Source: Sarea resinae
Lineage: Eukaryota
Reading direction: 5' to 3'
Assembly (NCBI GenBank): GCA_026026165.1
Contig: JAPEUD010000020.1
Location: 1 to 64,000 of the forward strand
Length of the DNA stretch: 64,000 nt
In this document: positions 1-64,000 of the stretch, in pieces
Layout: each line of letters opens with the position of its first letter
How positions within the stretch are numbered: the first letter of the stretch is position 1
Notes under the pieces: model-generated
The model's database searches: none
Told to the model about the DNA's origin: nothing
The model's input: only the letters and a program-made list of their open reading frames with translations
Position numbers and translations under genes: made by a program

Positions 1-1879
1 CGTGACGGCCAGCGCCAGCCGAGCGCAGAGCCCGAGGGAGCCTCTCCCGCCGACGTGCTCGCGATCTGACTAATCTGGCCAACCCTCATCTTACTTCCCC
101 CTCCCTGCGCCGCCTCTAGCTGCAACGGGACAGGGATCTGCCAGAGATTGCCGGCATCGCCTGGCCGTGCCTCTTGCTCCCTTGCGCGCTCTCGGATGAT
201 TCGGAGAAATCGAAATCGGGAGGGTGGCAGGCGGGCAGGCGGGCAGGCGGGCATCGAGCTTGGACGTCTTGGCTGGGCGCTGGGGCAGTTGCTTCTCCAA
301 CGATCGACACGGCTCTGTTGAATGATGTTGAGTGGCCGCCAGGTTGTCCACCCTTGGCATGCGCCATGGGACTTCTGCCACCTTGAATCTCTCCATAACA
401 CAATGGCAAAGTCAGTCGACTAATCTGCTGATTTCGCCTGGGGTAAATCCGTACGGTGCGGTGATACCAAACAGAGGGAACCATCATGACGATCATCCCG
501 CCAATACTCTAAGTACCTCCGACAGATGGCCGACTCTTGCGCAAGGGTGACGAGGATCTGCTCCCTGCCCCGGTGCGCTTCCCCCATATTGTACTATGTA
601 CGTCGAATTCCGTAGAGCACCCACCAGCTGCAGCCCGAAACATTCAAAGCGCGTCCTCGTTGGGTCCAAGAAGACGACGATGCATCCGGTCTTCGCGATT
701 CGTGTGGATCATCTGAGAAAGTCAACGGCCTGGACGATGATCACGTCCGAGAGGGAAGAGGAATTTGACCGCTTCGCCTGCCCACGGGAAAATACCAGCA
801 TCTTTGAACTGGATACTCCCTACGGAGCCGGGCGCTCCGCCGCGATCGATGTCGCAAAATCCTCGTCGCGGAATCTCGTCTTCATCGCGGACGATTATTG
901 CTGCATCAGGTTCTACTACTGCTCTTTGTCTCTCTTAGAATGCTTTAGCATCCCTGTACATATTCTCACCACCGATCCTCCTATCCAAAACCCAGATGCA
1001 CCTTACCGTGTAGAGGCAAAGCCGTTCTGCAGTTGGGGAAGATTTGCGCCGCGATTACCGGACATATCGACGATGCCTTCAAATCTCATTCAATCGCGGA
1101 CGGGGAGCTGGAATTGCCCACCGTATTGGCCTACCGGAGGCCTAGACTTCGACCAGGGTTACCTCTACCTACACATACCTAACGTACCTTACTATTAGGC
1201 GGTCGAGGTACCAGTACGAAGTACTTCAAACGGCACTGCAAATGGCAGCAAGGATCACGGTCGGTAAAAGTTGACGATGCTGCCTTACTCACCCCCTTCG
1301 ACGACCTTATTTCGCTTACATGACAACCCTCTGCTTACCTCACTCACGTCACCTTGACTAGTTCACCCACCCCTACACCATTTTATGGGGAGTCGGACGG
1401 ATCGTAGGCATCGTCGGCATCGTGGGCGTCGCAGAGAGTGGGGAACCGGCCACACTCGGATCGCCCAACTCCCCACCTGTCAAAGATAGAGTATTGCAGA
1501 TGCAGATCCGTGCGTTCACTCGGGGAAGTCCACCGTCTTCTTCACTTGGACGTGCTGACTAGTTTTTCATCTTAGTGGACGGAAAAACTTCGACGTGCTC
1601 GCTCTAAGGTTCTGAATAGTCGGTATGGGTAACCGACGGCAATGATGGCCGAGGTACGACCAGAAGGCCAAGGATGCATCTCAGGGGTTACCATTGACTG
1701 ATGCTATGACACAGCAGTCCTTCACAGTGTTATCGTGATATTTGGGAGGGCATCGTGGCAAGCAAGAAGTGGTATCATTCGAGTAAGATTGAGTGAGGAT
1801 GACTAATTTCATGCATCGTTAGTTGCAGCAAGAGGGCGGAAGCTGCAGTGGTGAAATGGTAGCCAACGGAGACCCGACT

Positions 1880-3742
1880 CTAATTTCGGGAACCCAGTTC
1901 TCTCAGTAGCCCCGCTTGGTACAACGAAGCAATACACATCAATAGCAACAACACGATCACCACGTGGAAGCGACTGAGTAACGGCGTCGTCTGCAGCCTA
2001 TCGATCTCCTTTACCTTACCACCCTTTCCCCCGTACACGGACGTCTTTGGCATGCCGAAACTTTGGAGAATTTGATCGGTAGTAATTTTGCTCCCAGCTA
2101 GACAGATAGGCATTCCAGTACCGGGGTGCGTGCTGGCTCCGACGAAGTGTAGATGCTTGATGCTTGAGTGTTGCGTTGCGGGGCGGAACCATAGCACATT
2201 CCAGAAGCTGTGACTCAAGCCCAGAATAGCACCTTTGTCCAGGTTAAACAAGGCCTTCCAAGTTTGAGGCGTGTTGACAAATTCCTTCGCCACGTGGGCA
2301 GAGATAGAAGCTCCAGTACGTGCTTCAATTGTTTTGAAGATGGTGGAGCGGGCCGTTGAGATCATCTCATCCCAGTTCTGGGGGTTGATACCGCGGCCTT
2401 CCTTGTCGTCCAGTAAATGTCCCACAGGTACAAGAACAATCAATGAGTCCTTGCCTTCGGGGGCAGCAGTGGGGTCAATGCGCGACGGTACATTGACGTA
2501 GAACGATGGTTCCTTCGGTATGAGCTGCCTCTTGAAAATATCATCGAAGCTATCACGGAAGTCGTCTGCCAGGAAAATGTTATGGACCTTGAGCTCAGGG
2601 ATCTTGGCGTCCATCGCCCAGTAAAAGGAGATACTGCTGCAGGAAGCCGGCAGCTTCTCCAACCGCTCCGCGCGGCGCGAAGAGGGGAGGAGGTTGTTGT
2701 ATGCGTAGACCAGATCTGCGTTCACGACAACTACGTCTGCGTCCAACGTCTCACCGCTTGCGAGAGTCACGCCTGTGGCCCTGCGTTGATCCGGTGATAG
2801 GGTAATGGAGGAGACTGGTGTCGATAGACGGTACTCTACACCAAACCTCTTTCCGACATTTACTAGCCCATCAATGATCTGATTGATGGTCAGTCCAGAC
2901 CAATAGTAGAATGAAAATTGGGAAGCTTCATACCTTGTGAAAGCCTCCGATAGGATACCAGATACCCTCCGCTAGCTCGGTATATTGCAACAGACTGTAT
3001 GTGCCCGGCGCCTCGAATGGACTCATGCCCATGTACATGCTCGCAAAGGTGAAGACTCTTCGTAGCCTCTCTGTATAGAAGTATTTGGTCGCTCGACTGT
3101 AGATGCTCTCAAAAGGGTGCAGTTCCAGCAAATGTCTCAAGAAGTTTGGCCGCAACATTGATACGATCGTAGTAAAATTTTGGCGTAAGACATGCGTGAC
3201 ACTCAGTTCGTAATGACGATGAGCCTCCTGGAGGAATCCCAGATAACGCTCGAATCCATCTTTCCCTTCCCATTTCTCGACCTCCTTCTTCATGCGAGCG
3301 ACATCGGTGCTAAGCTGGAAGGACTCTCCGTCGCCGAACCAGAGATTGTAGTTAGGCTCACACTTGAGAAGCTCAATGCCTTCGGCCTCAAGGCTCGTGT
3401 CGAGGTCACGGAAAGCTTCAGCGAAGAAGCCCGGTAGTAGGAGAAGAGACGGCCCTTGATCGAAGCGCTGTAATCGTCAGATATGATGCAGACGGGATGA
3501 CGCAATGGGGTAGCATACATGGCCATCATGATGGATGAGAGAACAGCGCCCTCCCGTAAAGTCATTCTTCTCAATGACGGTGACCTTGAAGCCTTCCTTT
3601 GCAAGACGTGCTGCCGTTGCGACACCGCCAACTCCCGCACCTACAGATAACGATGGTCAGTAAAGCTTCTCTTTGGGTATTCACTTGAAGGCTTGAGCTT
3701 ACCGACGACAATGGCCGTCTTCTGCTTCTTTCCCTCAGCCAT
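1880..3742 (-). CDS. carB: Phytoene desaturase (CrtI/Al-1 family), multi-exon
   Basis: Spliced N-terminus MAEGKKQKTAIVV|GAGVGGVATAARLAKEGFKVTVIEKNDFTGGRCS (GxGxxG FAD fold). Exon ORFs carry FTFASMYMGMSPFEAPGTYSLLQYTELAEGIWYPIGGF, SFYVNVPSRIDPTAAPEGKD and FVGASTHPGTGMPICLAG, then a C-terminal hydrophobic tail. GT-AG introns are visible. Confidence 0.95.
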
Positions 3743-4308
3743 CCCCGCTGTTGAGCAATTGAAGTGTAGTTGAGATCGGGACCTATCAAAGTCAATTGGC
3801 GTGTTGCACTATCGTAGGCCACGCCCATACATTAGCACCCATCACCAATCTTATAGGCATCAAGGTATTGGATTTGGGGGTCAGCGCTGGAGATCAGGTC
3901 AGGGTACCGAATGGAGATGTCATGACTTCCTGTGCACTAGCAGAGCTAGGCTCCGTCTCGCGTATCGAATGCGCATCAACCTGGAAGACTCCGGGTGGCT
4001 TAGGCTTCCTTGGGGTACTGCAGTAGGTATCGACCTGGGAAACTTGGGCCTTCGACTCCTCGGGACCCGGAAGCTTTCAGGTACGGAATATGCTGTGCTA
4101 CATACCTAACTTCGTACCTCCCTGCCTCCCTATCTACCTACCTCCCTCCTGCGTGCAAAGACATACTTCTTATCGTTCGAGTATCTCGTGCGCTGCGGAC
4201 ACTCTAGTTGTATCACACGAGATTTCCATGTCATGTCATGCTATGCCATGCAGTGCTTCGATCACGAAGCTAATTTAGCTACTGAGTGCTTGATAGTCTA
4301 TCATGCGT

Positions 4309-6360
4309 CTATGAGCAATTCAACGCCCGCCATGCAACCCTCATCCTCCTGAGTTTGGGTACTGTAGCTCTCCCAGCTCGGACTTGGAAATTGTTCTCCT
4401 GTAGCACCCTCCCAATCTCGAGATAGCTCTCAACGGCTACCCGTATTGGCCCTTTCGCTTCTGAAGGCAGCTCCTCAATCGAGCCTCGTGCTTCCCGGTA
4501 GAGACTCATTGCCTTGTCGAGCAACCGGCTTCGAAATGCTTCTGTTCTCTTGCCGGTGGGTTCCTTGATGATGTCTTCGGGAGTCAGGCTTTCCTCCGCC
4601 AGCCATATGGTGGGAATGTAGACTCGTCCAATACAAGCATCGACGGCAATATCTCGTGCGATGTTGACGTATTGAAGAGCCACCCCCATACGCCCTCCTG
4701 CCCGGATCAGCTTTTGGCACTCGAGAACTGTCGGTCTGGCGCTTGCATGGTAAAATACGAGCTCTAGGCAGAGTTCGGCCACCGTACCAGCAACCCGGTT
4801 GGCGTAGAGTTCCAAATCGCTGTCACTCATGATGGGCCAAGCATTAGGGCTGCTCGCAACTTTGAATGAAAACTCAAGATCGGTCTCAAACCCCTCCAAG
4901 AGATCGTAGAGCGGCTGGCTACTTAGGTAAGAAGTCGGCAACAGAAGAAGGGCAGCCTGCGCTGATGCTGGGAAGCGAGAAGCAACGAAATCCTGAAAGG
5001 CGGCCTCTTCTGTCATGCGCTCCGGAGCATATGCCTTATCGATGAAGATTCTCAATTGATTGACCCAATGTTTTGCCTCTTTGATGGTTGCGGCGTTGTC
5101 CACCATATCATCGGCAACTCGACAGAATGAATATCTAGCACGTATTGCATCAGCAGTGGCTTACAACACGCTGAAAAGGACTACTTACAGATTGATCATG
5201 TCTATTCGTAGTCTCCCTTGAAATGCACCACTTGCCAAGTAAAAGCTTCGGCTTTTCTTTCGTAGCCTCTCAACAGCTTGACAGAGCCCTTCAATTCTGC
5301 TTTCGTCATAAGATGAGATCGGGATCAGAAGCGCCTGCACCAAGAGAATTGGCGAAGGTGACGCAGGAACCCTGGCGAACATTGAAGGAAATGTTTCAAG
5401 GACAGCCAGTGCATTATCAAAGGCGATGAGGCCGAAGACAATTAGGATGTTGGTGATCAAGAAGAACACCGCTTCTCTGTATCACTGTCAGCTCCGATTT
5501 TATAGTGGGTGGATGCTTAGGGGCCTACTCGATCTCCAAGCCCTCCCATAATGTAATATTGAGCTTGGTACCGGACTCGATGACCCATGTCCCTCTCCTC
5601 AGAGCCAGAGTATCCACGAACCACAGATACAAGGTCGGAAGAACAATAGGCCATATGGTATTAGAAAATGGCAATCCCCATATGAATTGGTAAGCAACCG
5701 TCCTGCGGGAGTCAGTGTGAACCTTTCGTGAATTGACGTTGAAAAGAGATTACCATAACAGCAACACAAATGGCAAAGCCCACAGGAGGATCAGGCCCAT
5801 ATAAGTGCCTTCACCACCATGCTGGAACAACTTCCAACCGCACAGAATCAATAGGACCAACACGGCTTGTCCAGCAAATCTCAACCACGCACTCGCAGCG
5901 AAGCCATTCTGCCCTTTACCTTTCAGGTAAACAGAGTGAAAGGTAGGCTTGCTCAGGAAGAGATACAGCAGTGAAGTGTTGTAGGTTTGAATGAGGAAGA
6001 AAAAGATCTCTTCCGCCGGGATATCGAAAAGAGTCGGCCCGACAATGGCATCAACGGGATAAGTCCAAATTTTATTGCGTATCAGATAAGAATCCCATGG
6101 GGTCGTCGATATGACAGCAACCTGCCAAATTTCAGCAAGGTGAAAACAATTTCAGACACACCGGTCATACAGTGATAAGGAAAAGAATCTTGTAGACATC
6201 TAAACGTGTGAACAATGGCCTGTAAACAGAGGTGAGAACTATAGCCAGAGGGATTGTGTACTTGATATGCCTGTTTCACATATCAGTCTCTGACATCAAG
6301 GCTTCCACGGCTGCCAATTACGGAACAAAGCACGTACACAAGGGCATAGTCGTAAGCCAT
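4309..6360 (-). CDS. carRA: Bifunctional lycopene cyclase / phytoene synthase (Al-2/CarRA family), multi-exon
   Basis: Start [15 protein letters not shown]. Cyclase motifs TTPWDSYLI and [16 protein letters not shown]. Synthase motifs [31 protein letters not shown] and [23 protein letters not shown]. Confidence 0.95.
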
Positions 6361-8198
6361 GGTGACGATTGAGTGGGAGATCAATCGTCTCTCGTCAACT
6401 TCTCATCGTCTCAGATATTGTCGTGGCTAGGGCAAGTCGGGTAAGGTGGGTGTGGTGGGTAAGGTCAGGTAGGCCTCGATTATATTATTGCGGCGGATCA
6501 GGGTCTCGATTGTCTCTTGAGATCGTATGGGACTAACTGTCGGTTGAGATCTGACTCGAGATTTGCGGGCACGGAAAATCCAAGGCCGAGACTTGACAGT
6601 GACATGCAGTGGGCGGGCGAGTTGACGCCCTCGTGGGAAATGAGATGAGCATTGGGTGGAGCGGGAAAGCGTGGGACCGATCGTGGATGAACCGGTCTCG
6701 TCGTAGCGTTCGAATGGGCTGTTTGGAGAAGGCATCTACTGCGCAGTAGCACTGCGATCGGCATCCCGATCCATGACCTACGGCCTACCAGTCCTGAAAG
6801 GTCAAAGGAGTCACACGGTTGAATCGGTGATACGAAGCACGGCATCAAAATGTCGAGGTGTTGATTGAGAGAGACGGGATCGAGCAGCAGCAGCAGCAGC
6901 AGCAGAGCTAGTCTATGAAATATTCCATTTCTACCTGACCTTACAGGAGTTTGATATCCGGGTAGGCAAGATACGGTAGATATGTAACGTGAGATTGAAG
7001 CATCTCTTCGAGGTACGCAGAGACATCCTTGGATGGCGTTGAATGAGCCGAGGGACTTCAGTACTCCGTACATAAGCCCGGCGTACTTCTCCCACGTTCA
7101 TTACTAAGGAGTGCCATCAAGCACATGGAAGGTAGGTAGGTACCTAAGGTACGGAGTAGTTGTCCTCTACCAGAGCCTCCCCCCTTTAGGTTCCCGTCGT
7201 AAAAGCAGCGGCCACATCGGACCGACCGTGCAGCAGGCACGGCAGTCAGAGCAACTCGAACCGCTGCACTCATGGTGCTACTACCCGTGTCTTGACGTCA
7301 CGATTCCTTGACTCGACTCGAGTCGACTCACTCGACTTCCACGCCGTCGATAGTTTGATGGGAACAAGGTTAGGACGGCCCATAGAGGAGCCTTGATAAC
7401 CCTCGCGTTCGACTCAACTCTGGTTTCATGGCCGTTGGCTTTGGGTCCCACGCCATCCCTTTGCTAGGTTCTCTTAGAGCAGGAAAACGTACTACGTAGT
7501 AGTCGTCTATGTGCTCCGTAGTACTCTACTTCATACACCCACCAACACGACCCCCGAGACTTCCGCTCCTGGTCCGTGATATCCCTGAGAGTCTCCTGCG
7601 CACTGTCCTCTTCGGCACGCAACGGTAAGTACCACGTCTAGGTGCATGGGTGTGAGGATCGATCCATGATGCATGGGATGAATTATCGAACTCCCCATCC
7701 TCGTACCTTTTAGCTTGGGAGAACCTTGCTGGCATCGATACATCCATGGACCGTACGGAATTGAGAATTGCAGTGCTGATGGGAAGAAGCCCGAGGCCAG
7801 GCGATCCGGGTCACCTCACATTGTCCAGTACTATCGCTGTATGTAGACATTGGATCGATCATGAACGATGACTGCCGTCATATCCTCCTGTCCCGGATCC
7901 TGTTTTGGCTGAAGTGGATTGTACTTCAGGCAGGTAATAGTCAAGTGATGTACTTCATACTCGAGCGATGCCATCCGGACTGCAGAACTGGCCCATACAT
8001 CGCCTCTCTGGCCAGATTTCCGTAGCTTGTACGCCGTTAGGTCGATCTCTCACATTAAATTAGTGAGCAGCATGTGAGTGCGCCTACGGCCTTTTCGACA
8101 TTCACATACATGCCCTCTCGCCCTCGAGGTTGCCTTTGTGCAACCCGAAACTGTTTGTGTTGTGTCGAGACCAAGAAAAGTCACTTTTGAGTGCATAA
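6361..8198. promoter_or_regulatory. Divergent (shared) promoter region of carRA and carX
   Basis: 1.84-kb interval between head-to-head start codons. It is rich in GATC/CGATC words and contains a short (CAG)n run at about 6883-6905. Confidence 0.55.
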
Positions 8199-10274
8199 AT
8201 GTCGCCAACGTCTGCAAAGTCGAGGCCAAACGGTCCTCACCCGTAAGCCGCAATTGCCTCTCCTGCAGGATATCTGGAACCTAATGGGGGCGCGATAGAT
8301 ATCTCTCCGGAAACTTTGCACCGATCCGCAGGATTCAGCCATTGACACCATGCAGTTACAGTGGCACGATACCGGACGAGCTCACGGGCGGACAGTACGT
8401 CCGCAACGGAGGGAACCCGGTCCTGAATGAAGATCTCGGCCGTGATGCCCACTGGTTTGATGGCGATGGAATGCTCACTGGCGTTGCATTTCGACGCCAT
8501 GACGAGAAGACTGGGAAGATTCAGCCCGAATTCGTCAATCAATTTGTCTTGACCGACGTCCTGCTCTACTCTGCTTCGACCCCATCTCTCAAGAGGCCAA
8601 TTCTACCAAGTATCGCGACGCTCGTCGACCCGCTCTCGTCGCTCCTCCGAGTGATATTGGTGGTGTTCCGGACAATATTTCTAGTCATCTTGTCGCATTT
8701 GCCCGGTTCGCAGCAAGCCATCAAACGGATAAGTGTTGCCAACACGGCAATTCTCTATCACGATGGAAGGGCTCTTGCAACATGTGAGAGTGGACCGCCT
8801 ATGAGAGTATCATTGCCCGGTCTGGAGACGGTCGGATGGTTCAACGGAAAGAGGGCAGTCGGTGAGGTCAGCGGAGAATCTGGGCCCGGGTTCGGTGGAA
8901 ATGGGATGCTGAGTTTCATGAAGGAATGGACAACTGCCCATGTAAGCTGGGACCCTGAAGACGTTGAAGAATTATCGCTGATTGCTTCTGTAGCCTCGGG
9001 TTGATCCCATCACCAAGGAGCTGCTGCTCTATCATAATTCATTTGCACCGCCCTACGTTCAGTACTCTATCATCCCACCCACATACAAGGTCGACCATAA
9101 GATCCATCCGAAGCGTATTATGAACGCTCCTGTCCCCGGTATCCATTCTGGGAAACTGATGCACGATTTCGCCGTTAGCCTCCGGCACACTGTCATCCTG
9201 GACCTCCCCCTCAGTCTTGACCCTATCCAACTTGCAAAAAACAAGCCTGTGGTTGCTTACGACCCCAGAGCAAAATCACGCTTTGGAGTCTTCCCGCGCT
9301 ACGACCCGTCACAGGTCCGTTGGTTTGAGACAAGCGCATGCTGCATCTTCCACACAGCCAATACCTGGGACGACATCACGACTTCCCCTTCGGGCGCATT
9401 GCAAACAATAGCGGTCAATATGCTCGCTTCACGCTTGACCTCTGCAACTATCATCTTCAGCGCGGGCGACGTCGCGGCTCCCCAACTTGCCCAGCCTTTA
9501 TCTACCAGTGATCCACAAGAAACAGAGCAATGCCGTCTCTATTACTATCAGTTCTCCATGTCCTCTCATCAAAATCTCATCGCGCACCAGTGGGCTCTAT
9601 CCACGGTGCCCTTTGAATTTCCAAGTCTCAGAGAAGACCGGGCCATGTCCGCCGCTCGCTACATCTACGGCACTTCTGTGGCCGACATCACTTTCACGGC
9701 TGCCCTTGGACGCGGCGTCAAAATCAATGCGCTTGTGAAAATGGATGTTCTGACTCTGATCGCCCGCGGAAAGAGAAATCCTCCGACTTCCGTCACTGGC
9801 TCCGTCGACACGCGTACTCCTGCTGAGATTCTTTCATCTACGGATTCAGATGATCCTATCCAGATCTTTGAGTTGCCGAAAAACTGCTACGCTGCAGAAT
9901 CTCGCTTCGTGCCTCGCAAGGACGCCACCCGTGAGGATGACGGATATCTGGTCTTCTATGTCTTCGATGAGTCGCAGCTCGATGCTCAGGGCGAGTGTCC
10001 CCCCACCGCCAGGAGCGAGCTCTGGATTCTCGACGCCAGGTCTATGAAACATGTCGTAGCGCGCGTGCATCTCCCCCAGCGAGTGCCCTATGGCCTACAC
10101 GGAGCCTGGTTCTCGGAAGATGAAATTACCAACCAGCGACCCATTGAGTCTATGCGGGTAGTCCCTGCCGTAGTGCCGGACCACAAGGACGCGCACTCAA
10201 ATCCTAAGCCGATGACTGCGCCGTGGAGAGGCTGGATGGCGGTGAGAGGATACATGGAACATCTTCTGGCTTGA
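8199..10274 (+). CDS. carX: Carotenoid cleavage oxygenase (RPE65/CCO family, CarX-like), 3 exons
   Basis: Exons about 8199-8242, 8299-8941 and 8993-10274. HPYLSGNFAPI, YVRNGGNP and HWFDGDGML are present, as are four Fe-ligand His contexts: WTTAHP, MHDF, IFHTAN, YGLHG. Divergent from carRA as in the Fusarium car cluster; the symbol rests on family plus context. Confidence 0.88.
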
Positions 10275-10609
10275 TAGTGACGGAATTGTATTTTGGAATA
10301 TCTCTCATCTCAATTTCTGGAACGGGTACATATGGTCATGAGACGGTGGCATTGGAATTCGGCGTCAAGGTCCTGGCTTGTCTATAGGAATCATCAGGGG
10401 CGTGCATAGGTACGGATTGAACATGGCAATACTCTGTATAATGAAGTAATTGTAATCTGTCATCTCTTCTAAATGCATATTCATTTAAAGTGATTGACAT
10501 TGATAGTAAATTATGGCTAAATCCGTGATTCAAGGGGCCGTTCACAGCTCCCAGCTGAAAGGTCGCTGGATGAGGTATGCATTTCAGTCAAATCGCTCAT
10601 GCCGAAATC

Positions 10610-11440
10610 AGCCCTGAAGCATTGACGTTCGAGGGCCCTCGGCCAAATCGCAAGTATCGTCTAACACCAAAAAATCCTCAAGTGACTCGTTCGAGTACGT
10701 TTGGCAGAAACCCAAGTTCAAGACAGTTCCGTGGATCATCATCAAACACCGACTTACACGTGAAACAAAATGAGACGTTCGACTATGTTTGCCGGAAACT
10801 CTCCTCTCCAAATCCTAAAGCAGTCATTAATATCGGACCAGAGACTGTCGAGATTGGCCCAAACCACGTCTGAAGATCTCTGGACACTACGTTGAACATT
10901 GCTCTTGGAACTTCTGGTAGAGATCCGACGATTTTTGCCGGAAAACTCCTAATAGGCTTTCAGTATCGTCTGGCATCACGCAAAAACCTCCTGGTAGACG
11001 TTTGATGATTTTGGACCAAGACTTAGAGACTTGACGGTAATCATCGAATGCCGGAATACGTACTGAAGTGAGACGATCAACGACTTTTGGCCAAAACCCT
11101 ATGATAGGTGGTTTCGAGAAATTCTTGTCGAACACCTGACGAAAGGTCGAGACGCGACAAGCAATACAGTCTGCCGGAAACTTTAGGAGTTGTCCCAATG
11201 CCGCCGAAACAGATTATGAAAAATATCAAACGCTCGATTCCATCTGCCAGATATTCCTTTTTCATTATCCAAAATCGGACGAGAATCCAAGCCGAGGCGC
11301 CGGATGTCTTTTGCCCCAGATGTCCAGCAGAGTTGATTCATCATCGAACATCGGACGGCAAAGACCGGGATGACGAGAGCCTCTGAAGTGAGACGTTCGA
11401 CGATTTTTGCGTTTTACGAGCGAAAGAAACCCTGCACGTA
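10610..11440 (+). repeat. Degenerate interspersed repeat array, possibly a decayed repeat-protein gene
   Basis: A motif like GAGACGTTCGACnATnTTTGCCGGAAACCC recurs at about 10685, 10772, 10841, 10922, 11070, 11149 and 11390. Translations in shifting frames: DSFEYVWQKP, ETFDYVCRKL, RSDDFCRKTP, ETINDFWPKP, ETFDDFC. Confidence 0.45.
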
Positions 11441-12738
11441 GCACAGCTGCACGCACCCACGTTCGGACATTCTAGAAATCGACGTCTCCCTCGCAGAAAC
11501 ACACGCACCTACACACACTCTTTCTCTGTAATATTCTCTCCTGTACTACGTATATCTTAGACATGAGGCTATATCCTGAAAATATTTAGATTGCGAAGAG
11601 CTCCATTACAATTCGGCTATCATCTTCTAATTTTGTGATTGTATATTTTGCAGATGTTCTTACCAATCCCAGTCTTACCTTGAATGATTTTTGTTCTAGC
11701 ATCTGCTCTGAGTAGTACTTCTAGCTGACCTCCATCTTTGCCTGGGTTCTGTCGTCTCAATGGGAATTTCCATCGAAAATGTAGGGTGCCAAGGGATAAT
11801 TGAACGTCCGATACTACTACAATTGGCAGGGAGATAAAGCATCCAGATGCTGCTATTCAAATGATGCCGTTCTCCACCGCCGGACAATGTCTCTGCGCGG
11901 ATTCTAACTGTGCCTTGGCATGGATAAAGCTGCTTTCTTCTCCTTTAGGTCTACAAAGACGGACTCATAGCGAAGAGCAAGTGCGATCGTGTAAATGTAG
12001 AGCCTATTAGAAACTACTTTGAGGTTGTGCAAGTCAGCTCTGTCTGCTTAGTAATATCCCCAGTCTCATCCCGCTTCAGTACTAAACTAGACTCCAAAAA
12101 ATATCGGTAGGAAGTGTAAATCAACAACAGCTCGGTCGAGATATATCATCGCGCGGAAGCGCTGGGCTCAGAGTGAAGATTCTGCAGTACCATATTCTCT
12201 AGAGCAGACTGCTGTAATGCTGCTTCTTTGGCCGATCAGGAGGGTGGAGGGGGATCCGATAGCTGAATGTTCAAGATATAAGCGAATTGACAGCTTATTG
12301 CTCATGATCAGAGCAAACCCCCCCTTCTATTCCAGGAGCTGCCCGACCAAGCGCTAATATGGAACTGTGGTATCTAGAGAAGCTATGTATCACCGCCATG
12401 CTCGGCAGCTAGGCCTCTGATGGCGTAATTTCTTTCACCATGGCGCATGTAGTTGCAGCTTACATGCTGTTCACTCTTCAAAACAGCTCAAGAATTTGCA
12501 GAAAGTGACGGAAATCTCTCAAGAACTCTTGCTTCTCTCATATTCACGCCGTGTTTGCATGCTTTCCCTGGGTGGTGTAGGTGACTCCGACCCTACACTT
12601 CCGCTATGAAACCCATTCGGATCCCCACCTTCTTCTCTTTCCTCACCTTGCAGAAGATAGTCTTCCGAAGTGCTTCCGCATCGTCACCGTAGGAACTCGT
12701 CATCTCTAATTATGAACTAAATTGAACGTTCATACATC

Positions 12739-12894
12739 AAATCACCTTACCCCTGCCGACCATCATCATCATCATCATCATCATCATCCTCCTTCCATCA
12801 CTTCTCTTAGTTTCCACCACGGTACAGAGTACTGGCCATACACTGTTCTGATCAGCTTAAACCCTCTGAACCAAATCACCTTACCCCCGCTTAC

Positions 12895-12928
<34 letters not shown>

Positions 12929-12930
12929 TT
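12739..12930 (+). repeat. Tandem duplication with (CAT)n microsatellites upstream of helicase A
   Basis: AAATCACCTTACCCC...CCATCATCATC occurs at about 12739 and about 12874, each followed by a (CAT)n run. Confidence 0.85.
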
Positions 12931-13538
12931 CCGTCAATTCTCTTCCACCACGACCAGACACTTGCTCTCTCAACCAGAAGTCCGTTAGAGGAAGCTCGGA
13001 AGCCTCAGCTCACAGCCTTGAATCATGCATTTTCACCAAGGTACACTTCTAGCATCTCATTGATCCTCTAATCTCCGGGCTAACATGAGCTCACTCTCTT
13101 TGAATCAGACTGTTCACTCGTTTCGTTATTTCCTCCTGCTTCACTTGGAGAACGACGTCTCCAAGACTGCCTGATAGAGTTCTAGAGGAAAAACAGCCCT
13201 GAAAGTCCGCACTGCTAAGGTGAGCCCTGAACTTTTCACATTCTCCGCATTTTGAATTTCACCACTTGAGATTGCTTCACCCTCTCAGTATTCACGTATA
13301 GTGGAAAGCTTGCAAGTTGCAACCTCTATTGTTTCGCCTTCTTCTTACCTGTTAAACTCTCAGTCCTGTCGGTGGCTATCCACCTTCGTCACTATCCACC
13401 TTCACTTTCCACCATCCATCCACCATCCACCATCTATCCACACATTTTTCATCCATTTTCAATCCATCAGTTCTTTGGCTTCTCTTGTTCAGCTTTTCTA
13501 ACCAGACAATTACCGCAGTCTGAGAGAATCCCTCCGAG

Positions 13539-16500
13539 ATGGAGAGAACCAAAGGTACTTTCCGAGTTGAGGAAGATGGTGGCAGCATGACACCCGATGA
13601 CGCGAAAGAAGAATATCACCACCCCGTCAAAATAATCATCATCAATCCCGATTGCAAAGTTATTGACCTCGGAAGCTTCCAATCTCACGAAGGCCTGTTC
13701 ACGACTGTCACTCTGGATATCTGCATGAAGAAGAACTGGTATTCGAATATATCACTCAACATTGCGGTCAAATCGGGAGAGTACAAGCTTCCAAAAGTGG
13801 CATCGAGTACTAAGAACCCAACGTTGGAGATCAAAGAGATTCATCGGTACAAGTTTCAGTTCACCAACGCTGAGTTGCTGCCAAACTTGCTCATATGGAA
13901 TCTTCCGCCCACTCCTCCAAAGGAGCCTGACGAGGACTTTGCGCAAAGCTCTTGGTACGAGAATCTCTATAATAGATTCGCTACGAAGACAGAAGCGACC
14001 AAGACACAATCGATGCGTGAATATGGGCGTCTTGCAATCATTGATTTCGATTTTTATCCTCGAAATGTCTTCATTGGAAATTGCCTTGCCGACCAAGTCC
14101 AAGATATTGGCCGGTACAGCATAATTCGCGACTTTTTCGGTCCAGTTTTCGGCGAAAGCAAGGACAAAGTCCATAGAGTAGTTGGATTTGTCCATCTGAA
14201 AGATTTGAAGCAAAAACAGGAGAAAGCCACCAAGGAGGAGTCAAGCGTCCATCAGGGATATTTAGCACGGCGTTTAGGGGACTATAAGCAACGCATCCAA
14301 GAGGAACGCCGTGCCGACCCAATGGAGGCTTTTTTTGTATCCGCGAGAAATGCTGGCCGTATGCGTCCGGAAAATCTCGTCAAACCAGGCCAACGACCGG
14401 CCGTGCATTTCGAACCAGAGCGAATCTTTGTCAGTGATAGAGAGTGTTTTTTTCCAATCGGATTGGCTCTTATCCAAGATGAAGAGATTAGGAGAGCCCA
14501 TAACATTGAGTCCCGACTGATGAAGGCCGAACTGCGCTTGCTCAAAACTCTGAAGGGCTCAGACCGCCTGTACTACGGCACCTTACGCCTTCCTCACGAA
14601 TACCCTGTCCGAATTGAAAATGACAACATCCTTATGATCACTTTTGAAGATTAGAACTTAGGTTCATGGCTCGCACAGGTTATTGAAGCTCATATGATCC
14701 CATGGGCAGTCTCGACCGATCTACCAGTCCTCGTCAAACGTCCCTTCGACAAGGACGCAGGCTTTAAAGCAAGGGAATCCAGTTCACGTACTCGACTTAT
14801 CGACTCTCAAACTGCCGGATGAAGCCGCTACCGTTCGAAGATACCTCAAAAGCGGTGCTTTTAACGTTGTGACTGCCAAGTTGGAAGCAAACGACAAGAC
14901 ACAGAAGTCTTACTTGAATGCTTTGGAGATACTCAATCCCATGGAGACTCGCAAAGACGATGAAAAGGCAATTGCAGCACACTATCGCAATTTCCAATTA
15001 GGACACAATATCGGCAAGCTTCCAAAAGTTGACATCTTTAAGCATATTGACGTCGAGACCGAAGTGACTGGAATTACAGCTGCTCTTGGCATTGATCTTG
15101 ATGAGGCTCAGTTGCAAGCCATCAAAGTCTACTGCCGTGAACTTCCAGATGGTATTGGCATTCTTGCTGGTACGTGGGGAGCAGGCAAAACTCATGTTAA
15201 CGTTGTCATCACGATGATACTTCTTCGAGCCGGCCAAAAGGTCTTAATCTCCTGCGCGTCAAACGATGGCGCTGACGCCATAGCCTTGCGGCTCAAGCAG
15301 GCGGCTGAGCTAGTCTTTGGAATTAACACTAAACGGATCTATCGTTGGCATCAATCTAACAGCGAGAAGAGATATTTTCGTCATGCCACGACAATTAACC
15401 CAGAAATACGAGAAGACCGCTGCTGGTTCTTCAAAGAATCCGCTGCCGAAGAGCTCATTGTCCAAAAGACTGTGGAGTCAATGGTCGAACGCGCGAGGCA
15501 CATGCCCAACGGGACTCCCGACAAGCGCCTGAAGCTGCTTCAGATGACACCAACACATGCCATCATCCAAGAAACTGGGCTCTTGCCCTTTCTACCAAGC
15601 ACCAAAGTCTCAGATGGATCGTCAGGCCCAGGTCTCAAGCCTGTGTCAGAAGATCGGCCTGATACCGATGACGAAGGCCAACATACCGAATCAGAATCGG
15701 ATTATGAGTCTAACGTAGATGAACAGGGCGAGAATTTCATGAGACCTAAGACGAAGTTCAAGAAGGTTGAGATGAACAAAACCGCTCGTGAAGCTTTGCT
15801 GGCCAAATTCTACGCCAACAAGCCGAAAGCAGAACAGCCACCGACCAATCAGAAGATGCTGCGATCTTAGGTGGCATATTGCTTGAGCTTGAGTCTAGCG
15901 TCGAGATACCACCAGACATGGCTGCCGAGCTGAAGTCACGTTTGGCAAAGATGATGGACCAAATGGCCGACCAAGCGGACGTCGTCATTGCCACGATTCA
16001 CGGGATCACGAACAAGGAGCTGCGAACCCATTTCAAGCCAAATCTTGTACTTTGTGACGAGGGTCAACACATGAACATTGCCATGGCGAACGTGCTCTTC
16101 GCCAACTTCCCTTACGTTCCAGCGATTTTCAGTGGTGACAACAAGCAGCTGACTTCGGTCAAGTATGGGACCAAAGGCAATTCCGCGGCGTGCTACCTCA
16201 ACGATGACATTGTTTCCCGCGAGATTAGACGTGGGCGTCCTTTCCTACAGCTGAGGACCACATATCGCAGCCATCCAGCTATCTTCGATATGTTGAATGA
16301 ACTGTTCTACCACGGTGAGGCACTCTGCGGACTCAAAGCATCCGACCGACCCCAGGCAAATAAGTTCATGAAAGTCTGTAAAGATATGGGCTTTAATGTC
16401 AAGGTGCCTATTCTTTTCTTGAACGTGGCAGATACCACCTCAACTCGGGTCGGCTATACTCAGTCATCGCGTAACCCAAAAGAAGCGTACGCCTCCAATT

Positions 16501-16922
16501 TGATTGAGCGCAAGCTCTTAGAAGGTGGAATCTCTGGCAAGATGGTCACAACGCTCACTGGATACATTGCACACCTAAAGCATTCAGCTAAGCAGCGTGC
16601 AAACATGCCCCGCATGGATACGACAGAGCTTGATCAAGAATTGGCATCTATTGCCCACACAACCATAGCCAAATATCAAGGCGAAGAGAATGAGATAATA
16701 ATCATTAACAACGTCAGAGATGGAAAGCTAGGGTTCATGGCTCAGAGACCTGTCTTGTATACTGCTCTGTCAAGAGCCAAATCGGGTATCATATTTATCG
16801 CCAACGACTCCAGCATTGCTGACGATAACATCTCTGCCAGCTCACGCCGAACTCCCACCGCGTACGCTCTGCTAGGGATTATTGCCAGAAAATTGGCGTT
16901 TACTATAGAGCGCTTTAGTTAG
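13539..16922 (+). pseudogene. Helicase copy A: near full-length Upf1/DNA2-like SF1B helicase with an unknown ~450-aa N-terminal region; disrupted
   Basis: Three ORFs are collinear. Motifs: Walker A AGTWGAGKT, Ia LISCASNDGAD, Walker B LVLCDEGQH, III SGDNKQL, IV TYRSHPAI, V TTIAKYQGEE, VI LYTALSRAK. Lesions: in-frame TAG at 14652-14654 (the frame stays open beyond it), +1 shift near 14770, return shift near 15830. No introns evident in the CDS. Confidence 0.85.
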
Positions 16923-16924
16923 CA

Positions 16925-17330
16925 GAGTTTTCAAGACAATATCAATAGCTCTTACTCGAACTTTAAAATGAAGCTTTACACACTTAGTATAACGTAATTA
17001 CAGTATTTTTTGCTAGGTAAAAGTGAGATAATACTTCTTGTAGATATACTAGGTAGGTACTAACTCTTAGAAGAAGAACTGTAGCATTGAATCTACTCGT
17101 CTAGAGAGATAGAGTAGAATAAATATGTCTTAGTGCTGGAATCGCCGTAGGTAGAAGATAATATATATAAATAGAGAAGAACAGGTCTATACTGTATAGC
17201 TATCACTAGATAGCACCTATATTCTATTGAAGCACTAAATATTACCTTTATTACCTTACTAAGTAAAGAGTCTTAGTAAGTAGGGTCTCTACTTACCCAC
17301 AATTAGGATTGTACTATCTATGGACTTCGG
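16925..17330. repeat. AT-rich, TpA-rich RIP-like decayed tract
   Basis: Abrupt drop in GC with abundant TAG/CTA/TATA directly after helicase A. Similar tracts occur at about 28540-28990, 33050-33310 and 37260-37800. Confidence 0.6.
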
Positions 17331-17689
17331 AACTAATCTACCTGCCTTGCCCCCAAGATCAGCATCCCTAACGACCGCCTTACCCTTATCCTTCGACAAA
17401 TCAGGGTACATCAGAGGATCGTTCAATATGTCTCCCATCCCTTGGCCATTGTTATCGCCGTATGCCCATTCATCGTCGTTGATAACTAACTAGCTCTTAA
17501 AGTTGCTTAAGTAAGAGAGTCTTCGCTCGGAATTTTTTGTATACTTGCTAGCAGAATGACTGCTTTGTAAGATATCCCTTAGTAAGACTCTTATTAGATA
17601 GAACGCAACTTAGTTGCTAGCTACTTGTCCAGTTGCTAATCTTTCTAGCCATTGTCAAGGGATTAAGCAGTCGCACCAGATTAGTGCTA

Positions 17690-18060
17690 AAGAACCGGAC
17701 AAACCCAGAACTTCACGATCAGGAACCAAGTGATAGATGAGTGGCTGCTGTTCTTGTTGCCCGACTGCAGAAAAAACCCGTGCCTTTATAGAGAGAGTAA
17801 TACTATAATTATCTTGCGCGCTAGCAGAGGCGTGCTGCAGTTATCCCTCATACGAGACATGAGATATTAATTCGCCTAGGGCGGGGAAACATGCGGTGCT
17901 GAACATCGAACATGAGACACATAAGCCCGCAAAAGTGCAGGCGGGCGAAGAGGGATACTGATTCGCCTAGGGCGGGAAGCATTCGGTGCTAAACATCGAA
18001 TATAAGGTAGGTAGGTAGGTAAGACGCATGAGCCTGTAGAAGTGCACCTGTATGCGGGCG
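17690..18060 (-). pseudogene. Helicase fragment B' (motif IV region, D-subfamily), internally duplicated
   Basis: Minus strand reads FARLHFCGLMCLMFDVQHRMF...ALGELISHVSYEG*LQHAS, matching copy D (LACLHFCRLIFDVQHRMFHALGAWVSHVLYDGQLQHAS). The 25-mer GAAACATGCGGTGCTGAACATCGAA at 17886-17910 recurs identically at about 31158. A second degenerate copy lies at 17962-18000. Confidence 0.75.
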
Positions 18061-19520
18061 AACCTTGACATTTCCCACGTACACAAGGAGTATTTTCGCA
18101 CGGGAAAATGCAACACACATACGATGAGGATCTTTTAGGAAACCCATATTCGCTGTGTTGGTGATCTCAAACATCACATACTTGCGTTTGCCACCCTGGA
18201 AACTGTCAATCGTCTTAACTTCCAGTTGGGAGAGTTCTCGATTGAGTCTATTCGCCAGTTCTCGAATAGAAAAGCTGCAGGCGAGATGCACTGTAATTAA
18301 TTATGATTGCAATCTCTGACGGTTGGATAGTCTCTATAGCCAGATGTTTCTCGACTAAGTTGATCGTGACTGTAGTATTTGAAATATTGTATCTTGATGT
18401 TTTAGCATTTATTGTCATCTTTCTATCTATAACTTCAAACCACTCAATATAAAGTAGTATAAATTCATGGTCTTTCTTTAAGGGCCACTCAGCGTTGAGA
18501 AATGCAGATATAGTGTCTCTATTAATAGCTTGCTCCTCTTTCAATCTTAGATGGTCAGTCCGGGCACTATTGTACCAGATATCTGATATAAGGCGGCGGA
18601 TATCTGCGTGCATCCTATGTTGGACACGGAGAGTCGGCATATCGTATCCTAGAATTCTGACTCGATTGAATAGCGATCGAGATCCTTAGGCAGCGAATCC
18701 ATTAACAGGAGTGTCATTCTCACGAACATTCCGAGAAATTGAGAGTGGCTGTAATTGTTTCTTATCACCTACAAGGATAAACGCACGTGGCTAGTAAAAG
18801 CCAGGAACAATCACAAGCTTGTGGTCTAGGATCTTGGCTGCCTTATCCACGACGATGAGATCTAGCTTAACTCCACGATAAACTGCTGCTGTAGCAGCGT
18901 TTGTTGTGGTGGTAATAATAACGTCAGCTATTGCCAGGACGTCGTCACGTAGGTCGGTGCATGCTGTGGTAAAATTGTTTTTCTTTCCTTTATGCTCAGC
19001 TTATCTTCCAGGTGATCATCGAAAATAGTTCCGGAAAGCGCTGAATTTCTTCGCATCTGAGATATCTGACGGAATTTTGCCAGAACGCTTTAACATCCAT
19101 GTTGCCAGCGGGCGAAGAGGGACATGCGAAAATTGGTGGCAAAAGCATTGAGTAGAACTCTCTTGCTTGCTTGTCAGCTGAGTCATTGGCGGCAGAGTCC
19201 AAAGCAGCAGAGCCTGAGGCGGTAGAGACTTGAATGTTCTGTTCCTAAGTATTATACTGTGCATCTTTATTGTCCTAGGCATGCTTCTCTGCATCATTAT
19301 TGTCCTAGGCATTCTTTTCTGCATCGTTTTCTCCCTAGTCGTTCGTCCCTAGGGCTTCGGCGTCCGTATTATCCTTGAAAAGGGTGTTATCTCTGGAAGT
19401 GAAGTACCTAGTAAGGGAAGGAGCCTTCGTAGTAGTCGAATCTGCTCTAGCTATAGCTAGAACAATGCGAGCGCCAGCCTGTTCTGCTTCTAAAGGCCTT
19501 GCTCTTGTTAATCAATTGTG
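18040..19520 (-). pseudogene. Helicase copy B: decayed Upf1-like helicase core
   Basis: Minus-strand pieces: PLATWMLKRSG, VLAIADVIITTT, LIVVDKAAK (Walker B with E>K), ILVGDKKQLQP, LRVQHRMHADI, VKTIDSFQGG, PHRMCVAFSRAK. Multiple stops and frameshifts. A 30-bp tandem repeat lies at about 19260-19325. Confidence 0.85.
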
Positions 19521-22500
19521 TTGATCATTGTTTGTTCTATCATAACTCTTTTTGTACTCAAGGTAGGCCGCTTTTTATGGTAGGGATACAAGAGTCGAGC
19601 ACTTCCTGATCTTCACAGAAGTGATAGTGTTGTGCTTCGTATAGTGATAGGATTGAGATGTTGAAATTGAGAAGGTTGGACAAGATTGAACAGGTTGAAG
19701 AGTTTATAAGGACCGAGAAAGATGTTAGCGAGGCATTCACTCCCCTTCGGCTCGCAGCATTGCTAATGTATTCACTGCTCTAATAACACATTGGTACTCG
19801 TCGATTCGCTGACTTTTGTTCGTTAACATAGTACTTTGTCATCATCGAGCAAGCGTACGCTTCTATATCGCTTGATACTGCTCGAAACCCTTTGTTAACG
19901 CTCCAAAAATGGGGTTTTCGCCAACCGTTTGAAACGTTTGGACCGATGGACCGTCGACATTAACTCTTGCTTTCAGAGGACCTCTGGGAGAATATCTCCG
20001 AGGAATTTGACGGAATCTGGTGAGTGTTTCCTGAGAGTAGCCGGTTGCCATGATAGTAGGAGGAGTAATGACGAGTGTAGATGACTTGACAAGGAAGCAA
20101 CAAAGTCAAAGAAGGTCAAAATAGTAATGGAAGAGAGGTGGAATGAGTATAGGATAATCGGATATCATTTGCAATGAAGTATGGACTGCGTGATGAGGCG
20201 GGAGGCCGTAATTTATAATCAAAAAAATTTCCCGCTAACGAGAAGAGCCCATCGCCTACGAGCATTCACTGTATCCCGAAAGTTAACCTATCCAACAAAT
20301 GATACGCATCATAGTCATGAAGAGGGGAGCGAACAGATTCAAAGTCCTCATTCACAGCACTCTGCGTTCCGTATCCTGGGCCCACATAACGGCCGCACGA
20401 TCATGCTGCGCCTTGCTCTCAAATCATTCATCTAGGATCTTCTCGCTTGCCATTCATGGGTCCGGCCGTGGTAGAGTACACTTCGTGTCGGTCGAATGCC
20501 TGTTGTAGTTGAGCGGTCGCATCTACCAATGATGTTTCGTTTGACTAGCTACCTTACCTTATGTTACTGCCTCAATTCGTCCAGAACAACTTCATACGGT
20601 CGATATATTTCAAAGCCTCAACATCCAGTGTTCTTCTATCATGTAGCCCTGCTGTCCTCTATCCAGGTATCCGGCTTCAACAGAATGCGCCTAGGCTTTG
20701 TCGCTCAAGTAACGCCATCCTTGCTGTGGCATGAAATCAAGCACTTTGACCCGGGTTTGATTTTTGCAGCTGAAAGAACGCGGTATAACGCAATGCCAAC
20801 ATCGTTTCGAGCGAGTTTGATACATATTCAGAGTGTAAGGTTGATGATATGTGGGGAGGGAAGGGTATCTTGAAATCGTCGTGTTTGAAGGTGTAAGACG
20901 CGTGTTCACACGCTGAATACGCGAAATGCCGATGACTTTTGACACTTTCGCGTTTTTCACGAGCCTATCTTCATCTCAACCTCAACCGCACCATCTCTAA
21001 TACTCAACCTTCTACTCCGACTTAACCTCTAATGTCATGTCTCAGTACTAATATTTAACATAGATCAGCACGTTAGCATGGCTGTTCTATTCCTGTTCAG
21101 ATCAGGCAAGACGCCCCTTCCAGCATCGAACATCACTACATGGACGAGCATTAAGAATAGCCAATCGTCGACGATGAGATAGCCAGGGATGAGCAAAGGT
21201 CGTTACTAAAGTGGCATTGCATTTGAGAGCTCGCTAGGCTCTGCGTGCATTCTTCGAGCAATAAGACTCGAAGGACGCACGGCCACCGGTTGTATATATA
21301 TAAAGACCCATGATCGTATCTCCCTCAACCTTTTCGCAAAAGGATCACTCGAGATATGCCCGACGACAACACTCTTTCGTCACTTATCAACCCCCTCTTC
21401 CTCCCCCCATGGATGCATGTGCTTAGAGTCCGCCAAGAGAGCCGGTGCCGGTGCAGCGACCCATGTACGAGCCTGTACACCGGTCAGTACATCTTATCAG
21501 CTGCACAATTTGGGGAGGAACCATTACCAGTGCTCTCGGTGGACGGGACATCACACTTAACAGAACCGTCCTTGGCGAGGTTCTCCTGAGGAGCATGGAA
21601 CGCGGTCCAGGGCTGTTTCTTGTCGGTGGTCTGCGGGAGATCCTGAGCCTCGACGTTGTCGAAAAAGTTTGTGGGTGCCATGTTGGGAGAAGACATCTTG
21701 AATGCTGAAAGGCAGACTGTTCTTGGTGACAACTGATTGAATTGATTTAGAAGTGTGTGAAGTTTGGGCTTGCCGGGGAGTTGGTTGTTGATGCCACTGA
21801 GTTATGGGGAGGAGTTGCCCCATTATATAGATCGGATCTGGAATACAGGCGGACACTGGAACACAAATCGAAAGCGAAATCTTGAGAGGAATTGGATGAG
21901 CAAAGCGCCCGGGAGTGTGAAAGTGGGGAAAGCAAGCAGGATGACGACAAAACCATTTGCCGTCCTCCCGTCCTTCCGTCCCTCCCCCTCTCGTTATTTC
22001 TTCGATTAGCCTTTTCCCTCTGCTCTTCACTTAACTGCGTATCAGTTTCGCACCTGTACGTGGGTGAGATGCTGCACTCTACACGGCAGAAAGGAGCGCA
22101 CAAGGTCTGCATCGAGCCATCTTCTGACCTTGCCAGCCGGATGAACGGCAGCACAGGGATTCGAAAGGGAATCAGCTGCCTTGCTCATTTACAGAGGGTC
22201 AACAAACCACTTCGAGAGCGAACTTTGCAGACATTAATGTAGATTCCATCTTGCTAAAAATGCTGGGGTTTGCTGATAAGCTGCGGGTCCAGGAGCATCC
22301 ACGCGTTCCAATCATCCTTGCCATACACATGTCTTTTCGGGTTACAGGAGTTGACGCGCAGCTTGTTCCTGCGGGAATCCTAATTATTCAGTTGCCACGT
22401 CTATTGCATGAAGTTGATGGCATACGTAAGGATGCGTGAAGAGGGGTAGAAGTATACGACGCATGAGGAGATGCGGGAGGCTATACAGGTACATGAGGTC

Positions 22501-22761
22501 TGGGGAGAAATGCCGCTGCGCTCCTCACTGTTCCATGGTCGGTAAGAGATAGCTGCGAGCGGGTCCAAATTACAGGAATCTTTGAATACCCCGCCTCTTC
22601 CAAGGAGTGTTGCGGTCATGTCTTCGTCCTTGCCCTGGATATAAGCACAGAGCAAACCCCTTTATAAAGTCAACTCGCTCCCTAGCCCCGCAACGAGGAA
22701 TCAATCAGAAGCAAACAGTCCTCGAGCTCTCCAAAAAGAACACCCAAAATTTCTTCTCGAC

Positions 22762-23814
22762 ATGCCTTCCATCGTTGCTCCCATTGAGTACCTTGCCAAA
22801 CTACCCTTGTATGAAACCGAAAAGCCATGGTCAGCCCTTCTCTCCAACGGCAAACAATTCTTTGAGAAGGGTGAGCGGCTAGATAACGTGGAATTCGAGT
22901 ATCAAGATTGCACTATCACGGATATCGTGGACAACCCCACGCTCAACTTGGAGACCAATGGCTTTCAGCTTTACAAGCAGACGAGCCAGCATCTTTCCAA
23001 TTTTGACACCATCGAAAAGGTCGACGCTTACAAGGCAGAGACTGCAGCGTGGCTCAAAGAAAAGTTGGGAGCGGTCTATGTCAATACTTACGATTGCCGT
23101 CCAAGGCTGAACATCGAGCCGACTCGCCAAACGGTTGATGTGATGGATCCATTGCTGGTCGATCAACCCGCGCGGGGTGCTCACAATGGTGAAAATCCTA
23201 CGTCCTGCACGTAAACATCACTGATAGTCGAGGATAGATGTCACTCTCAAATCGGGACCCGAGATTGTGTTCAGGCAGTTCTCCGAGGAAGAAATCTCCA
23301 AATACCTCAAGCCAGGGTATCGTATTCGAATCATGAAGTTTGCTCCGCTTATCCATGTTTCACCGGAAACCCGACTGACTGGAAACAGCACTTGGCGCCC
23401 GCTCCGACCAGTCTGTGAAGATAGGCCGCTTGCATTCTGTGACGCAGATCGAGTGCTTCCGCACGCCATTGGAGAGATTGACCATCTCCAATTCAACGAA
23501 AGTCATCGCTGGTACGGGAAATGGCCAAGTCGAAATGAACCAAGCAGCTGAAGGGATACTCTAGGTACTGGCTCGAGAAACAGACCCCAGCGGATGTCTT
23601 CATCATGACCATGTACGACACGCATCCTGGCAAACAGGCCCGATGTAGGTCAGAATCCACTCTGCGGTTTGCCCATTACTATAACCCGACAGGACACTGA
23701 CGAGGAGCAGACTGTCCGCATATCTCATTTGAAAACCCAAGAGCGCCCACTGATGCTCCTCCGAGGCGGAGTGTGGAGACGCGGTCGATCGTGATCAGCA
23801 AAGTGACCGCGTAG
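22762..23814 (+). CDS. AsaB/CmcJ-like (GA4-desaturase-related) Fe-dependent oxidoreductase, 5 exons
   Basis: YLAKLPLYETEKP, LETNGFQL, GAHN|DVT (HxD), NTWRPLRPVCEDRPLAFCD, W|YWLEKQTP, CPHISF and PPRRSVETRSIV are typical of this fungal secondary-metabolism family. GT-AG introns restore the frame. Confidence 0.8.
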
Positions 23815-24784
23815 CTCATAGCGAACAAGGAGCGGGAGGGAACATGGCGAGCCAGTGGACGCAGCAAGCGGAAGTGGATTGAGCGGCGTGGTGGAGAAGC
23901 CAAAAGTCCCACTGTTATCCATGCCATGTATCGCATCAGAGTACTCTGATTCGGCTCGTCCTCGCGGGTGCCCAGTAGGTAGTCATTGAGATCATCAGAA
24001 TTGAGCATGTCTTTCTCTTTGCCGATGCACCCCTTCTGATGGGAGCAGGGATTGACAGACTACTGGCTCTACTAAGATCGACGAAGATTTACGCATGCGC
24101 TGCCGTCAGGGGGCATCAGCCGCCAGAGCTACTTGGATCTGTGGAAGTGTGCGAAGCATGAAGCACATTAAACTAAAGAGCTTATCTACGTAGTACAGCC
24201 CACGATCGGCCAGTCCCGAAGACTAAACTACCTGACTCCTCCTTACTCGAAGGTATCGACAACTTCCATTGATGGTATTAGTTGATAGTATCGGTGGTTC
24301 GAGCGTAAAGTACAGAGTACTCAGAAGTACGAGTACCTAGAGTAGTTACCTGCAGGTGCGTGGAGAATCAGGGCCGAGGGACCAACGAACCCTTGAACGA
24401 CGACGGCGGATACCCCCGCAAACCACCACAGCAATCATGCCTTAGATCTGGTAGGTAGGTAGTACACGAATATCCATGATCGGCCACCTACTGCGCAGTA
24501 GAGCGTCTACGCCGTCGATCCGCGTCAATCGACATGAGCAGCAAGATACCCCCACCTTCCTGGACCGTTCCCATCTCCACAATTCTTCTCGAAAAGTCTG
24601 AGCCAGTCAGATATGCGGTGCACCTCAGCGATCGGTCCAATATCAATGTCCATCAAAGAGCGGCATGGTCAACTGAATGAACGGATCCGCCTGCCCTGCC
24701 GTTCTTGATCTTTCACTGAGGGCACTTTGGGTTATCACATCCCCAAAGGGCCTCTCTCTCCTCCTCTACACCAGATTAAATCCG

Positions 24785-26767
24785 ATGTCGCCATCCGAAA
24801 GGGATTTCCCATTGACAAGCTGGCCCACAGGTGAGCGGGCAGGAGCGAACCAAGAGGGTCCTCGCGAAGAGAAAGACAAAGAAAGTGACGTTGTGGATGC
24901 CGGAGCTCAGGATGTGCTACCATCATCATCACCGCATTCACCTTCACCTGATCATGGAGAACCCACCTATCCAAGCGGCATTCGACTAGCCTTGATTGTC
25001 TCTTGCTTGGCTTCTTCCGTCTTTCTAGTCGCGCTGGTAATCATGTTGTGAACACTGCGCTTCTTGTTAGACACTAAATCAGCCCCAGGATGAGACGATC
25101 ATCGCAACCGCCATTCCAAGAATCACTGACCAATTCGACTCGTTGGCTGATGTCGGCTGGTATGGCTCCGCATAGTCAGTGTCTCTCGTCTCTCGTCTCC
25201 CGTCTTTCTGTTCTCCCTCATTTTATGAACGAGTGAGATGAAGAGCTGAACGTTGAATGATGCCAGTTTCCTCACCACATGTTCTTTCCAACTCATATAT
25301 GGGAAGCTTTATACCTTTTACTCTATTAAATGGGTCTTCTTTGCTGCTGTCGCTGTCTTTGAGCTGGGTTCTCTCATTTGTGCCGTGTCCCCAAATTCAA
25401 ATGCCCTGATCGTGGGAAGAGCAATTGCTGGCTTGGGAAGTGCGGGAATCAACGCCGGATACATTATGTCTGTCCTTTTCCGTTCGAACTCCCAGCAGCG
25501 TTTTACTGATGACGCCAGAATCCTGGCAAGCTCGCTGCCCCTAGCTCGTCGGCCCATGTTCGTCGCATCATACAGCAGCATGTACGGCATAGCAACTGTG
25601 ACTGCGCCCCTGATGGGAGGCGCTTTCACGGACCGTCTAACTTGGAGATGGTGCTTTTTCATCAACCTACCTTTCGGCGCCATCACTCTAGTAGTCATTT
25701 GTTTCTTCTTTGCATCACCGGCTCAACCAAGTCAAGAAATTCTTTCACCGACCGAGAAATTAAAGCAGTTTGACATTTCAGGTACGGCTGTCTTGATCGT
25801 GGGTATTGCCTGCTTGTTACTCGCCTTGCAGTGGGGAGGCTCGAGGTACGACTGGAGCAATGCACGGATCATTGCGCTTCTTACCTTGTTCGGAGTTTCA
25901 GCCGTCGTTTTCGTCCTGATTCAGTTCTGGAAGGGAGAGTATGCAACCGTTCCGCCTCGGATCTTCAAGAAGCGGAGCGTCGCCTTTAGTGCATGGCATG
26001 TTTTTGCCGCCGGGGCCGCCATGAACGTTCTCGAGTATTTCGTCAGTCTTCTCCCCCGAATTCATGTTCCTTGAGTGCCAGTGTTGATAAGAGCACCCTA
26101 GCTCCCGATCTGGTTCCAAGCAATCAAAGGTGTCTCAGCACTCAACTCCGGCATACGCATCTTACCGACCATTTTCGGCGTGGTCGTCTTCTCCTACATA
26201 GCCGGATTCGGCGTCTCCAGGCTGGGCTACTATACACCGTTCATGATCATTGGCAGCGCCTTCTTGTCGATCGGCTGTGGCCTCATCACCTCGTGGCAGC
26301 CTTCTTCCTCGGTGGGGCAATGGGTAGGATATCAGATCCTGCTTGGCGCCGGCGGCGGCCTGGCGATCCAACAAGCACATTCGGCGGCCCAGACCGTCTT
26401 GAAGCCCGCTGACGTCCCTACGGGTGCCGTCGTCATCATCTTCGCCCAGATCCTTGGCGGCACGCTCTTCATCTCGACGGCGCAGAGCGTGCTCGATAAC
26501 CGGTTGAGCCACGGCCTTCGCGCGTCCGTGCCGCAGGTCAATCCGAAGGTCGTGCTCGCGGTCGGCGCGACTAGGCTGCAACATGTGGTCGGCCCGCAGT
26601 ATCTGCCGCTGGTTTTAAAGGTCTATAATCGGGCGCTGACGCAGACGTTTTATGTGGCGGTTGCGTTGGCCGTTGTTAGTATGGTTGGTGCGCTGGGTAC
26701 GGAATGGAGGTCCGTGAAGAAGCCTGCCGTTGTTGTTGATGTTGATGTTACTGTTGTCAATGCTTAA
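24785..26767 (+). CDS. MFS drug:H+ antiporter, DHA2 (14-TM; AflT/GliA-like) toxin efflux pump
   Basis: [80 protein letters not shown] and GTEWRSVK. Four introns give an apparently intact frame. Confidence 0.92.
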
Positions 26768-27041
26768 CATATGCAGTAAGCATAGACTAAATATTATCCC
26801 GGCTCTTCTCTTGACGGTGAATCAATACTAGTCCCAAGCAAGATCTTCCACGTCTCTCGTGGGTCTGCGCGTTCTCCTTTCACCACTGGTCTTTTCCACT
26901 CCTTCTCTCGATCCAGTATCATGCCTTGACCATTCAGTCTCTGGTGACTCTGTATCTTCCCAATTACCTGCCACATCTCACACCCTTTCCTTGTCCTCAC
27001 GTGAATACCGTTCACTCACCGACACGTCTTTCCCTTTGCCA

Positions 27042-27260
27042 AATTGAACTCTTCTCACCTCTCTTCTCTTCTCTTCGCCTGCCGCTTTACGCAGTGCGTA
27101 TACATCACATTTTCTCTCTTCAACTTACCGACCCTTCTTTCCAATCCTTACCAATATGAACTCTGTTCGCCTCTTTTCTCTACCCTGCGCCAGCTGAGTT
27201 ACGCAGTGCCGAGACACTACACCCTCAAACTTCAACCCTCATCATTACTTTCTTTACCAG
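27042..27260 (+). repeat. ~110-bp imperfect tandem duplication in the pyrimidine-rich leader of helicase piece C
   Basis: TGAACTCT...CTCT...CGCC...TTACGCAGTGC...CTTCAAC...CTTTC occurs at about 27044 and about 27156. Confidence 0.65.
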
Positions 27261-27464
27261 CTCTTCTCACTCTGACGATCATCTACCCTTTGATCCTCTT
27301 CCTTGGTCGCCGTTGTCTTCCTTACTCCAACCCTCAGTACCAGCTCTGTTCTTGCCTGGTAAGCTACATCATCTTTCTCCTCCTCATGCTCTGACTCTTT
27401 CATCACTTATCCTCTGACCTCTTTCATCTAGCTTGTCCCACCTTCCATATCGGATCCTCTCACA

Positions 27465-28303
27465 ATGGATCGACCTCAACCCGATGACGATGAGCCTGCG
27501 CGTGTCGAACCTTTCGTCGAGAGCCCTGCCCTGCAGGTCCCGTCCTCTGACGAGATCCCAAGCGATCAGAACTTTTCGGTCCCAGCCGTGATTCATTGCC
27601 AGGATGGTCCGCCTCACCACCCTCTCTTCCTGGGAAAGTTCAAGGGTGTCGAACCCGGCATAAAACTTCGGTTGGCCTTCAACAACCATCCCCTTCACCT
27701 CTCGAACGTCGAGATCCGAGTCAACATTCGCTATTGCTCATCCTCTTCTATCTCCCAGGTTCCCCAGAAAGTCATCGAAGATCAGGCCGCTGTTCGCTAC
27801 ACCAGCGACCAGATCGAGGCGATTGAGATCTGTCGTGTTGCTCTTGAACCTTCCGACACCACTTGTCTTCCACCCGCCGAGCTCGCTGCGGTCGACGCCG
27901 AGCTCGACCACCATCTGCGACAAAACCTAATCTATCGATGTCAGGTCCGACTCCGTGCTGGTGCCGCCGTGAGGTACGCTTACAATCTCTTCAACTCCAC
28001 CCAGTACGGTGACCAGACCGCCTCCGTCCAGGCCGTCCGCGAGCATCTTCGCGCCGCCGCATCCGTGCTCACGCTGTACGTGAAGGGTGACATCAAGGTC
28101 CCTCAACATGCCGCCGCCCTCTCCGCCCGACTGGACGCCGAACACACCGCGCCACCCCTCTATGGTTGGTTCCGCACCCATCGTACACGCATTTTCCAGC
28201 AGGTCGGCGACTCCGAGCATCTCCCTCGTTCCAGCCGTCCGCGCATTCTCCCCCGCCAAGTTCCTTCTCCGCCATCGACGAGTACGTCGTGGTGAGGGGC
28301 TAC
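27465..28303 (+). pseudogene. Piece C: N-terminal region of a second helicase-family gene, truncated
   Basis: 276-aa ORF with weak similarity to the copy A N-terminus (LFLGKFKG..SNVEIRVNI vs IDLGSFQS..SNISLNIAV). After a frameshift in a C-run it reads FSAIDEYVVVRGY, aligning with FVSDRECFFPIGL of A. A 5'-leader intron candidate (GTAAGC...CTGAC...TAG) lies at about 27359-27430. Confidence 0.6.
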
Positions 28304-29544
28304 TACTGTCACGGACGAGGCAGATCGAAGGGATATTTGTTAGCATGAGTTTGGGGGGTCATGGACCTGGCATGCGGGGTTTCTTCGAAGGATTTTTTTT
28401 CCCTGTTTGTCTTCCTTTACTTCACTTCATCGGGGCAGAGCAATTCCCAGCGTATCTCATCATCAATGCTATCTATAATATGAGAAACACTGTTCGCATA
28501 CGCATGCCAAGTGACTCTGACAGCATACCTTACACGGCTTGATAGAGCGCATCTATAGCCTGATTAGCCCTATCAATCAACCTAGCGCTAATAAAGCTAG
28601 CGCGACATAGGTTTTAGCCTGCGCTAACCTTAGGGCCCTTCTGTAAGAATCTTATCCTTACACTCTAAGCTATGTAGGCCCTAGGCCTACAGGCTCTGTA
28701 GGCTCTGTGAGATTATCATTATCATTATTAACGCAGGCTAGGCAGTCAAAATTTAGACTGCCCTACTGAAGGAGGCGTAGCATAGTCGAATTTTGCACCT
28801 AGGGGTTAAGCATCTAGTATGCACCATAAATATGTGCAAGTCTGTTAGTAATTACTATATATAGCTATATAGGGCTTGACATGGCATGTCTTTACATTTT
28901 CACTATACGTTTCAGTTGAGAGCTGGTTTCATTTTGTAGCATTGTATTATTCAGTGTAAGGTTTAGTAAATAGGCAAAAACTGTTCCTATGTGCGCCAAA
29001 AAGACTACTATAACCCGGTTCGTCCGGGTCATGCCTATTTGCCTACTATATAACAGCGTCCCGCACAAAACCAGACGTGCTGTCATCGTGAGCGAGCGAT
29101 CATTTAAGGGTCAGATATGTAGAGATAGCGCTCTGTCGCAGACGTTTCGCTACTTTCGACTGATAGATCTCTAGTGAATAACGTCAGAGAGCCCGATATA
29201 CCAATACTGCATGATGTATATGTAACAGCATCAGTCAAAGACAAAAAAAGAAGAAGGGATAAAAATAATAGTAGTCAAGCAGAGCAAAGACCACTAGCAA
29301 TTAAAAGTGAATAGAGACTGGAACCAGATACAAAAACATAAAATCCGCGAGCAACAAATTCACATAGATAGACCCTCCCGCAATAATTGAAACAAGGCAA
29401 ACATAGCTTGATAGCTTGTTCATAACCTTGGTCTTTCTAGAAGGTTACTTCGCAAATGCTCGGCGAATTTATCGGTCTCTTGCACCTGTTTGCGGATGCA
29501 AGGTGGACCACTACCGGTCGTTGAAGGGAAAGGAACGCAAAATG

Positions 29545-30110
29545 GGCTCGAATTTGCGTCGATGGTGTCATACATGTCAACGGGCGGCAGGGCATCTGGC
29601 ATATTTCCAGAAAAGATATTCCATTGGGTGTCGGCATTCTGATCATCCTGCAGGAGACGAAGCAAATTGATGGAACGAGGGAAGGCCTTGTCCGAACAGA
29701 TCGGAAGAAGCTTGACCGGGGCGCGAGCGACCTGGACGAGGGCATCGCGAGTGGCGGAGAAGGAGCGGATGGCGCCACAGGCGACGATGTGGAGGAGAAG
29801 GTCCGACTGCTTCCACGTCATGGTGGCGGCATTTCAGGGACAAGGGCTAAAGTGAGATAAAGAGGCGGGTGAGAGGGAGCGGTTCCACGACGACGGCAGA
29901 CCAATCACCTTCCCGATCGTTGATCTCGGGTCGGGAGTTGACCACGAAACAATTCCCGGCTTGAGCAGCCAGGGAGGGATCCTTCAATGAGACGAAGGCC
30001 ACATAACGATGATCGTCGGCTCCAGGGATGCTCATGAGGGTGGCCAAACGGACAGGATCGATGTTCTGCGCCGCCGCCGCAGAGACGGACCGTTGCTCCT
30101 GGATGAGCAC
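29545..30110 (-). pseudogene. Piece D2: middle (pre-helicase) region of the helicase-family gene
   Basis: VLIQEQ..AQNIDPVRL..RYVAFVSL..GDWSAVVVEP aligns with ALIQDE..AHNIESRL..LYYGTLRL..GSWLAQVIEA of A. DKAFPRSINLLRLL..LPPVDMYDTID aligns with DKTQKSYLNALEIL..LPKVDIFKHID. Confidence 0.7.
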
Positions 30111-30720
30111 GAGCGAAAATGGAGGAGAATCTAAACTCCTGTCATCTGCAAAATGATCTGCTATTTGTCCCTAGTAAACGGCCTTCCAAGGGCAAGTCCT
30201 CTCTATATCTCCCACCATGGAGCCGCTGAAGCCTCCGCGCCTCCGCTCTTAGCCATATTGGGCTCGGCTACTGATTTCTCGTAATGCAAGATTTTTAGCA
30301 TTACCGCCTATGCATAATAGCAGAGGGTATAGTCAGGGTTGACATCCGCTGCCGTACTGCTTTGCTGGGCCTTTAGAGACGTCGTTGTTCCACGCAGTGG
30401 TATTGTTCTGGTGCGCCGTCAGTTAAAACTTCATTTGACAAATTCATGGTGGGGAAGATGGCGTGCATACTCTTCCAGCCTCGGCATCTATACACGCGTC
30501 CTCCATCGCACTTGCTACAAAAGAGAGCACCAGCACCTCTGAAATGTTCGTCACAAGTCGGCTTTGCTTTCATGTGTGAGATGAGCTTTTTTATGTGCTG
30601 GGCGAGTTAGGCGTTTGCTCCCCTGCATGCCTTTGATTTTACCGATGTAACAACCGTATCGAGCGCAAGAGAGTCCGAAGTTCAGCCTTGACCTTTCATT
30701 CATATAGCCGATATTCCTGG

Positions 30721-32170
30721 TCACGACCAGGTCCAGAAAGCAGACCGCATGCTCAAGGCCTTGGAAGCCATCGATCTTGCGGACAACGCAATCAGACTAG
30801 TCAATCCTAGGTTGTTCGACTTGGAGGTTGGCGAATGCAGCTCGGTACAGAAGGAAATGGTCTTAGTATGGAATTGAAAGAGTATGTCTGCAGGCACCAC
30901 GACCTTAGCGGTTATCAGGCGAGTGACTAGTGCCAGGACGTATAACATGTTCTGCACTTTCTTGGTCGACTTCGTTAGAGAGGATCGGATGGCCTGCCCT
31001 GACAGGATGTCGAGGAAGACCAGAGCCGAGTTGATGCCAGAGTTGCTCTGGTTGTAGTCGGAGAGAGCTGCAGTGAGTGAATTCGGATTGGTCGTGTTAG
31101 ACGCATGCTGCAGTTGTCCATCGTACAAGACGTGGGAAACCCATGCGCCAAGGGCATGAAACATGCGGTGCTGAACATCGAAGATGAGTCTGCAGAAGTG
31201 AAGGCAGGCCAGGAGGGACATGCGGAGATTAGCTACAAAGGCATTGCTCTGGAACCGGGCCAGGGCCAGGGGATGCAGTTGCTTTTGGTCTCCTACGAGG
31301 AGGAAGACCGGAGAACATACTCTGCGATGAACATTCGACATTTCGTGCTCAGCACCCTTGCAAACCTCGTCCACAACGATAGCATCAAAACGGTTCTCGG
31401 CTCGAAGAAATGCATTGCCCTCATTGGAACACGTAGTAAATATGATATCCGCGAGGCTCAGAACGTGGTTCCAGAGACGTTTAGTCTGGACCCGGAAGGC
31501 TTGGAGCCCCTCTGAGTCCATGTCCCCCTCGCGATACTGGTGGAAACAACTACGAAACTCGGCCCATTCGGACGGGGATTCGTTCATGGGAGGCTGAATG
31601 CCGGCGACCTGGAGCATCCAGGTGCCGAGGTAGAGGCGAAGGATGCGCAAACGCTTGTCCGAGATACCCGACTCGGTCTTGGTGGTTTGGTCGTGCATGG
31701 TAAGCACCGCGTGCGTGCCATCATCTCGTCGACGGCGGCGAGCTCGTCCGGGGAGTCCTTGGGTAAGAACCCAAGGCAACGTCAGAAGCGATCGGTAGGG
31801 GAGAGAAGAGAAAGAAGAGAAACCAGAGTTTGGGGCCAACCAATGTGGGGGGGTTGGATGATGGCTGGCCGGCGGTTGGGAACCGGGGAACGGGCATTCA
31901 TCGCCGGGGCTCAGGTGACAGCATCTTCTTTAGAGAGGGAGTGAAGACGAATCACGACGAGACTGCGCGTGACGGACGGGCACACCTTGGTGAGCTTGTC
32001 CAAGGTGAGCGCGGTGTCCGAAAGGGCATCGTTCACAGGAGCGGTCACAAGGATCTCATGAGGCAGATGCGTGCGGCGGTGAGGATGGGCGACAAGTGAA
32101 ATCAGGGCACGGATGAGCCAAAAGGTTTTGCCAGTGCCATTGGGCCCTTGGAAGACACCCCAGCCGCCGG
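30721..32170 (-). pseudogene. Piece D: Upf1-like helicase core, frameshifted and C-terminally truncated
   Basis: Walker A GWGVFQGPNGTGKT at about 32125-32165, in a frame not shown in the ORF track. Also ILVTAPVNDAL, DKRLRIL (cf. A DKRLKLL), LADIIFTTCS, IVVDEVCK, LVGDQKQLHP, DVQHRMF and KIDGFQGLE. Confidence 0.88.
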
Positions 32171-32192
32171 GGGGGGATCGAATTCATCCCTC

Positions 32193-32570
32193 TAAGCGGA
32201 TCACCTTGTACGTCGGATAAGTATGACTTGAGCATGGCGGAGCCTCTGTCTCTGAACCAAGATTGACGGTGCTTCTTCACAAAAGTGCTTGATCGTATAA
32301 TGATGATCAGGACATCAACGGACTGCCCATCTATGTTAGAGATGTTTTTTTTCGACCACCTCTGCGGGCTAAAATCCAGCAATGTAGAGCTATGTTGCCA
32401 AGTCTCCGAGCTTGACTCGACAGGTAGAGAGAAGTCTCCCGGGATTTCTTTGCTTTCGTCATGTGTAATAACTGCGATGATGTTCGCTTGGCTGAAAATA
32501 AAATGGCGACTACAGAGAAGGGCTTCCAATGAGTAGCGATGGGAGCAGTATGAGGGACCTTCCTTTGATT
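32193..32570 (-). repeat. Copy 1 of a diverged coding-like repeat (copy 2 at about 34787-35295)
   Basis: DNA similarity such as GCGGATCACCTTGTAC / GCGGATCCCCTTGTAC, GAGCCTCTGTCT and TTTCTTTGCTTTCGTCA. Conserved minus-strand frame DVLIIIIRSSTFVKKHRQSWFRDRGSAMLKSYL vs DVLIVIVRLSSFVNKPRQSWY*DRGSAVLKSYL. Confidence 0.8.
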
Positions 32571-32699
32571 TCTTCGGAGGGACTGAAGATTGAGAACGGG
32601 ACCTTTTGAACCTTTTGGCAGGCTTGCTGGATTCGTCAATTTTGTTAGGTTTTGTCAAGGTCTCTGCGAGACAGTTGGCACGATCTGAAACACTGTGCT

Positions 32700-32920
32700 G
32701 GATCCTTTGACGCTATATAATAAGTCAAGTATGTCTTTTTGGTAGCACCAGGCTAGTCGCATTTGGATACCTGGCACTTGAAATTGCGTATGCCATAATG
32801 GACGTTGAGTTGCGGGATGATGCTAGAGCTGCAGTGATCGTGTAGGATGTGCAACATTAGCTCGGGTGCAGTTGATCGAGTCTCGGTGCAAATTGCACAA
32901 GTAACCTTGCCGTCTTTGAC
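32700..32920 (-). pseudogene. Decayed C2H2 zinc-finger coding remnant
   Basis: Minus strand CAIC-x12-H-x4-H (CAICTETRSTAPELMLHILHDH), followed in frame by CQVSKC-x12-Y with an internal TAG. Confidence 0.55.
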
Positions 32921-33535
32921 TATGAGAGGTCTCTCTCTCTCGGCGTAGGTCTTGGGCCATTCAAGCTCAATTTCAGTGGTTCTTTAGTTGGGGTGACTGG
33001 CTTAGAGCTAGGAAGTGGTATCTTGTTACGGCGTCTTGACCTTGCACGAGCTTCCTGAACATGAAGGCGTTGCGTGACTATAGTCAATTAATTCTGAGCC
33101 TTTGCTATAAGCGTTTATTCCTCGAGTAGTGCTAAGATGTGGTTGAGGTTCCTGTTGTGTTTGAGTGTCTCTCCTCTTTGTATTTTTCTAGCAGATCGAG
33201 ACAATCTCGTTGACTAAGGTAAGTAGTAGGCCCAAATAAGGTAGTTACGGTTAGTATAGGTAGCTACCTACCGTATATCTTCCACTGTATACTTCGTATT
33301 ATACTAAGGAAAGCGTGATCCTTGCTGCCCGGGTGAATAATCTAGTGAAGGAAGGAGCGTTCGCAGTGAATGATTCTTCTATAGTCACAGCTGATTCAAT
33401 CCGAGCGCCAGTCTGTTCTGCTTCTAGCGTACCCTGCAGTTCGACAAGATCTCAGAGGCCTTTGCTATTGTTATACAAGGGAACGCTGTTAGTGTCGTTC
33501 CTGAGAACTCGGAGCCATTCTTCATCTTCGTCGGT

Positions 33536-33790
33536 CTAAGACAGCGCGCGGACCTTTCTATTGTATTCCATGAGCGCACAGAAGCGACTGATAGAAGTGT
33601 TAGGGGCATTATCGTTCCAGAAATCCCAGTTGCCTACGACAAAACGAGCGTATTGGGCCCGGGAAAGAGCCACATTTACGCGGTTAGGTTGCCCTAAGAA
33701 TCCAACTTTGCTATTAGCTTTAGAGGTGCAGAATATCACGACAGGGCCATTGCCTTCGGATTTAGCTTCTCCCACCGAGTTCCGTCAGCA
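33536..33790 (-). pseudogene. Helicase fragment E (motif V-VI region)
   Basis: VVIFCTSKANSKVGFLGQPNRVNVALSRAQYARFVVGN is the canonical Upf1-like motif VI. Confidence 0.8.
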
Positions 33791-33911
33791 GGCAAAGTGG
33801 ATTCTGGGGTTTCGAGAGATCCGTCCAGTAGTCCATGAAGATCATTAGCCCATAGCTCGGGCCGTAAGCGGTTGAACCATCGTGTGTTATTGCTGGATCC
33901 GTTTAGCTTAG

Positions 33912-34590
33912 TCACATTGAGACTAGCCAGTGAGGCCTCCAGAGATTGGCCTTAGGATCTAGAACATATGCATCGCAACCGAAGACGCGAAGATGAGAGA
34001 GATCTGGTCTCTTCTTCATGAGAATTTCGTATGGAGTCAGCCGTTGCTGGGTGCCACTAGTCGGACTCCTATTGGTTAGATAAATTGCCGTATTGAGCGA
34101 CTCTAGCAAGAATGTCTTGCTCAGGCCTGTGTCTATAAGATGTGTCCTAGCTTTTCCAATTACTGTGCGATTAGCACGCTCAGCAATGCCGTTTTGTTCA
34201 GGTGTGTACGCCACGGTGGGCTCCCATTGGATGCCTTCGTCTGCTAAAAATAGCCTCATGCCTTCGTTATCAAATTCGCCACCTCCATCGCTGCGCAGTG
34301 CCTTAGGAGTGGTATGATATTGCGTCTTCATCTTATTGATGAAGTCCACGATGCAGTCAAACACGTCTGATTACTTCTTCAATGGATACATCCAGCGATA
34401 ACGAGAGAAATCGTCAGTCAGAAGTAGGTAATATCTATTACCAGAAGCGGTAATAGTATCCTCAGAAAGAGAGTCTCCTCCGCCTCCCACGTCTGCGTGT
34501 ATGCGGTCCAAAATGGCAGTAGTTGGAGTCATCTTCTTGCGAGACGTCACGATGCTGCTTACCTAGTACGCACGCCTCACAGAAGTCCTT
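33912..34590 (-). mobile_element. Ty1/copia LTR-retrotransposon integrase fragment
   Basis: FCEACVLGKQHR (pre-integrase Zn motif), IHADVGG, LLLTDDFSRYRW, LRSDGGGEF, YTPEQNGIAERANRT, AIYLTNRSP and PDLSHLRVFGCDAYV. It carries a stop and a frameshift; no RT, RNase H or LTRs are seen. Confidence 0.92.
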
Positions 34591-35028
34591 GGACCATGGC
34601 TGTATTCCCTGAGCTCTGTCAATGTTTCGGATATGTAAGTCTAGCAGAGAACAGAAGCCTTTCGTGGCCAGTTGTTGAATTTTCTCGGTTATCGCCTACA
34701 GTTCGACAAGATCTTAGAGTCCTTTGTTATTATCGATTGCTTGATCTGATGGTCGCTTGTTTCAGAGTAGGTCCTTTTAGACTCTCGGCGGATCCCCTTG
34801 TACATTGATTACCTAGGTAGGACTTAAGAACGGCTGAGCCTCTGTCTTAGTACCAAGATTGGCGGGGCTTGTTGACAAAAGAGCTTAATCGTACTATGAC
34901 GATAAGGACGTCAACTGACTGTCTATATATCTCCGGCTTGTTTTTTCAATAGCTTCAACATAAAATCCAGTAACGTAGAGGGATTCTCCCTGGTTTCCAA
35001 CCTTGACTCGGCAAGTAAAGAAAGGTCA

Positions 35029-35172
35029 CGCCGGCAACGACGAGGTCCAGAATGCACACCTTACGCTCCAATCCCTGGAAGCCGTCTATTATTTTATGGA
35101 GCGTCGGGCAGGTTCAGTCGCGACGTTCGGCCTCTAGATTGGCCAGGGTGGAACGGTAGAGAAGGTACTGAT
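35029..35172 (-). pseudogene. Helicase fragment F (motif V, D-subfamily) inserted in repeat copy 2
   Basis: QYLLYRSTLANLEAE..KIIDGFQGLERKVCILDLVV, compared with D: HFLLYRAAFANLQVE..KIDGFQGLEHAVCFLDLVV. Confidence 0.75.
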
Positions 35173-35419
35173 CCTGGGTTTCTTTGCTTTCGTCACCTGT
35201 CACAGCTGCGATAGTTTTAGCTCGACTGAAAAAGAGGTGACTACAGACAAGGGCTGCCAATGAACAAAGACAGGAGCAGTATAATACGCCTTCCTTCAAT
35301 TTCCTCAGAGGGTGGTTTGATGTCTCTGACTAAGCTCTTTTGAGACGAGCCAACTCGGGATTGTCAGTCGTCTATTGTGAAGGTTTGAAAGAGAATATAA
35401 AATTTGGTTAATAACTAGG

Positions 35420-36110
35420 CTGGGTAAAAGCCTGCAAAGATGGCGACTTCCGGTGAGGGTAGCCTCAGAGTCGCCGCTTGGCAGTCGTTGATAGGGGTGT
35501 TTTAGAAGAGAATGAGGTATCGAATTTGTTTTATAACCAGGCCAGGTAAAGGCCTGCAAAGATAGCGACTTCCAGTGAGGTTGCCTCAGAACCGCTGCTT
35601 CTCATAAGGTGGGGCCCATGGGCATTCAAGAGAGTAGTGTACCCAACAGATTCACTTGCTGTGAATCCGAGCTTCCCATCGCGGCCGTTGTGAATTAGGA
35701 TGACGTATCATTTTCGTCGCCTTGAAAATTGGCAATGGTCGTATGAGGCGGGCAATAGATGCCAGTTCTTCATCAAGCGCTGCGGTAGTCATCGCGCGCA
35801 GAGGGAAATTGCCTAAAATAAGAATAAAAATCCGGATCCTGAATGGCGGAGTCGTTGGCTATGAAAATAAAACCCGACTTTGCTCTTGAGAGAGCAGTGC
35901 ATATGACAGGTCTGCTGGCCATGAACACTAGCTGGCCATGAACCCTAGCTTTCCATCGCGGACGTTGTTGATGATTATGAAATCATTTTTATCGCCTCGA
36001 AATTTGGCAATGGTAGTGAAGTAGGTGAGTATTCTGCAGAAGATAATAATTTCTAATGAGGTCGCATCAAAATCGCCGCTTCTTATAAGGTGGGGACCAC
36101 AGAGATAAGA
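35420..36110 (-). pseudogene. Helicase fragments G (motif V-VI, A-subfamily; two overlapping copies)
   Basis: TTIAKFRGDKNDFIIINNVRDGKLGFMAS and RPVICTALSRAKSGFIFIANDSAI are close to A (TTIAKYQGEENEIIIINNVRDGKLGFMAQRPVLYTALSRAKSGIIFIANDSSI). A second copy HTTIANFQGDEND..GRDGKLGF lies at about 35660-35745. Confidence 0.82.
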
Positions 36111-37052
36111 TAGAATGAACAGACAACGAGGTTTGACAAGGCCTTCTATAAAGTGGTCAGGCATCGGTAGCTTCGAATGGATAATGCAGAAGACTTGGTA
36201 AGTAAGAAATATATATAATAAAAGAATGTATGAGTTGTGGCGGCGTAGAGTGCAACCAGACGAAGAAACACAGAGACTTTATAGAGTATGCAATGAAGTG
36301 TGAATGTCGCCGAATCACGACCGCACGTCCACGGTGAGTATATTCTTCACCATCAGAATATGACCATGATTATGAGCATTGGCCATTCTTTCAGAAAGGA
36401 GACCGCATGCTGCAGGCTAGAGCCTGCGACATTGGACTTAACCGCCTCATTCACAGCGCTCTAATTCCCGAATGCTGTGTCCACACGGCGGCCGCTCGAT
36501 CAGACAGCGCCATATTCGAACTTTCGAGTCATCAGTCGGGAACTTGCTTGCCATCTAGCCATGTTATCTGATGAGAAGGCCTGCTTTTCGAACAAAGTGT
36601 TGAACCTTATTCGTCTCAAATTCTGTCAGACCCATAAGATTGTACTGTATAAAAGAGATAGTCCTAGAGTGAATGGCATCATCAAACGAACACTACTTCT
36701 GACGATACTATATATGAGCTGATATAGGCAGTATCCAAGACCGTACGGATAGGAAGATCGATTGCAGTGAGTACCGTATCCATCGATCAGTTGACGCATC
36801 TCGGTCTTGAAGAAGTACGTAGATATGGTGGGAGCTGACTAAGCAAGCAAGAGACTATTTCACGCATGACTGCTACTACCTCCTACCTTCCCTAGATACT
36901 CTGAGTACTAACGTAGTACTCCGAGTAGGTGTGAGAATCGCAACAATCCTCACTATGAATGTACGAGTGAGTGAGCACTAGGTACGCTGGCGTTACTACT
37001 AGGAGCGTATGACTATTTAGCAAAAATACAGAAGAAGAGCAAAAAAAGAAAC

Positions 37053-37139
37053 TCTCGAAGACCGGATTCGAACCAGTGATCGCCCGGTGTGCTATGAATC
37101 TATTACAGCCGGGCGCCTTACCAACTTGGCCACTTCGAG
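37053..37139 (-). tRNA. tRNA-Tyr (GTA) with ~14-nt intron
   Basis: CTCGAAG-TGGCCAAGTTGGTAAGGC-GCCCGG-CTGTAA-[intron]-ACCGGGCGATC-ACTGGTTCGAATCCGGT-CTTCGAG-A. The acceptor stem pairs, A and B boxes are present, and a poly-T terminator follows. Confidence 0.95.
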
Positions 37140-37880
37140 GCTTGTTGAAATAAAGGTGGGTTGACTTACAATATATTGCATAAGGACTTGACCCACTCTG
37201 TACTTCTCGTCGACACCCCACCACCGCATACCTGTACTGTCACAAGTACCCTTGTACTTCGAACCAGATTAAGGTAGGTAGGTACTTTACGTAAGACTAA
37301 TTGTCGGCATAAGCCGATCCGGTATGGTCACATGACTGTCGCTCATTAGGCAATTGGTGTAAGACGGAGAATTTCAATATACTCTATAGCTATAGCGAAG
37401 GCGAATATCGCCGATTATGTACTCAATTCTCGGTGGACTACTGGCTTCAATTGTTTCTTTCTAGCTGTATAGACACACTCCTTTTCAGCCGTTTAGCAGG
37501 GTAGATAAATCAATAGCCATGAAGCCTATAGCGACTTTGCCTATCTCCTCTTGCGCAGTAAGCCGGCATAGCTGCTCTGTGAGAGAAATAGATTGATAAG
37601 GCAACTTTCGCTTAGAGCTCTAATTCTCGGTACTTAGGTACTACCTCAGGTAGCGATCAGAATAAGCTATCGCTTAAGTGGTTTAGCGTCTATCTTCTGT
37701 TGTTACGGAGTACACTCACTCGCTACCTAAGGTAAAAAGCCATCGTGCCAGCTTAGGAGATAGCCGAATATTTCAGCACTACCTGTAGGTACCTTACTCT
37801 ACCTACGTACCTACCTGCTACCTGCTGAATACTCTAGAGTACAGAAATGTTACTACTAGAAGTGTATAATAGTCAGAGAT

Positions 37881-38061
37881 AATACAGAAAAAGAGCAAAA
37901 AAAAGAAAATCTCAAAGGATAGATATAAAATATTAACTTCTCTGTTATCTAGAAATTATTACAGCTAGGCGCTCTACTAACTTATACACTTTGAGGCTTG
38001 TTAAAAGAAAACTAGGTTGGCTTACAATACATTGCACTAGAACTTAACCCACTTCGTACTT
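37881..38061 (-). pseudogene. Decayed duplicate of the tRNA-Tyr locus including its flanks
   Basis: Direct repeat of about 37025-37205: AATACAGAAnAAGAGCAAAAAAA, TATTACAGC, CACTTyGAGGCTTGTT, CTTACAATA, ACTTrACCCACT. Many differences are C>T/G>A, and the T-arm is destroyed. Confidence 0.8.
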
Positions 38062-38348
38062 AGCATGTATCATAGCAAGTACGTATTCCTGTACTCGAGT
38101 ACATCGAACGAGGAGATTACCTAAGGTACTGTTCCAGAGTATCAGGTAGATGAGTGTTGCCAACGCCAGCCCTAAAGTAGGGTTTCTTTGCTAAGCGAGG
38201 TGCGACTGCTCGTTAGGTTGCTCGCCAAGTTTGTGCGCGAGCGATTTCGAGATCGTGAAGAACAGCCAGCCTCATCGACGACAACACCGGACGACCAACA
38301 ACGACCTTTCTTCCGACTTTTTAATTCCCTTTCGGTTGGAAAGCAATA

Positions 38349-39636
38349 ATGGCTCGTGGACCGTAAGTCGAACTACTGTACTCCTTATACGACAATCATC
38401 CCAAATCATTTGAAGGGGAGCGTCTTGGAAGGGGCCGGCCTATTCAATCCAGTCGATCGCATTGAGAGCAGGAGCAGACACCTCAACTTTGGCGATAGCT
38501 TCTCGGTCGAAAGATGCGGACTCTGGTCAATGCTCGACTGGATGATTTGAAGGCCCCCTTCTGAGAAATGCTCGTCGACGAAAATTCGGTCCTTGTTCTC
38601 GATATATCCGGGTGAGAGCATCATCGCTAACATTTTAATCAATCGAACAGAAAGAAGCATCAAAAGCGCCTTAGCGCGCCATCGCACTGGCTGTTGGACA
38701 AGTTGTCCGGTGCCTATGCTCCCCGCGCCTCCACCGGTCCCCACAAGCTCCGCGACTGCATGCCTCTCATTGTCTTCATCCGTAACCGGTCAGTACTCAA
38801 GAGCGTAGATACGCGTCCTCCGTATACTGATATTTTTCCTCAACAGCCTAAAGTATGCCCTGAACTCGCGAGAGACAAAGGCCATTGTCATGCAACGCCT
38901 CGTCAAGGTCGACCACAAGGTCCGCACGGACGCCACCTACCCTGCCGGCTTCATGGACGTTATCTCGATCGAGAAGACGGGCGAGAACTTCCGCCTCGTG
39001 TACGACACCAAGGGACGCTTCACTGTCCATCGCATCACCACTGAGGAGGCCGAATACAAACTGGGCAAGGTCAAGAGAGTGCAGCTCGGCAAGGGCGGCA
39101 TCCCATTCTTGGTTACGCACGATGCTAGAACGTATGTTTGAAAACCTACCTCTTCTTCATCCTTCAGACGTTGGACCAAGCTTTGGCGATGCACAAGAAT
39201 ACTGATGGGCTGGGTTTTTTAATAGAGTCCGATACCCCGACCCGGCCATCAAGGTCAACGACACGGTCAAGATTGACCTTGAGACCGGCAAGATTACCGA
39301 CTTCATCCACTTTGATACTGGTGTCATTGCCATGGCCACTGGTGGTCGTAACATGGGTCGTGTGGGCGTCATCACTCACCGTGAGCGCCACGACGGTGGC
39401 TTCAACATCGTCCACATCAAGGATGCCATAGACAACGAGTTCGCCACCCGGGAAAGCAACGTCTTCGTCATCGGCCAGGAGAAGCCATGGATCAGTCTGC
39501 CCAAGGGCAAGGGTGTCAAGGTGAGCCCTCTAACCAAACGCATGTCCCGAACAAACTTCTAACTCTGCTCGCTCAACAGCTATCCATCGCCGAGGAGAGA
39601 GATCGTCGTCGGGCATTCGCCATCGCTGGAAACTAG
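38349..39636 (+). CDS. RPS4: 40S ribosomal protein S4 (eS4), 5 exons
   Basis: [81 protein letters not shown] and [23 protein letters not shown]. Confidence 0.98.
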
Positions 39637-40108
39637 ATGTCTTGTGCTTTGTTGTCTAGCAGGTTGTTGGGGAAGGCGATGGTGATGGATGGGGTGGACT
39701 CGAAGCGGAACTTTCTAATTTCAGGGCCGGGCAGGCATTACCGGGTCTTTGTGATGGAAGATACGAATGAATCAAAAAACTTCATGTGCCTCGCAGCGGG
39801 CTTTCCAACTTGCTGCCCTCAAAAGAATTGTGCACATATGATTTTCCTGCGTCTCGCACGTCTTGTTGTAGCAGTAGTAGATTTGGTCTCGGGTATTTCC
39901 TCAATGTAATCCCGAATCTGATTTTCTCGTGGCAACATCTGATCCTCTCACGTCTTCCTACGTTTTCCTCGTCGAGTTCTTTCTTCTTTCTTGATCGTAG
40001 GTCTTACATATATCTTAAGCTCTGAGGTACTGGGTATTGTTGGACATCGGTAATGGTGTAGCCACAGTATTTCAAGAGATGGATGATAGATAATAAAGTG
40101 TGGACTAA

Positions 40109-40152
40109 TATTATTATTACTATTACTATTACTATTACTATTATTATTATTT
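40109..40152. repeat. (TAT/TAC)n microsatellite
   Basis: TATTATTATTACTATTACTATTACTATTACTATTATTATTAT. Confidence 0.9.
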
Positions 40153-40327
40153 CATCATAAAATACAAGATATAACAGAAAGAGAACGAGGGTATTGATTA
40201 TTGGCGCTATACTTTGATTTGATTTGAATTTGATGTGACAAAATAGAATTATAATGGTACTATCGAGAGGACTCTTGATTATATTTCTTGATTGCTGGTC
40301 GCACCTACTGTACTCATCATGCTTGAA

Positions 40328-40383
40328 TGGGTATGGGTATGGGTATGGATGGGTATGGGTAGGTATGGATGGGTATGGGTATG
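40328..40383. repeat. Imperfect (TGGGTA)n microsatellite
   Basis: TGGGTATGGGTATGGGTATGGATGGGTATGGGTAGGTATGGATGGGTATGGGTATG. Confidence 0.85.
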
Positions 40384-41194
40384 CGTATTATATATGCGTA
40401 TTATATATGCTCATGCTCATGCTCATTAATGCGCACGCGCGCGCTCGAAGATCCCATACGGCCATTCCCTGGCCCCCCCGCTACCACTCACTCATCCCAT
40501 CTATCTATCAGGATCCAAGAACGAAAACAGAAGAGAAAGACCCCAAACTCATCTCATGCTATGCCATGCCATGCGCTCCTATCTCCATCCATCCATCCAT
40601 TCAGTCTTCCTTATTATTCTCCAAAAAAATAAAAGGAAAAACAGCTTTTCTATACTCGTTCATCATGATCGTGGTAATAGGAAAAAAAGGGAGAAGGAAA
40701 AGGAAAAAAAGGGGGGAGAAAAAGGATTCATTATGGGAGGGGAGTCAGAAGCAATCACCACGTGCAAGATGGACGCGTGACGTGCTTTTTTGGGTTTTCG
40801 GTTTCGGTTCCGGTAACGCATCTCGCTCAGGCGAGGCTGGTGGTGTTTGCTGGTGCCCGAGGAGACGAGTATATGATTCGGTTGCGGTGGGGCCTTGGTT
40901 TGTGTGTGGCTTTTGTATTTGTCTTTAGATTTGGCGGTGTCCGTGCCTGTCTTTGTCTGCGTCGGTGCCCCTGACGGCCTGTCGTCAATGTCATGGTCGT
41001 GATATGCAGCGTGAAACTGAGATGAGATATTCGTCATCAAGGGAGAAGACAGGAGGCGAGGTGGACAAGGTAGACGGCGAGATGCAATGTAGGCAATGCG
41101 AATGCTATCTAGGTGAATCATCATATGACGCGTGAAGAAAGACAAGACACCACGCTCCAAAAGTGGGATATCAAGATGCAGATTAAAGAAAGGA

Positions 41195-42997
41195 CTAAGG
41201 CCCAGCAGCATAAGTACTCTTGGCCCGCAATTTTTCACCATACATCCACAGCATAAACGGGCCAGGCAGTCCGACGAAGATGGCGATAAACCCGAGCAGA
41301 CTGTTTCCCCAACCATAATGCAGCGCCTTGTACATGGTCGGGGCGAACAGGGGGAACCCAAACCCTGCCAGACTGCGTAAGAAGGCGGTGGCGCTGACGG
41401 CCGAGGCGGCGTATCGGGTGTAGGAATCCACAATGTAGGTCTGCATGCTCTGAAAGCCGATGATGATTCCAGCCGCAAAGATGGTGGCGCCGATATTAGG
41501 CATGATCCAATGGACGTGGGCCTGGGCCGACCAGCCGTACCAAAACAGGCCGATCGGCACGAGAGCGGAGCCGGGGAACATGAGGGGAACGCGGAATTCG
41601 GGGCGGCCAACGCCGTTGTTGCGTTTCTTGAGTCGGCGATAGATACGATCGTTGATGGGAGCGCAGATTTGAGTCCCCAGGAAAAAACCAAGCCCGAGGG
41701 AGACATAGTTGAGGCCTCCGACACCGATAGTCTCGTGGTATTCTTCCGACCAGAGGGTGGGAAAGGTCGAGAGGACGAGATACATGAGGCCATATAGATA
41801 AGCCATGTAGATGGCCAGGACTTGGACGATGGGCTGAGTGGAGAGGAGTCGAAAGGGACGGATGAGCGAGGTGCGCATCAATTTGCCAAAGGTCTTGTCG
41901 GGATTGTCATATTCCGTATGGAGCTTCATGTTTCCGGTCTCCTTTCGCAGCCGCTTTGCTTTTTGCCCGAGTAGCTTTGGTGCATATGTCTCTCGGAGAA
42001 AGAATAGACCAAAGAGCTGAATGACAGCGTCGGCGATGGAGGTGGCCCAAAACGCCCATCGCCACGTGGTGTTCTGTGTGATGAAACCGCCTGCAATCGG
42101 CCCAATGGCGGGACCAAGCAGAGGGGCAAGACTGTAGATGCTGATCGACTTTCCACGCTCTTCAGCTCTCCAGCAGTCGCTGAGAACGCCACCACCAAGC
42201 TATATGCACGTCAGCCAAAGCCAAGGTCGACAGCAACGAAATCTTACGGCTAGCGGCGCGCTTCCACCAAGACCACTCAGAAAACGAAAGGCAATCATTT
42301 GCTGTTTGTTCTGAGCAAACGAGCAGCCAATGTTCCAAGCGAGATAGAACAAGTTGCTCAATTGCAAAACGGGCACCCGTCCAAAGATTTCCGAAAGAGG
42401 ACCGAGGATAAGAGGGCCAATGGCGTACGCGAGAATGAAAATGGACAGGATAAGCTGCTCCTCCACTTCACTCGTAATACCAAATTGCTTCGCCATGGTA
42501 GGAAGGGCGGGAGCCACCATGGATGAGGATACGGGAGAGATGAGCGTAAAGGAGGACACAGTCAGCGTGGCGGCCCACTTCTTCTTCAGCTTCCAATTCT
42601 TTGGATTTGCCGGGTCATCAGGTCCATCCCATGTTACCTGTCATACGCATCAGGCATTACTCTCCGGATCATGGGGATGACTTACCAGGTTTGGATCGCC
42701 GGCATGGCGGGATGAACGGGTCTTCTGCAGCTGCAAGTCTGCGGCTTCGACGTCTCTCACATCTGGAATGCCGCCTCGAACCTCGGGCACGGCCTCGCCT
42801 TCCTTTTCTCCCTCACGATCCGATACCTCTGAATCGCTGTCGGCGAGGACGTCATTGGCCTTTTCAATGTCATGGTCCTGGTCGTTTACATAGACTGAAT
42901 GGTCGTCAATGTGATGGCCGCCCGATATGATGCGGTGCAGGGCGCCTCTTCTCGAGCTGCCCGCCGTCGTCTTTCGAGACAATCCCGGCTCAGACAT
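41195..42997 (-). CDS. MFS multidrug transporter, DHA1 (12-TM) family
   Basis: VTWDGPDDPANPKNW, ISPVSSSMVAPAL, GPLILGPLSEIFGR, FRFLSGLGGSAPL, APLLGPAIGPIAGG, PEFRVPLM and FGFPLFAPTMY. Confidence 0.93.
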
Positions 42998-44499
42998 GGC
43001 GTCGACAGTCGACGGCCCAGGACTCTAGTCGTCAGGTGAGGTTGCGAGAGTAATTATGGTATTGATTGCACTATTATTGTACGATCTCGAGCGAACAGCA
43101 CAACACGAGAGAGGCCAAGGGTGTCAAAGTCACTGCTCGACAGTGTCATGAAAAAAGGAAGCTGGGGAATGGAGGCAGGTAGTGGGGAGGAAGAGAGAAA
43201 GTTACATCAGGAAGAAAAAGGTCGGCCATCTCATTTGGTTCACGCAAAGCAGGGCATTGGACATTTGGTGGCCGTCGGGCAAACACAGGGAGCGAGGGCC
43301 GTCGTTGCGAACGGCTTTACAGCTATTTCCGGAGCCTGTGCCTGATCCCACGACCAGAGTGTCCCATCCAGATGAGAATTTGCTGGTCCCGAGTCGATGA
43401 TCCGTTTGTAGCGCGGCTTTTCGGCATCTTTCGGCGTCTGGAGATGCACATTTCTCGTCGACGGCAATCAATTGAATCCGTCATGCCATGAGAGGCAAAA
43501 GTCGAAAGCAGCGGACGGGGTCCATCAGATATGCAAGGAGCGGGGTGACTTGTGGCGTGGTGCCGCCATACCTGCCGCGCAAGTAGCTTCGAGGGATGGC
43601 TTGACACGAACCCGCCCCAGGACGAGGGCACGCGAGCGCAAACGACCGGGGACTGACTCAGCGAGTACTTCCATCGCAAGTACTCCAGGGTTTTTTGCGG
43701 TGTCTTTCCGCATACCTGCCCGCGTCGTGCACGACGTCGGAGAAGCCTCTGCCGATGCACGAAGCGGCAGGTACTTCGAGGAGTACCGCTACAGTACCTA
43801 TCGAGTCGCGGCAGAGTAAGTGCCTCAGCCACCAAGACGGGTACGATGGAGGTACTCTGGAGGTACTCTGGAGGTACTGGGCCGGCCTAGGCGAGGTCGC
43901 GGCATCGTCTGTTCGCTCGAAATGCTTGTTTGCTGCTACTACGTAGTAGACTCAGATTCGTTGATGAGTCCCATCACTCCCATCAAATCGGATGTACTGC
44001 GATGGTACTGATGTACGTACATTACGGGTTGCAGTGGCCCCGCAGATGCTCGCCGATGTTGAATGCAGCGCCCCGATCTTCGTTGGCACATCGGCCCGGT
44101 CTGTCCTGGATTATTAATCCACACCGCACAGAAAGACGGTGAGACGGCGTCTCCAGACATCGGTGGCATCTTCATCTCGACACTGCCTAGATGCGAAGAC
44201 GGTCCTGGATGTAAGAGTCAGCCTCTTTTCACCTGATGGTCAGACCAGCGTCTACAATGATGATGCCTTGACGTCAATTCGAACACCACAGAATATATAT
44301 TCCACCAAGAAACAAAATATACGAGCAATCATTCTTATACATCAACCTACAATCATTAGTATGTGACAATTGCTGTTCAACCGAGAAGACGATACAAAGA
44401 CTCAAAGGACTAAACAGAAATTAATTCGCACTTCAACAGTCTATGGTCTATAAGAGATCCAGTCCCACAAGAGACTAAACAATACAACTGACAGACAAC

Positions 44500-45597
44500 T
44501 CACCAACCTCGATAACTCTCGCGAGCGGCCCTCTTCGCACGCTCGGCATCCGCCTGCGCGTTCCTATCCTCGGGAATCCAGACATATGTCCTGAGCCGCT
44601 CGTCAACCGGATTGTGATTGTTCGTTTCCATCGCCTCCAGGAGCTTGGCAATGGCTAAAGCCCAGTCATCATCTTGTATGGTGGCTCTGGCATTCAAGAG
44701 CCGGAAGAGATCTGCATTCGGGACGACGTGAGCGAGCTCGACCAGGGATGTCACAAAACTGATCCAGCGGATCATCGTTTCAGCATTAAAGGTACCGTCG
44801 TGGTGACGGAATTCTACCGTCTTCTTCCTGCTCAAGAGAGACTGGAAGTTGGCCTTGTAATACCGAGGAGGGTCGTGAGGGTGGATTCTCGGGCACATGA
44901 TCTCGACAACTTCGGCGATGGTCTGACTAAAATTGCTGATCGCTCGTGCCCTGTCGAGGATGCTGAGACCTCCCAGAGTGCTACTGCGGCTGTTCGGTCT
45001 TGCCCAGGCATTATCTACCTTTAGGCTCCTCCACAACATTCTATCAATGTCGTCTTCAAAGGATACCCACAAGATGGCCAGGTTCCTCACTGTCCGGGTA
45101 GTAAAACCTGCAGTGCCGTTGCCAATATGGACGTGCAGATGGGTGTTGTCGTTCAATTCCGCGATGATCGGCGGGTTTAAAACGTCAGCATTGTCGAGCA
45201 TACCTAGAACTCTCACAAGATCCTGAATCCAATAACGGAGGTTAGCAGGGTATGGAGGAGACACCAACTCGAGTGGCTGGCACTCACACTCCTCAAACAA
45301 CTCTGGATGCTCAGGCATGGCGCTCTCATCTCTGGTGACAGTCCACGCTGTATATTGATCGGCGGGCTTGTCTTCGTAGTCCTCCAGCCCCTCAAACGTC
45401 TCGTCGGAGACAACCTCGATTTCGGTGCCATGGGAATCTGGACCAGCCAGACGGAGCTTTTCCAATTTTGCTCCAAGGAGATGGCGCAAAGTTTCGAATT
45501 CGGTTTTATTGAATTCTTTCATCAGCACGGCGGCAAAGAATTCTATCTCCACGCCAAATGTCACACCAGGAAGAGTGTAGGGTTCTGAAGAAGGCAT
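44500..45597 (-). CDS. Putative amidoligase (COOH-NH2 ligase / Amidoligase_2-like), intronless
   Basis: 365-aa ORF with TFGVEIEF, WTVTRDES, LELVSPP, LHVHIG, RYYKANF and KTVEFRHHDGT. Confidence 0.85.
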   Translation of the reverse strand: MPSSEPYTLPGVTFGVEIEFFAAVLMKEFNKTEFETLRHLLGAKLEKLRLAGPDSHGTEIEVVSDETFEGLEDYEDKPADQYTAWTVTRDESAMPEHPELFEECECQPLELVSPPYPANLRYWIQDLVRVLGMLDNADVLNPPIIAELNDNTHLHVHIGNGTAGFTTRTVRNLAILWVSFEDDIDRMLWRSLKVDNAWARPNSRSSTLGGLSILDRARAISNFSQTIAEVVEIMCPRIHPHDPPRYYKANFQSLLSRKKTVEFRHHDGTFNAETMIRWISFVTSLVELAHVVPNADLFRLLNARATIQDDDWALAIAKLLEAMETNNHNPVDERLRTYVWIPEDRNAQADAERAKRAARESYRGW

Positions 45598-46798
45598 GGT
45601 GATGAGTTCGAGTTGAAAATTCCTAAAGATTAGTAGATAATAATGGAGATAGAAACGGATTTGGAAAGAGTTCGGAAGATGCAGAGCAGATATCTATTGA
45701 AGCGATTGGAGGGGGTCTGGAGTCAAAAACTATCTTGGATCCATCCAAGCTTTTATATTACTTCCCAGCATAGTTCTAGGGATACTGAACGATGTTTGAA
45801 CAGCGGGAAAACAGTGGCAGAAAGATTCTTTGGCCTTTTTGTAACAAGGGTGTAGTTCAATTGAAGCATCTTTGTTTCTTTAGGAAACTTGAAGACATCG
45901 TGAAGAGGCATTGCTGGGATTCGTGAAAGAGTTAGGACAAAGAGCTATACAAAACATTATGTCCCGGACAGTTACCATGATTCTCGAAAACGTCGTGGAC
46001 AATGACATTGTCCCGATTGATTTCGGAACAACGATGGGCTGAAAGAAAATGGCATCTCAAAGAGAAAGACGAAGATATAGAAACAAAGCACCTTTGTCTC
46101 TGGACTTGGGGTGTTTGACGGCTGTAGAACCAGGCTCGAACAAGCCAAGGACGATAGTGCTTCCATTGTCTTGATCGAAGTTCGGGATGAACGATAATGT
46201 AGAAGATTGGGCCCATTAACACAAACGGGATTGAACTGACGCGTTGAGAAAGTATTCTCTTTGTCCGGTCATAGACTGCTCACGGAAGAAAGGGTTGGAG
46301 AGGTGTGATCTGCCAACCGAGCAAAAAGGGCGGCTGCCTGTACTCAGGGTGAGTTCGACAGGCCATTTGATGCTAATGTAATAGAGTGGACCTCGCACAA
46401 GCAGTAAGAATATAGTCCATATAAGCAAACCAGAATGATGATTAATGCCATCTTTTACGGCAATAAAGGTTTCAAGTCATTCGAAAACAGCCTCGTTGGA
46501 AGAGCAGACGTTACGCTCCAGTGGTTGTAAGCAGATTGACGATGTCTCGAACGTGATTGCGCGATCCGATTGACGTATCTGATGCTTGATCAGCGTCAAG
46601 AACGTTGACTGTAGTCACTGTACTCGGAGTAGTTGGCTTACTCAAGCGCGCTGTAGGTTGCGGAACCATCTCCGCCACAGGTAAACAGCCTATATAATCG
46701 GTTGCGATCGATCCATCAGCCATTCAAATCTCATAGAAGCCTATATTATTTGTGAAATATAAACAAATCGAGCAGCTGCAGACGTCTCGCTTTGGAGT

Positions 46799-47517
46799 AT
46801 GGCAGACCCATCTTTATACACGTACCCATCCCCGCTGGAAGGCTACGAAAAGGCCGAACCGCTGCCCGAGTGTGTCCCAATTTCGCATTGCACATTTTCA
46901 AACTGCTCGCACTAATACGAACCTAGTGAAAAGAACGAGGACGGCAAAAGCTATGTAAATCCCCAGACCGGTGTACTGAGCACCGCATACGAGACATTCG
47001 TCGATCCTATAGCAAAGGATAGACGAGGAGGTTTTGACGTGCATATATACTACTATCAGGTAACACACCCGCGATGTGGTAAGAGAGGTCTGCAACCTGA
47101 TCCATGCTGACGTTCTGTTTTGTAGTACAATGAGGGCCAAAAGACGTTTGCTCTAGCACTCTGGGAGCGCATCCGCCGAGAATGTCCGTTGTCCTCCTTA
47201 TCAGAGCCCCAGTCCAACCACAAGCCGCTCAGATTACATGAAGAAATTAACCGATGTATATATCTACAGTTCCCGAACTCCGTATCTACCGCTTTTGGGA
47301 CCGGCCAGTAGGGCCGCATGTGGTTGCCATGTTCGAGGTAAATATCTTCACGCCGGCACAGTTCGGCGCTTTCGTCCCTTGGCTTGTCATCAATCGCGGG
47401 CCTCTGAGCGCCCTGGTGCATCCGAATACGGAGGATGGGGTAAGAGATCATACGCAGAGAGCGACATGGATGGGAGAGAGACTGCCGTTGGACTTGAGCC
47501 CATTCAGGAAGGGATAA
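46799..47517 (+). CDS. DOPA 4,5-dioxygenase family protein, 4 exons
   Basis: MADPSLYTYPSPLEGY, GFDVHIYY, LWERIRRE|FPELRIYRFWDRPVGPH, WLVINRGPLSALVHPNT and DHTQRATWMGERLPL. Confidence 0.9.
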
Positions 47518-49540
47518 TGTGAATCAATTCAAAGCTGGAGTGCCGGAAATGGAAATAAAGTTTTGGGACATGGACGGAATTGGTCGGCTTCTTCACGCAG
47601 GTGCCTTGTCGTCCTCTTATCCCTATCCTTAGCAACACCTTACGAAATGCACATCATCAGTCTTCCAGAACTCTGGTGATTTATTCTGTATCCCATGAAT
47701 TGACTAAAGGTTTGGTTCTTAAGAGATAAGGAATATCGACAAGTCAAGCTGCAAGTCCGATCAAGAGACCGTCGTACAAAACCCATAGGAACAGAGGCCC
47801 AGCGGCGCGCAGGAAAACACTTCGGTCCTTGAGAGCACTGCCTTTGCCAAGGAGCGGAGTTGTGCCCGCGCAGTGGAGCTATTCCGCTTTGCATTCTTGT
47901 CGGGAGGACTTCTCCCGACCATACCCTAAAGTGCATTTGGTACTAAACGAGCTCTCGAGTCTCGCAAAGAAGATCGGATGGTCGAGAATGGAGATGACCA
48001 TGACAGAAGAGAACGAAAAGGCATGAGAGAGAGCGAAGCCGGTACGGAGTAGCCCTGAGGGGTAGGGTCGAATGACCCTGAAGATATCCACAACCTGGCT
48101 CTCCTTGGCAGTCCAGGCAGCAGCGGCACAGCGCACGAGGCACCAGGTCGTCAGCCTACCTAGGTAATCTACAGTACTTTCGTATTCGGAGATTGAAGTA
48201 TTTCATCTGCATATATTGTGAGGGAGGATCGGAAACGGTACCTGAGAGAAAGTATCTCGTTTCTCGGTCTTGCGAGCGAGACCCCTTTCGCGCATTTTAT
48301 CTCCGTTCGGCTCGTAGGGCACGCGATGGCAAGGGCCTTGGAAAGGAAGGTCGGGGCCACTTGGGGCTCTTAGTCTTTCCCTTCCTTGCGTCCATCGTTG
48401 ATCCCGTTGATCACGTTGATCGATCGAGTCGAATGAGATCTCGCAGCAATGCCTGATGATGTACTCCGGAGTACTCGATGCGTCCGTCGGTCATCATCAG
48501 CTTCTTCTCTTCCATCTCTCAGTCGACGAAGCTGCTGGTCTCAGTCAGGTCACATCTCCCATCCAAATCATCTTTCTAGAGGCCCAGCAACGATCAGCTT
48601 GTACCGCTTTAGAAGGCGGACAGAAGCAGCGCCTAGCTCACGTTTCTCTTTGTCTTCTGCACCATTCGGCCGAGAAGCACGGGTGAGGTGGGTATCAGCT
48701 AAGGTAGATCCAGCCTTAGTCCTCTGCACGCGATGGTCGGGTAGGCCCCAAATTGGACAAGCAACCGACTCTGCGCTCAAACCACTTCCGACCTTACACC
48801 ATGGCTGGATCGCTTTCGGCCCTATCACTTTGTGCGTGCCTTGTCTTCAACGTTGCCTACGATAGTACGGGCTTTCCGCTCTACCTGCATGGTCGACGGG
48901 CCATGTTTTCTTTACGTTGTAACTTCATCGGATAGTCTGGCTCGTGCCGACGGAGCCCTTCTTTGGACCAATCAGGTTGACAATGTGCCTGTCATTTTTA
49001 CGATTAAGCTCTTTGGAGCGGTTCGCCATGCAGGAACGCCCCGCAGGATTCTGCCCCTGGGCTCATAGGGTTCGGTCGAGAACGCCACGCACCCATTTCC
49101 ATCCAAGTTTCTACTCACTTTTCTCCTCGGATGATCAGGGAGTAGCGGCGTACGGTGATAGCGTTGGATACGCCGTGGCTTGACTTATCGTACTTGGGGC
49201 TACACCAAGGCATGGCCCAGCGCGACGAAGCAAATGCCCACTGCTGTCAGCAGGGGCTCGTCATGTTGCCCCAATCGCTAGAGGGCTGGAGCGCCACCGC
49301 GTGATGGAGCCAACGCTTCTCAACCGTCTAATAAGATGGTTGTGAGGGCCCTTTTCTCTGTTCCTTCCATCCTCTTACTTCTTGTGGCAATATCAAAATC
49401 ATCATTCACAGCGCCAGCTCTTTGGCTTTGCAAACGTTTGTTTGCGTCCTTTCGTTGACCTACGGTCATCATACATTCTTTACCGGCTACGGCCAACCAA
49501 TCTTTGCCAATATATCTAAAATTCTTCTGTTAATTTCATA

Positions 49541-52500
49541 ATGTTCTCCACAATTTCCATCGCCAGCCTGGCTGCTTCGATATTATCGGTGACCGCTGTT
49601 TCTGCTTTTTCCTCTTCAGCTAACACCAACTTGGCTGTCTACTGGGTAAGCATTCATGATCATGCCGATACCAAACGTCGGCTTAATGCTGTTTTTCTAG
49701 GGGCAAGGTGCATATCAAGAACGACTGAGCTACTACTGCGAGAAATCCTCAATTGACATTATTCCCGTTGGATTTGTGAATGTCTTCCCAGACGACGGTC
49801 CCGGCGGATATCCAGGATCAAACTTCGGAAATGCATGTGGTGGCGGATACTATACCGCTCCCGACGGCACCGTCACCAGCTTCCTCTCCGACTGTTCTCA
49901 GATTGCCGAAGATATTCCCTACTGTCAATCCCTTGGCAAAAAGGTTCTCATCTCTCTAGGAGGTGCGTATCCTACGAACTACTACATCAAGGACGATGAG
50001 TCTGCTGTCGACTTTGCCGATTTCATGTGGGGATCCTTTGGACCATCGAATGCCAGCTGGACCGGTCCTCGCCCGTTCGGCGAAGCGGTAGTCGATGGTT
50101 TCGACTTCGATATCGAATCGGTTCTCACACCGGTGTCCGAAGAATCGAGTGGATATGCAGTCATGATTAATCGTCTTCGCTCTTTGTTTGCTCTCGACTC
50201 TGGCTCCTATTATATCTCTGGCGCCCCTCAATGCATTACCCCTGATGCCCATCTCGCTACCGCCATCGCGGACTCGTGGTTCGATTTCATTTTTGTGCAA
50301 TTCTATAACACTGCGACATGCTCAGCTCGAGCTCACTTTGATAGCAGCATTGGCGGTATGTTGACCCGAGATTCGTTTCATCGACGTTGTCTGACAGCTC
50401 TGCAGGCGACATCAGCTTCGACGCCTGGGTGAGCTTCGTGCAAAACTCGGCCAAGAACACTAACGCAAAGGTCTTCCTTGGTTTACCCGCCAGCTCAGAT
50501 GTAGACTATAATGACGCTTCAATCAACTACTACTTGACCGTCGAGGAGGCAACCACACTTGCCAATCTCTACCAGGCGAAGTACCCCTCGCAATTCGGTG
50601 GTATCATGCTATGGGATGCGGTCACCGGAGACCAGAATGTGGTCAACGGAACCTCATACACCGACAGCATGAAGGATATCCTCCTCGGAATCACGCCTGG
50701 AAGTCAAACTAGCAGCGCTGTCCCTACGGCGACGCCCACGAGCTCGAAAGCAAGCTCCAGCTCTTCGAGTATCGCCTCGACTTCTTCGACAGCATCTGCT
50801 TCCTCAACGTCTGCATCCAGCTTGGCCTTTGCATCCAGCTCCTCAACGTCTGACAGCTCCGCATCCGCTTCAAGTACCGCTGCAGCGTCCAGCTCATCTT
50901 CCTCTTCGCCTACCTCGGCGGCGGCGTCAAGTTCGGCTTCTGCTAGTTCCGCCGCTGCATCTAGCTCCGTTGCCTCTTCTAGCTTTTCCGCTGCATCTAG
51001 CACTGCTGTCGCGTCAAGCTCCACCGCAGCATCGAGTTCCACGGCTGCCTCAAGCTCAGCAGCCTCAAGCAGCTCCGCTGCCATCTCAGGCTCTGCAGTT
51101 GCATCAAGCTCTGTTGCTTCAAGCACCGCTGCCATCTCAAGCACCGCTGCAGCCTCGAGTCCCACCGCAGCTTCAAGCACTGCGGCTGCCTCAAGCTCTG
51201 CAGCCTTAAGCTCGGCTGCCTCAAGCACGGCTGCCTCGAGCACAGCCGCAAGCTCAAGCACTGCCGCCGCATCAAGCACAACTGCCAAATCAAGCAGCTC
51301 TGCCACCCTCTCAAGCTCTGCAGTTGCATCAAGTTCTGCAGTTGCGTCGAGCTCTGCTGCATCAACTGCTACCGTGCCAAGCTCTGCTGCTTCAAGCACT
51401 GCTGTTTCAAGCACCGCTGCTGCCTCAAGCACGGCCGTAGCCTCGAGTTCCACCGCAGCTTCAAACACTGCGGCTGCCTCAGGCTCTGCTGCCTCAGGAA
51501 CGGCCGCAGCCTCAAAATCTGCTTCGCCCTCAAGCTCTACAGTTGAATCAAGCTCTGTCGCTTCAAACACTACCATACCGAGCTCTGCCGCCTCTAGCAC
51601 GGCTGTCGCCTCGAACAGCTCTGCCTCTCCCTCAAGCTTTGGCGCCGCATCAAGCTCTGTTACCTCAAGTACCGCTGTCGCCTCAAGCACTGCTGCCCCC
51701 TCTAGCTCTGCTGCCGTCTCCAGCTCTGCTGCCGTCTCAAGCGCTGCTGCTCTATCAAGCTCTGGAGCTACCTCCAGCTCTGCAGCAGTGTCTAGCCTCG
51801 CTTCTTCAAGCTCTAAAATCCCTGCATCTATTGCCTCTAATTCTTCCGCAGCTGCTTCAAGCCTGACTACACTACCAAGCTCTGCTACGATTTTCAGTTC
51901 GGCAATTTCGAATTCTACTGTAGCTGCTTCAAGCTCCACTACACCGTCTAGGCCCTCTGCATCTTCTAGCTCTGCTTCCGCCTCAAGTACCGCTGCTGCA
52001 TCTAGTTCCATTGCTTCGTCCAGTCCAGCTGTCCTACCCAGCTCCGCCGCCGCCTCAAACACTGCTGGCGCAAGCTCTACTGGTGTCTCAAGCTCCGTCG
52101 GCTCATCAGGTCCCTCTGTGGTTTCAAGCTCTACGGCACCTTATCTGAACGTCACTTCGACACCTACAAGTGTTTCACCAGCGAGCAATACCGCTGGATC
52201 AGGTGGCACAGAAGCCGTTACGACTGTGATAACCAGTAAGTCCACAATCCTAAATCTCTGGAAGGGAAGTTACCGTTCTGACTCTCTTTCTCAGCCATTT
52301 ACACCGATGTCTGCCCGACTGGACTCACAACGCTCACAACCACATATACAACGACTACAGTTTCATCTGCTTCTTCAACTGGCCCATCTGTGCCTGAAGG
52401 ATGGACTACCACAGTGACAGTCTGCACTGCTTGTGGGCCAACGCCAACTACAGTCACATTGACAGTCCCATGCACTTCCGGTTCCGCTTCTGTTGCGCCT

Positions 52501-53443
52501 GCTCAGGCCACGTCTCCCGCGGTTACGAGTGCTCAGCAAACCACGGCTCCTGTCAGTGTGGCATCAGCAACAGGTGCAGCTTCAAGCACTCTCGATGTTG
52601 TGTACACAACAGTAATCACAAGTATGTTGTTTTTCAGCCTCGAAACACAAAGCTTTTGCTAAATGAAATATAGCTTCATATGTTGATATTTGCCCGACTG
52701 GATTCACCACCAAAACCACTTCTTTCTCGACCACAGTCAATCCTACTGGCACCGCAGCTTCAACCACCGGAGTTCCCGTAGGATGGACTACCACAGTCAC
52801 TGTCTGCAATCACTGCGCTTCTCTTCCAACTACTGTTACTCTTACCTTGCCTGTTTCTTCGACGGCCGCAGCGACTTATACTCCTTTGGCATCGTCTCCC
52901 GTCTCTACACCCAATGCTCCTGCAAATGGCCAAGGGTCCAATAACGTCCCCTCTGCTGGTCAAGCATCTGTTTCTCCAGTTGGAAAAGGATCTGCCGAGA
53001 CATCGGTTGCTCCAGCAGTTGGATCGTCTGGCGTCTATAGCAGCCAAGCCGCACCCGTGTATACCAGTGTTCTCACGTCAGCCCAGACATTGGTCACAGT
53101 CACAAAGTCGGGTCAAGCTTCTACGGAGACGATTACTTCAGTGACGGGTCCCATGACCGTGACAGTGAAGCCAATCCCCGTCGCATCGCCGTCCTCGAGC
53201 AGTGCTAGCTTCGTTGGCATCCCCAGCGTTGCCCCATACGGTGCCAAGAACTCGACCATATCCAGCGCCGGCCCGACTGCTCCGTCTGCCAGCAAGACAT
53301 CCACGATCAGGCCAAGCTCTCTGACGGGGAACAAGATCTCCCCAAGTAGCCCTGCTGCGTTCACGGGAGCAGCGAGCAAGTTGGGTGGTGCGAGTGCCCT
53401 GGGTGGCTTGATGATGCTCGTGGCGGCTGCTCTGTTATTGTAG
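49541..53443 (+). CDS. GH18 class III (Cts1/ChiA-like) chitinase with Ser/Ala-rich stalk and probable GPI anchor
   Basis: Signal peptide, AVYW|GQG, KKVLISLGGA, catalytic DGFDFDIE, APQC, FVQFYN and GGIMLWD. A ~500-aa Ser/Ala tract follows, then two CPTG..WTTTVTVC repeats and a hydrophobic C-terminus after AFTGAA. Confidence 0.93.
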
Positions 53444-53926
53444 ATATAGTGACCAAACAATCGGGGCCTTTTTCACGTGTCGATGATACTGATGTTCGAT
53501 TCTACAGTCTTAGATAGGAGACAAGATCTTTTGCCATATAATATATCTAATAGCCCCTTGCGAAGTGACCTGGATGATCCAATGTAGGATAGTTGACATT
53601 GTCTGCTGTTGTTCATTGGAATAATACTCCGAGTACATGTCGGAAACTCGCCAGGCCAGTTCAATCACGTGGCAGGGCTCGAGCTTACTAAGCCAATCCC
53701 TTGAGTCGCGCATTCGTCCCTGTCGGTCTTGGCACTTCGGCCGGCTTCTCTTCTCCAGATTCTACCTCTATATATATCCGAACCTCAATCTACACTGTGT
53801 ACAAAAACATCGCCATCCCACATCCAAGCTTCCATCACCCATATCTTGACTACCAGCCAAATTCCAACTCCGTCCATTTATAACATCCACCCACAAGCAA
53901 AGAAGATCTCCAAACAAATATCCAAC

Positions 53927-54934
53927 ATGCCTCGCCAACATCGCGGCGCTGCTGCCCCTCCCTCCCGTCCGACCGTTGCCCCAGCCCGGCCTCACGTCGC
54001 TCCTCCGCAACCACAGCAGTCGAGGGCCGCAAGTACCGCGGCTCACCCGCCCGCCGTGGCACCACATGCGCCGCCGCCAGCTGCTGCTCCCCCGGCTCAG
54101 GCCCCGGCTGCGTCTCAGGGCCCGGGCTTGTTCGGCCAGATGGCTAGCACTGCTGCGTGAGTGCCACCTTTTTTTTTCCAGTTTCCTGCTTTTCTGGGAA
54201 GGAGGAGGAATGTGAGCTGTTCCTGTTGTGAAGCTGGCATGGTGGGGAGGTAGTGGGGAGGTCGGGAGCGTGGAAGACAGAACATGGGAGATGGGGGTGA
54301 AAATCGAGAGCGGAGCAGAGAAAACCGCCATCTTTTCGGCGTAGTGGCGATGATTGCTCATCCTGCACCCTCTCATCTTCCCATACTCCACCTTCGACCT
54401 TTTCTTCCTCCAATCGCCCCTTTCGCCATCTTAGAGCCACAGCCAATCCTCCTACCTCTCCCCCACAGTCCTCGCACTCCTACTCCAGCTCTTGCTAATC
54501 CCCCTCCCATCAAACAGTGGTGTAGCAGTCGGATCCTCCATCGGCCACGCCATCGGCGGTTTCTTCGGCGGCGGCTCCAGCGCCCCTCCGGCCGAAGCCC
54601 CTCAAGCCGCCGCCCCCGCCCCGGCCGCCCCCACCACCAACGCGGCCGCCACCAGCGAGAACAACTGGGGCGCCCGCAGCTGCGAGACTGATGCCAAGAG
54701 CTTCACCAAGTGTCTCGACGAGAACCAGGGCAACATGCAAATCTGCGGCTGGTACCTCGAGCAACTCGTACGTTTTCTCTCTTGTCTTTGCTTTGCTTTT
54801 CTTTTCTCTCTTGGCGTGCATGTGAAAAGCGTGCTCTGGGATATCTATCATATGGTGAGATGGGTTTAGAGTCAGCGACTGACAACTATTTTCCATCACA
54901 GAAAGCGTGCCAGCAAGCTGCTAGCCAGTACTAG
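53927..54934 (+). CDS. MIX17: Mitochondrial intermembrane-space CHCH protein (Mix17/CHCHD2-like)
   Basis: GPGLFGQMASTAA|GVAVGSSIGHAIGG and twin CX9C: CETDAKSFTKC...CGWYLEQL|KAC. Confidence 0.92.
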
Positions 54935-55584
54935 GACGGCATGCCAATTGGGAGCAGAAAGATGGTCTGTTGACGATAAGAGGAGATTCTACTGAGGACG
55001 ATAACGTGTGGGGCGGTCCCGGTACTACCGACCGGGGCAGCGGAGAAAATCCCGAAAATGCATAGCGAGGCCGTTGTTACCATGATCATAGATAGCATCA
55101 AGACCCCAACCCCAACCCCCAACTATCAGGGTGTATAGTATACAGAAAGAACAAGTAAATAAAATTTCCATCTTTCACCACCACATCAGATCACCAGGAC
55201 CTCGTTTTCGTTCCGAGATTCACTTTCGGATCAGGGTTGAGATTAGATAGATACCTATGCCACGTGTTTTTTTTTTCTGGCTGGATCAAGTCCTCCACAC
55301 CATTGAGAAACGGATAAACCACCCAAGGAAGGTATCCTGCAATCGAATCATGAAAAAGCCCCCTCTCCACGTTTTCGCCAACCGGTCCTGAACCCCCTCC
55401 TCCCCTCCCTTGCTCGTGCATGCCCGGGCCGCACGCGCGCGCTCGCGCTGGAAACGCCCATCGAGAAGCATGCATGACAATGAGAGCCCGCTCGTAACGT
55501 AGTATAACCGCCAATAAACAAACAAAAGGGCACCCGACGGACGATGTTGCGAACCCACCAACCTCCCTACCGATCACAAACGAC

Positions 55585-55714
55585 TTAATCGTCCTTGTCA
55601 CCATGCCTCTCGTCATCGCTCTTTCTACTAGGCTCGAAGTTCAACTGTGGTGCTCGTCAGCTCGACCTGCCAAAAAACAAAAGGCTCTCAGGTGAGGTGA
55701 GGTGAGGTAAATGC

Positions 55715-55747
<33 letters not shown>

Positions 55748-57766
55748 CCTGCAACGTACGTACCTGGTTCCCATTGTAGAATTCCCGCGGCTCGTCGCGG
55801 CGTGCGTCGTCCTCGCTGTGCTGATCGTGCAGCATCCTGACCCGGACTCCAGACGAAGACGGCGCTGCTCTTCCATCCTCGCGCCGTCTCCTGGCCTCGT
55901 CGGCATCAGCAGAAGAAGAGGGATCTCGCTGATGTGCGGCGGCGGCGGGCCCTGAAGGCGTGGCCTGTCCACCACCACCACCGCCCAGTCCCAGGAACGT
56001 GCCCAAGCCACCTGCCACGTACCCGACGCTCGCGGACACGAGCCCATAGCCGCCGTAGACGCCTCGAGACACTAGACCAGAAATGCCTCCGCGCGCGTTC
56101 GCGTATGCATCGGTGGCGCCTTGGATGGGGGACATGATGAGGGTGGCGCTGGGGGTGAGGCCGAGAGAGGCGAGGGAGTCGGATTCTTCGGAGAGGGAGA
56201 TGGCGCGGGTGGGGTGCGGTGGGGCGAGGATTTGCTTGAGGGTGTAAGGTGGGGTGTTTGTGTTTGGCGGTGACGAGGATGCGAGGTGCGAGTCGATCCA
56301 GGGGCGGATGGTTGCGTTGATGGTGTCCGTTGAGGGGAAGCGGGAGCGGAGAGTGCTGCCATCGAAGAGACGGACTTGGATGGCGCAAGTTTTGCTGGAA
56401 GCTGATGCGGGAGGAGTGGTCTGATGTAATGCTGATGTGGTGGTGGGTGTTGTTGAAGTTTGCTCGCCTTCTTGCTGTTCCTTTTCGAGCCTTGCCTTCG
56501 CCCTTCGTCGCTCCTCTCTCTCCTTCCTCTCTGCCTTGTCATTCTCAACCAGCCTCAATATCCTCTCTCGCTCCTGTCTTGCTTCCGACTTTAGTTTGCG
56601 CTGCTCTTCTGCATATTTTCGGTTAGGAGCCTTTGATGATGATGAGCTTGATCCGGCTTTGGCTTGCGCCTCAGTTTCGGCACGCTTGGCTTTAGCTTTG
56701 ACGATGCGATCTGCCTTTTCTGCGGCTTCTCGCTTTTTCTTCTCGGCTTCGAGGCGGACTCCGCGTTCGGCGAGGAAAGATTGTACGGTTGCTGGGTCCG
56801 AGGGAGAGGGGATATTTGTACGTGGTTGGGATGTAGCAGCAGTGGTCTCAGGAGAAAGCTCGGGGGCGGGGGGAGGATCACTCAGAGGATCAGAAGTCAT
56901 TGACACAACCGGAGGATCTGGTATAATTGGGTTAATTGACGTATTTAGTGCACTTGAAGCAATCGTTGGAGTATTTGGAGCAGCTTGACTAGTTGGTATA
57001 GTCGGAACGGTTGGACTGATAGGGTCATGCGGAGCATTTGAAACATTCGAAGAATCTTCGGCTCGCATATCAGCTTGGCCGGCTTGAATAGGTGAGGCTC
57101 TTCTTGTAGCATCCAGAGTATCTGGAGCAGGTGAAGCACTTATAGCAGCTGGGGTCGTCGAGCTGGAGTGAGATGGAGCACTTGGAGCATCACGTAAGGC
57201 TTCGTTCAGTTGCGAGATAAACGCCTCCTTTGATATATCCCCTTTCAAGTGCGCCAGAATTTCGCCATTACTGAAGCGAGCAAGTCAGTAGAGAACCTCT
57301 GAGTAGGTGGAAGATGAGGACGGACTAGATGACAAGGAACGCCGGTACTGAGTCAATTGGACAAAAGGCAGACAGTTGGCCAGCCTCTGCAGAGCCGGCC
57401 TGGAAGCGCATATTTACAGCTTTATCCAAGAGCATGTCTAATATCTGTTGCGGGGGGATACGTCAGCTTTTGTGTTTAATAGAATGTGGTCGAAAGGTGG
57501 TACCGACTTCATCGTCCTGGATATAGTCATCTTGCCAGAGCGTACTCTTGGAACTGTCATCTACATCATACCACGATAATCAGCGTTCAAGATCAGTGAA
57601 GCAAGCAAGCAACGCCAGGGCGAGCGTGGGCACCTCGTATAAAGATGGCAACCGGCTGTTTGCGCTTCAAGGCTAGATGGATGCCGGCGGGGAGGTCCGT
57701 CGATATCAACTGCACAAATTCATCGTAACGGGAGCCTCTGACAATGTCGCCGAATGATGGAGGCAT
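55585..57766 (-). CDS. UBX-domain protein (Ubx7/UBXN4-like)
   Basis: Spliced thioredoxin-like N-terminus, a charged coiled coil (ERERILRLVENDKAERK), UBX domain CAIQVRLFDGSTLRSRFP..LGLTPSATLI, and C-terminal FYNGNQ|LNFEP. The start codon is inferred. Confidence 0.85.
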
Positions 57767-58048
57767 GAGTTTGGATTGCTATGAAAGCAAAGGAGATCGT
57801 GGTGTCGTTGCGCGGCTATTCAGTTCGATGTTTGTTTGATGTTGACAGCCGCGGAGCTTGGGTGCTGTGACCTCCAAATCAATCGATAGCCGGCGTCAGA
57901 GTTGCGCTTCGAGACGACATGCGCACCTGTAGCAGGAAACTGATCGTGGGCAATTCCGCTTCATGTTCATGCTCGTGTTCTTCCTCGACGTCAGTGACCT
58001 TCCATCGTCAACTTCAGCTTCGAAATCCCCTCCAGGTCAGAAAGCGCA

Positions 58049-59245
58049 ATGAGAGCCACGACGGCGTGTCTACGCCAGTTTGGCTCCTTGGCGGCGGCAG
58101 TCAAGCCGCAGCCTCAACGCTCCATCCTTCAAACCCTCCGAAGATCTTCACCATGTCCCCGATGCGGCCACTCCTCGCCCTCGCCCCTGCAGCGTCGTTT
58201 TGCCCACACCCCCGCCGAAGACCCGACGTTCACCTCCATTCTCGATAATCCGCCTCAGATCATGAGGGCCGGCGGCAAGAAGCATGGACCCGGGCTGATC
58301 ATCTTAGGTACATCTTTCTAATGGAGGATCCCGCCGAGAAGGAGAAGAGGCCATACGTGCTAATGGAGACACACCGCAGCTCTTATTCCCATTGCCGCCT
58401 TTGGTCTAGGATGTTGGCAGGTCCAGCGGCTGCACTGGAAGACCAATCTTATCGCCAAGTTCGAGGACCGTCTCTTGCGACCACCCCTCCCCCTCCCCCC
58501 CCACATCGACCCCGCCGCCATCGATGAATTCGATTACCGCCGTGTCTACGCCACAGGCCGTCTGCGGCATGACCAGGAGATGTTGGTGGGACCGCGCATG
58601 CATGATGGCAATGATGGATATCTGGTTGTTACGCCTTTGGAGAGAGAAGGAGAGGGGACTACGGTGTTGATCAATCGGGGGTGGATCCCCAAGGAAAGGA
58701 GGAAACAGGCTACGAGAAAGGAAGGGCTACCGACTGGCCCAGTAACGATTGAAGGGCTGCTGAGAGAGCCGTGGGAGAAGAACAGTTTCACCCCGGATAA
58801 CAAACCGGAATTCAAAGAGTTCTATTTTCCAGATGTGGAGCAGATGGCGAAGTTGACTGGAAGTCAGCCGGTTTGGATTGAGGAAACGATGGGTATGCTT
58901 GACTATGCCCGAGATGCTGATAACATGGAAATGCTAACGTAGGATGGCAGAGCCTAATTTGATTGAGGCCTACGATAGAGAAGCAAAGGGTATCCCTATC
59001 GGCCGGCCAGCTGAAGTTAACTTAAGAAATCATCACGGCCAATACATTTTCACCTGGTGAGTGTAGCCTGCTTCACTTCAAGCGCCCAAACTCCCTCCCC
59101 ATCCGTGAATATACCAGTACGCCTTTGCTGACACATTCGTACCAGGTATGCACTGTCTGCCATCACAACGGTGATGATGTGGCTAGTAATTAAGAAGCCG
59201 CCTTCGGCCATGGCACGCCGGGTGCGTCACAACACCCAGTGGTAG
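58049..59245 (+). CDS. SHY1: SURF1/Shy1 cytochrome c oxidase assembly factor
   Basis: FGLGCWQVQRLHWK, EFDYRRV, GYLVVTPL, VLINRGWIP and LRNHHGQYIFTW|YALS. Confidence 0.95.
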
Positions 59246-59254
59246 ACAGCATAG

Positions 59255-61159
59255 TCATCCCTCGTCATCATCGTCATCATCGTCAACTTCATCTTCCTCA
59301 TCATCTTCCTCTACAGCGGATAATCTCGTTCGACCCCGTTGTTGTACTCGTACCCTCTTGGCAGGCGGGGGCATCCTGATATCCTGAAGCAATTCTCTGG
59401 GCAAGTACCTCTGTGCTAGGGAAAATGGCGTTGTGGTGGCATTGATTTGCCGTTGCCTAAGAAATACATTGTCACACATGTCAGCTCTGGGACAGCAGAA
59501 GCATGTACATATAATTTTTCGAGCAGCGCGTCGAATGTAGAATCAGTAAGGGAAAAGTCTCACCTCTTCATCAAGGTGATGATGTCATTTTCATCAATCG
59601 TCTTTCTGCCGGCATGCTCGGCGTATGTGCCTAGATCATCGCTAACCTGTTCGAAGAACCACTCCGTGGCTTGCTGGATGGCGCCTAGTGTCTCTTTATT
59701 GAGCTTCGGTTTTCCTTTGCCCGTAGACCGCGTGAAGGTTGTGGCGAGATTTTTTACGACGCCAGGAGGTAGGGACGGATAGGGTATTCCGTGGCGCGAT
59801 AATTTCAATTCTTTCTTTCTTCTGGTCCTTGCTGGGCCTTTGCCCTTTTGTGCCGCGGTGTGGATTTCGTTAGCTTCATGGTTTTGTCTTTCTTCTTCGT
59901 CCTCGCCTTCATCTCCTTCGACTTCGCGTGCGGGAGAGGAGGCATTCGCTTCATCTATTCCGGGAATCTGGAATGCGAATGTGCTTTCATCGTTGTAGTC
60001 CGTCAGCGGCTGGCGAATGTCACTCGGCCTGCTATGTCGTCTGTTGCCTTCAAGGAGAGTCGCCCGTAAATCTCGAGTATCTTCGCTGATGGCATATGAG
60101 CTAAATGCAATGCTGTGGGGTCAAAGCACGACTTACCCAGCCATTGTAACATCCTCGTAAAGGTCCTCGACATCGTCCATGCCTTGGGGTATCATGCTCT
60201 CATCAGCAATCTCGGACATGCCTCCTAGACCCAGTTCGGTCAGGTCGGCAAACCTGTCGCTGAACCTCACACTTCCGAAGCTTTCCCTCGAGAATCTCCC
60301 ATAAGCTTGTTCGCTGACGGCTCGTCTTGGTTGTTCAACTGACAGCTGCGTATGTCCCTCTTCGTCGATCGGTTCAGAGAGTTGCGGCGGAGGGCCGTAG
60401 AAGTCGTCGTCATCTTCGTCATCTTGTCCAATGGGAAGAGAAAATCTGGGGCGGGGTAGATCGGCATCGTTGTCAAGTCCATCCTCTGGCAAGACAGTCC
60501 TGCCCTTTGCTGACTGGGGAAGCGAAGGCTGCGGCGACGGCTCCGTTGGTTTTGAAGTACGCGCCAGAACTTGAATATAGATCAGTAAATCCCAAAGTAA
60601 CCTACGGAAGTTCCATCTTACTTCTACTAAGTCCCCTCAGTGCATCCCTCGGCGTCTCTCTCTGCATCCAACCGCTTCGACGTCTGTCTCGACCGGGAGT
60701 AAGAGCGGCAGCGCGACGCTGTTGAAGTGCTCGGATCGCATGAGGGGTTGTCGGAGGTCCACGTCTGCTAAGGACAGGGCGTAACTGGCCATCTATACGC
60801 GGTGTCCTTGACTGCGTTGCGGGCGTGCGTCGGACCGAGTGGCCAGCGGCCGGGCCTTCGCTCGAGGCGCGGAGATTCGGTGTTGGCTTTTGTATGAGGC
60901 CGGCAAGTTGACGAAGCTAAAATACCCAAATATCAGTCTATTGATGTTCTTGATCCTCTGAGAATTGACTCACATTGGAATATGGAGTCTCAATCCCCGC
61001 GTCTGTCGCGCTGTTACCGGCTGCAAATGACGTTCGTGGTGTGGCCATCGTTCGTGGTTTTGGCGTCTTCTTGGCTGAAGGCTCTTGTCCGGGTCTTCTG
61101 GATACGAGAGGCCGCATCCGCGGATTGCTGTGCGGCGGCCGTGGCGTGGATTCGGACAT
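59255..61159 (-). CDS. Kinetochore protein CENP-T (Cnp20/Cnn1-like), multi-exon
   Basis: Disordered N-terminus with TPHAIRALQQRR and RETPRDALRGLSR. C-terminal histone fold SRHGIPYPSLP..WFFEQVSDDLGTYAEHAGRKTIDENDIITLMKR|QR..LAQRYLPRELL. Confidence 0.87.
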
Positions 61160-61416
61160 GATGCTTTATCTTGACGACTCGATCCGGAGGGTGTCGCGTT
61201 TGACGGGAGGTGTTGAGGGCGACCAGATAAACATCGCGTCAAGATCTAATCTAATCTTTTGTTATCTAGAGTACGATTCGGGCGATCTAAAACTTCCCAG
61301 TCAACCTCTCGAATTTATCTCCAAACGGGTAAGCCCTGACCATTGGCGCTGCGCCAGCAATTGCTCTCTTGATTCACCAACACACAACTCTCCACCTTCC
61401 AGGCCTCTCGGAGATC

Positions 61417-62429
61417 ATGTCCGACTCAGAGGATCTCGAAACCGGTGTTCCTTTGCTGGAGAGCTCGCCTTCAGCAACACCAGAACCCTCAGCGAAAACA
61501 TCAACGAAGCGGAAGAGGGAGGATGGGACTGTTGTCGAGAGCAAGCGTGCTGCAAAGAAGAAGAAAAGCAAAAAGACCAAATATGAAGGCGATGCTGATT
61601 TGGACCTCGAGGCGGGGATCAATCATGCGATAGGGAAAATGGATGGTCGACTCCTGGCGGACTACGTCGCTCAACGCACCAAGCGCTTTGAAAGCGATCT
61701 CAGTCTCATGGAACTGGAGGAGAAATACTTGCCTGGTCAGTATCAAATTGTGTTTCGAAAATCCTTATTCGCAGTCGCTGAACAAGCTGCTCTCCAGAGA
61801 AATCGTTTCGGGATACCACAAAGTGGGATAAACCCCGGAATCTAGAAAATCTGCCAGATTTTCTCCAACACTTTGCTTCAACTCAAGCACGGACGAAACA
61901 GCTCGATTCTACACCCAAGGCCGCAGGCAGTCCTCATACTATTGTTGTTACTGGTGCAGGTCTCAGAGCCGCAGATCTTACGAGGTAAGATGTTCTATAG
62001 CATCTACAGAGCAATCCTTAGGCCTGACATTTGTAGATCCCTTCGCAAGTTTCAGACCAAGGAATCTACGGTCGCCAAACTATTTGCCAAGCATATCAAA
62101 TTGAAGGATGCCATAGAATTTGTGAAGAAGACCAAGTTTGGCATCGCGGTTGGAACTCCTGCACGGTTGACGGATCTTGTTCAAGCTGGTGAGTCCTGCA
62201 CTTTCAATCATCCCATCGAGTCCGTTTTACCATTCTAACAGATGTAGGAGCCCTATCACTCGACAAAGTGCACCGAATAATGGTGGACAGTTCTCATATT
62301 GATCAGAAAAAGAGAGGAATTCTCGACATGAAGGAAACGCAGATTCCTCTGATAGGGTTTCTCAATCTGAAGGGGCTGAAGGATCGTTACGGCCAAGACA
62401 GTAGGGGTGTTGATCTATTGTTTTACTGA
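61417..62429 (+). CDS. CMS1: Cms1-like U3-containing 90S pre-ribosome factor
   Basis: LLADYVAQR..LSLMELEE, GSPHTIVVTGAGLRAADLTR, VAKLFAKHIKL, IAVGTPARL and DSSHIDQKKRGILDMKET. Confidence 0.88.
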
Positions 62430-62917
62430 TGGGCACGCAAGCAATTGTAATGCCCAATGAAATCGGAACGTCAGCGAAAAAGGAAAATTACTGTTTCAGG
62501 CGCATTGTTCAACTGGCCGTGCTTTTATTGCTGTTGATAGACAGGGCGGCTCATGAGGTAGTAAGCGGGTCTTCATATATGTTTGCACCGGCTCAACGGC
62601 AATTGCATGAGTTCTGAAATGCGCACCTGCTCGAACTTTCGGATGACGCTTTCACTGTGAATTGGAAGCAGCCACTATGAGGATTGCACTGTCGTTTCCT
62701 GCGAGATGAATCGACTCTTCCATCTCTACGCGAACCCTCCCACTACCTGACCGTTGACCTCTTTCGTTCCATATCTACCTCTGGGACCTCAACTTGGCCA
62801 ACCAAACCACTGCCCACAGCAAATTCAACAGTCACTCGTTTCAACAGTCCTTTCAGTCCCTCTGCGTGCTCAATTAATCTCTTGTCTTTCTTCGGTCTTT
62901 GTCCTTTGTCCTTCGCC

Positions 62918-63609
62918 ATGAAGCTTCAGGCAATCTTTCTTCTCGCTGCCTTCGGGTCATCAGAGGTCCTTGCTGAAGGCGCCGGATTCAAAGTTCCTAG
63001 TAGGTCGCCCATGACTCTGCAGTCAAGCATTGGTCAGCCTTCTGACTCATCTGCTGCAGACTGCGTTTCGAAGTGCTGGGAGAACTCCAAGTTCATCACT
63101 GCTTGTCCCGACGAGATAAAATGCTTGTGTGAAGACGTTGAATTCCAAGCCGTATGTCTCAGACCTCGGGCACATCTCTCTACAACACGGCAATTGACAG
63201 GAAGCTGACAAGCTGACACGCTCCGTAGGCTTTCCACCAGTGCCTCTACTCCCAGTGCCAGACGGCTCAATTTGGCTCTGCTCTACATACAGCTCTCATG
63301 AGATGCTCAGAGTATGACGTCGACGGCTCTATCTCTTCGCACTTTCTCCGTCAAGACCTCCGCAAGCGCGACGCCCCAGACGCTCAATACATTTCTGGTC
63401 TGGGCCAGCCATCAGCCGTCTATTCGGTCCACCGCCGTGGCAGTGTGTCTGCCTCAGCCTACGCTCGTCCTACTATGGCAGAGCGCGCCGACTATGGCCC
63501 ATATGGCGGGATGGATCAAGCTACGACTACTGCCGCTCCGTCTAGTCTCATTTCTCAGTATGAGTATGGAACTTCGGAACCTGTGTTGAATCCAGCTGTT
63601 CGCCATTGA
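62918..63609 (+). CDS. Secreted CFEM-domain protein, 2 exons
   Basis: Signal peptide MKLQAIFLLAAF. An eight-Cys pattern spans the intron: CVSKC..C..KCLC..|..CLYSQC..C. Confidence 0.75.
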
Positions 63610-63903
63610 CCGCCGGGTGGGGCATTCTCCTCCCATGGCTATCAGCAGCGCCGTATGATGGCAGCTTTCCGGTTTCTCGCACATAATCCCATTGCCCTGC
63701 CGAACCTTGCAGCTGTCAGCATACACCTAATAATATCAACCTTACATCAACACGCACGTCGAGTATGGTTGGAGGCCGTAGAGGTGTCTTCAGCTATTGG
63801 GAACCCCATCAGGACGAAAGAGCTTCTTATTTGCATAATCCTTCCACTGCAGCCTTTTTTCCATGTTCGCTTTGATTTTTCTGTATACAATTTTGCTATC
63901 CTC

Positions 63904-63905
<2 letters not shown>

Positions 63906-63937
<32 letters not shown>
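63906..63937. repeat. Poly(C) homopolymer
   Basis: About 32 consecutive C. Confidence 0.9.
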
Positions 63938-64000
63938 ATATGCCCATCACCCCAGCATTTCCGGCCATGATCAAGATACGAGGAGCGCGGTTTGCTTTTT

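Follow-up and report, generated by a model that had tools for sequence, protein, structure and literature searches.

UPF1/NAM7, IGHMBP2, Sen1/SETX, DNA2 and Aquarius are built on one core, consisting of a stalk, a 1B barrel, a RecA1 domain with a 1C-like insert and a RecA2 domain, and the helicases of the locus described here have this core in common with them. UPF1 is a conserved single-copy gene with a CH zinc-knuckle domain, whereas the present family is rare, patchy, clustered and, at the Sarea locus, dead, and a CH domain is absent in the 23 members scanned (Pfam, E<=1). The missing CH domain and the several divergent copies in one locus led us to reject an orthologue of UPF1, the NMD factor. 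ZNFX1, Hrr1 and SAD-3 also share the Upf1-like core; membership in this group was rejected because PF25396 and the NFX1 zinc fingers are absent in these 23 members and the family forms a separate clade. Full and truncated helicase copies recombining among themselves are known from the subtelomeric TLH/Y' arrays of fungi. The helicases of these arrays are RecQ-type or other SF2 enzymes at chromosome ends, whereas the Sarea locus is Upf1-type and contig-internal, between carX and RPS4. Helitrons and Starships resemble the locus in showing many fragments on both strands of a repeat-bearing region. A Helitron was rejected since the helicase is Upf1-type, not Pif1-type, and Helitron_like_N and PIF1 are absent in 22 + 96 island ORFs. 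A Starship was rejected as no DUF3435 captain was found among ORFs >=110 aa throughout the window (the whole 64-kb stretch of DNA that was analysed) and 96 of 219 island ORFs of 50-109 aa, a search bounded by the window, beyond which a captain may lie.

Map of the helicase pieces

The annotated protein of copy A (P0001) is 100% identical to a protein of a Sarea resinae metagenome-assembled genome (MAG), and the window is therefore fungal. The helicase island of about 23 kb is flanked by carX and tRNA-Tyr/RPS4 and lies inside a 349.5-kb contig. A family profile made from 14 full-length relatives (1030 positions) was searched against the six-frame translation of the whole window and gave 20 matches at E<=1, 19 of them between 13605 and 36020; the sole match outside the island, at 42202-42402, has an E-value of 0.58. 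When 22 island ORFs were scanned with Pfam, 6 showed AAA_11 and/or AAA_12, vs 0 of 67 further ORFs >=110 aa of the whole window, a set that excludes these 22. The original prediction of at least seven helicase loci in about 23 kb, on both strands, is borne out, as profile matches fall at all seven. The stretch holds about nine broken, shuffled pieces of one Upf1-like helicase family (Table 1).

Table 1. Helicase pieces and neighbouring features of the island (window coordinates)
Feature	Position	Strand	Description
Copy A	13539..16922	+	Profile match 13605-16832, positions 24-969; full length
B'	17884..17958	-	75-nt patch from D RecA2 region (D 31159-31221)
Copy B	18022..19126	-	Profile match 18064-18988, positions 668-962
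Piece C	27567..28303	+	Profile match 27567-28247, positions 25-247, i-E 7.5e-15
AT-rich non-coding repeat	28841..29507	none	About 3x depth, Logan contig break, no Pfam match
Piece D2	29514..30276	-	Profile match 29552-30107, positions 269-463
Copy D	30563..32183	-	Profile match 30593-32180, positions 485-973
D0	32190..32712	-	Unrelated sequence replacing the N-terminal region of D
Piece E	33542..33808	-	Profile match 33551-33745, positions 923-986; AAA_12 E 1e-7
Copia-type retrotransposon integrase fragment	33915..34370	-	Pfam rve, rve_3, SH3_retrovirus
F	34782..35386	-	D0 copy with 57-nt D patch 35036-35092
G	35618..36020	-	Profile match 35833-36020; further partial copies 35618-35792
tRNA, right island border	37053..37139	-	Rfam tRNA, 56 bits

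Copy A is laid out as N-module, stalk/1B barrel, RecA1 with an acidic insert and RecA2; its translation contains GAGKT and CDEGQ, and it scores 28.9 bits for AAA_11 (cut-off 27) and 83 bits for AAA_12. Its own structure model has a helix at residues 305-331, followed by the first barrel strands. Three lesions interrupt it, an in-frame TAG at 14652-14654 and net frame changes at about 14731-14783 and about 15794-15870, and the same three are found in frameshift-aware alignments to the relatives P0012, P0013 and P0016. Four relatives align in frame across the TAG, with the frame change after it. In the public model of copy A (P0001, 742 aa), 14606-14709 is skipped as an "intron"; this intron is false and masks the lesions, and the public gene model is mis-annotated over a pseudogene. 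Clean-up is the main yield of the analysis, a public "protein" of this length having been built over a dead gene.

The other large pieces were compared with the relative P0040, and alignments of the island copies to relatives are colinear. Copy B is the C-terminal third of the helicase (P0040 residues 609-963; 35% identity, 122/347) and carries AAA_12 at 55 and 42.3 bits, two stops in frame and one or more net frame changes. Copy D comprises the helicase core only (40% identity, 198/500; AAA_11 44.6 and AAA_12 29.2 bits) and has four in-frame stops and two frameshifts. Piece C is the N-terminal module only (31% identity; no stops, one frameshift), and D2, located downstream of the 3' end of D, corresponds to the stalk and 1B-barrel region (38% identity; two stops, three frameshifts). 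Together, C, D2 and D account almost exactly for one P0040-like protein (residues 38-248, 198-454 and 462-974, respectively), yet they lie in the wrong order and orientation, an arrangement that simple duplication and decay do not predict.

D0 has no Pfam and no Atlas match; its residues 21-167 match 35386-34808 in F with 35% amino acid identity (E 1.3e-21; 71-75% DNA identity between F and D0), and the D patch inside F is the C-terminal motif region of D. B' (17826-17955) is 74% identical in DNA to D 31099-31218. G consists of two to three partial copies of the 3' coding part of A (A 16614-16817), with internal duplications and 75-85% DNA identity to A. Piece E encodes the C-terminal 60-70 or so amino acids of an Upf1-like helicase (AAA_12 32.2 bits); its position in trees is unstable, so that its subfamily is not resolvable. 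Altogether the motif V/VI region is present in six pieces, vs two for the N-module; this region is also the easiest part to detect in degraded DNA. The expectation that no copy would be intact held: A is full-length and yet interrupted by a stop codon and two frame changes, and the other pieces are both partial and broken. No copy in the Sarea window could act now.

The tRNA gene at the right border reads by eye as tRNA-Tyr(GUA) with an intron; the ARAGORN assignment "Ile aat" was made in bacterial mode. The flank of this tRNA has a degenerate duplicate. Near the copia integrase fragment, RT and gag are absent from the island ORFs scanned with Pfam. The AT-rich repeat is probably a transposon relic.

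Relatives, fold and phylogeny

The family is small, with 38 representatives at E<=0.001 in 1.84 billion, from lichen-associated and other Pezizomycotina. Intact relatives occur in Phyllosticta, Peltula, Xylographa and Gallowayella, one relative being automatically named "ATP-dependent helicase NAM7". For each of 20 relatives looked up, the cluster at 90% identity comprises 1-3 sequences from 1-2 contigs; branches are long and identity between family members is <=30%. In copies A and D, AAA_11 and AAA_12 score at or above the Pfam gathering score, as in Upf1-like SF1B helicases, and compared with PDB sequences the family profile matches UPF1 (5.9e-79), ZNFX1 (2.8e-65), Sen1 (3.6e-61) and IGHMBP2 (1.6e-57). 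In accordance, the AF2 model of P0012 (pLDDT 73.3) aligns over residues 122-955 with human UPF1 (2gk6_A; Z 31.0, rmsd 4.2, 581 aligned residues), ahead of IGHMBP2 (Z 29.4), Sen1 (27.6), Dna2 (24.1) and ZNFX1 (23.3). In the 14 relatives G474, G477, G479, K480, E702 and R939 are invariant and Q455, Q731 and R932 near-invariant; we take the conserved residues to be those of the Walker A motif GxxGxGK[T/S], the motif II DE, the Q motif and the arginine finger.

The N-terminal 450 amino acids had been described as unrecognised, and this is true for one part of them. The last 150 or so form the Upf1 stalk and 1B barrel, seen in the P0012 model as a helix at 128-154 and strands at 157-235, whereas the first 265 or so remain without a known family. 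In this N-module Foldseek gives 0 matches at E<=0.001 and VIA a best Z of 7.1, and no Pfam domain is found at the N-terminus of any of 23 members; the module weakly resembles a PH-like beta-sandwich joined to an alpha/beta part. The ancestral proteins, of about 1000-1370 aa, were composed of the N-module, the stalk/1B barrel, a RecA1 domain whose acidic insert was long and variable, and RecA2. Judging by UPF1, IGHMBP2 and Sen1, they presumably acted as ATP-driven 5'-3' translocases on RNA or DNA. We did not find this subfamily described in the literature searched; the analysis delimits a small group of Upf1-like helicases whose N-terminal ~265 aa lie outside Pfam.

The separation into the subfamilies A with G, D with B' and F, and B apart, is upheld by pairwise amino acid identities. 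A and G share 78% over 54 aa, D and the patch in F 83% over 18 aa, and D and B' 62% over 21 columns, whereas the main copies are far apart (A/B 18.5%, A/D 18.8%, B/D 23.9%). In the tree A pairs with P0012 (100/99) and D is sister to P0040 (100/99), so that A and D fall into deeply separated clades, and each is less close to the other than to a protein of different origin. A single local clade of A, B and D was rejected, the forced grouping costing 115 lnL units (p-AU 1e-69); this constraint was chosen after the quick tree had been seen, though it represents the a-priori hypothesis of local duplication. B probably belongs to the D type; upon addition of Sen1-like and Dna2 rows B leaves its clade and E floats.

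Proposed origin and decay of the island

On balance we favour, by a modest measure, the reading that the island is a decaying, rearranged cluster of paralogues from a small Upf1-like (SF1B) subfamily of Pezizomycotina, with nothing functional now. In it the A type and the D type (B probably being of the latter), two lineages at the least that parted long ago, lie side by side, and younger partial copies would have followed: the 3' part of A giving rise to G, patches of D to B' and part of F, and D0 to F. On this reading a copia-type fragment and the AT-rich repeat landed in the island as well. The short internal patch duplications look less like transposition than like template switching or error-prone repair. 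Decay would have proceeded through ordinary substitutions and indels, with no part for RIP: 10 aligned repeat pairs (nine of them island pairs, the tenth lying in the tRNA flank) differ by 204 transitions vs 195 transversions, and the composite RIP index exceeds 0 in 4 of 64 1-kb bins, two of these in the island, being mostly negative. The erosion by RIP that had been predicted thus finds no footing, and of the proposed birth-and-death array of RNA-defence helicases eroded by RIP, the diverged dead paralogues and the younger partial copies fit while the RIP component does not. Only two features of the locus are odd: paralogues of ancient divergence lie together, and three misplaced pieces tile one gene. 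Contrary to the cluster reading, the co-located deep paralogues, the use of both strands, the retroelement fragment and the tRNA adjacency would also suit a transposon nest.

An unlikely alternative is that the helicase is the protein of an undescribed mobile element, or its regular passenger, and that the island is a nest of truncated insertions, members of different subfamilies having landed time and again in a single tRNA-adjacent hotspot. The presence of two or more deep lineages in one place, with fragments in both orientations, the copia integrase fragment and AT-rich multi-copy repeat within the island, the tRNA gene with the degenerate flank duplicate at the right border, the patchiness and rarity of the family across fungi, and an excess of C-terminal pieces resembling 5'-truncated insertions all speak for it. 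Against it, no transposase, tyrosine/serine recombinase, HUH Rep, reverse transcriptase or DUF3435 was found in the island ORFs >=50 aa scanned (96 of 219 of those of 50-109 aa) or in the window ORFs >=110 aa. Inter-copy repeats are 37-251 nt long with 71-85% DNA identity, all of them internal coding patches, and no shared ends or terminal repeats bounding any unit were found within the window; the similarity of A and G stops about 100 nt before the A stop codon, and these two therefore have no common terminus. Given that Logan depth is flat, no copies at >=95% identity show in the one run that contains the stretch, and the relatives looked up are confined to clusters of 1-3 sequences. We know of no eukaryotic transposon class with an Upf1-type helicase, and none was found in the literature searched. 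The self-propagating, helicase-only element of the original prediction is not supported by these results.

That these helicases evolve fast and serve RNA surveillance or antiviral defence in the manner of ZNFX1, Hrr1/SAD-3 or MOV10, and that the island is a wrecked, lineage-lost defence cluster, is distinctly unlikely. The Upf1-like core, the long branches with low identity among members and the patchy distribution are consistent with such a role, as is the fact that the best non-family matches of the RecA2 part of copy A are ZNFX1-like (E 1e-5, 22-33% identity). Conflict genes are typically clustered and pseudogenised wholesale, which counts on the same side. However, the ZNFX1 domain and NFX1 zinc fingers are lacking in the 23 members scanned, the family is set off in trees from 8-10 ZNFX1-like rows as a separate clade, and no neighbouring immune-type genes are seen in the island ORFs scanned. 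PF25396 is precomputed on the ZNFX1-like matches of copy A. In Atlas the feature score to ZNFX1/DUF6469 clusters is 0.87, which serves as a lead only. Should the intact relatives prove to work in RNA surveillance, or to counter mycoviruses or transposons, they would represent a new fungal branch of ZNFX1/MOV10-type immune helicases, and the Sarea locus would illustrate its loss in one lineage.

A more speculative and improbable reading is that helicases with the PH-like N-module are the signature protein of an undescribed element, of the selfish or the conflict kind, among lichen-associated ascomycetes and related ones, the locus being its fossil record, with two or more deep lineages, patchwork duplicates and total loss. 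This might be a helicase mobile unit targeting a tRNA-adjacent site, or an innate-immunity family kept as clusters of ancient paralogues.

A metagenome artefact, whether from a mis-joined or chimeric contig or from false frameshifts through sequencing errors, is very improbable. In its favour, the contig belongs to a MAG, the second assembler has contigs ending at 28999-29020 and near 23.45, 26.1-26.3 and 32.93 kb, and the odd orientation of C could come from a mis-join at the repeat at 28999-29020. Nevertheless, overlapping Logan contigs reproduce 14718-33499 with 0 differences, a comparison that draws on one run, probably the source of the assembly, and is thus not independent, the same reads probably standing behind both assemblies; 13500-14717, with the stop codon of copy A, lies outside the listed pieces. 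Depth is uniform at 337-391, the exception being the bin 28841-29507 (999 vs about 345), in which two contigs meet at 28999-29020. The fragments are 15-30% diverged from each other and therefore not collapsed repeats, and if the reads are Illumina, as loose ends that look by eye like Nextera adapters would suggest, homopolymer indel errors are unlikely. At contig level the stretch is not an assembly artefact: single Logan contigs extend over the 3' two-thirds of A (14718 onward) and B up to 23.4 kb, and over D2-D-D0.

Helicase pieces of the island and their lesions

The original prediction placed a cluster of broken helicase loci in the island, and a search with a family profile finds matches at the same places. 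The profile, derived from 14 full-length relatives (alignment A1, 1030 positions) and run over all stop-to-stop frames of the window, gives 20 matches at E<=1, of which 19 lie within 13605-36020; the sole match outside has E=0.58. By Pfam, AAA_11 and/or AAA_12 occur in 6 of 22 island ORFs and in none of the 67 window ORFs of at least 110 aa outside the already-scanned island set, the same 67 from which the gene layout was obtained. No further family pieces are detected by tblastn of 94 proteins against the sequence upstream of D, upstream of B, 21.2-25.3 kb and 10.3-13.6 kb.

Helicase pieces and neighbouring genes, with alignment of four pieces to the relative P0040
Feature	Position	Strand	Evidence	P0040 residues	Identity	In-frame stops	Frameshifts
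Phytoene desaturase	1.9-3.6 kb	-	Pfam				
Phytoene synthase/cyclase	4.3-6.2 kb	-	Pfam				
RPE65-type carotenoid oxygenase (carX of the original prediction)	8.3-10.3 kb	+	Pfam				
Helicase island	between carotenoid oxygenase and tRNA						
A	13.6-16.8 kb	+	profile 24-969 of 1030				
B'	17884-17958	-	profile match				
B	18.06-18.99 kb	-	profile 668-962	609-963	35%	2	at least one (net)
C	27.57-28.25 kb	+	profile 25-247	38-248	31%	0	1
D2	29.55-30.11 kb	-	profile 269-463	198-454	38%	2	3
D	30.59-32.18 kb	-	profile 485-973	462-974	40%	4	2
E	33.55-33.75 kb	-	profile 923-986				
57-nt patch inside F	35036-35092	-	profile match				
G	35.6-36.0 kb	-	profile 911-967				
tRNA	37053-37139	-	ARAGORN, Rfam				
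Ribosomal protein S4e	38.6-39.6 kb	+	Pfam				
MFS transporter, amidoligase, GH18 protein, housekeeping genes	beyond ribosomal protein S4e		Pfam				

Copy A is the only full-length piece. Its ORF 13524-14651 shows the window to be fungal: it matches the public gene model P0001 with 100% identity ('MAG: hypothetical protein M1819_002304 [Sarea resinae]', 742 aa, from a contig of 349,540 nt) and is followed by an in-frame TAG at 14652-14654. Four relatives align through this TAG in a single frame, with conserved residues flanking it on both sides; their alignment resumes in a different frame from about 14776, and the frame shifts again near 15794-15870. The public model bridges the TAG and the frameshift by removing 14606-14709 as a non-canonical 'intron' starting GTCCGA, and ends before the RecA2 domain. 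Given that this 'intron' drops conserved coding sequence, after which about 25 codons are read in the wrong frame, P0001 represents the salvage of a pseudogene. The lesions of B, C, D and D2 were counted by frameshift-aware alignment to P0040 with our own dynamic programme, which is noisy at such divergence; all four are partial and carry stops and/or frameshifts, in agreement with the earlier claim that no copy is intact.

The helicase family and its N-terminal region

A full HMMER search with P0001 through 1.84 billion representatives yields 38 proteins with E<=0.001, of which 13 reach <=1e-10 and one, P0001 itself, <=1e-30. Full-length members are 972-1371 aa long and carry AAA_11/AAA_12, and the approximately 450-550 aa preceding Walker A match no Pfam family. 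Among 20 representatives looked up, four have named sources directly and a fifth via another member of one cluster: Xylographa trunciseda, X. parallela, Gallowayella concinna and Peltula sp., all lichen fungi, and Phyllosticta; the others are mostly metagenome proteins. Their 90% clusters hold 1-3 sequences each, on 1-2 contigs. Further searches did not enlarge the family. The N-terminal part of copy A, searched against longer proteins only, returned P0001 alone; the 14-sequence alignment returned P0040 and 40 generic helicases; and P0040 searched against metagenome contigs gave 61 pattern matches, none of them a relative. In the ESM Atlas every score for the N-terminal part of P0040 was below 0.9, and D0, the unrelated sequence that replaces the N-terminal region of D, had no usable match. 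The matches of 27 metagenome-contig loci obtained with a six-sequence alignment (A3) are confined to residues ~470-980, with 24-44% identity; as generic helicases, these loci were excluded from gene-context analysis. The Upf1-like subfamily is uncharacterised: neither the full-text searches nor the sections of PMC11412873 covered, which deal with other helicase types, describe it or mention Upf1-type helicases in fungal transposons.

The N-terminal region is kept within the family, as P0001 residues 44-355 match the relatives P0013 and P0015, and most other members align with residues 240-358. AlphaFold2 with the family alignment models the first 376 aa of copy A (mean pLDDT 80.4, pTM 0.77) as a beta-sandwich (28-126), an alpha/beta part (137-224) and two long helices (237-263 and 305-331), followed by the first barrel strands. 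The model of the intact relative P0012 (990 aa, pLDDT 73.3) aligns from residue 122 with the human UPF1 helicase core (2gk6_A; Z 31.0, rmsd 4.2, 581 aligned residues), and the aligned range takes in the stalk helix and 1B barrel that the family shares with UPF1. Lower Z scores are obtained with IGHMBP2 (29.4), Sen1 (27.6), coronavirus nsp13 (24.6), Dna2 (24.1) and ZNFX1 (23.3). Sequence profiles rank UPF1 first (5.9e-79), then ZNFX1 (2.8e-65), SETX/Sen1 (about 1e-61), IGHMBP2, DNA2 and Aquarius. Hence about 150 aa of the N-terminal 450 aa that had been called unrecognised are standard Upf1 architecture, and the description holds for the first ~265 aa, the N-module. Foldseek of the N-module model against the PDB gives no match at E<=0.001 (best TM 0.13), and a VIA wide search against 48,161 chains gives none at Z>=8. 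PH-superfold domains (PH, PTB, EVH1, Ran-binding, FERM-C; Z 5.3-7.1) make up the majority of the 50 best VIA rows, led by 1zc4_B (Z 7.1, rmsd 4.0, 111 aligned residues). A PH-like N-module is thus a tentative lead from a predicted model rather than a fold assignment.

Relationships among the copies and origin of the cluster

Pairwise amino acid identities bear out the proposed subfamilies, A with G (78% over 54 aa), D with the F patch (83% over 18 aa) and B' (62% over 21 aa), and B apart; A/B, A/D and B/D are only 18.5%, 18.8% and 23.9% identical. A maximum-likelihood tree of the helicase core (30 rows, 498 columns) separates the family from the 8 ZNFX1-like rows included; A groups with P0012 (100/99), D groups with P0040 (100/99), and the larger clade of D takes in B (97/97). 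Forcing A, B and D into one clade costs 115 log-likelihood units and is rejected (p-AU 1e-69); forcing B and D together is not (p 0.105). Adding Sen1-like, Dna2 and other helicases leaves A/G and D in position and turns B and E (60 aa) into long branches without firm placement. The separate placement of A and D indicates that at least two anciently separated lineages lie side by side, so that the island is not one recent tandem duplication.

Atop these old lineages lie younger copies of 71-85% DNA identity. The 3' coding part of A is present two to three times in G, inverted relative to A; patches of D occur beside B and inside F; D0 is duplicated as F; and two short markers beyond B have second copies, 19399-19492 at 33333-33426 and 20346-20412 at 36445-36511. 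All of these young repeats lie internally, as patches of 37-251 nt, and none reaches a shared end. C, D2 and D tile P0040 nearly perfectly in a scrambled order, D2 sharing the strand of D and lying downstream of it, C being on the opposite strand; they represent either a single gene cut and shuffled, or three copies each losing complementary parts.

The decay of the copies looks like ordinary neutral mutation. Ten aligned repeat pairs contain 204 transitions and 195 transversions, and only four of the 64 bins of 1 kb have a composite RIP index above zero, two of these being island bins (17-18 and 33-34 kb). The pieces, the subfamilies and the absence of intact copies stand as originally observed, and of the interpretation the birth-and-death array is retained and erosion by RIP is not. 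We favour, at somewhat better than even chances, a birth-and-death cluster of paralogues of this Upf1-like subfamily, all now pseudogenes, which small patch duplications and transposon debris would have scrambled.

A helicase-carrying mobile element, proposed earlier as self-propagating, is unlikely and has no direct support. Transposase, recombinase, Rep, reverse transcriptase and DUF3435 are absent from window ORFs of at least 110 aa and from 96 of 219 island ORFs of 50-109 aa, the sole exception among mobile-element domains being a 0.45-kb copia-type integrase fragment at 33915-34370; the copies have no termini in common, run depth shows no near-identical extra copies, and the relatives are low-copy. 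Compatible with a transposon nest are the adjoining deep lineages with pieces on both strands, the border tRNA gene, whose flank has a degenerate duplicate, and the C-terminal motif region found in six pieces versus the N-module in two; this excess may merely arise because the C-terminal motif region is the most conserved and easiest to detect. Nor is the 23 kb one homogeneous element, given a candidate transporter gene inside it: MFS_1/TRI12 matches in three same-frame ORFs (24677-25048, 25250-26071 and 26102-26764; Pfam) suggest that 24677-26767 may be an intact drug-efflux-type gene with short introns. A lost defence cluster, slightly less probable still, would rest on analogy with ZNFX1, MOV10 and Hrr1; ZNFX1, however, carries a ZNFX1 domain and zinc fingers, both absent from the 23 family members scanned.

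Assembly of the island and other content

That the island is an assembly artefact is very improbable, since Logan contigs match 14718-33499 in overlapping pieces with 0 differences and flat depth (337-391), though the run may be the source of the assembly. It is the one public run found to contain the island stretch, and no RNA run is among the matches. The listed pieces start at 14718; 13500-14717, including the TAG of copy A, lies outside them. Single contigs span 14718-23474 and 28999-32951, the latter reproducing the order D then D2. Contigs break at the AT-rich repeat that joins C to D2 (bin 28841-29507, depth 999), and the adjacency and orientation of C are therefore less certain. Loose contig ends resemble Nextera adapters by eye; Illumina reads, if that is what these are, would make indel errors an improbable source of the frameshifts.

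The tRNA is the only Rfam match in the window. ARAGORN calls it Ile(aat); on visual reading, with CT-GTA-A in the anticodon loop and a short intron after it, this is tRNA-Tyr(GUA). At 37849-38061 the tRNA and flank (36992-37205) recur with 73% identity, probably a degenerate second copy called by neither ARAGORN nor Rfam. Tandem repeats are limited to three short arrays and runs of CAT; at 12738-12952, immediately upstream of copy A, a unit of ~85 nt is present twice, ending in (CAT)9-11 runs. Pfam on the 96 small island ORFs gives only two sub-threshold matches, AAA_11 (E 0.0075) and Endonuclease_7 (E 0.0019; 18.5 bits, where the cut-off is 23.6), the latter in ORF 32756-32983 (-), which lies upstream of D0 and has a C2H2-like zinc-finger pattern. 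An Amidoligase_2 gene (PF12224, E 3.9e-19) lies at 44503-45693 (-); this family is reported mainly from bacterial conflict systems. After the GH18 domain, a 690-aa ORF at 50345-52414 (+) contains a long internal repeat at 50.95-52.1 kb with units 66-73% identical, and the composition of the region is unusual (GC skew -0.29, (CpA+TpG)/(ApC+GpT) 2.34).

Follow-up and report, generated by a model that had tools for sequence, protein, structure and literature searches.

A probable UPF1-like helicase pseudogene of Sarea resinae in three reordered pieces, with two overlapping inversions as a candidate route

The window analysed here, 64,000 nucleotides of Sarea resinae DNA (assembly GCA_026026165.1, contig JAPEUD010000020.1, positions 1 to 64,000), contains three helicase-like pieces, C (27465-28303, plus strand), D2 (29496-30110, minus strand) and D (30610-32183, minus strand), which cover a full-length homologue end to end with zero overlap. 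Very probably, they are consecutive parts of one mostly intron-free gene of ~1,000 codons encoding a fungal SF1 helicase of UPF1-like type, with a predicted PH-like domain at its N-terminus, and this gene is dead. It is cut at two places, and its three pieces are flipped and reordered with almost no loss of DNA. Our favoured reading, to which we assign a probability of about 0.52, is that two overlapping inversions produced the present order from C-D2-D-F-W-V, where F, W and V denote adjoining segments, and that the result is a neutral scar in a dead gene. The rearrangement is genuine and can be read clearly, and looks like ordinary pseudogene decay within an unstable island.

The pieces and the gene they belong to

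Piece C, the gene start, comprises the predicted PH-like N-terminal domain and a linker; it aligns to residues 38-218 of the homologue P0003 (26%, E 3e-17), its tail to residues 226-248, and it also matches residues 168-363 of a second homologue, the L038 protein. A 276-codon open frame extends up to 28292, while the final ~24 codons are read in another frame, the junction motif being reached only via a frameshift near 28230-28260. D2 probably corresponds to the stalk and a 1B-like region, ending at the helix that precedes Walker A, and is spread over three frames (29862-30110, 29541-29833 and 29496-29546), with matches to P0003 at 251-333 (39%, E 2e-13) and 356-438 (33%, E 2e-7); its last 16 residues, not significant alone, are placed at ~445-460 of P0003 by MAFFT and elsewhere by hhalign (E 0.16). 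Piece D constitutes the helicase core from Walker A to motif VI and matches P0003 at 462-551 (42%, E 3e-21), 587-885 (33%, E 6e-49) and 900-974 (45%, E 6e-17). It contains frameshifts, a stop and a pyrimidine-rich insert of ~75-100 nt near 31780-31860, and also retains an open stretch of ~285 codons. The first-pass annotation had ended D2 at 29545 and confined D to 30721-32170; both boundaries had to be moved outwards to those given here.

The proposal of a single paralogue of ~1,000 aa is supported, since the pieces all align to one homologue in blocks that are collinear, abut and do not overlap. A blind search of the own genome with the L038 protein (26 matches, 31 candidates) pointed the same way, residues 168-363 being matched only by C and residues 380-459 only by D2. 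No further copy of C, D2a or D2b emerged from the own genome, where each query recovered itself alone, and these searches yielded no unscrambled sister gene; the nearest paralogues in the genome, at G000:C52 and C97, cover the D region only. The pieces are indeed GC-rich (C 0.56-0.61, D2 0.56-0.57, D 0.51-0.59), compared with 0.39-0.45 in the spacer W and 0.46 in V. With the pieces in order, the reading frame is broken by at least five frame changes and at least three stops and is thus not an intact coding gene; these lesions would make it a pseudogene even if it were not scrambled.

The earlier alignment had been made to copy A (13539-16922, plus strand), a remote paralogue within the broad family, which has three open frames and 22% to P0003. 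The register obtained in that way is the same as that of hhalign with copy A against the family (probability 87%, E 4e-6). As proof of homology, on the contrary, copy A did not serve: tblastn with it finds neither C nor D2, and the LPxVD match of D2 to it has a pairwise E of 2.8 or worse. Copy A is too distant to act as a yardstick, the tiling being shown by the database homologues instead, and it is not the parent of the pieces.

Three further segments complete the locus. Flank F (30111-30609, minus strand), still joined to D, would be the ancestral 3' tail of the gene and matches the DNA 3' of the C52 and C97 paralogues up to a point ~60-70 nt short of breakpoint 3. The AT-rich spacer W (28304-29492), for which no homologue was found and which is unique in its own genome except for its repeat, probably lay originally behind the 3' flank of the gene. 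This repeat, of ~115 bp with TG...CA ends (28955-29070), coincides with a depth spike and has 40 other matches among 42 listed at 77-91% identity; on the basis of eight aligned copies it may be solo-LTR-like or a short non-autonomous element. Segment V (32190-32712, minus strand) has paralogues at 34782-35386 (V') and at G000:C89; in a search among longer proteins none of 481 candidates matched it, nor was there an Atlas match.

Breakpoints, junctions and assembly support

Exactly four breakpoints separate these segments. Breakpoint 1 (28303/28304, C to W) was placed by family alignment and is spanned with 0 mismatches by record 1 (26500-29020) of X1, the short-read run that is the likely source of the assembly. 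Breakpoint 2 (29493-29496) lies where the 3' end of D2 meets W at its far end, and is spanned, again with 0 mismatches, by X1 record 5 (28999-32951), while breakpoint 3 (30110/30111), between the 5' end of D2 and the end of flank F, rests on family alignment and contig crossing. Breakpoint 4, between the 5' end of D and V, falls within 32184-32199 and is likewise spanned by record 5; the V/V' homology ends at 32190-32196 and the D homology starts at 32183, so that V homology stops 0-13 nt from the start of D.

At junction 1, where C once met D2, the ends at 28303 and 30110 hold, and the gapless join claimed for them is confirmed by a multiple alignment in which the end of C and the beginning of D2 occupy consecutive columns of four full-length homologues (the first D2 codon, read as a start, was put at column 1, exactly one column being free). 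Microhomology amounts to at most 1 nt, and no inserted or duplicated bases were seen at this junction. At junction 2, a gap of ~30 aa had been postulated between D2 and D. Because D2 runs on to 29496 and D starts at 32183, no such stretch is missing: after the D2 frame change a single codon separates them, corresponding to one free column, with identical spacing in all four homologues. A 6-nt word at breakpoint 2 recurs 10 nt from the start of D, and junction 2 may therefore instead have arisen by an exchange at microhomology that brought along 13 extra nt; this 6-mer occurs 28 times in the window against 34 expected. Inverted repeats do not link the breakpoints (0 of 25 pairs join two of them), and the ends of D2-D-F carry no repeats.

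Misassembly of the junctions, a concern raised by the first-pass annotation, is unlikely because contigs of X1 span all four breakpoints with 0 mismatches and flat depth, although these are short-read contigs and not long reads. Depth at the breakpoints is 345-347, the same as in the flanks, and X1 depth reveals no copy-number change across the rearranged segment; runs X2 and X3 contain next to nothing of the region.

Routes to the present order

The order of the pieces implies four breakpoints, the minimum for two inversions. From an ancestral C-D2-D-F-W-V, a first inversion, cut just before Walker A, would flip [D-F-W], and a second, overlapping inversion, cut at codon ~280, would flip [D2 + inverted W], giving C, W, D2(-), F(-), D(-), V, which matches the observed order. 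Both cuts would have been rejoined nearly blunt via end joining, with 0-3 nt unaccounted for. No helicase would be made, and the scrambling would be selectively neutral, a scar in an island where helicase copies decay in the absence of selection. Consistent with D-F being ancestral, flank F follows D in two paralogues (C52 and C97), and its last 36 codons align to the GIY-YIG-like frame at C52 up to a GIY-like motif. The reciprocal junctions left no such trace: for F-W, no match to W exists 3' of the paralogues at C52 and C97, nor does W in any of three frames match the C52 GIY-YIG-like frame (best E 0.5), and for W-V the far end of W finds no convincing match downstream of V' or the C89 copy. 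Neither an intermediate nor an unscrambled allele was seen in the single run that contains the region. The earlier proposal, in which 28304-30110 was inverted and a further rearrangement took place as well, stands as far as the broken single gene and the order are concerned, a single further overlapping inversion explaining the whole order. Inversion itself is the more probable of several routes, since circle excision with re-insertion and one multi-break repair event yield the identical product.

Of the alternatives, one catastrophic event, in which D2, D-F and W were freed by three or four breaks made at the same time, or by template switching in series at a stalled fork, and rejoined in a new order, is a tentative one. 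The same four breakpoints fall within 3.9 kb. Nearby, at 35.0-36.0 kb, helicase DNA has been duplicated or inserted in many short stretches, and these, like the tandem internal repeats of the C52 paralogue, have the look of template switching; a 6-nt microhomology is also possible at junction 2. However, this 6-mer is common, junction 1 is free of inserted or duplicated bases, and copy number is unchanged. Rather unlikely is the excision of D2-D-F as a circle of ~2.7 kb, which would join C to W; the circle would then open at the D2/D boundary and integrate, in reverse orientation, between W and V. Such a route takes two steps and four breakpoints, creates the same reciprocal junctions, and accounts for the minus-strand block D-F-D2 as an exact circular permutation of D2-D-F, but it demands re-insertion merely 1.2 kb from the excision site and finds no repeats at the ends of the excised block.

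The remaining readings fare worse. That the pieces descend from two or three separate paralogues and are neighbours by chance is very improbable and already largely refuted: at least three other helicase lineages (copy A, copy B and a C89-type) have indeed left scraps in the island, yet two codon-exact abutments in a frame of ~1,000 codons are very unlikely by chance, the pieces do not overlap, their identity to P0003 is similar per region (26-45%), and a second C or D2 is absent from the genome. Scarcely credible is a functional split, with C surviving as a stand-alone PH-like protein or programmed recombination unscrambling the locus. C has a start codon and ~255 open codons, which span the entire PH-like domain, and gene calling gives it as the 276-aa protein P0002; on the other hand, at about nine lesions per 1,000 codons such a stretch would stay open in an estimated 1 in 10 cases, D likewise has its ~285-codon open stretch, and there are no recombination-site repeats. 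A working unscrambled helicase is ruled out because all pieces contain stops and frameshifts. Equally remote is an assembly artefact, for which it speaks that the region is present in a single run, possibly the assembly's own source, and that the two contigs are parted by the 115-bp repeat; the breakpoints nevertheless lie 420-3,100 nt from this repeat inside single contigs, with even depth, and none coincides with a joint listed for the contigs.

The helicase family, its island and known systems

Piece D matches AAA_11 at 44.6 and AAA_12 at 29.2 bits (cut-off 27), with motifs I-VI aligned in order, and the homologues P0003, L038 and P0005-7 pass both models. Judged from its sequence, this is a rare family of UPF1-like SF1 helicases in fungi; its best solved relative is UPF1 (E 2e-53), followed by NAM7, SEN1, ZNFX1 and IGHMBP2, and the fold search agrees (the full-length P0003 fold, at pLDDT 46, was used for family assignment only). 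Its distribution is patchy, with 4 of 7,486 candidates and, among metagenome loci, 2 of 124 pattern matches, and none of 51 viral or 31 prokaryotic pattern matches was confirmed. The N-terminal ~200 aa of C, P0003, P0004-7 and L038 have no Pfam match. In the homologue P0004, residues ~70-220 were modelled mostly at pLDDT 84-94, and the fold search with this region gave a middling best Z of 8.0 (rmsd 2.6 A over 88 residues) and FERM, PH, PTB or Ran-binding domains in 29 of 50 titles; Foldseek returned nothing at E <= 0.001, and no viral fold matched the N-terminal part. Judged by this homologue, the N-terminal domain of C may be PH-like. A UPF1/NAM7 orthologue was rejected, as Pfam found no cysteine-histidine zinc domain. 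For the 1B region, Atlas leads to ZNFX1, SMUBP-2 1B and UPF1 1B clusters, all under 0.9, and the 1B/stalk model consists of a long helix followed by strands (pLDDT 53-81). A Helitron was likewise dismissed, the helicase being of the AAA_11/AAA_12 type and Rep or PIF1 matches being absent from 21 scanned island frames and the full-length homologues.

The suggestion that the island is a hot spot of local rearrangement gains support from other helicase scraps at 33-36 kb. Besides copy A, it houses copy B (17.8-19.5 kb) and a C89-type scrap (33.5-34.7 kb), V' carries a 143-nt helicase insert, and motif V/VI scraps are repeated at 35.6-36.0 kb. A helicase is paired with V at C57 (twice) and at C89, and one lies beside a GIY-YIG-like frame at C52 and, seen by eye only, at C89. 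It is a doubtful idea that these helicases form the core of an undescribed fungal selfish or defence cassette, in which the PH-like domain and UPF1-type helicase adjoin V and a GIY-YIG-like nuclease, with loci reshuffled by a local cut-and-rejoin or circle process; it would explain the circular permutation of D-F-D2, the C52 tandem repeats, the V' insert, the scraps and both pairings. Should such a cassette itself prove to drive the repeated shuffling of helicase loci, it would count as a novel type of mobile or self-diversifying element.

The finding is real and tidy and its importance modest. It offers a clean base-level case of complex rearrangement at the kilobase scale in a fungal genome, with a dead gene as the ruler for four breakpoints, and warns that annotation turns such pieces into hypothetical proteins of their own, as with P0002, which consists of piece C only. 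It also brings to attention a small subfamily of helicases with a putative PH-like domain at the N-terminus; no description of this subfamily or of the rearrangement was found in the literature searched, which included few subscription papers.

In ciliate scrambled genes, segments are permuted and inverted in the genome, as they are here, whereas the present locus features neither pointer repeats nor signs of programmed unscrambling, and its pieces carry stops and frameshifts. FoSTeS/MMBIR and chromothripsis-like multi-break end joining generate several clustered breakpoints with blunt ends or short microhomology, and clustering and ends are alike in our case, but the four junctions come without copy-number change or templated insert. 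With the UPF1-like SF1B helicases (UPF1/NAM7, SEN1/SETX, IGHMBP2, ZNFX1 and DNA2; AAA_11 + AAA_12), the family has core motifs and domain order in common; UPF1, however, bears a zinc domain at the N-terminus where the present family models as PH-like, and the family is rare and patchy, this copy being a pseudogene. In filamentous ascomycetes, mesosynteny denotes intrachromosomal reshuffling in which content is kept and for which frequent inversions were proposed, according to Hane et al. 2011 (PMC3219968). Our locus resembles it in having been reshuffled with its content preserved and in the inversions proposed, yet mesosynteny, as presented there, concerns gene order at the chromosome scale, whereas the two events proposed here span 1.8-2.7 kb, overlap and cut within a single gene.

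A helicase pseudogene in three pieces

One helicase gene lies in three pieces, C (27465-28303, +), D2 (29496-30110, -) and D (30610-32183, -), as the first-pass annotation had proposed, and the motifs and coordinates quoted there are present in the sequence. The pieces abut in order and without overlap on the database homologue P0003 (C on residues 38-218; D2 on 251-333 and 356-438; D on 462-551, 587-885 and 900-974; identity 26-45%, E 2e-7 to 6e-49). When the own genome was searched blind with the protein of L038, a metagenome contig carrying a homologue, the tiling was identical, the protein's residues 168-363 and 380-459 being matched only by C and D2 (26 matches, 31 candidates). Copy A, a distant paralogue (13539-16922, +) previously used as the yardstick for the pieces, did not serve as such: tblastn with its three frames found neither C nor D2, and pairwise comparison of its second frame with D2 gave no match.

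In a multiple alignment that includes four full-length homologues, the columns filled by the tail of C run directly into those of the head of D2, which bears out the codon-precise junction claimed between them. On the other hand, the gap of about 30 residues formerly placed between D2 and D is absent. Behind the end then assigned to D2, a 1-nt deletion changes the frame (17 nt versus six codons in a homologue), and the 16 codons beyond it fall on the helix preceding Walker A in the alignment, ending one column short of D's first residue. This 16-codon end is not significant alone and was placed elsewhere by hhalign; its position and spacing are consistent with all four homologues. Hence, there is no such gap, and each junction is resolved to roughly one codon. 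Frame changes near 28245, 29845, 29545, 31720-31860 and 30860, together with stops at about 29848, 29512 and 31912, indicate that the gene is dead apart from its scrambling.

The assembly was compared with contigs of one of three listed public runs, the one containing the region, which may be the source of the genome, and these contigs probably represent the same reads assembled a second time rather than independent sampling. Breakpoint 1 (C/spacer, 28303..28304) is spanned by a record covering 26500-29020, and breakpoints 2 to 4 by a record covering 28999-32951, both with 0 mismatches and at a depth of 345-347 versus 360-377 in the flanks; no joint at a breakpoint occurs among the contig records listed. 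The contigs are interrupted solely at a 115-bp repeat, a short dispersed element with TG...CA ends (28955-29070) of which the genome holds at least 40 more copies. The locus is a complex rearrangement of a pseudogene, real and base-precise.

Geometry and possible routes

The present order is C(+), an AT-rich spacer W (28304-29492), D2(-), the 3' tail of the gene F (30111-30609, -), D(-) and a segment V (32190-32712, -). F lies behind D also in the paralogues on contigs C52 and C97 of the same genome, with a match that stops no more than 60-70 nt from breakpoint 3 (D2/F, 30110..30111). This indicates that D and F moved as a block. The match between V and its paralogue V' (34782-35386) stops at 32190-32196, adjoining the start of D at 32183.

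From an ancestral order C-D2-D-F-W-V, inversion of D-F-W followed by inversion of D2 with the inverted W would yield the observed order and exactly the four breakpoints, the remaining two being W/D2 (29493..29496) and D/V (32184..32199). The earlier interpretation of an inversion plus a second rearrangement of one paralogue is supported, and two overlapping inversions are the most likely route, at a probability of roughly one half. The same product would result if D2-D-F were excised as a circle, opened between D2 and D and re-inserted inverted, or from one multi-break event; the predicted reciprocal junctions F-W and W-V were unconfirmed in the comparison with paralogues. The C-D2 junction shares 1 nt of sequence at most. 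A 6-nt word at breakpoint 2 recurs 10 nt upstream of D and also in V'; with 28 occurrences in the window versus 34 expected, it shows no enrichment there. At the D2-D junction, frame and length are preserved by a blunt join, which is favoured here; joining through the 6-mer would add 13 nt.

The island and its paralogues

The window is fungal. Its genes include, as we read their translations, a carotenoid cluster (1.9-10.3 kb; 1880-10274: desaturase, synthase/cyclase, oxygenase), an MFS transporter (25.2-26.8 kb) and one for a ribosomal protein (38.7-39.6 kb). Between these genes, broken SF1 helicase sequence fills two regions, at about 10.5-21 kb and 27-38 kb, including copy B (17800-19500, -), which is decayed, with several stops and AAA_11/AAA_12 matches. 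A C-terminal scrap of a third lineage at 33.5-34.7 kb (33433-34780, -; 65-72% identity to G000:C89:157179-158399) is interrupted by a retrotransposon integrase fragment of about 800 bp; a direct repeat of 37 nt has its copies at 33433 and 34695. Moreover, 143 nt of DNA from helicase motif V are inserted in V' (35027-35173) and missing from V and the C89 copy, and copy-A-like motif V/VI sequence (two scraps, 53-71% to copy A) is repeated at 35.6-36.0 kb. These scraps back the local instability for which the island had been called a hot spot of rearrangement.

Nested short repeats occupy 35361-36134, the same interval as the motif V/VI scraps. A diverged 215-bp direct repeat (73%; 36992-37205 and 37849-38061) encloses palindromic AT-rich DNA, and the contigs show one joint skipping 37418-37761 inside this region. 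Beyond the island, a single long frame encodes a putative amidoligase (44500-45597, -; PF12224, E 3e-19).

The nearest paralogue of D (L011, G000:C52:191591-195530) is 5'-truncated, carries tandem internal repeats, is called as a single 703-aa protein, P0001, and is followed downstream by a weak GIY-YIG-like frame (E 0.003, below cut-off). At a divergent helicase (L067, G000:C89:155700-163000), a V-like segment lies 3.6 kb downstream, helicase and V being neighbours there also, and there is a frame that resembles the C52 GIY-YIG-like motif by eye and has no Pfam match. The integrase-split scrap, the V' insert, the motif V/VI repeats, the C52 repeats with their weak GIY-YIG match and the helicase-V neighbours at C89 might suggest that the helicases form the core of a selfish or defence cassette whose loci are reshuffled by a local cut-and-rejoin or circle process. 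We consider this improbable, and decay in a selection-free region accounts for the oddities of island and paralogues as well. Elsewhere, G000:C84:147910-148713 and C123:60992-61795 give matches that agree exactly in score and in the length of the frame (699 aa), reflecting either a recent duplication or an assembly duplicate; the C84 copy is presumably a ZNFX1/Hrr1-type helicase.

The helicase family

Piece C, searched against 1.84 billion representatives, matched four proteins at E <= 0.001, namely itself and homologues of 1186, 377 and 1129 aa, one of them annotated in Aspergillus venezuelensis. A second search added two further full-length proteins (4 of 7,486 candidates), and a metagenome scan (2 of 124 pattern matches) led to L038, whose family member (1897-5616) is an intact single-frame gene of 1,231 codons with a tandem acidic repeat in the N-terminus. 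On L039, a neighbouring frame (99-656) looks by eye like the tail of fungal HNH-type nucleases and has no Pfam match.

The core comprises AAA_11 and AAA_12, with UPF1 as the nearest solved structure (E 2e-53), and the intact protein is a predicted 5'-3' nucleic-acid translocase. The N-terminal domain, corresponding to piece C, has no Pfam match, and a Foldseek search with its model found nothing at E <= 0.001. For the homologue P0004, the model has high confidence at residues ~70-220, and its matches are to PH-like folds (best Z 8.0; FERM, PH, PTB or Ran-binding domains are named in 29 of 50 titles) and to a portion of a plant RNA-dependent RNA polymerase (Z 7.9). These middling Z scores point to a PH-like domain as the likely fold, which does not specify a function; that the intact protein served RNA surveillance or silencing would be a guess.

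No description of this helicase subfamily or of a comparable rearrangement was found in the literature searched, whose coverage was partial. As to the route favoured here, one study proposes that inversions are frequent in filamentous ascomycetes (PMC3219968).
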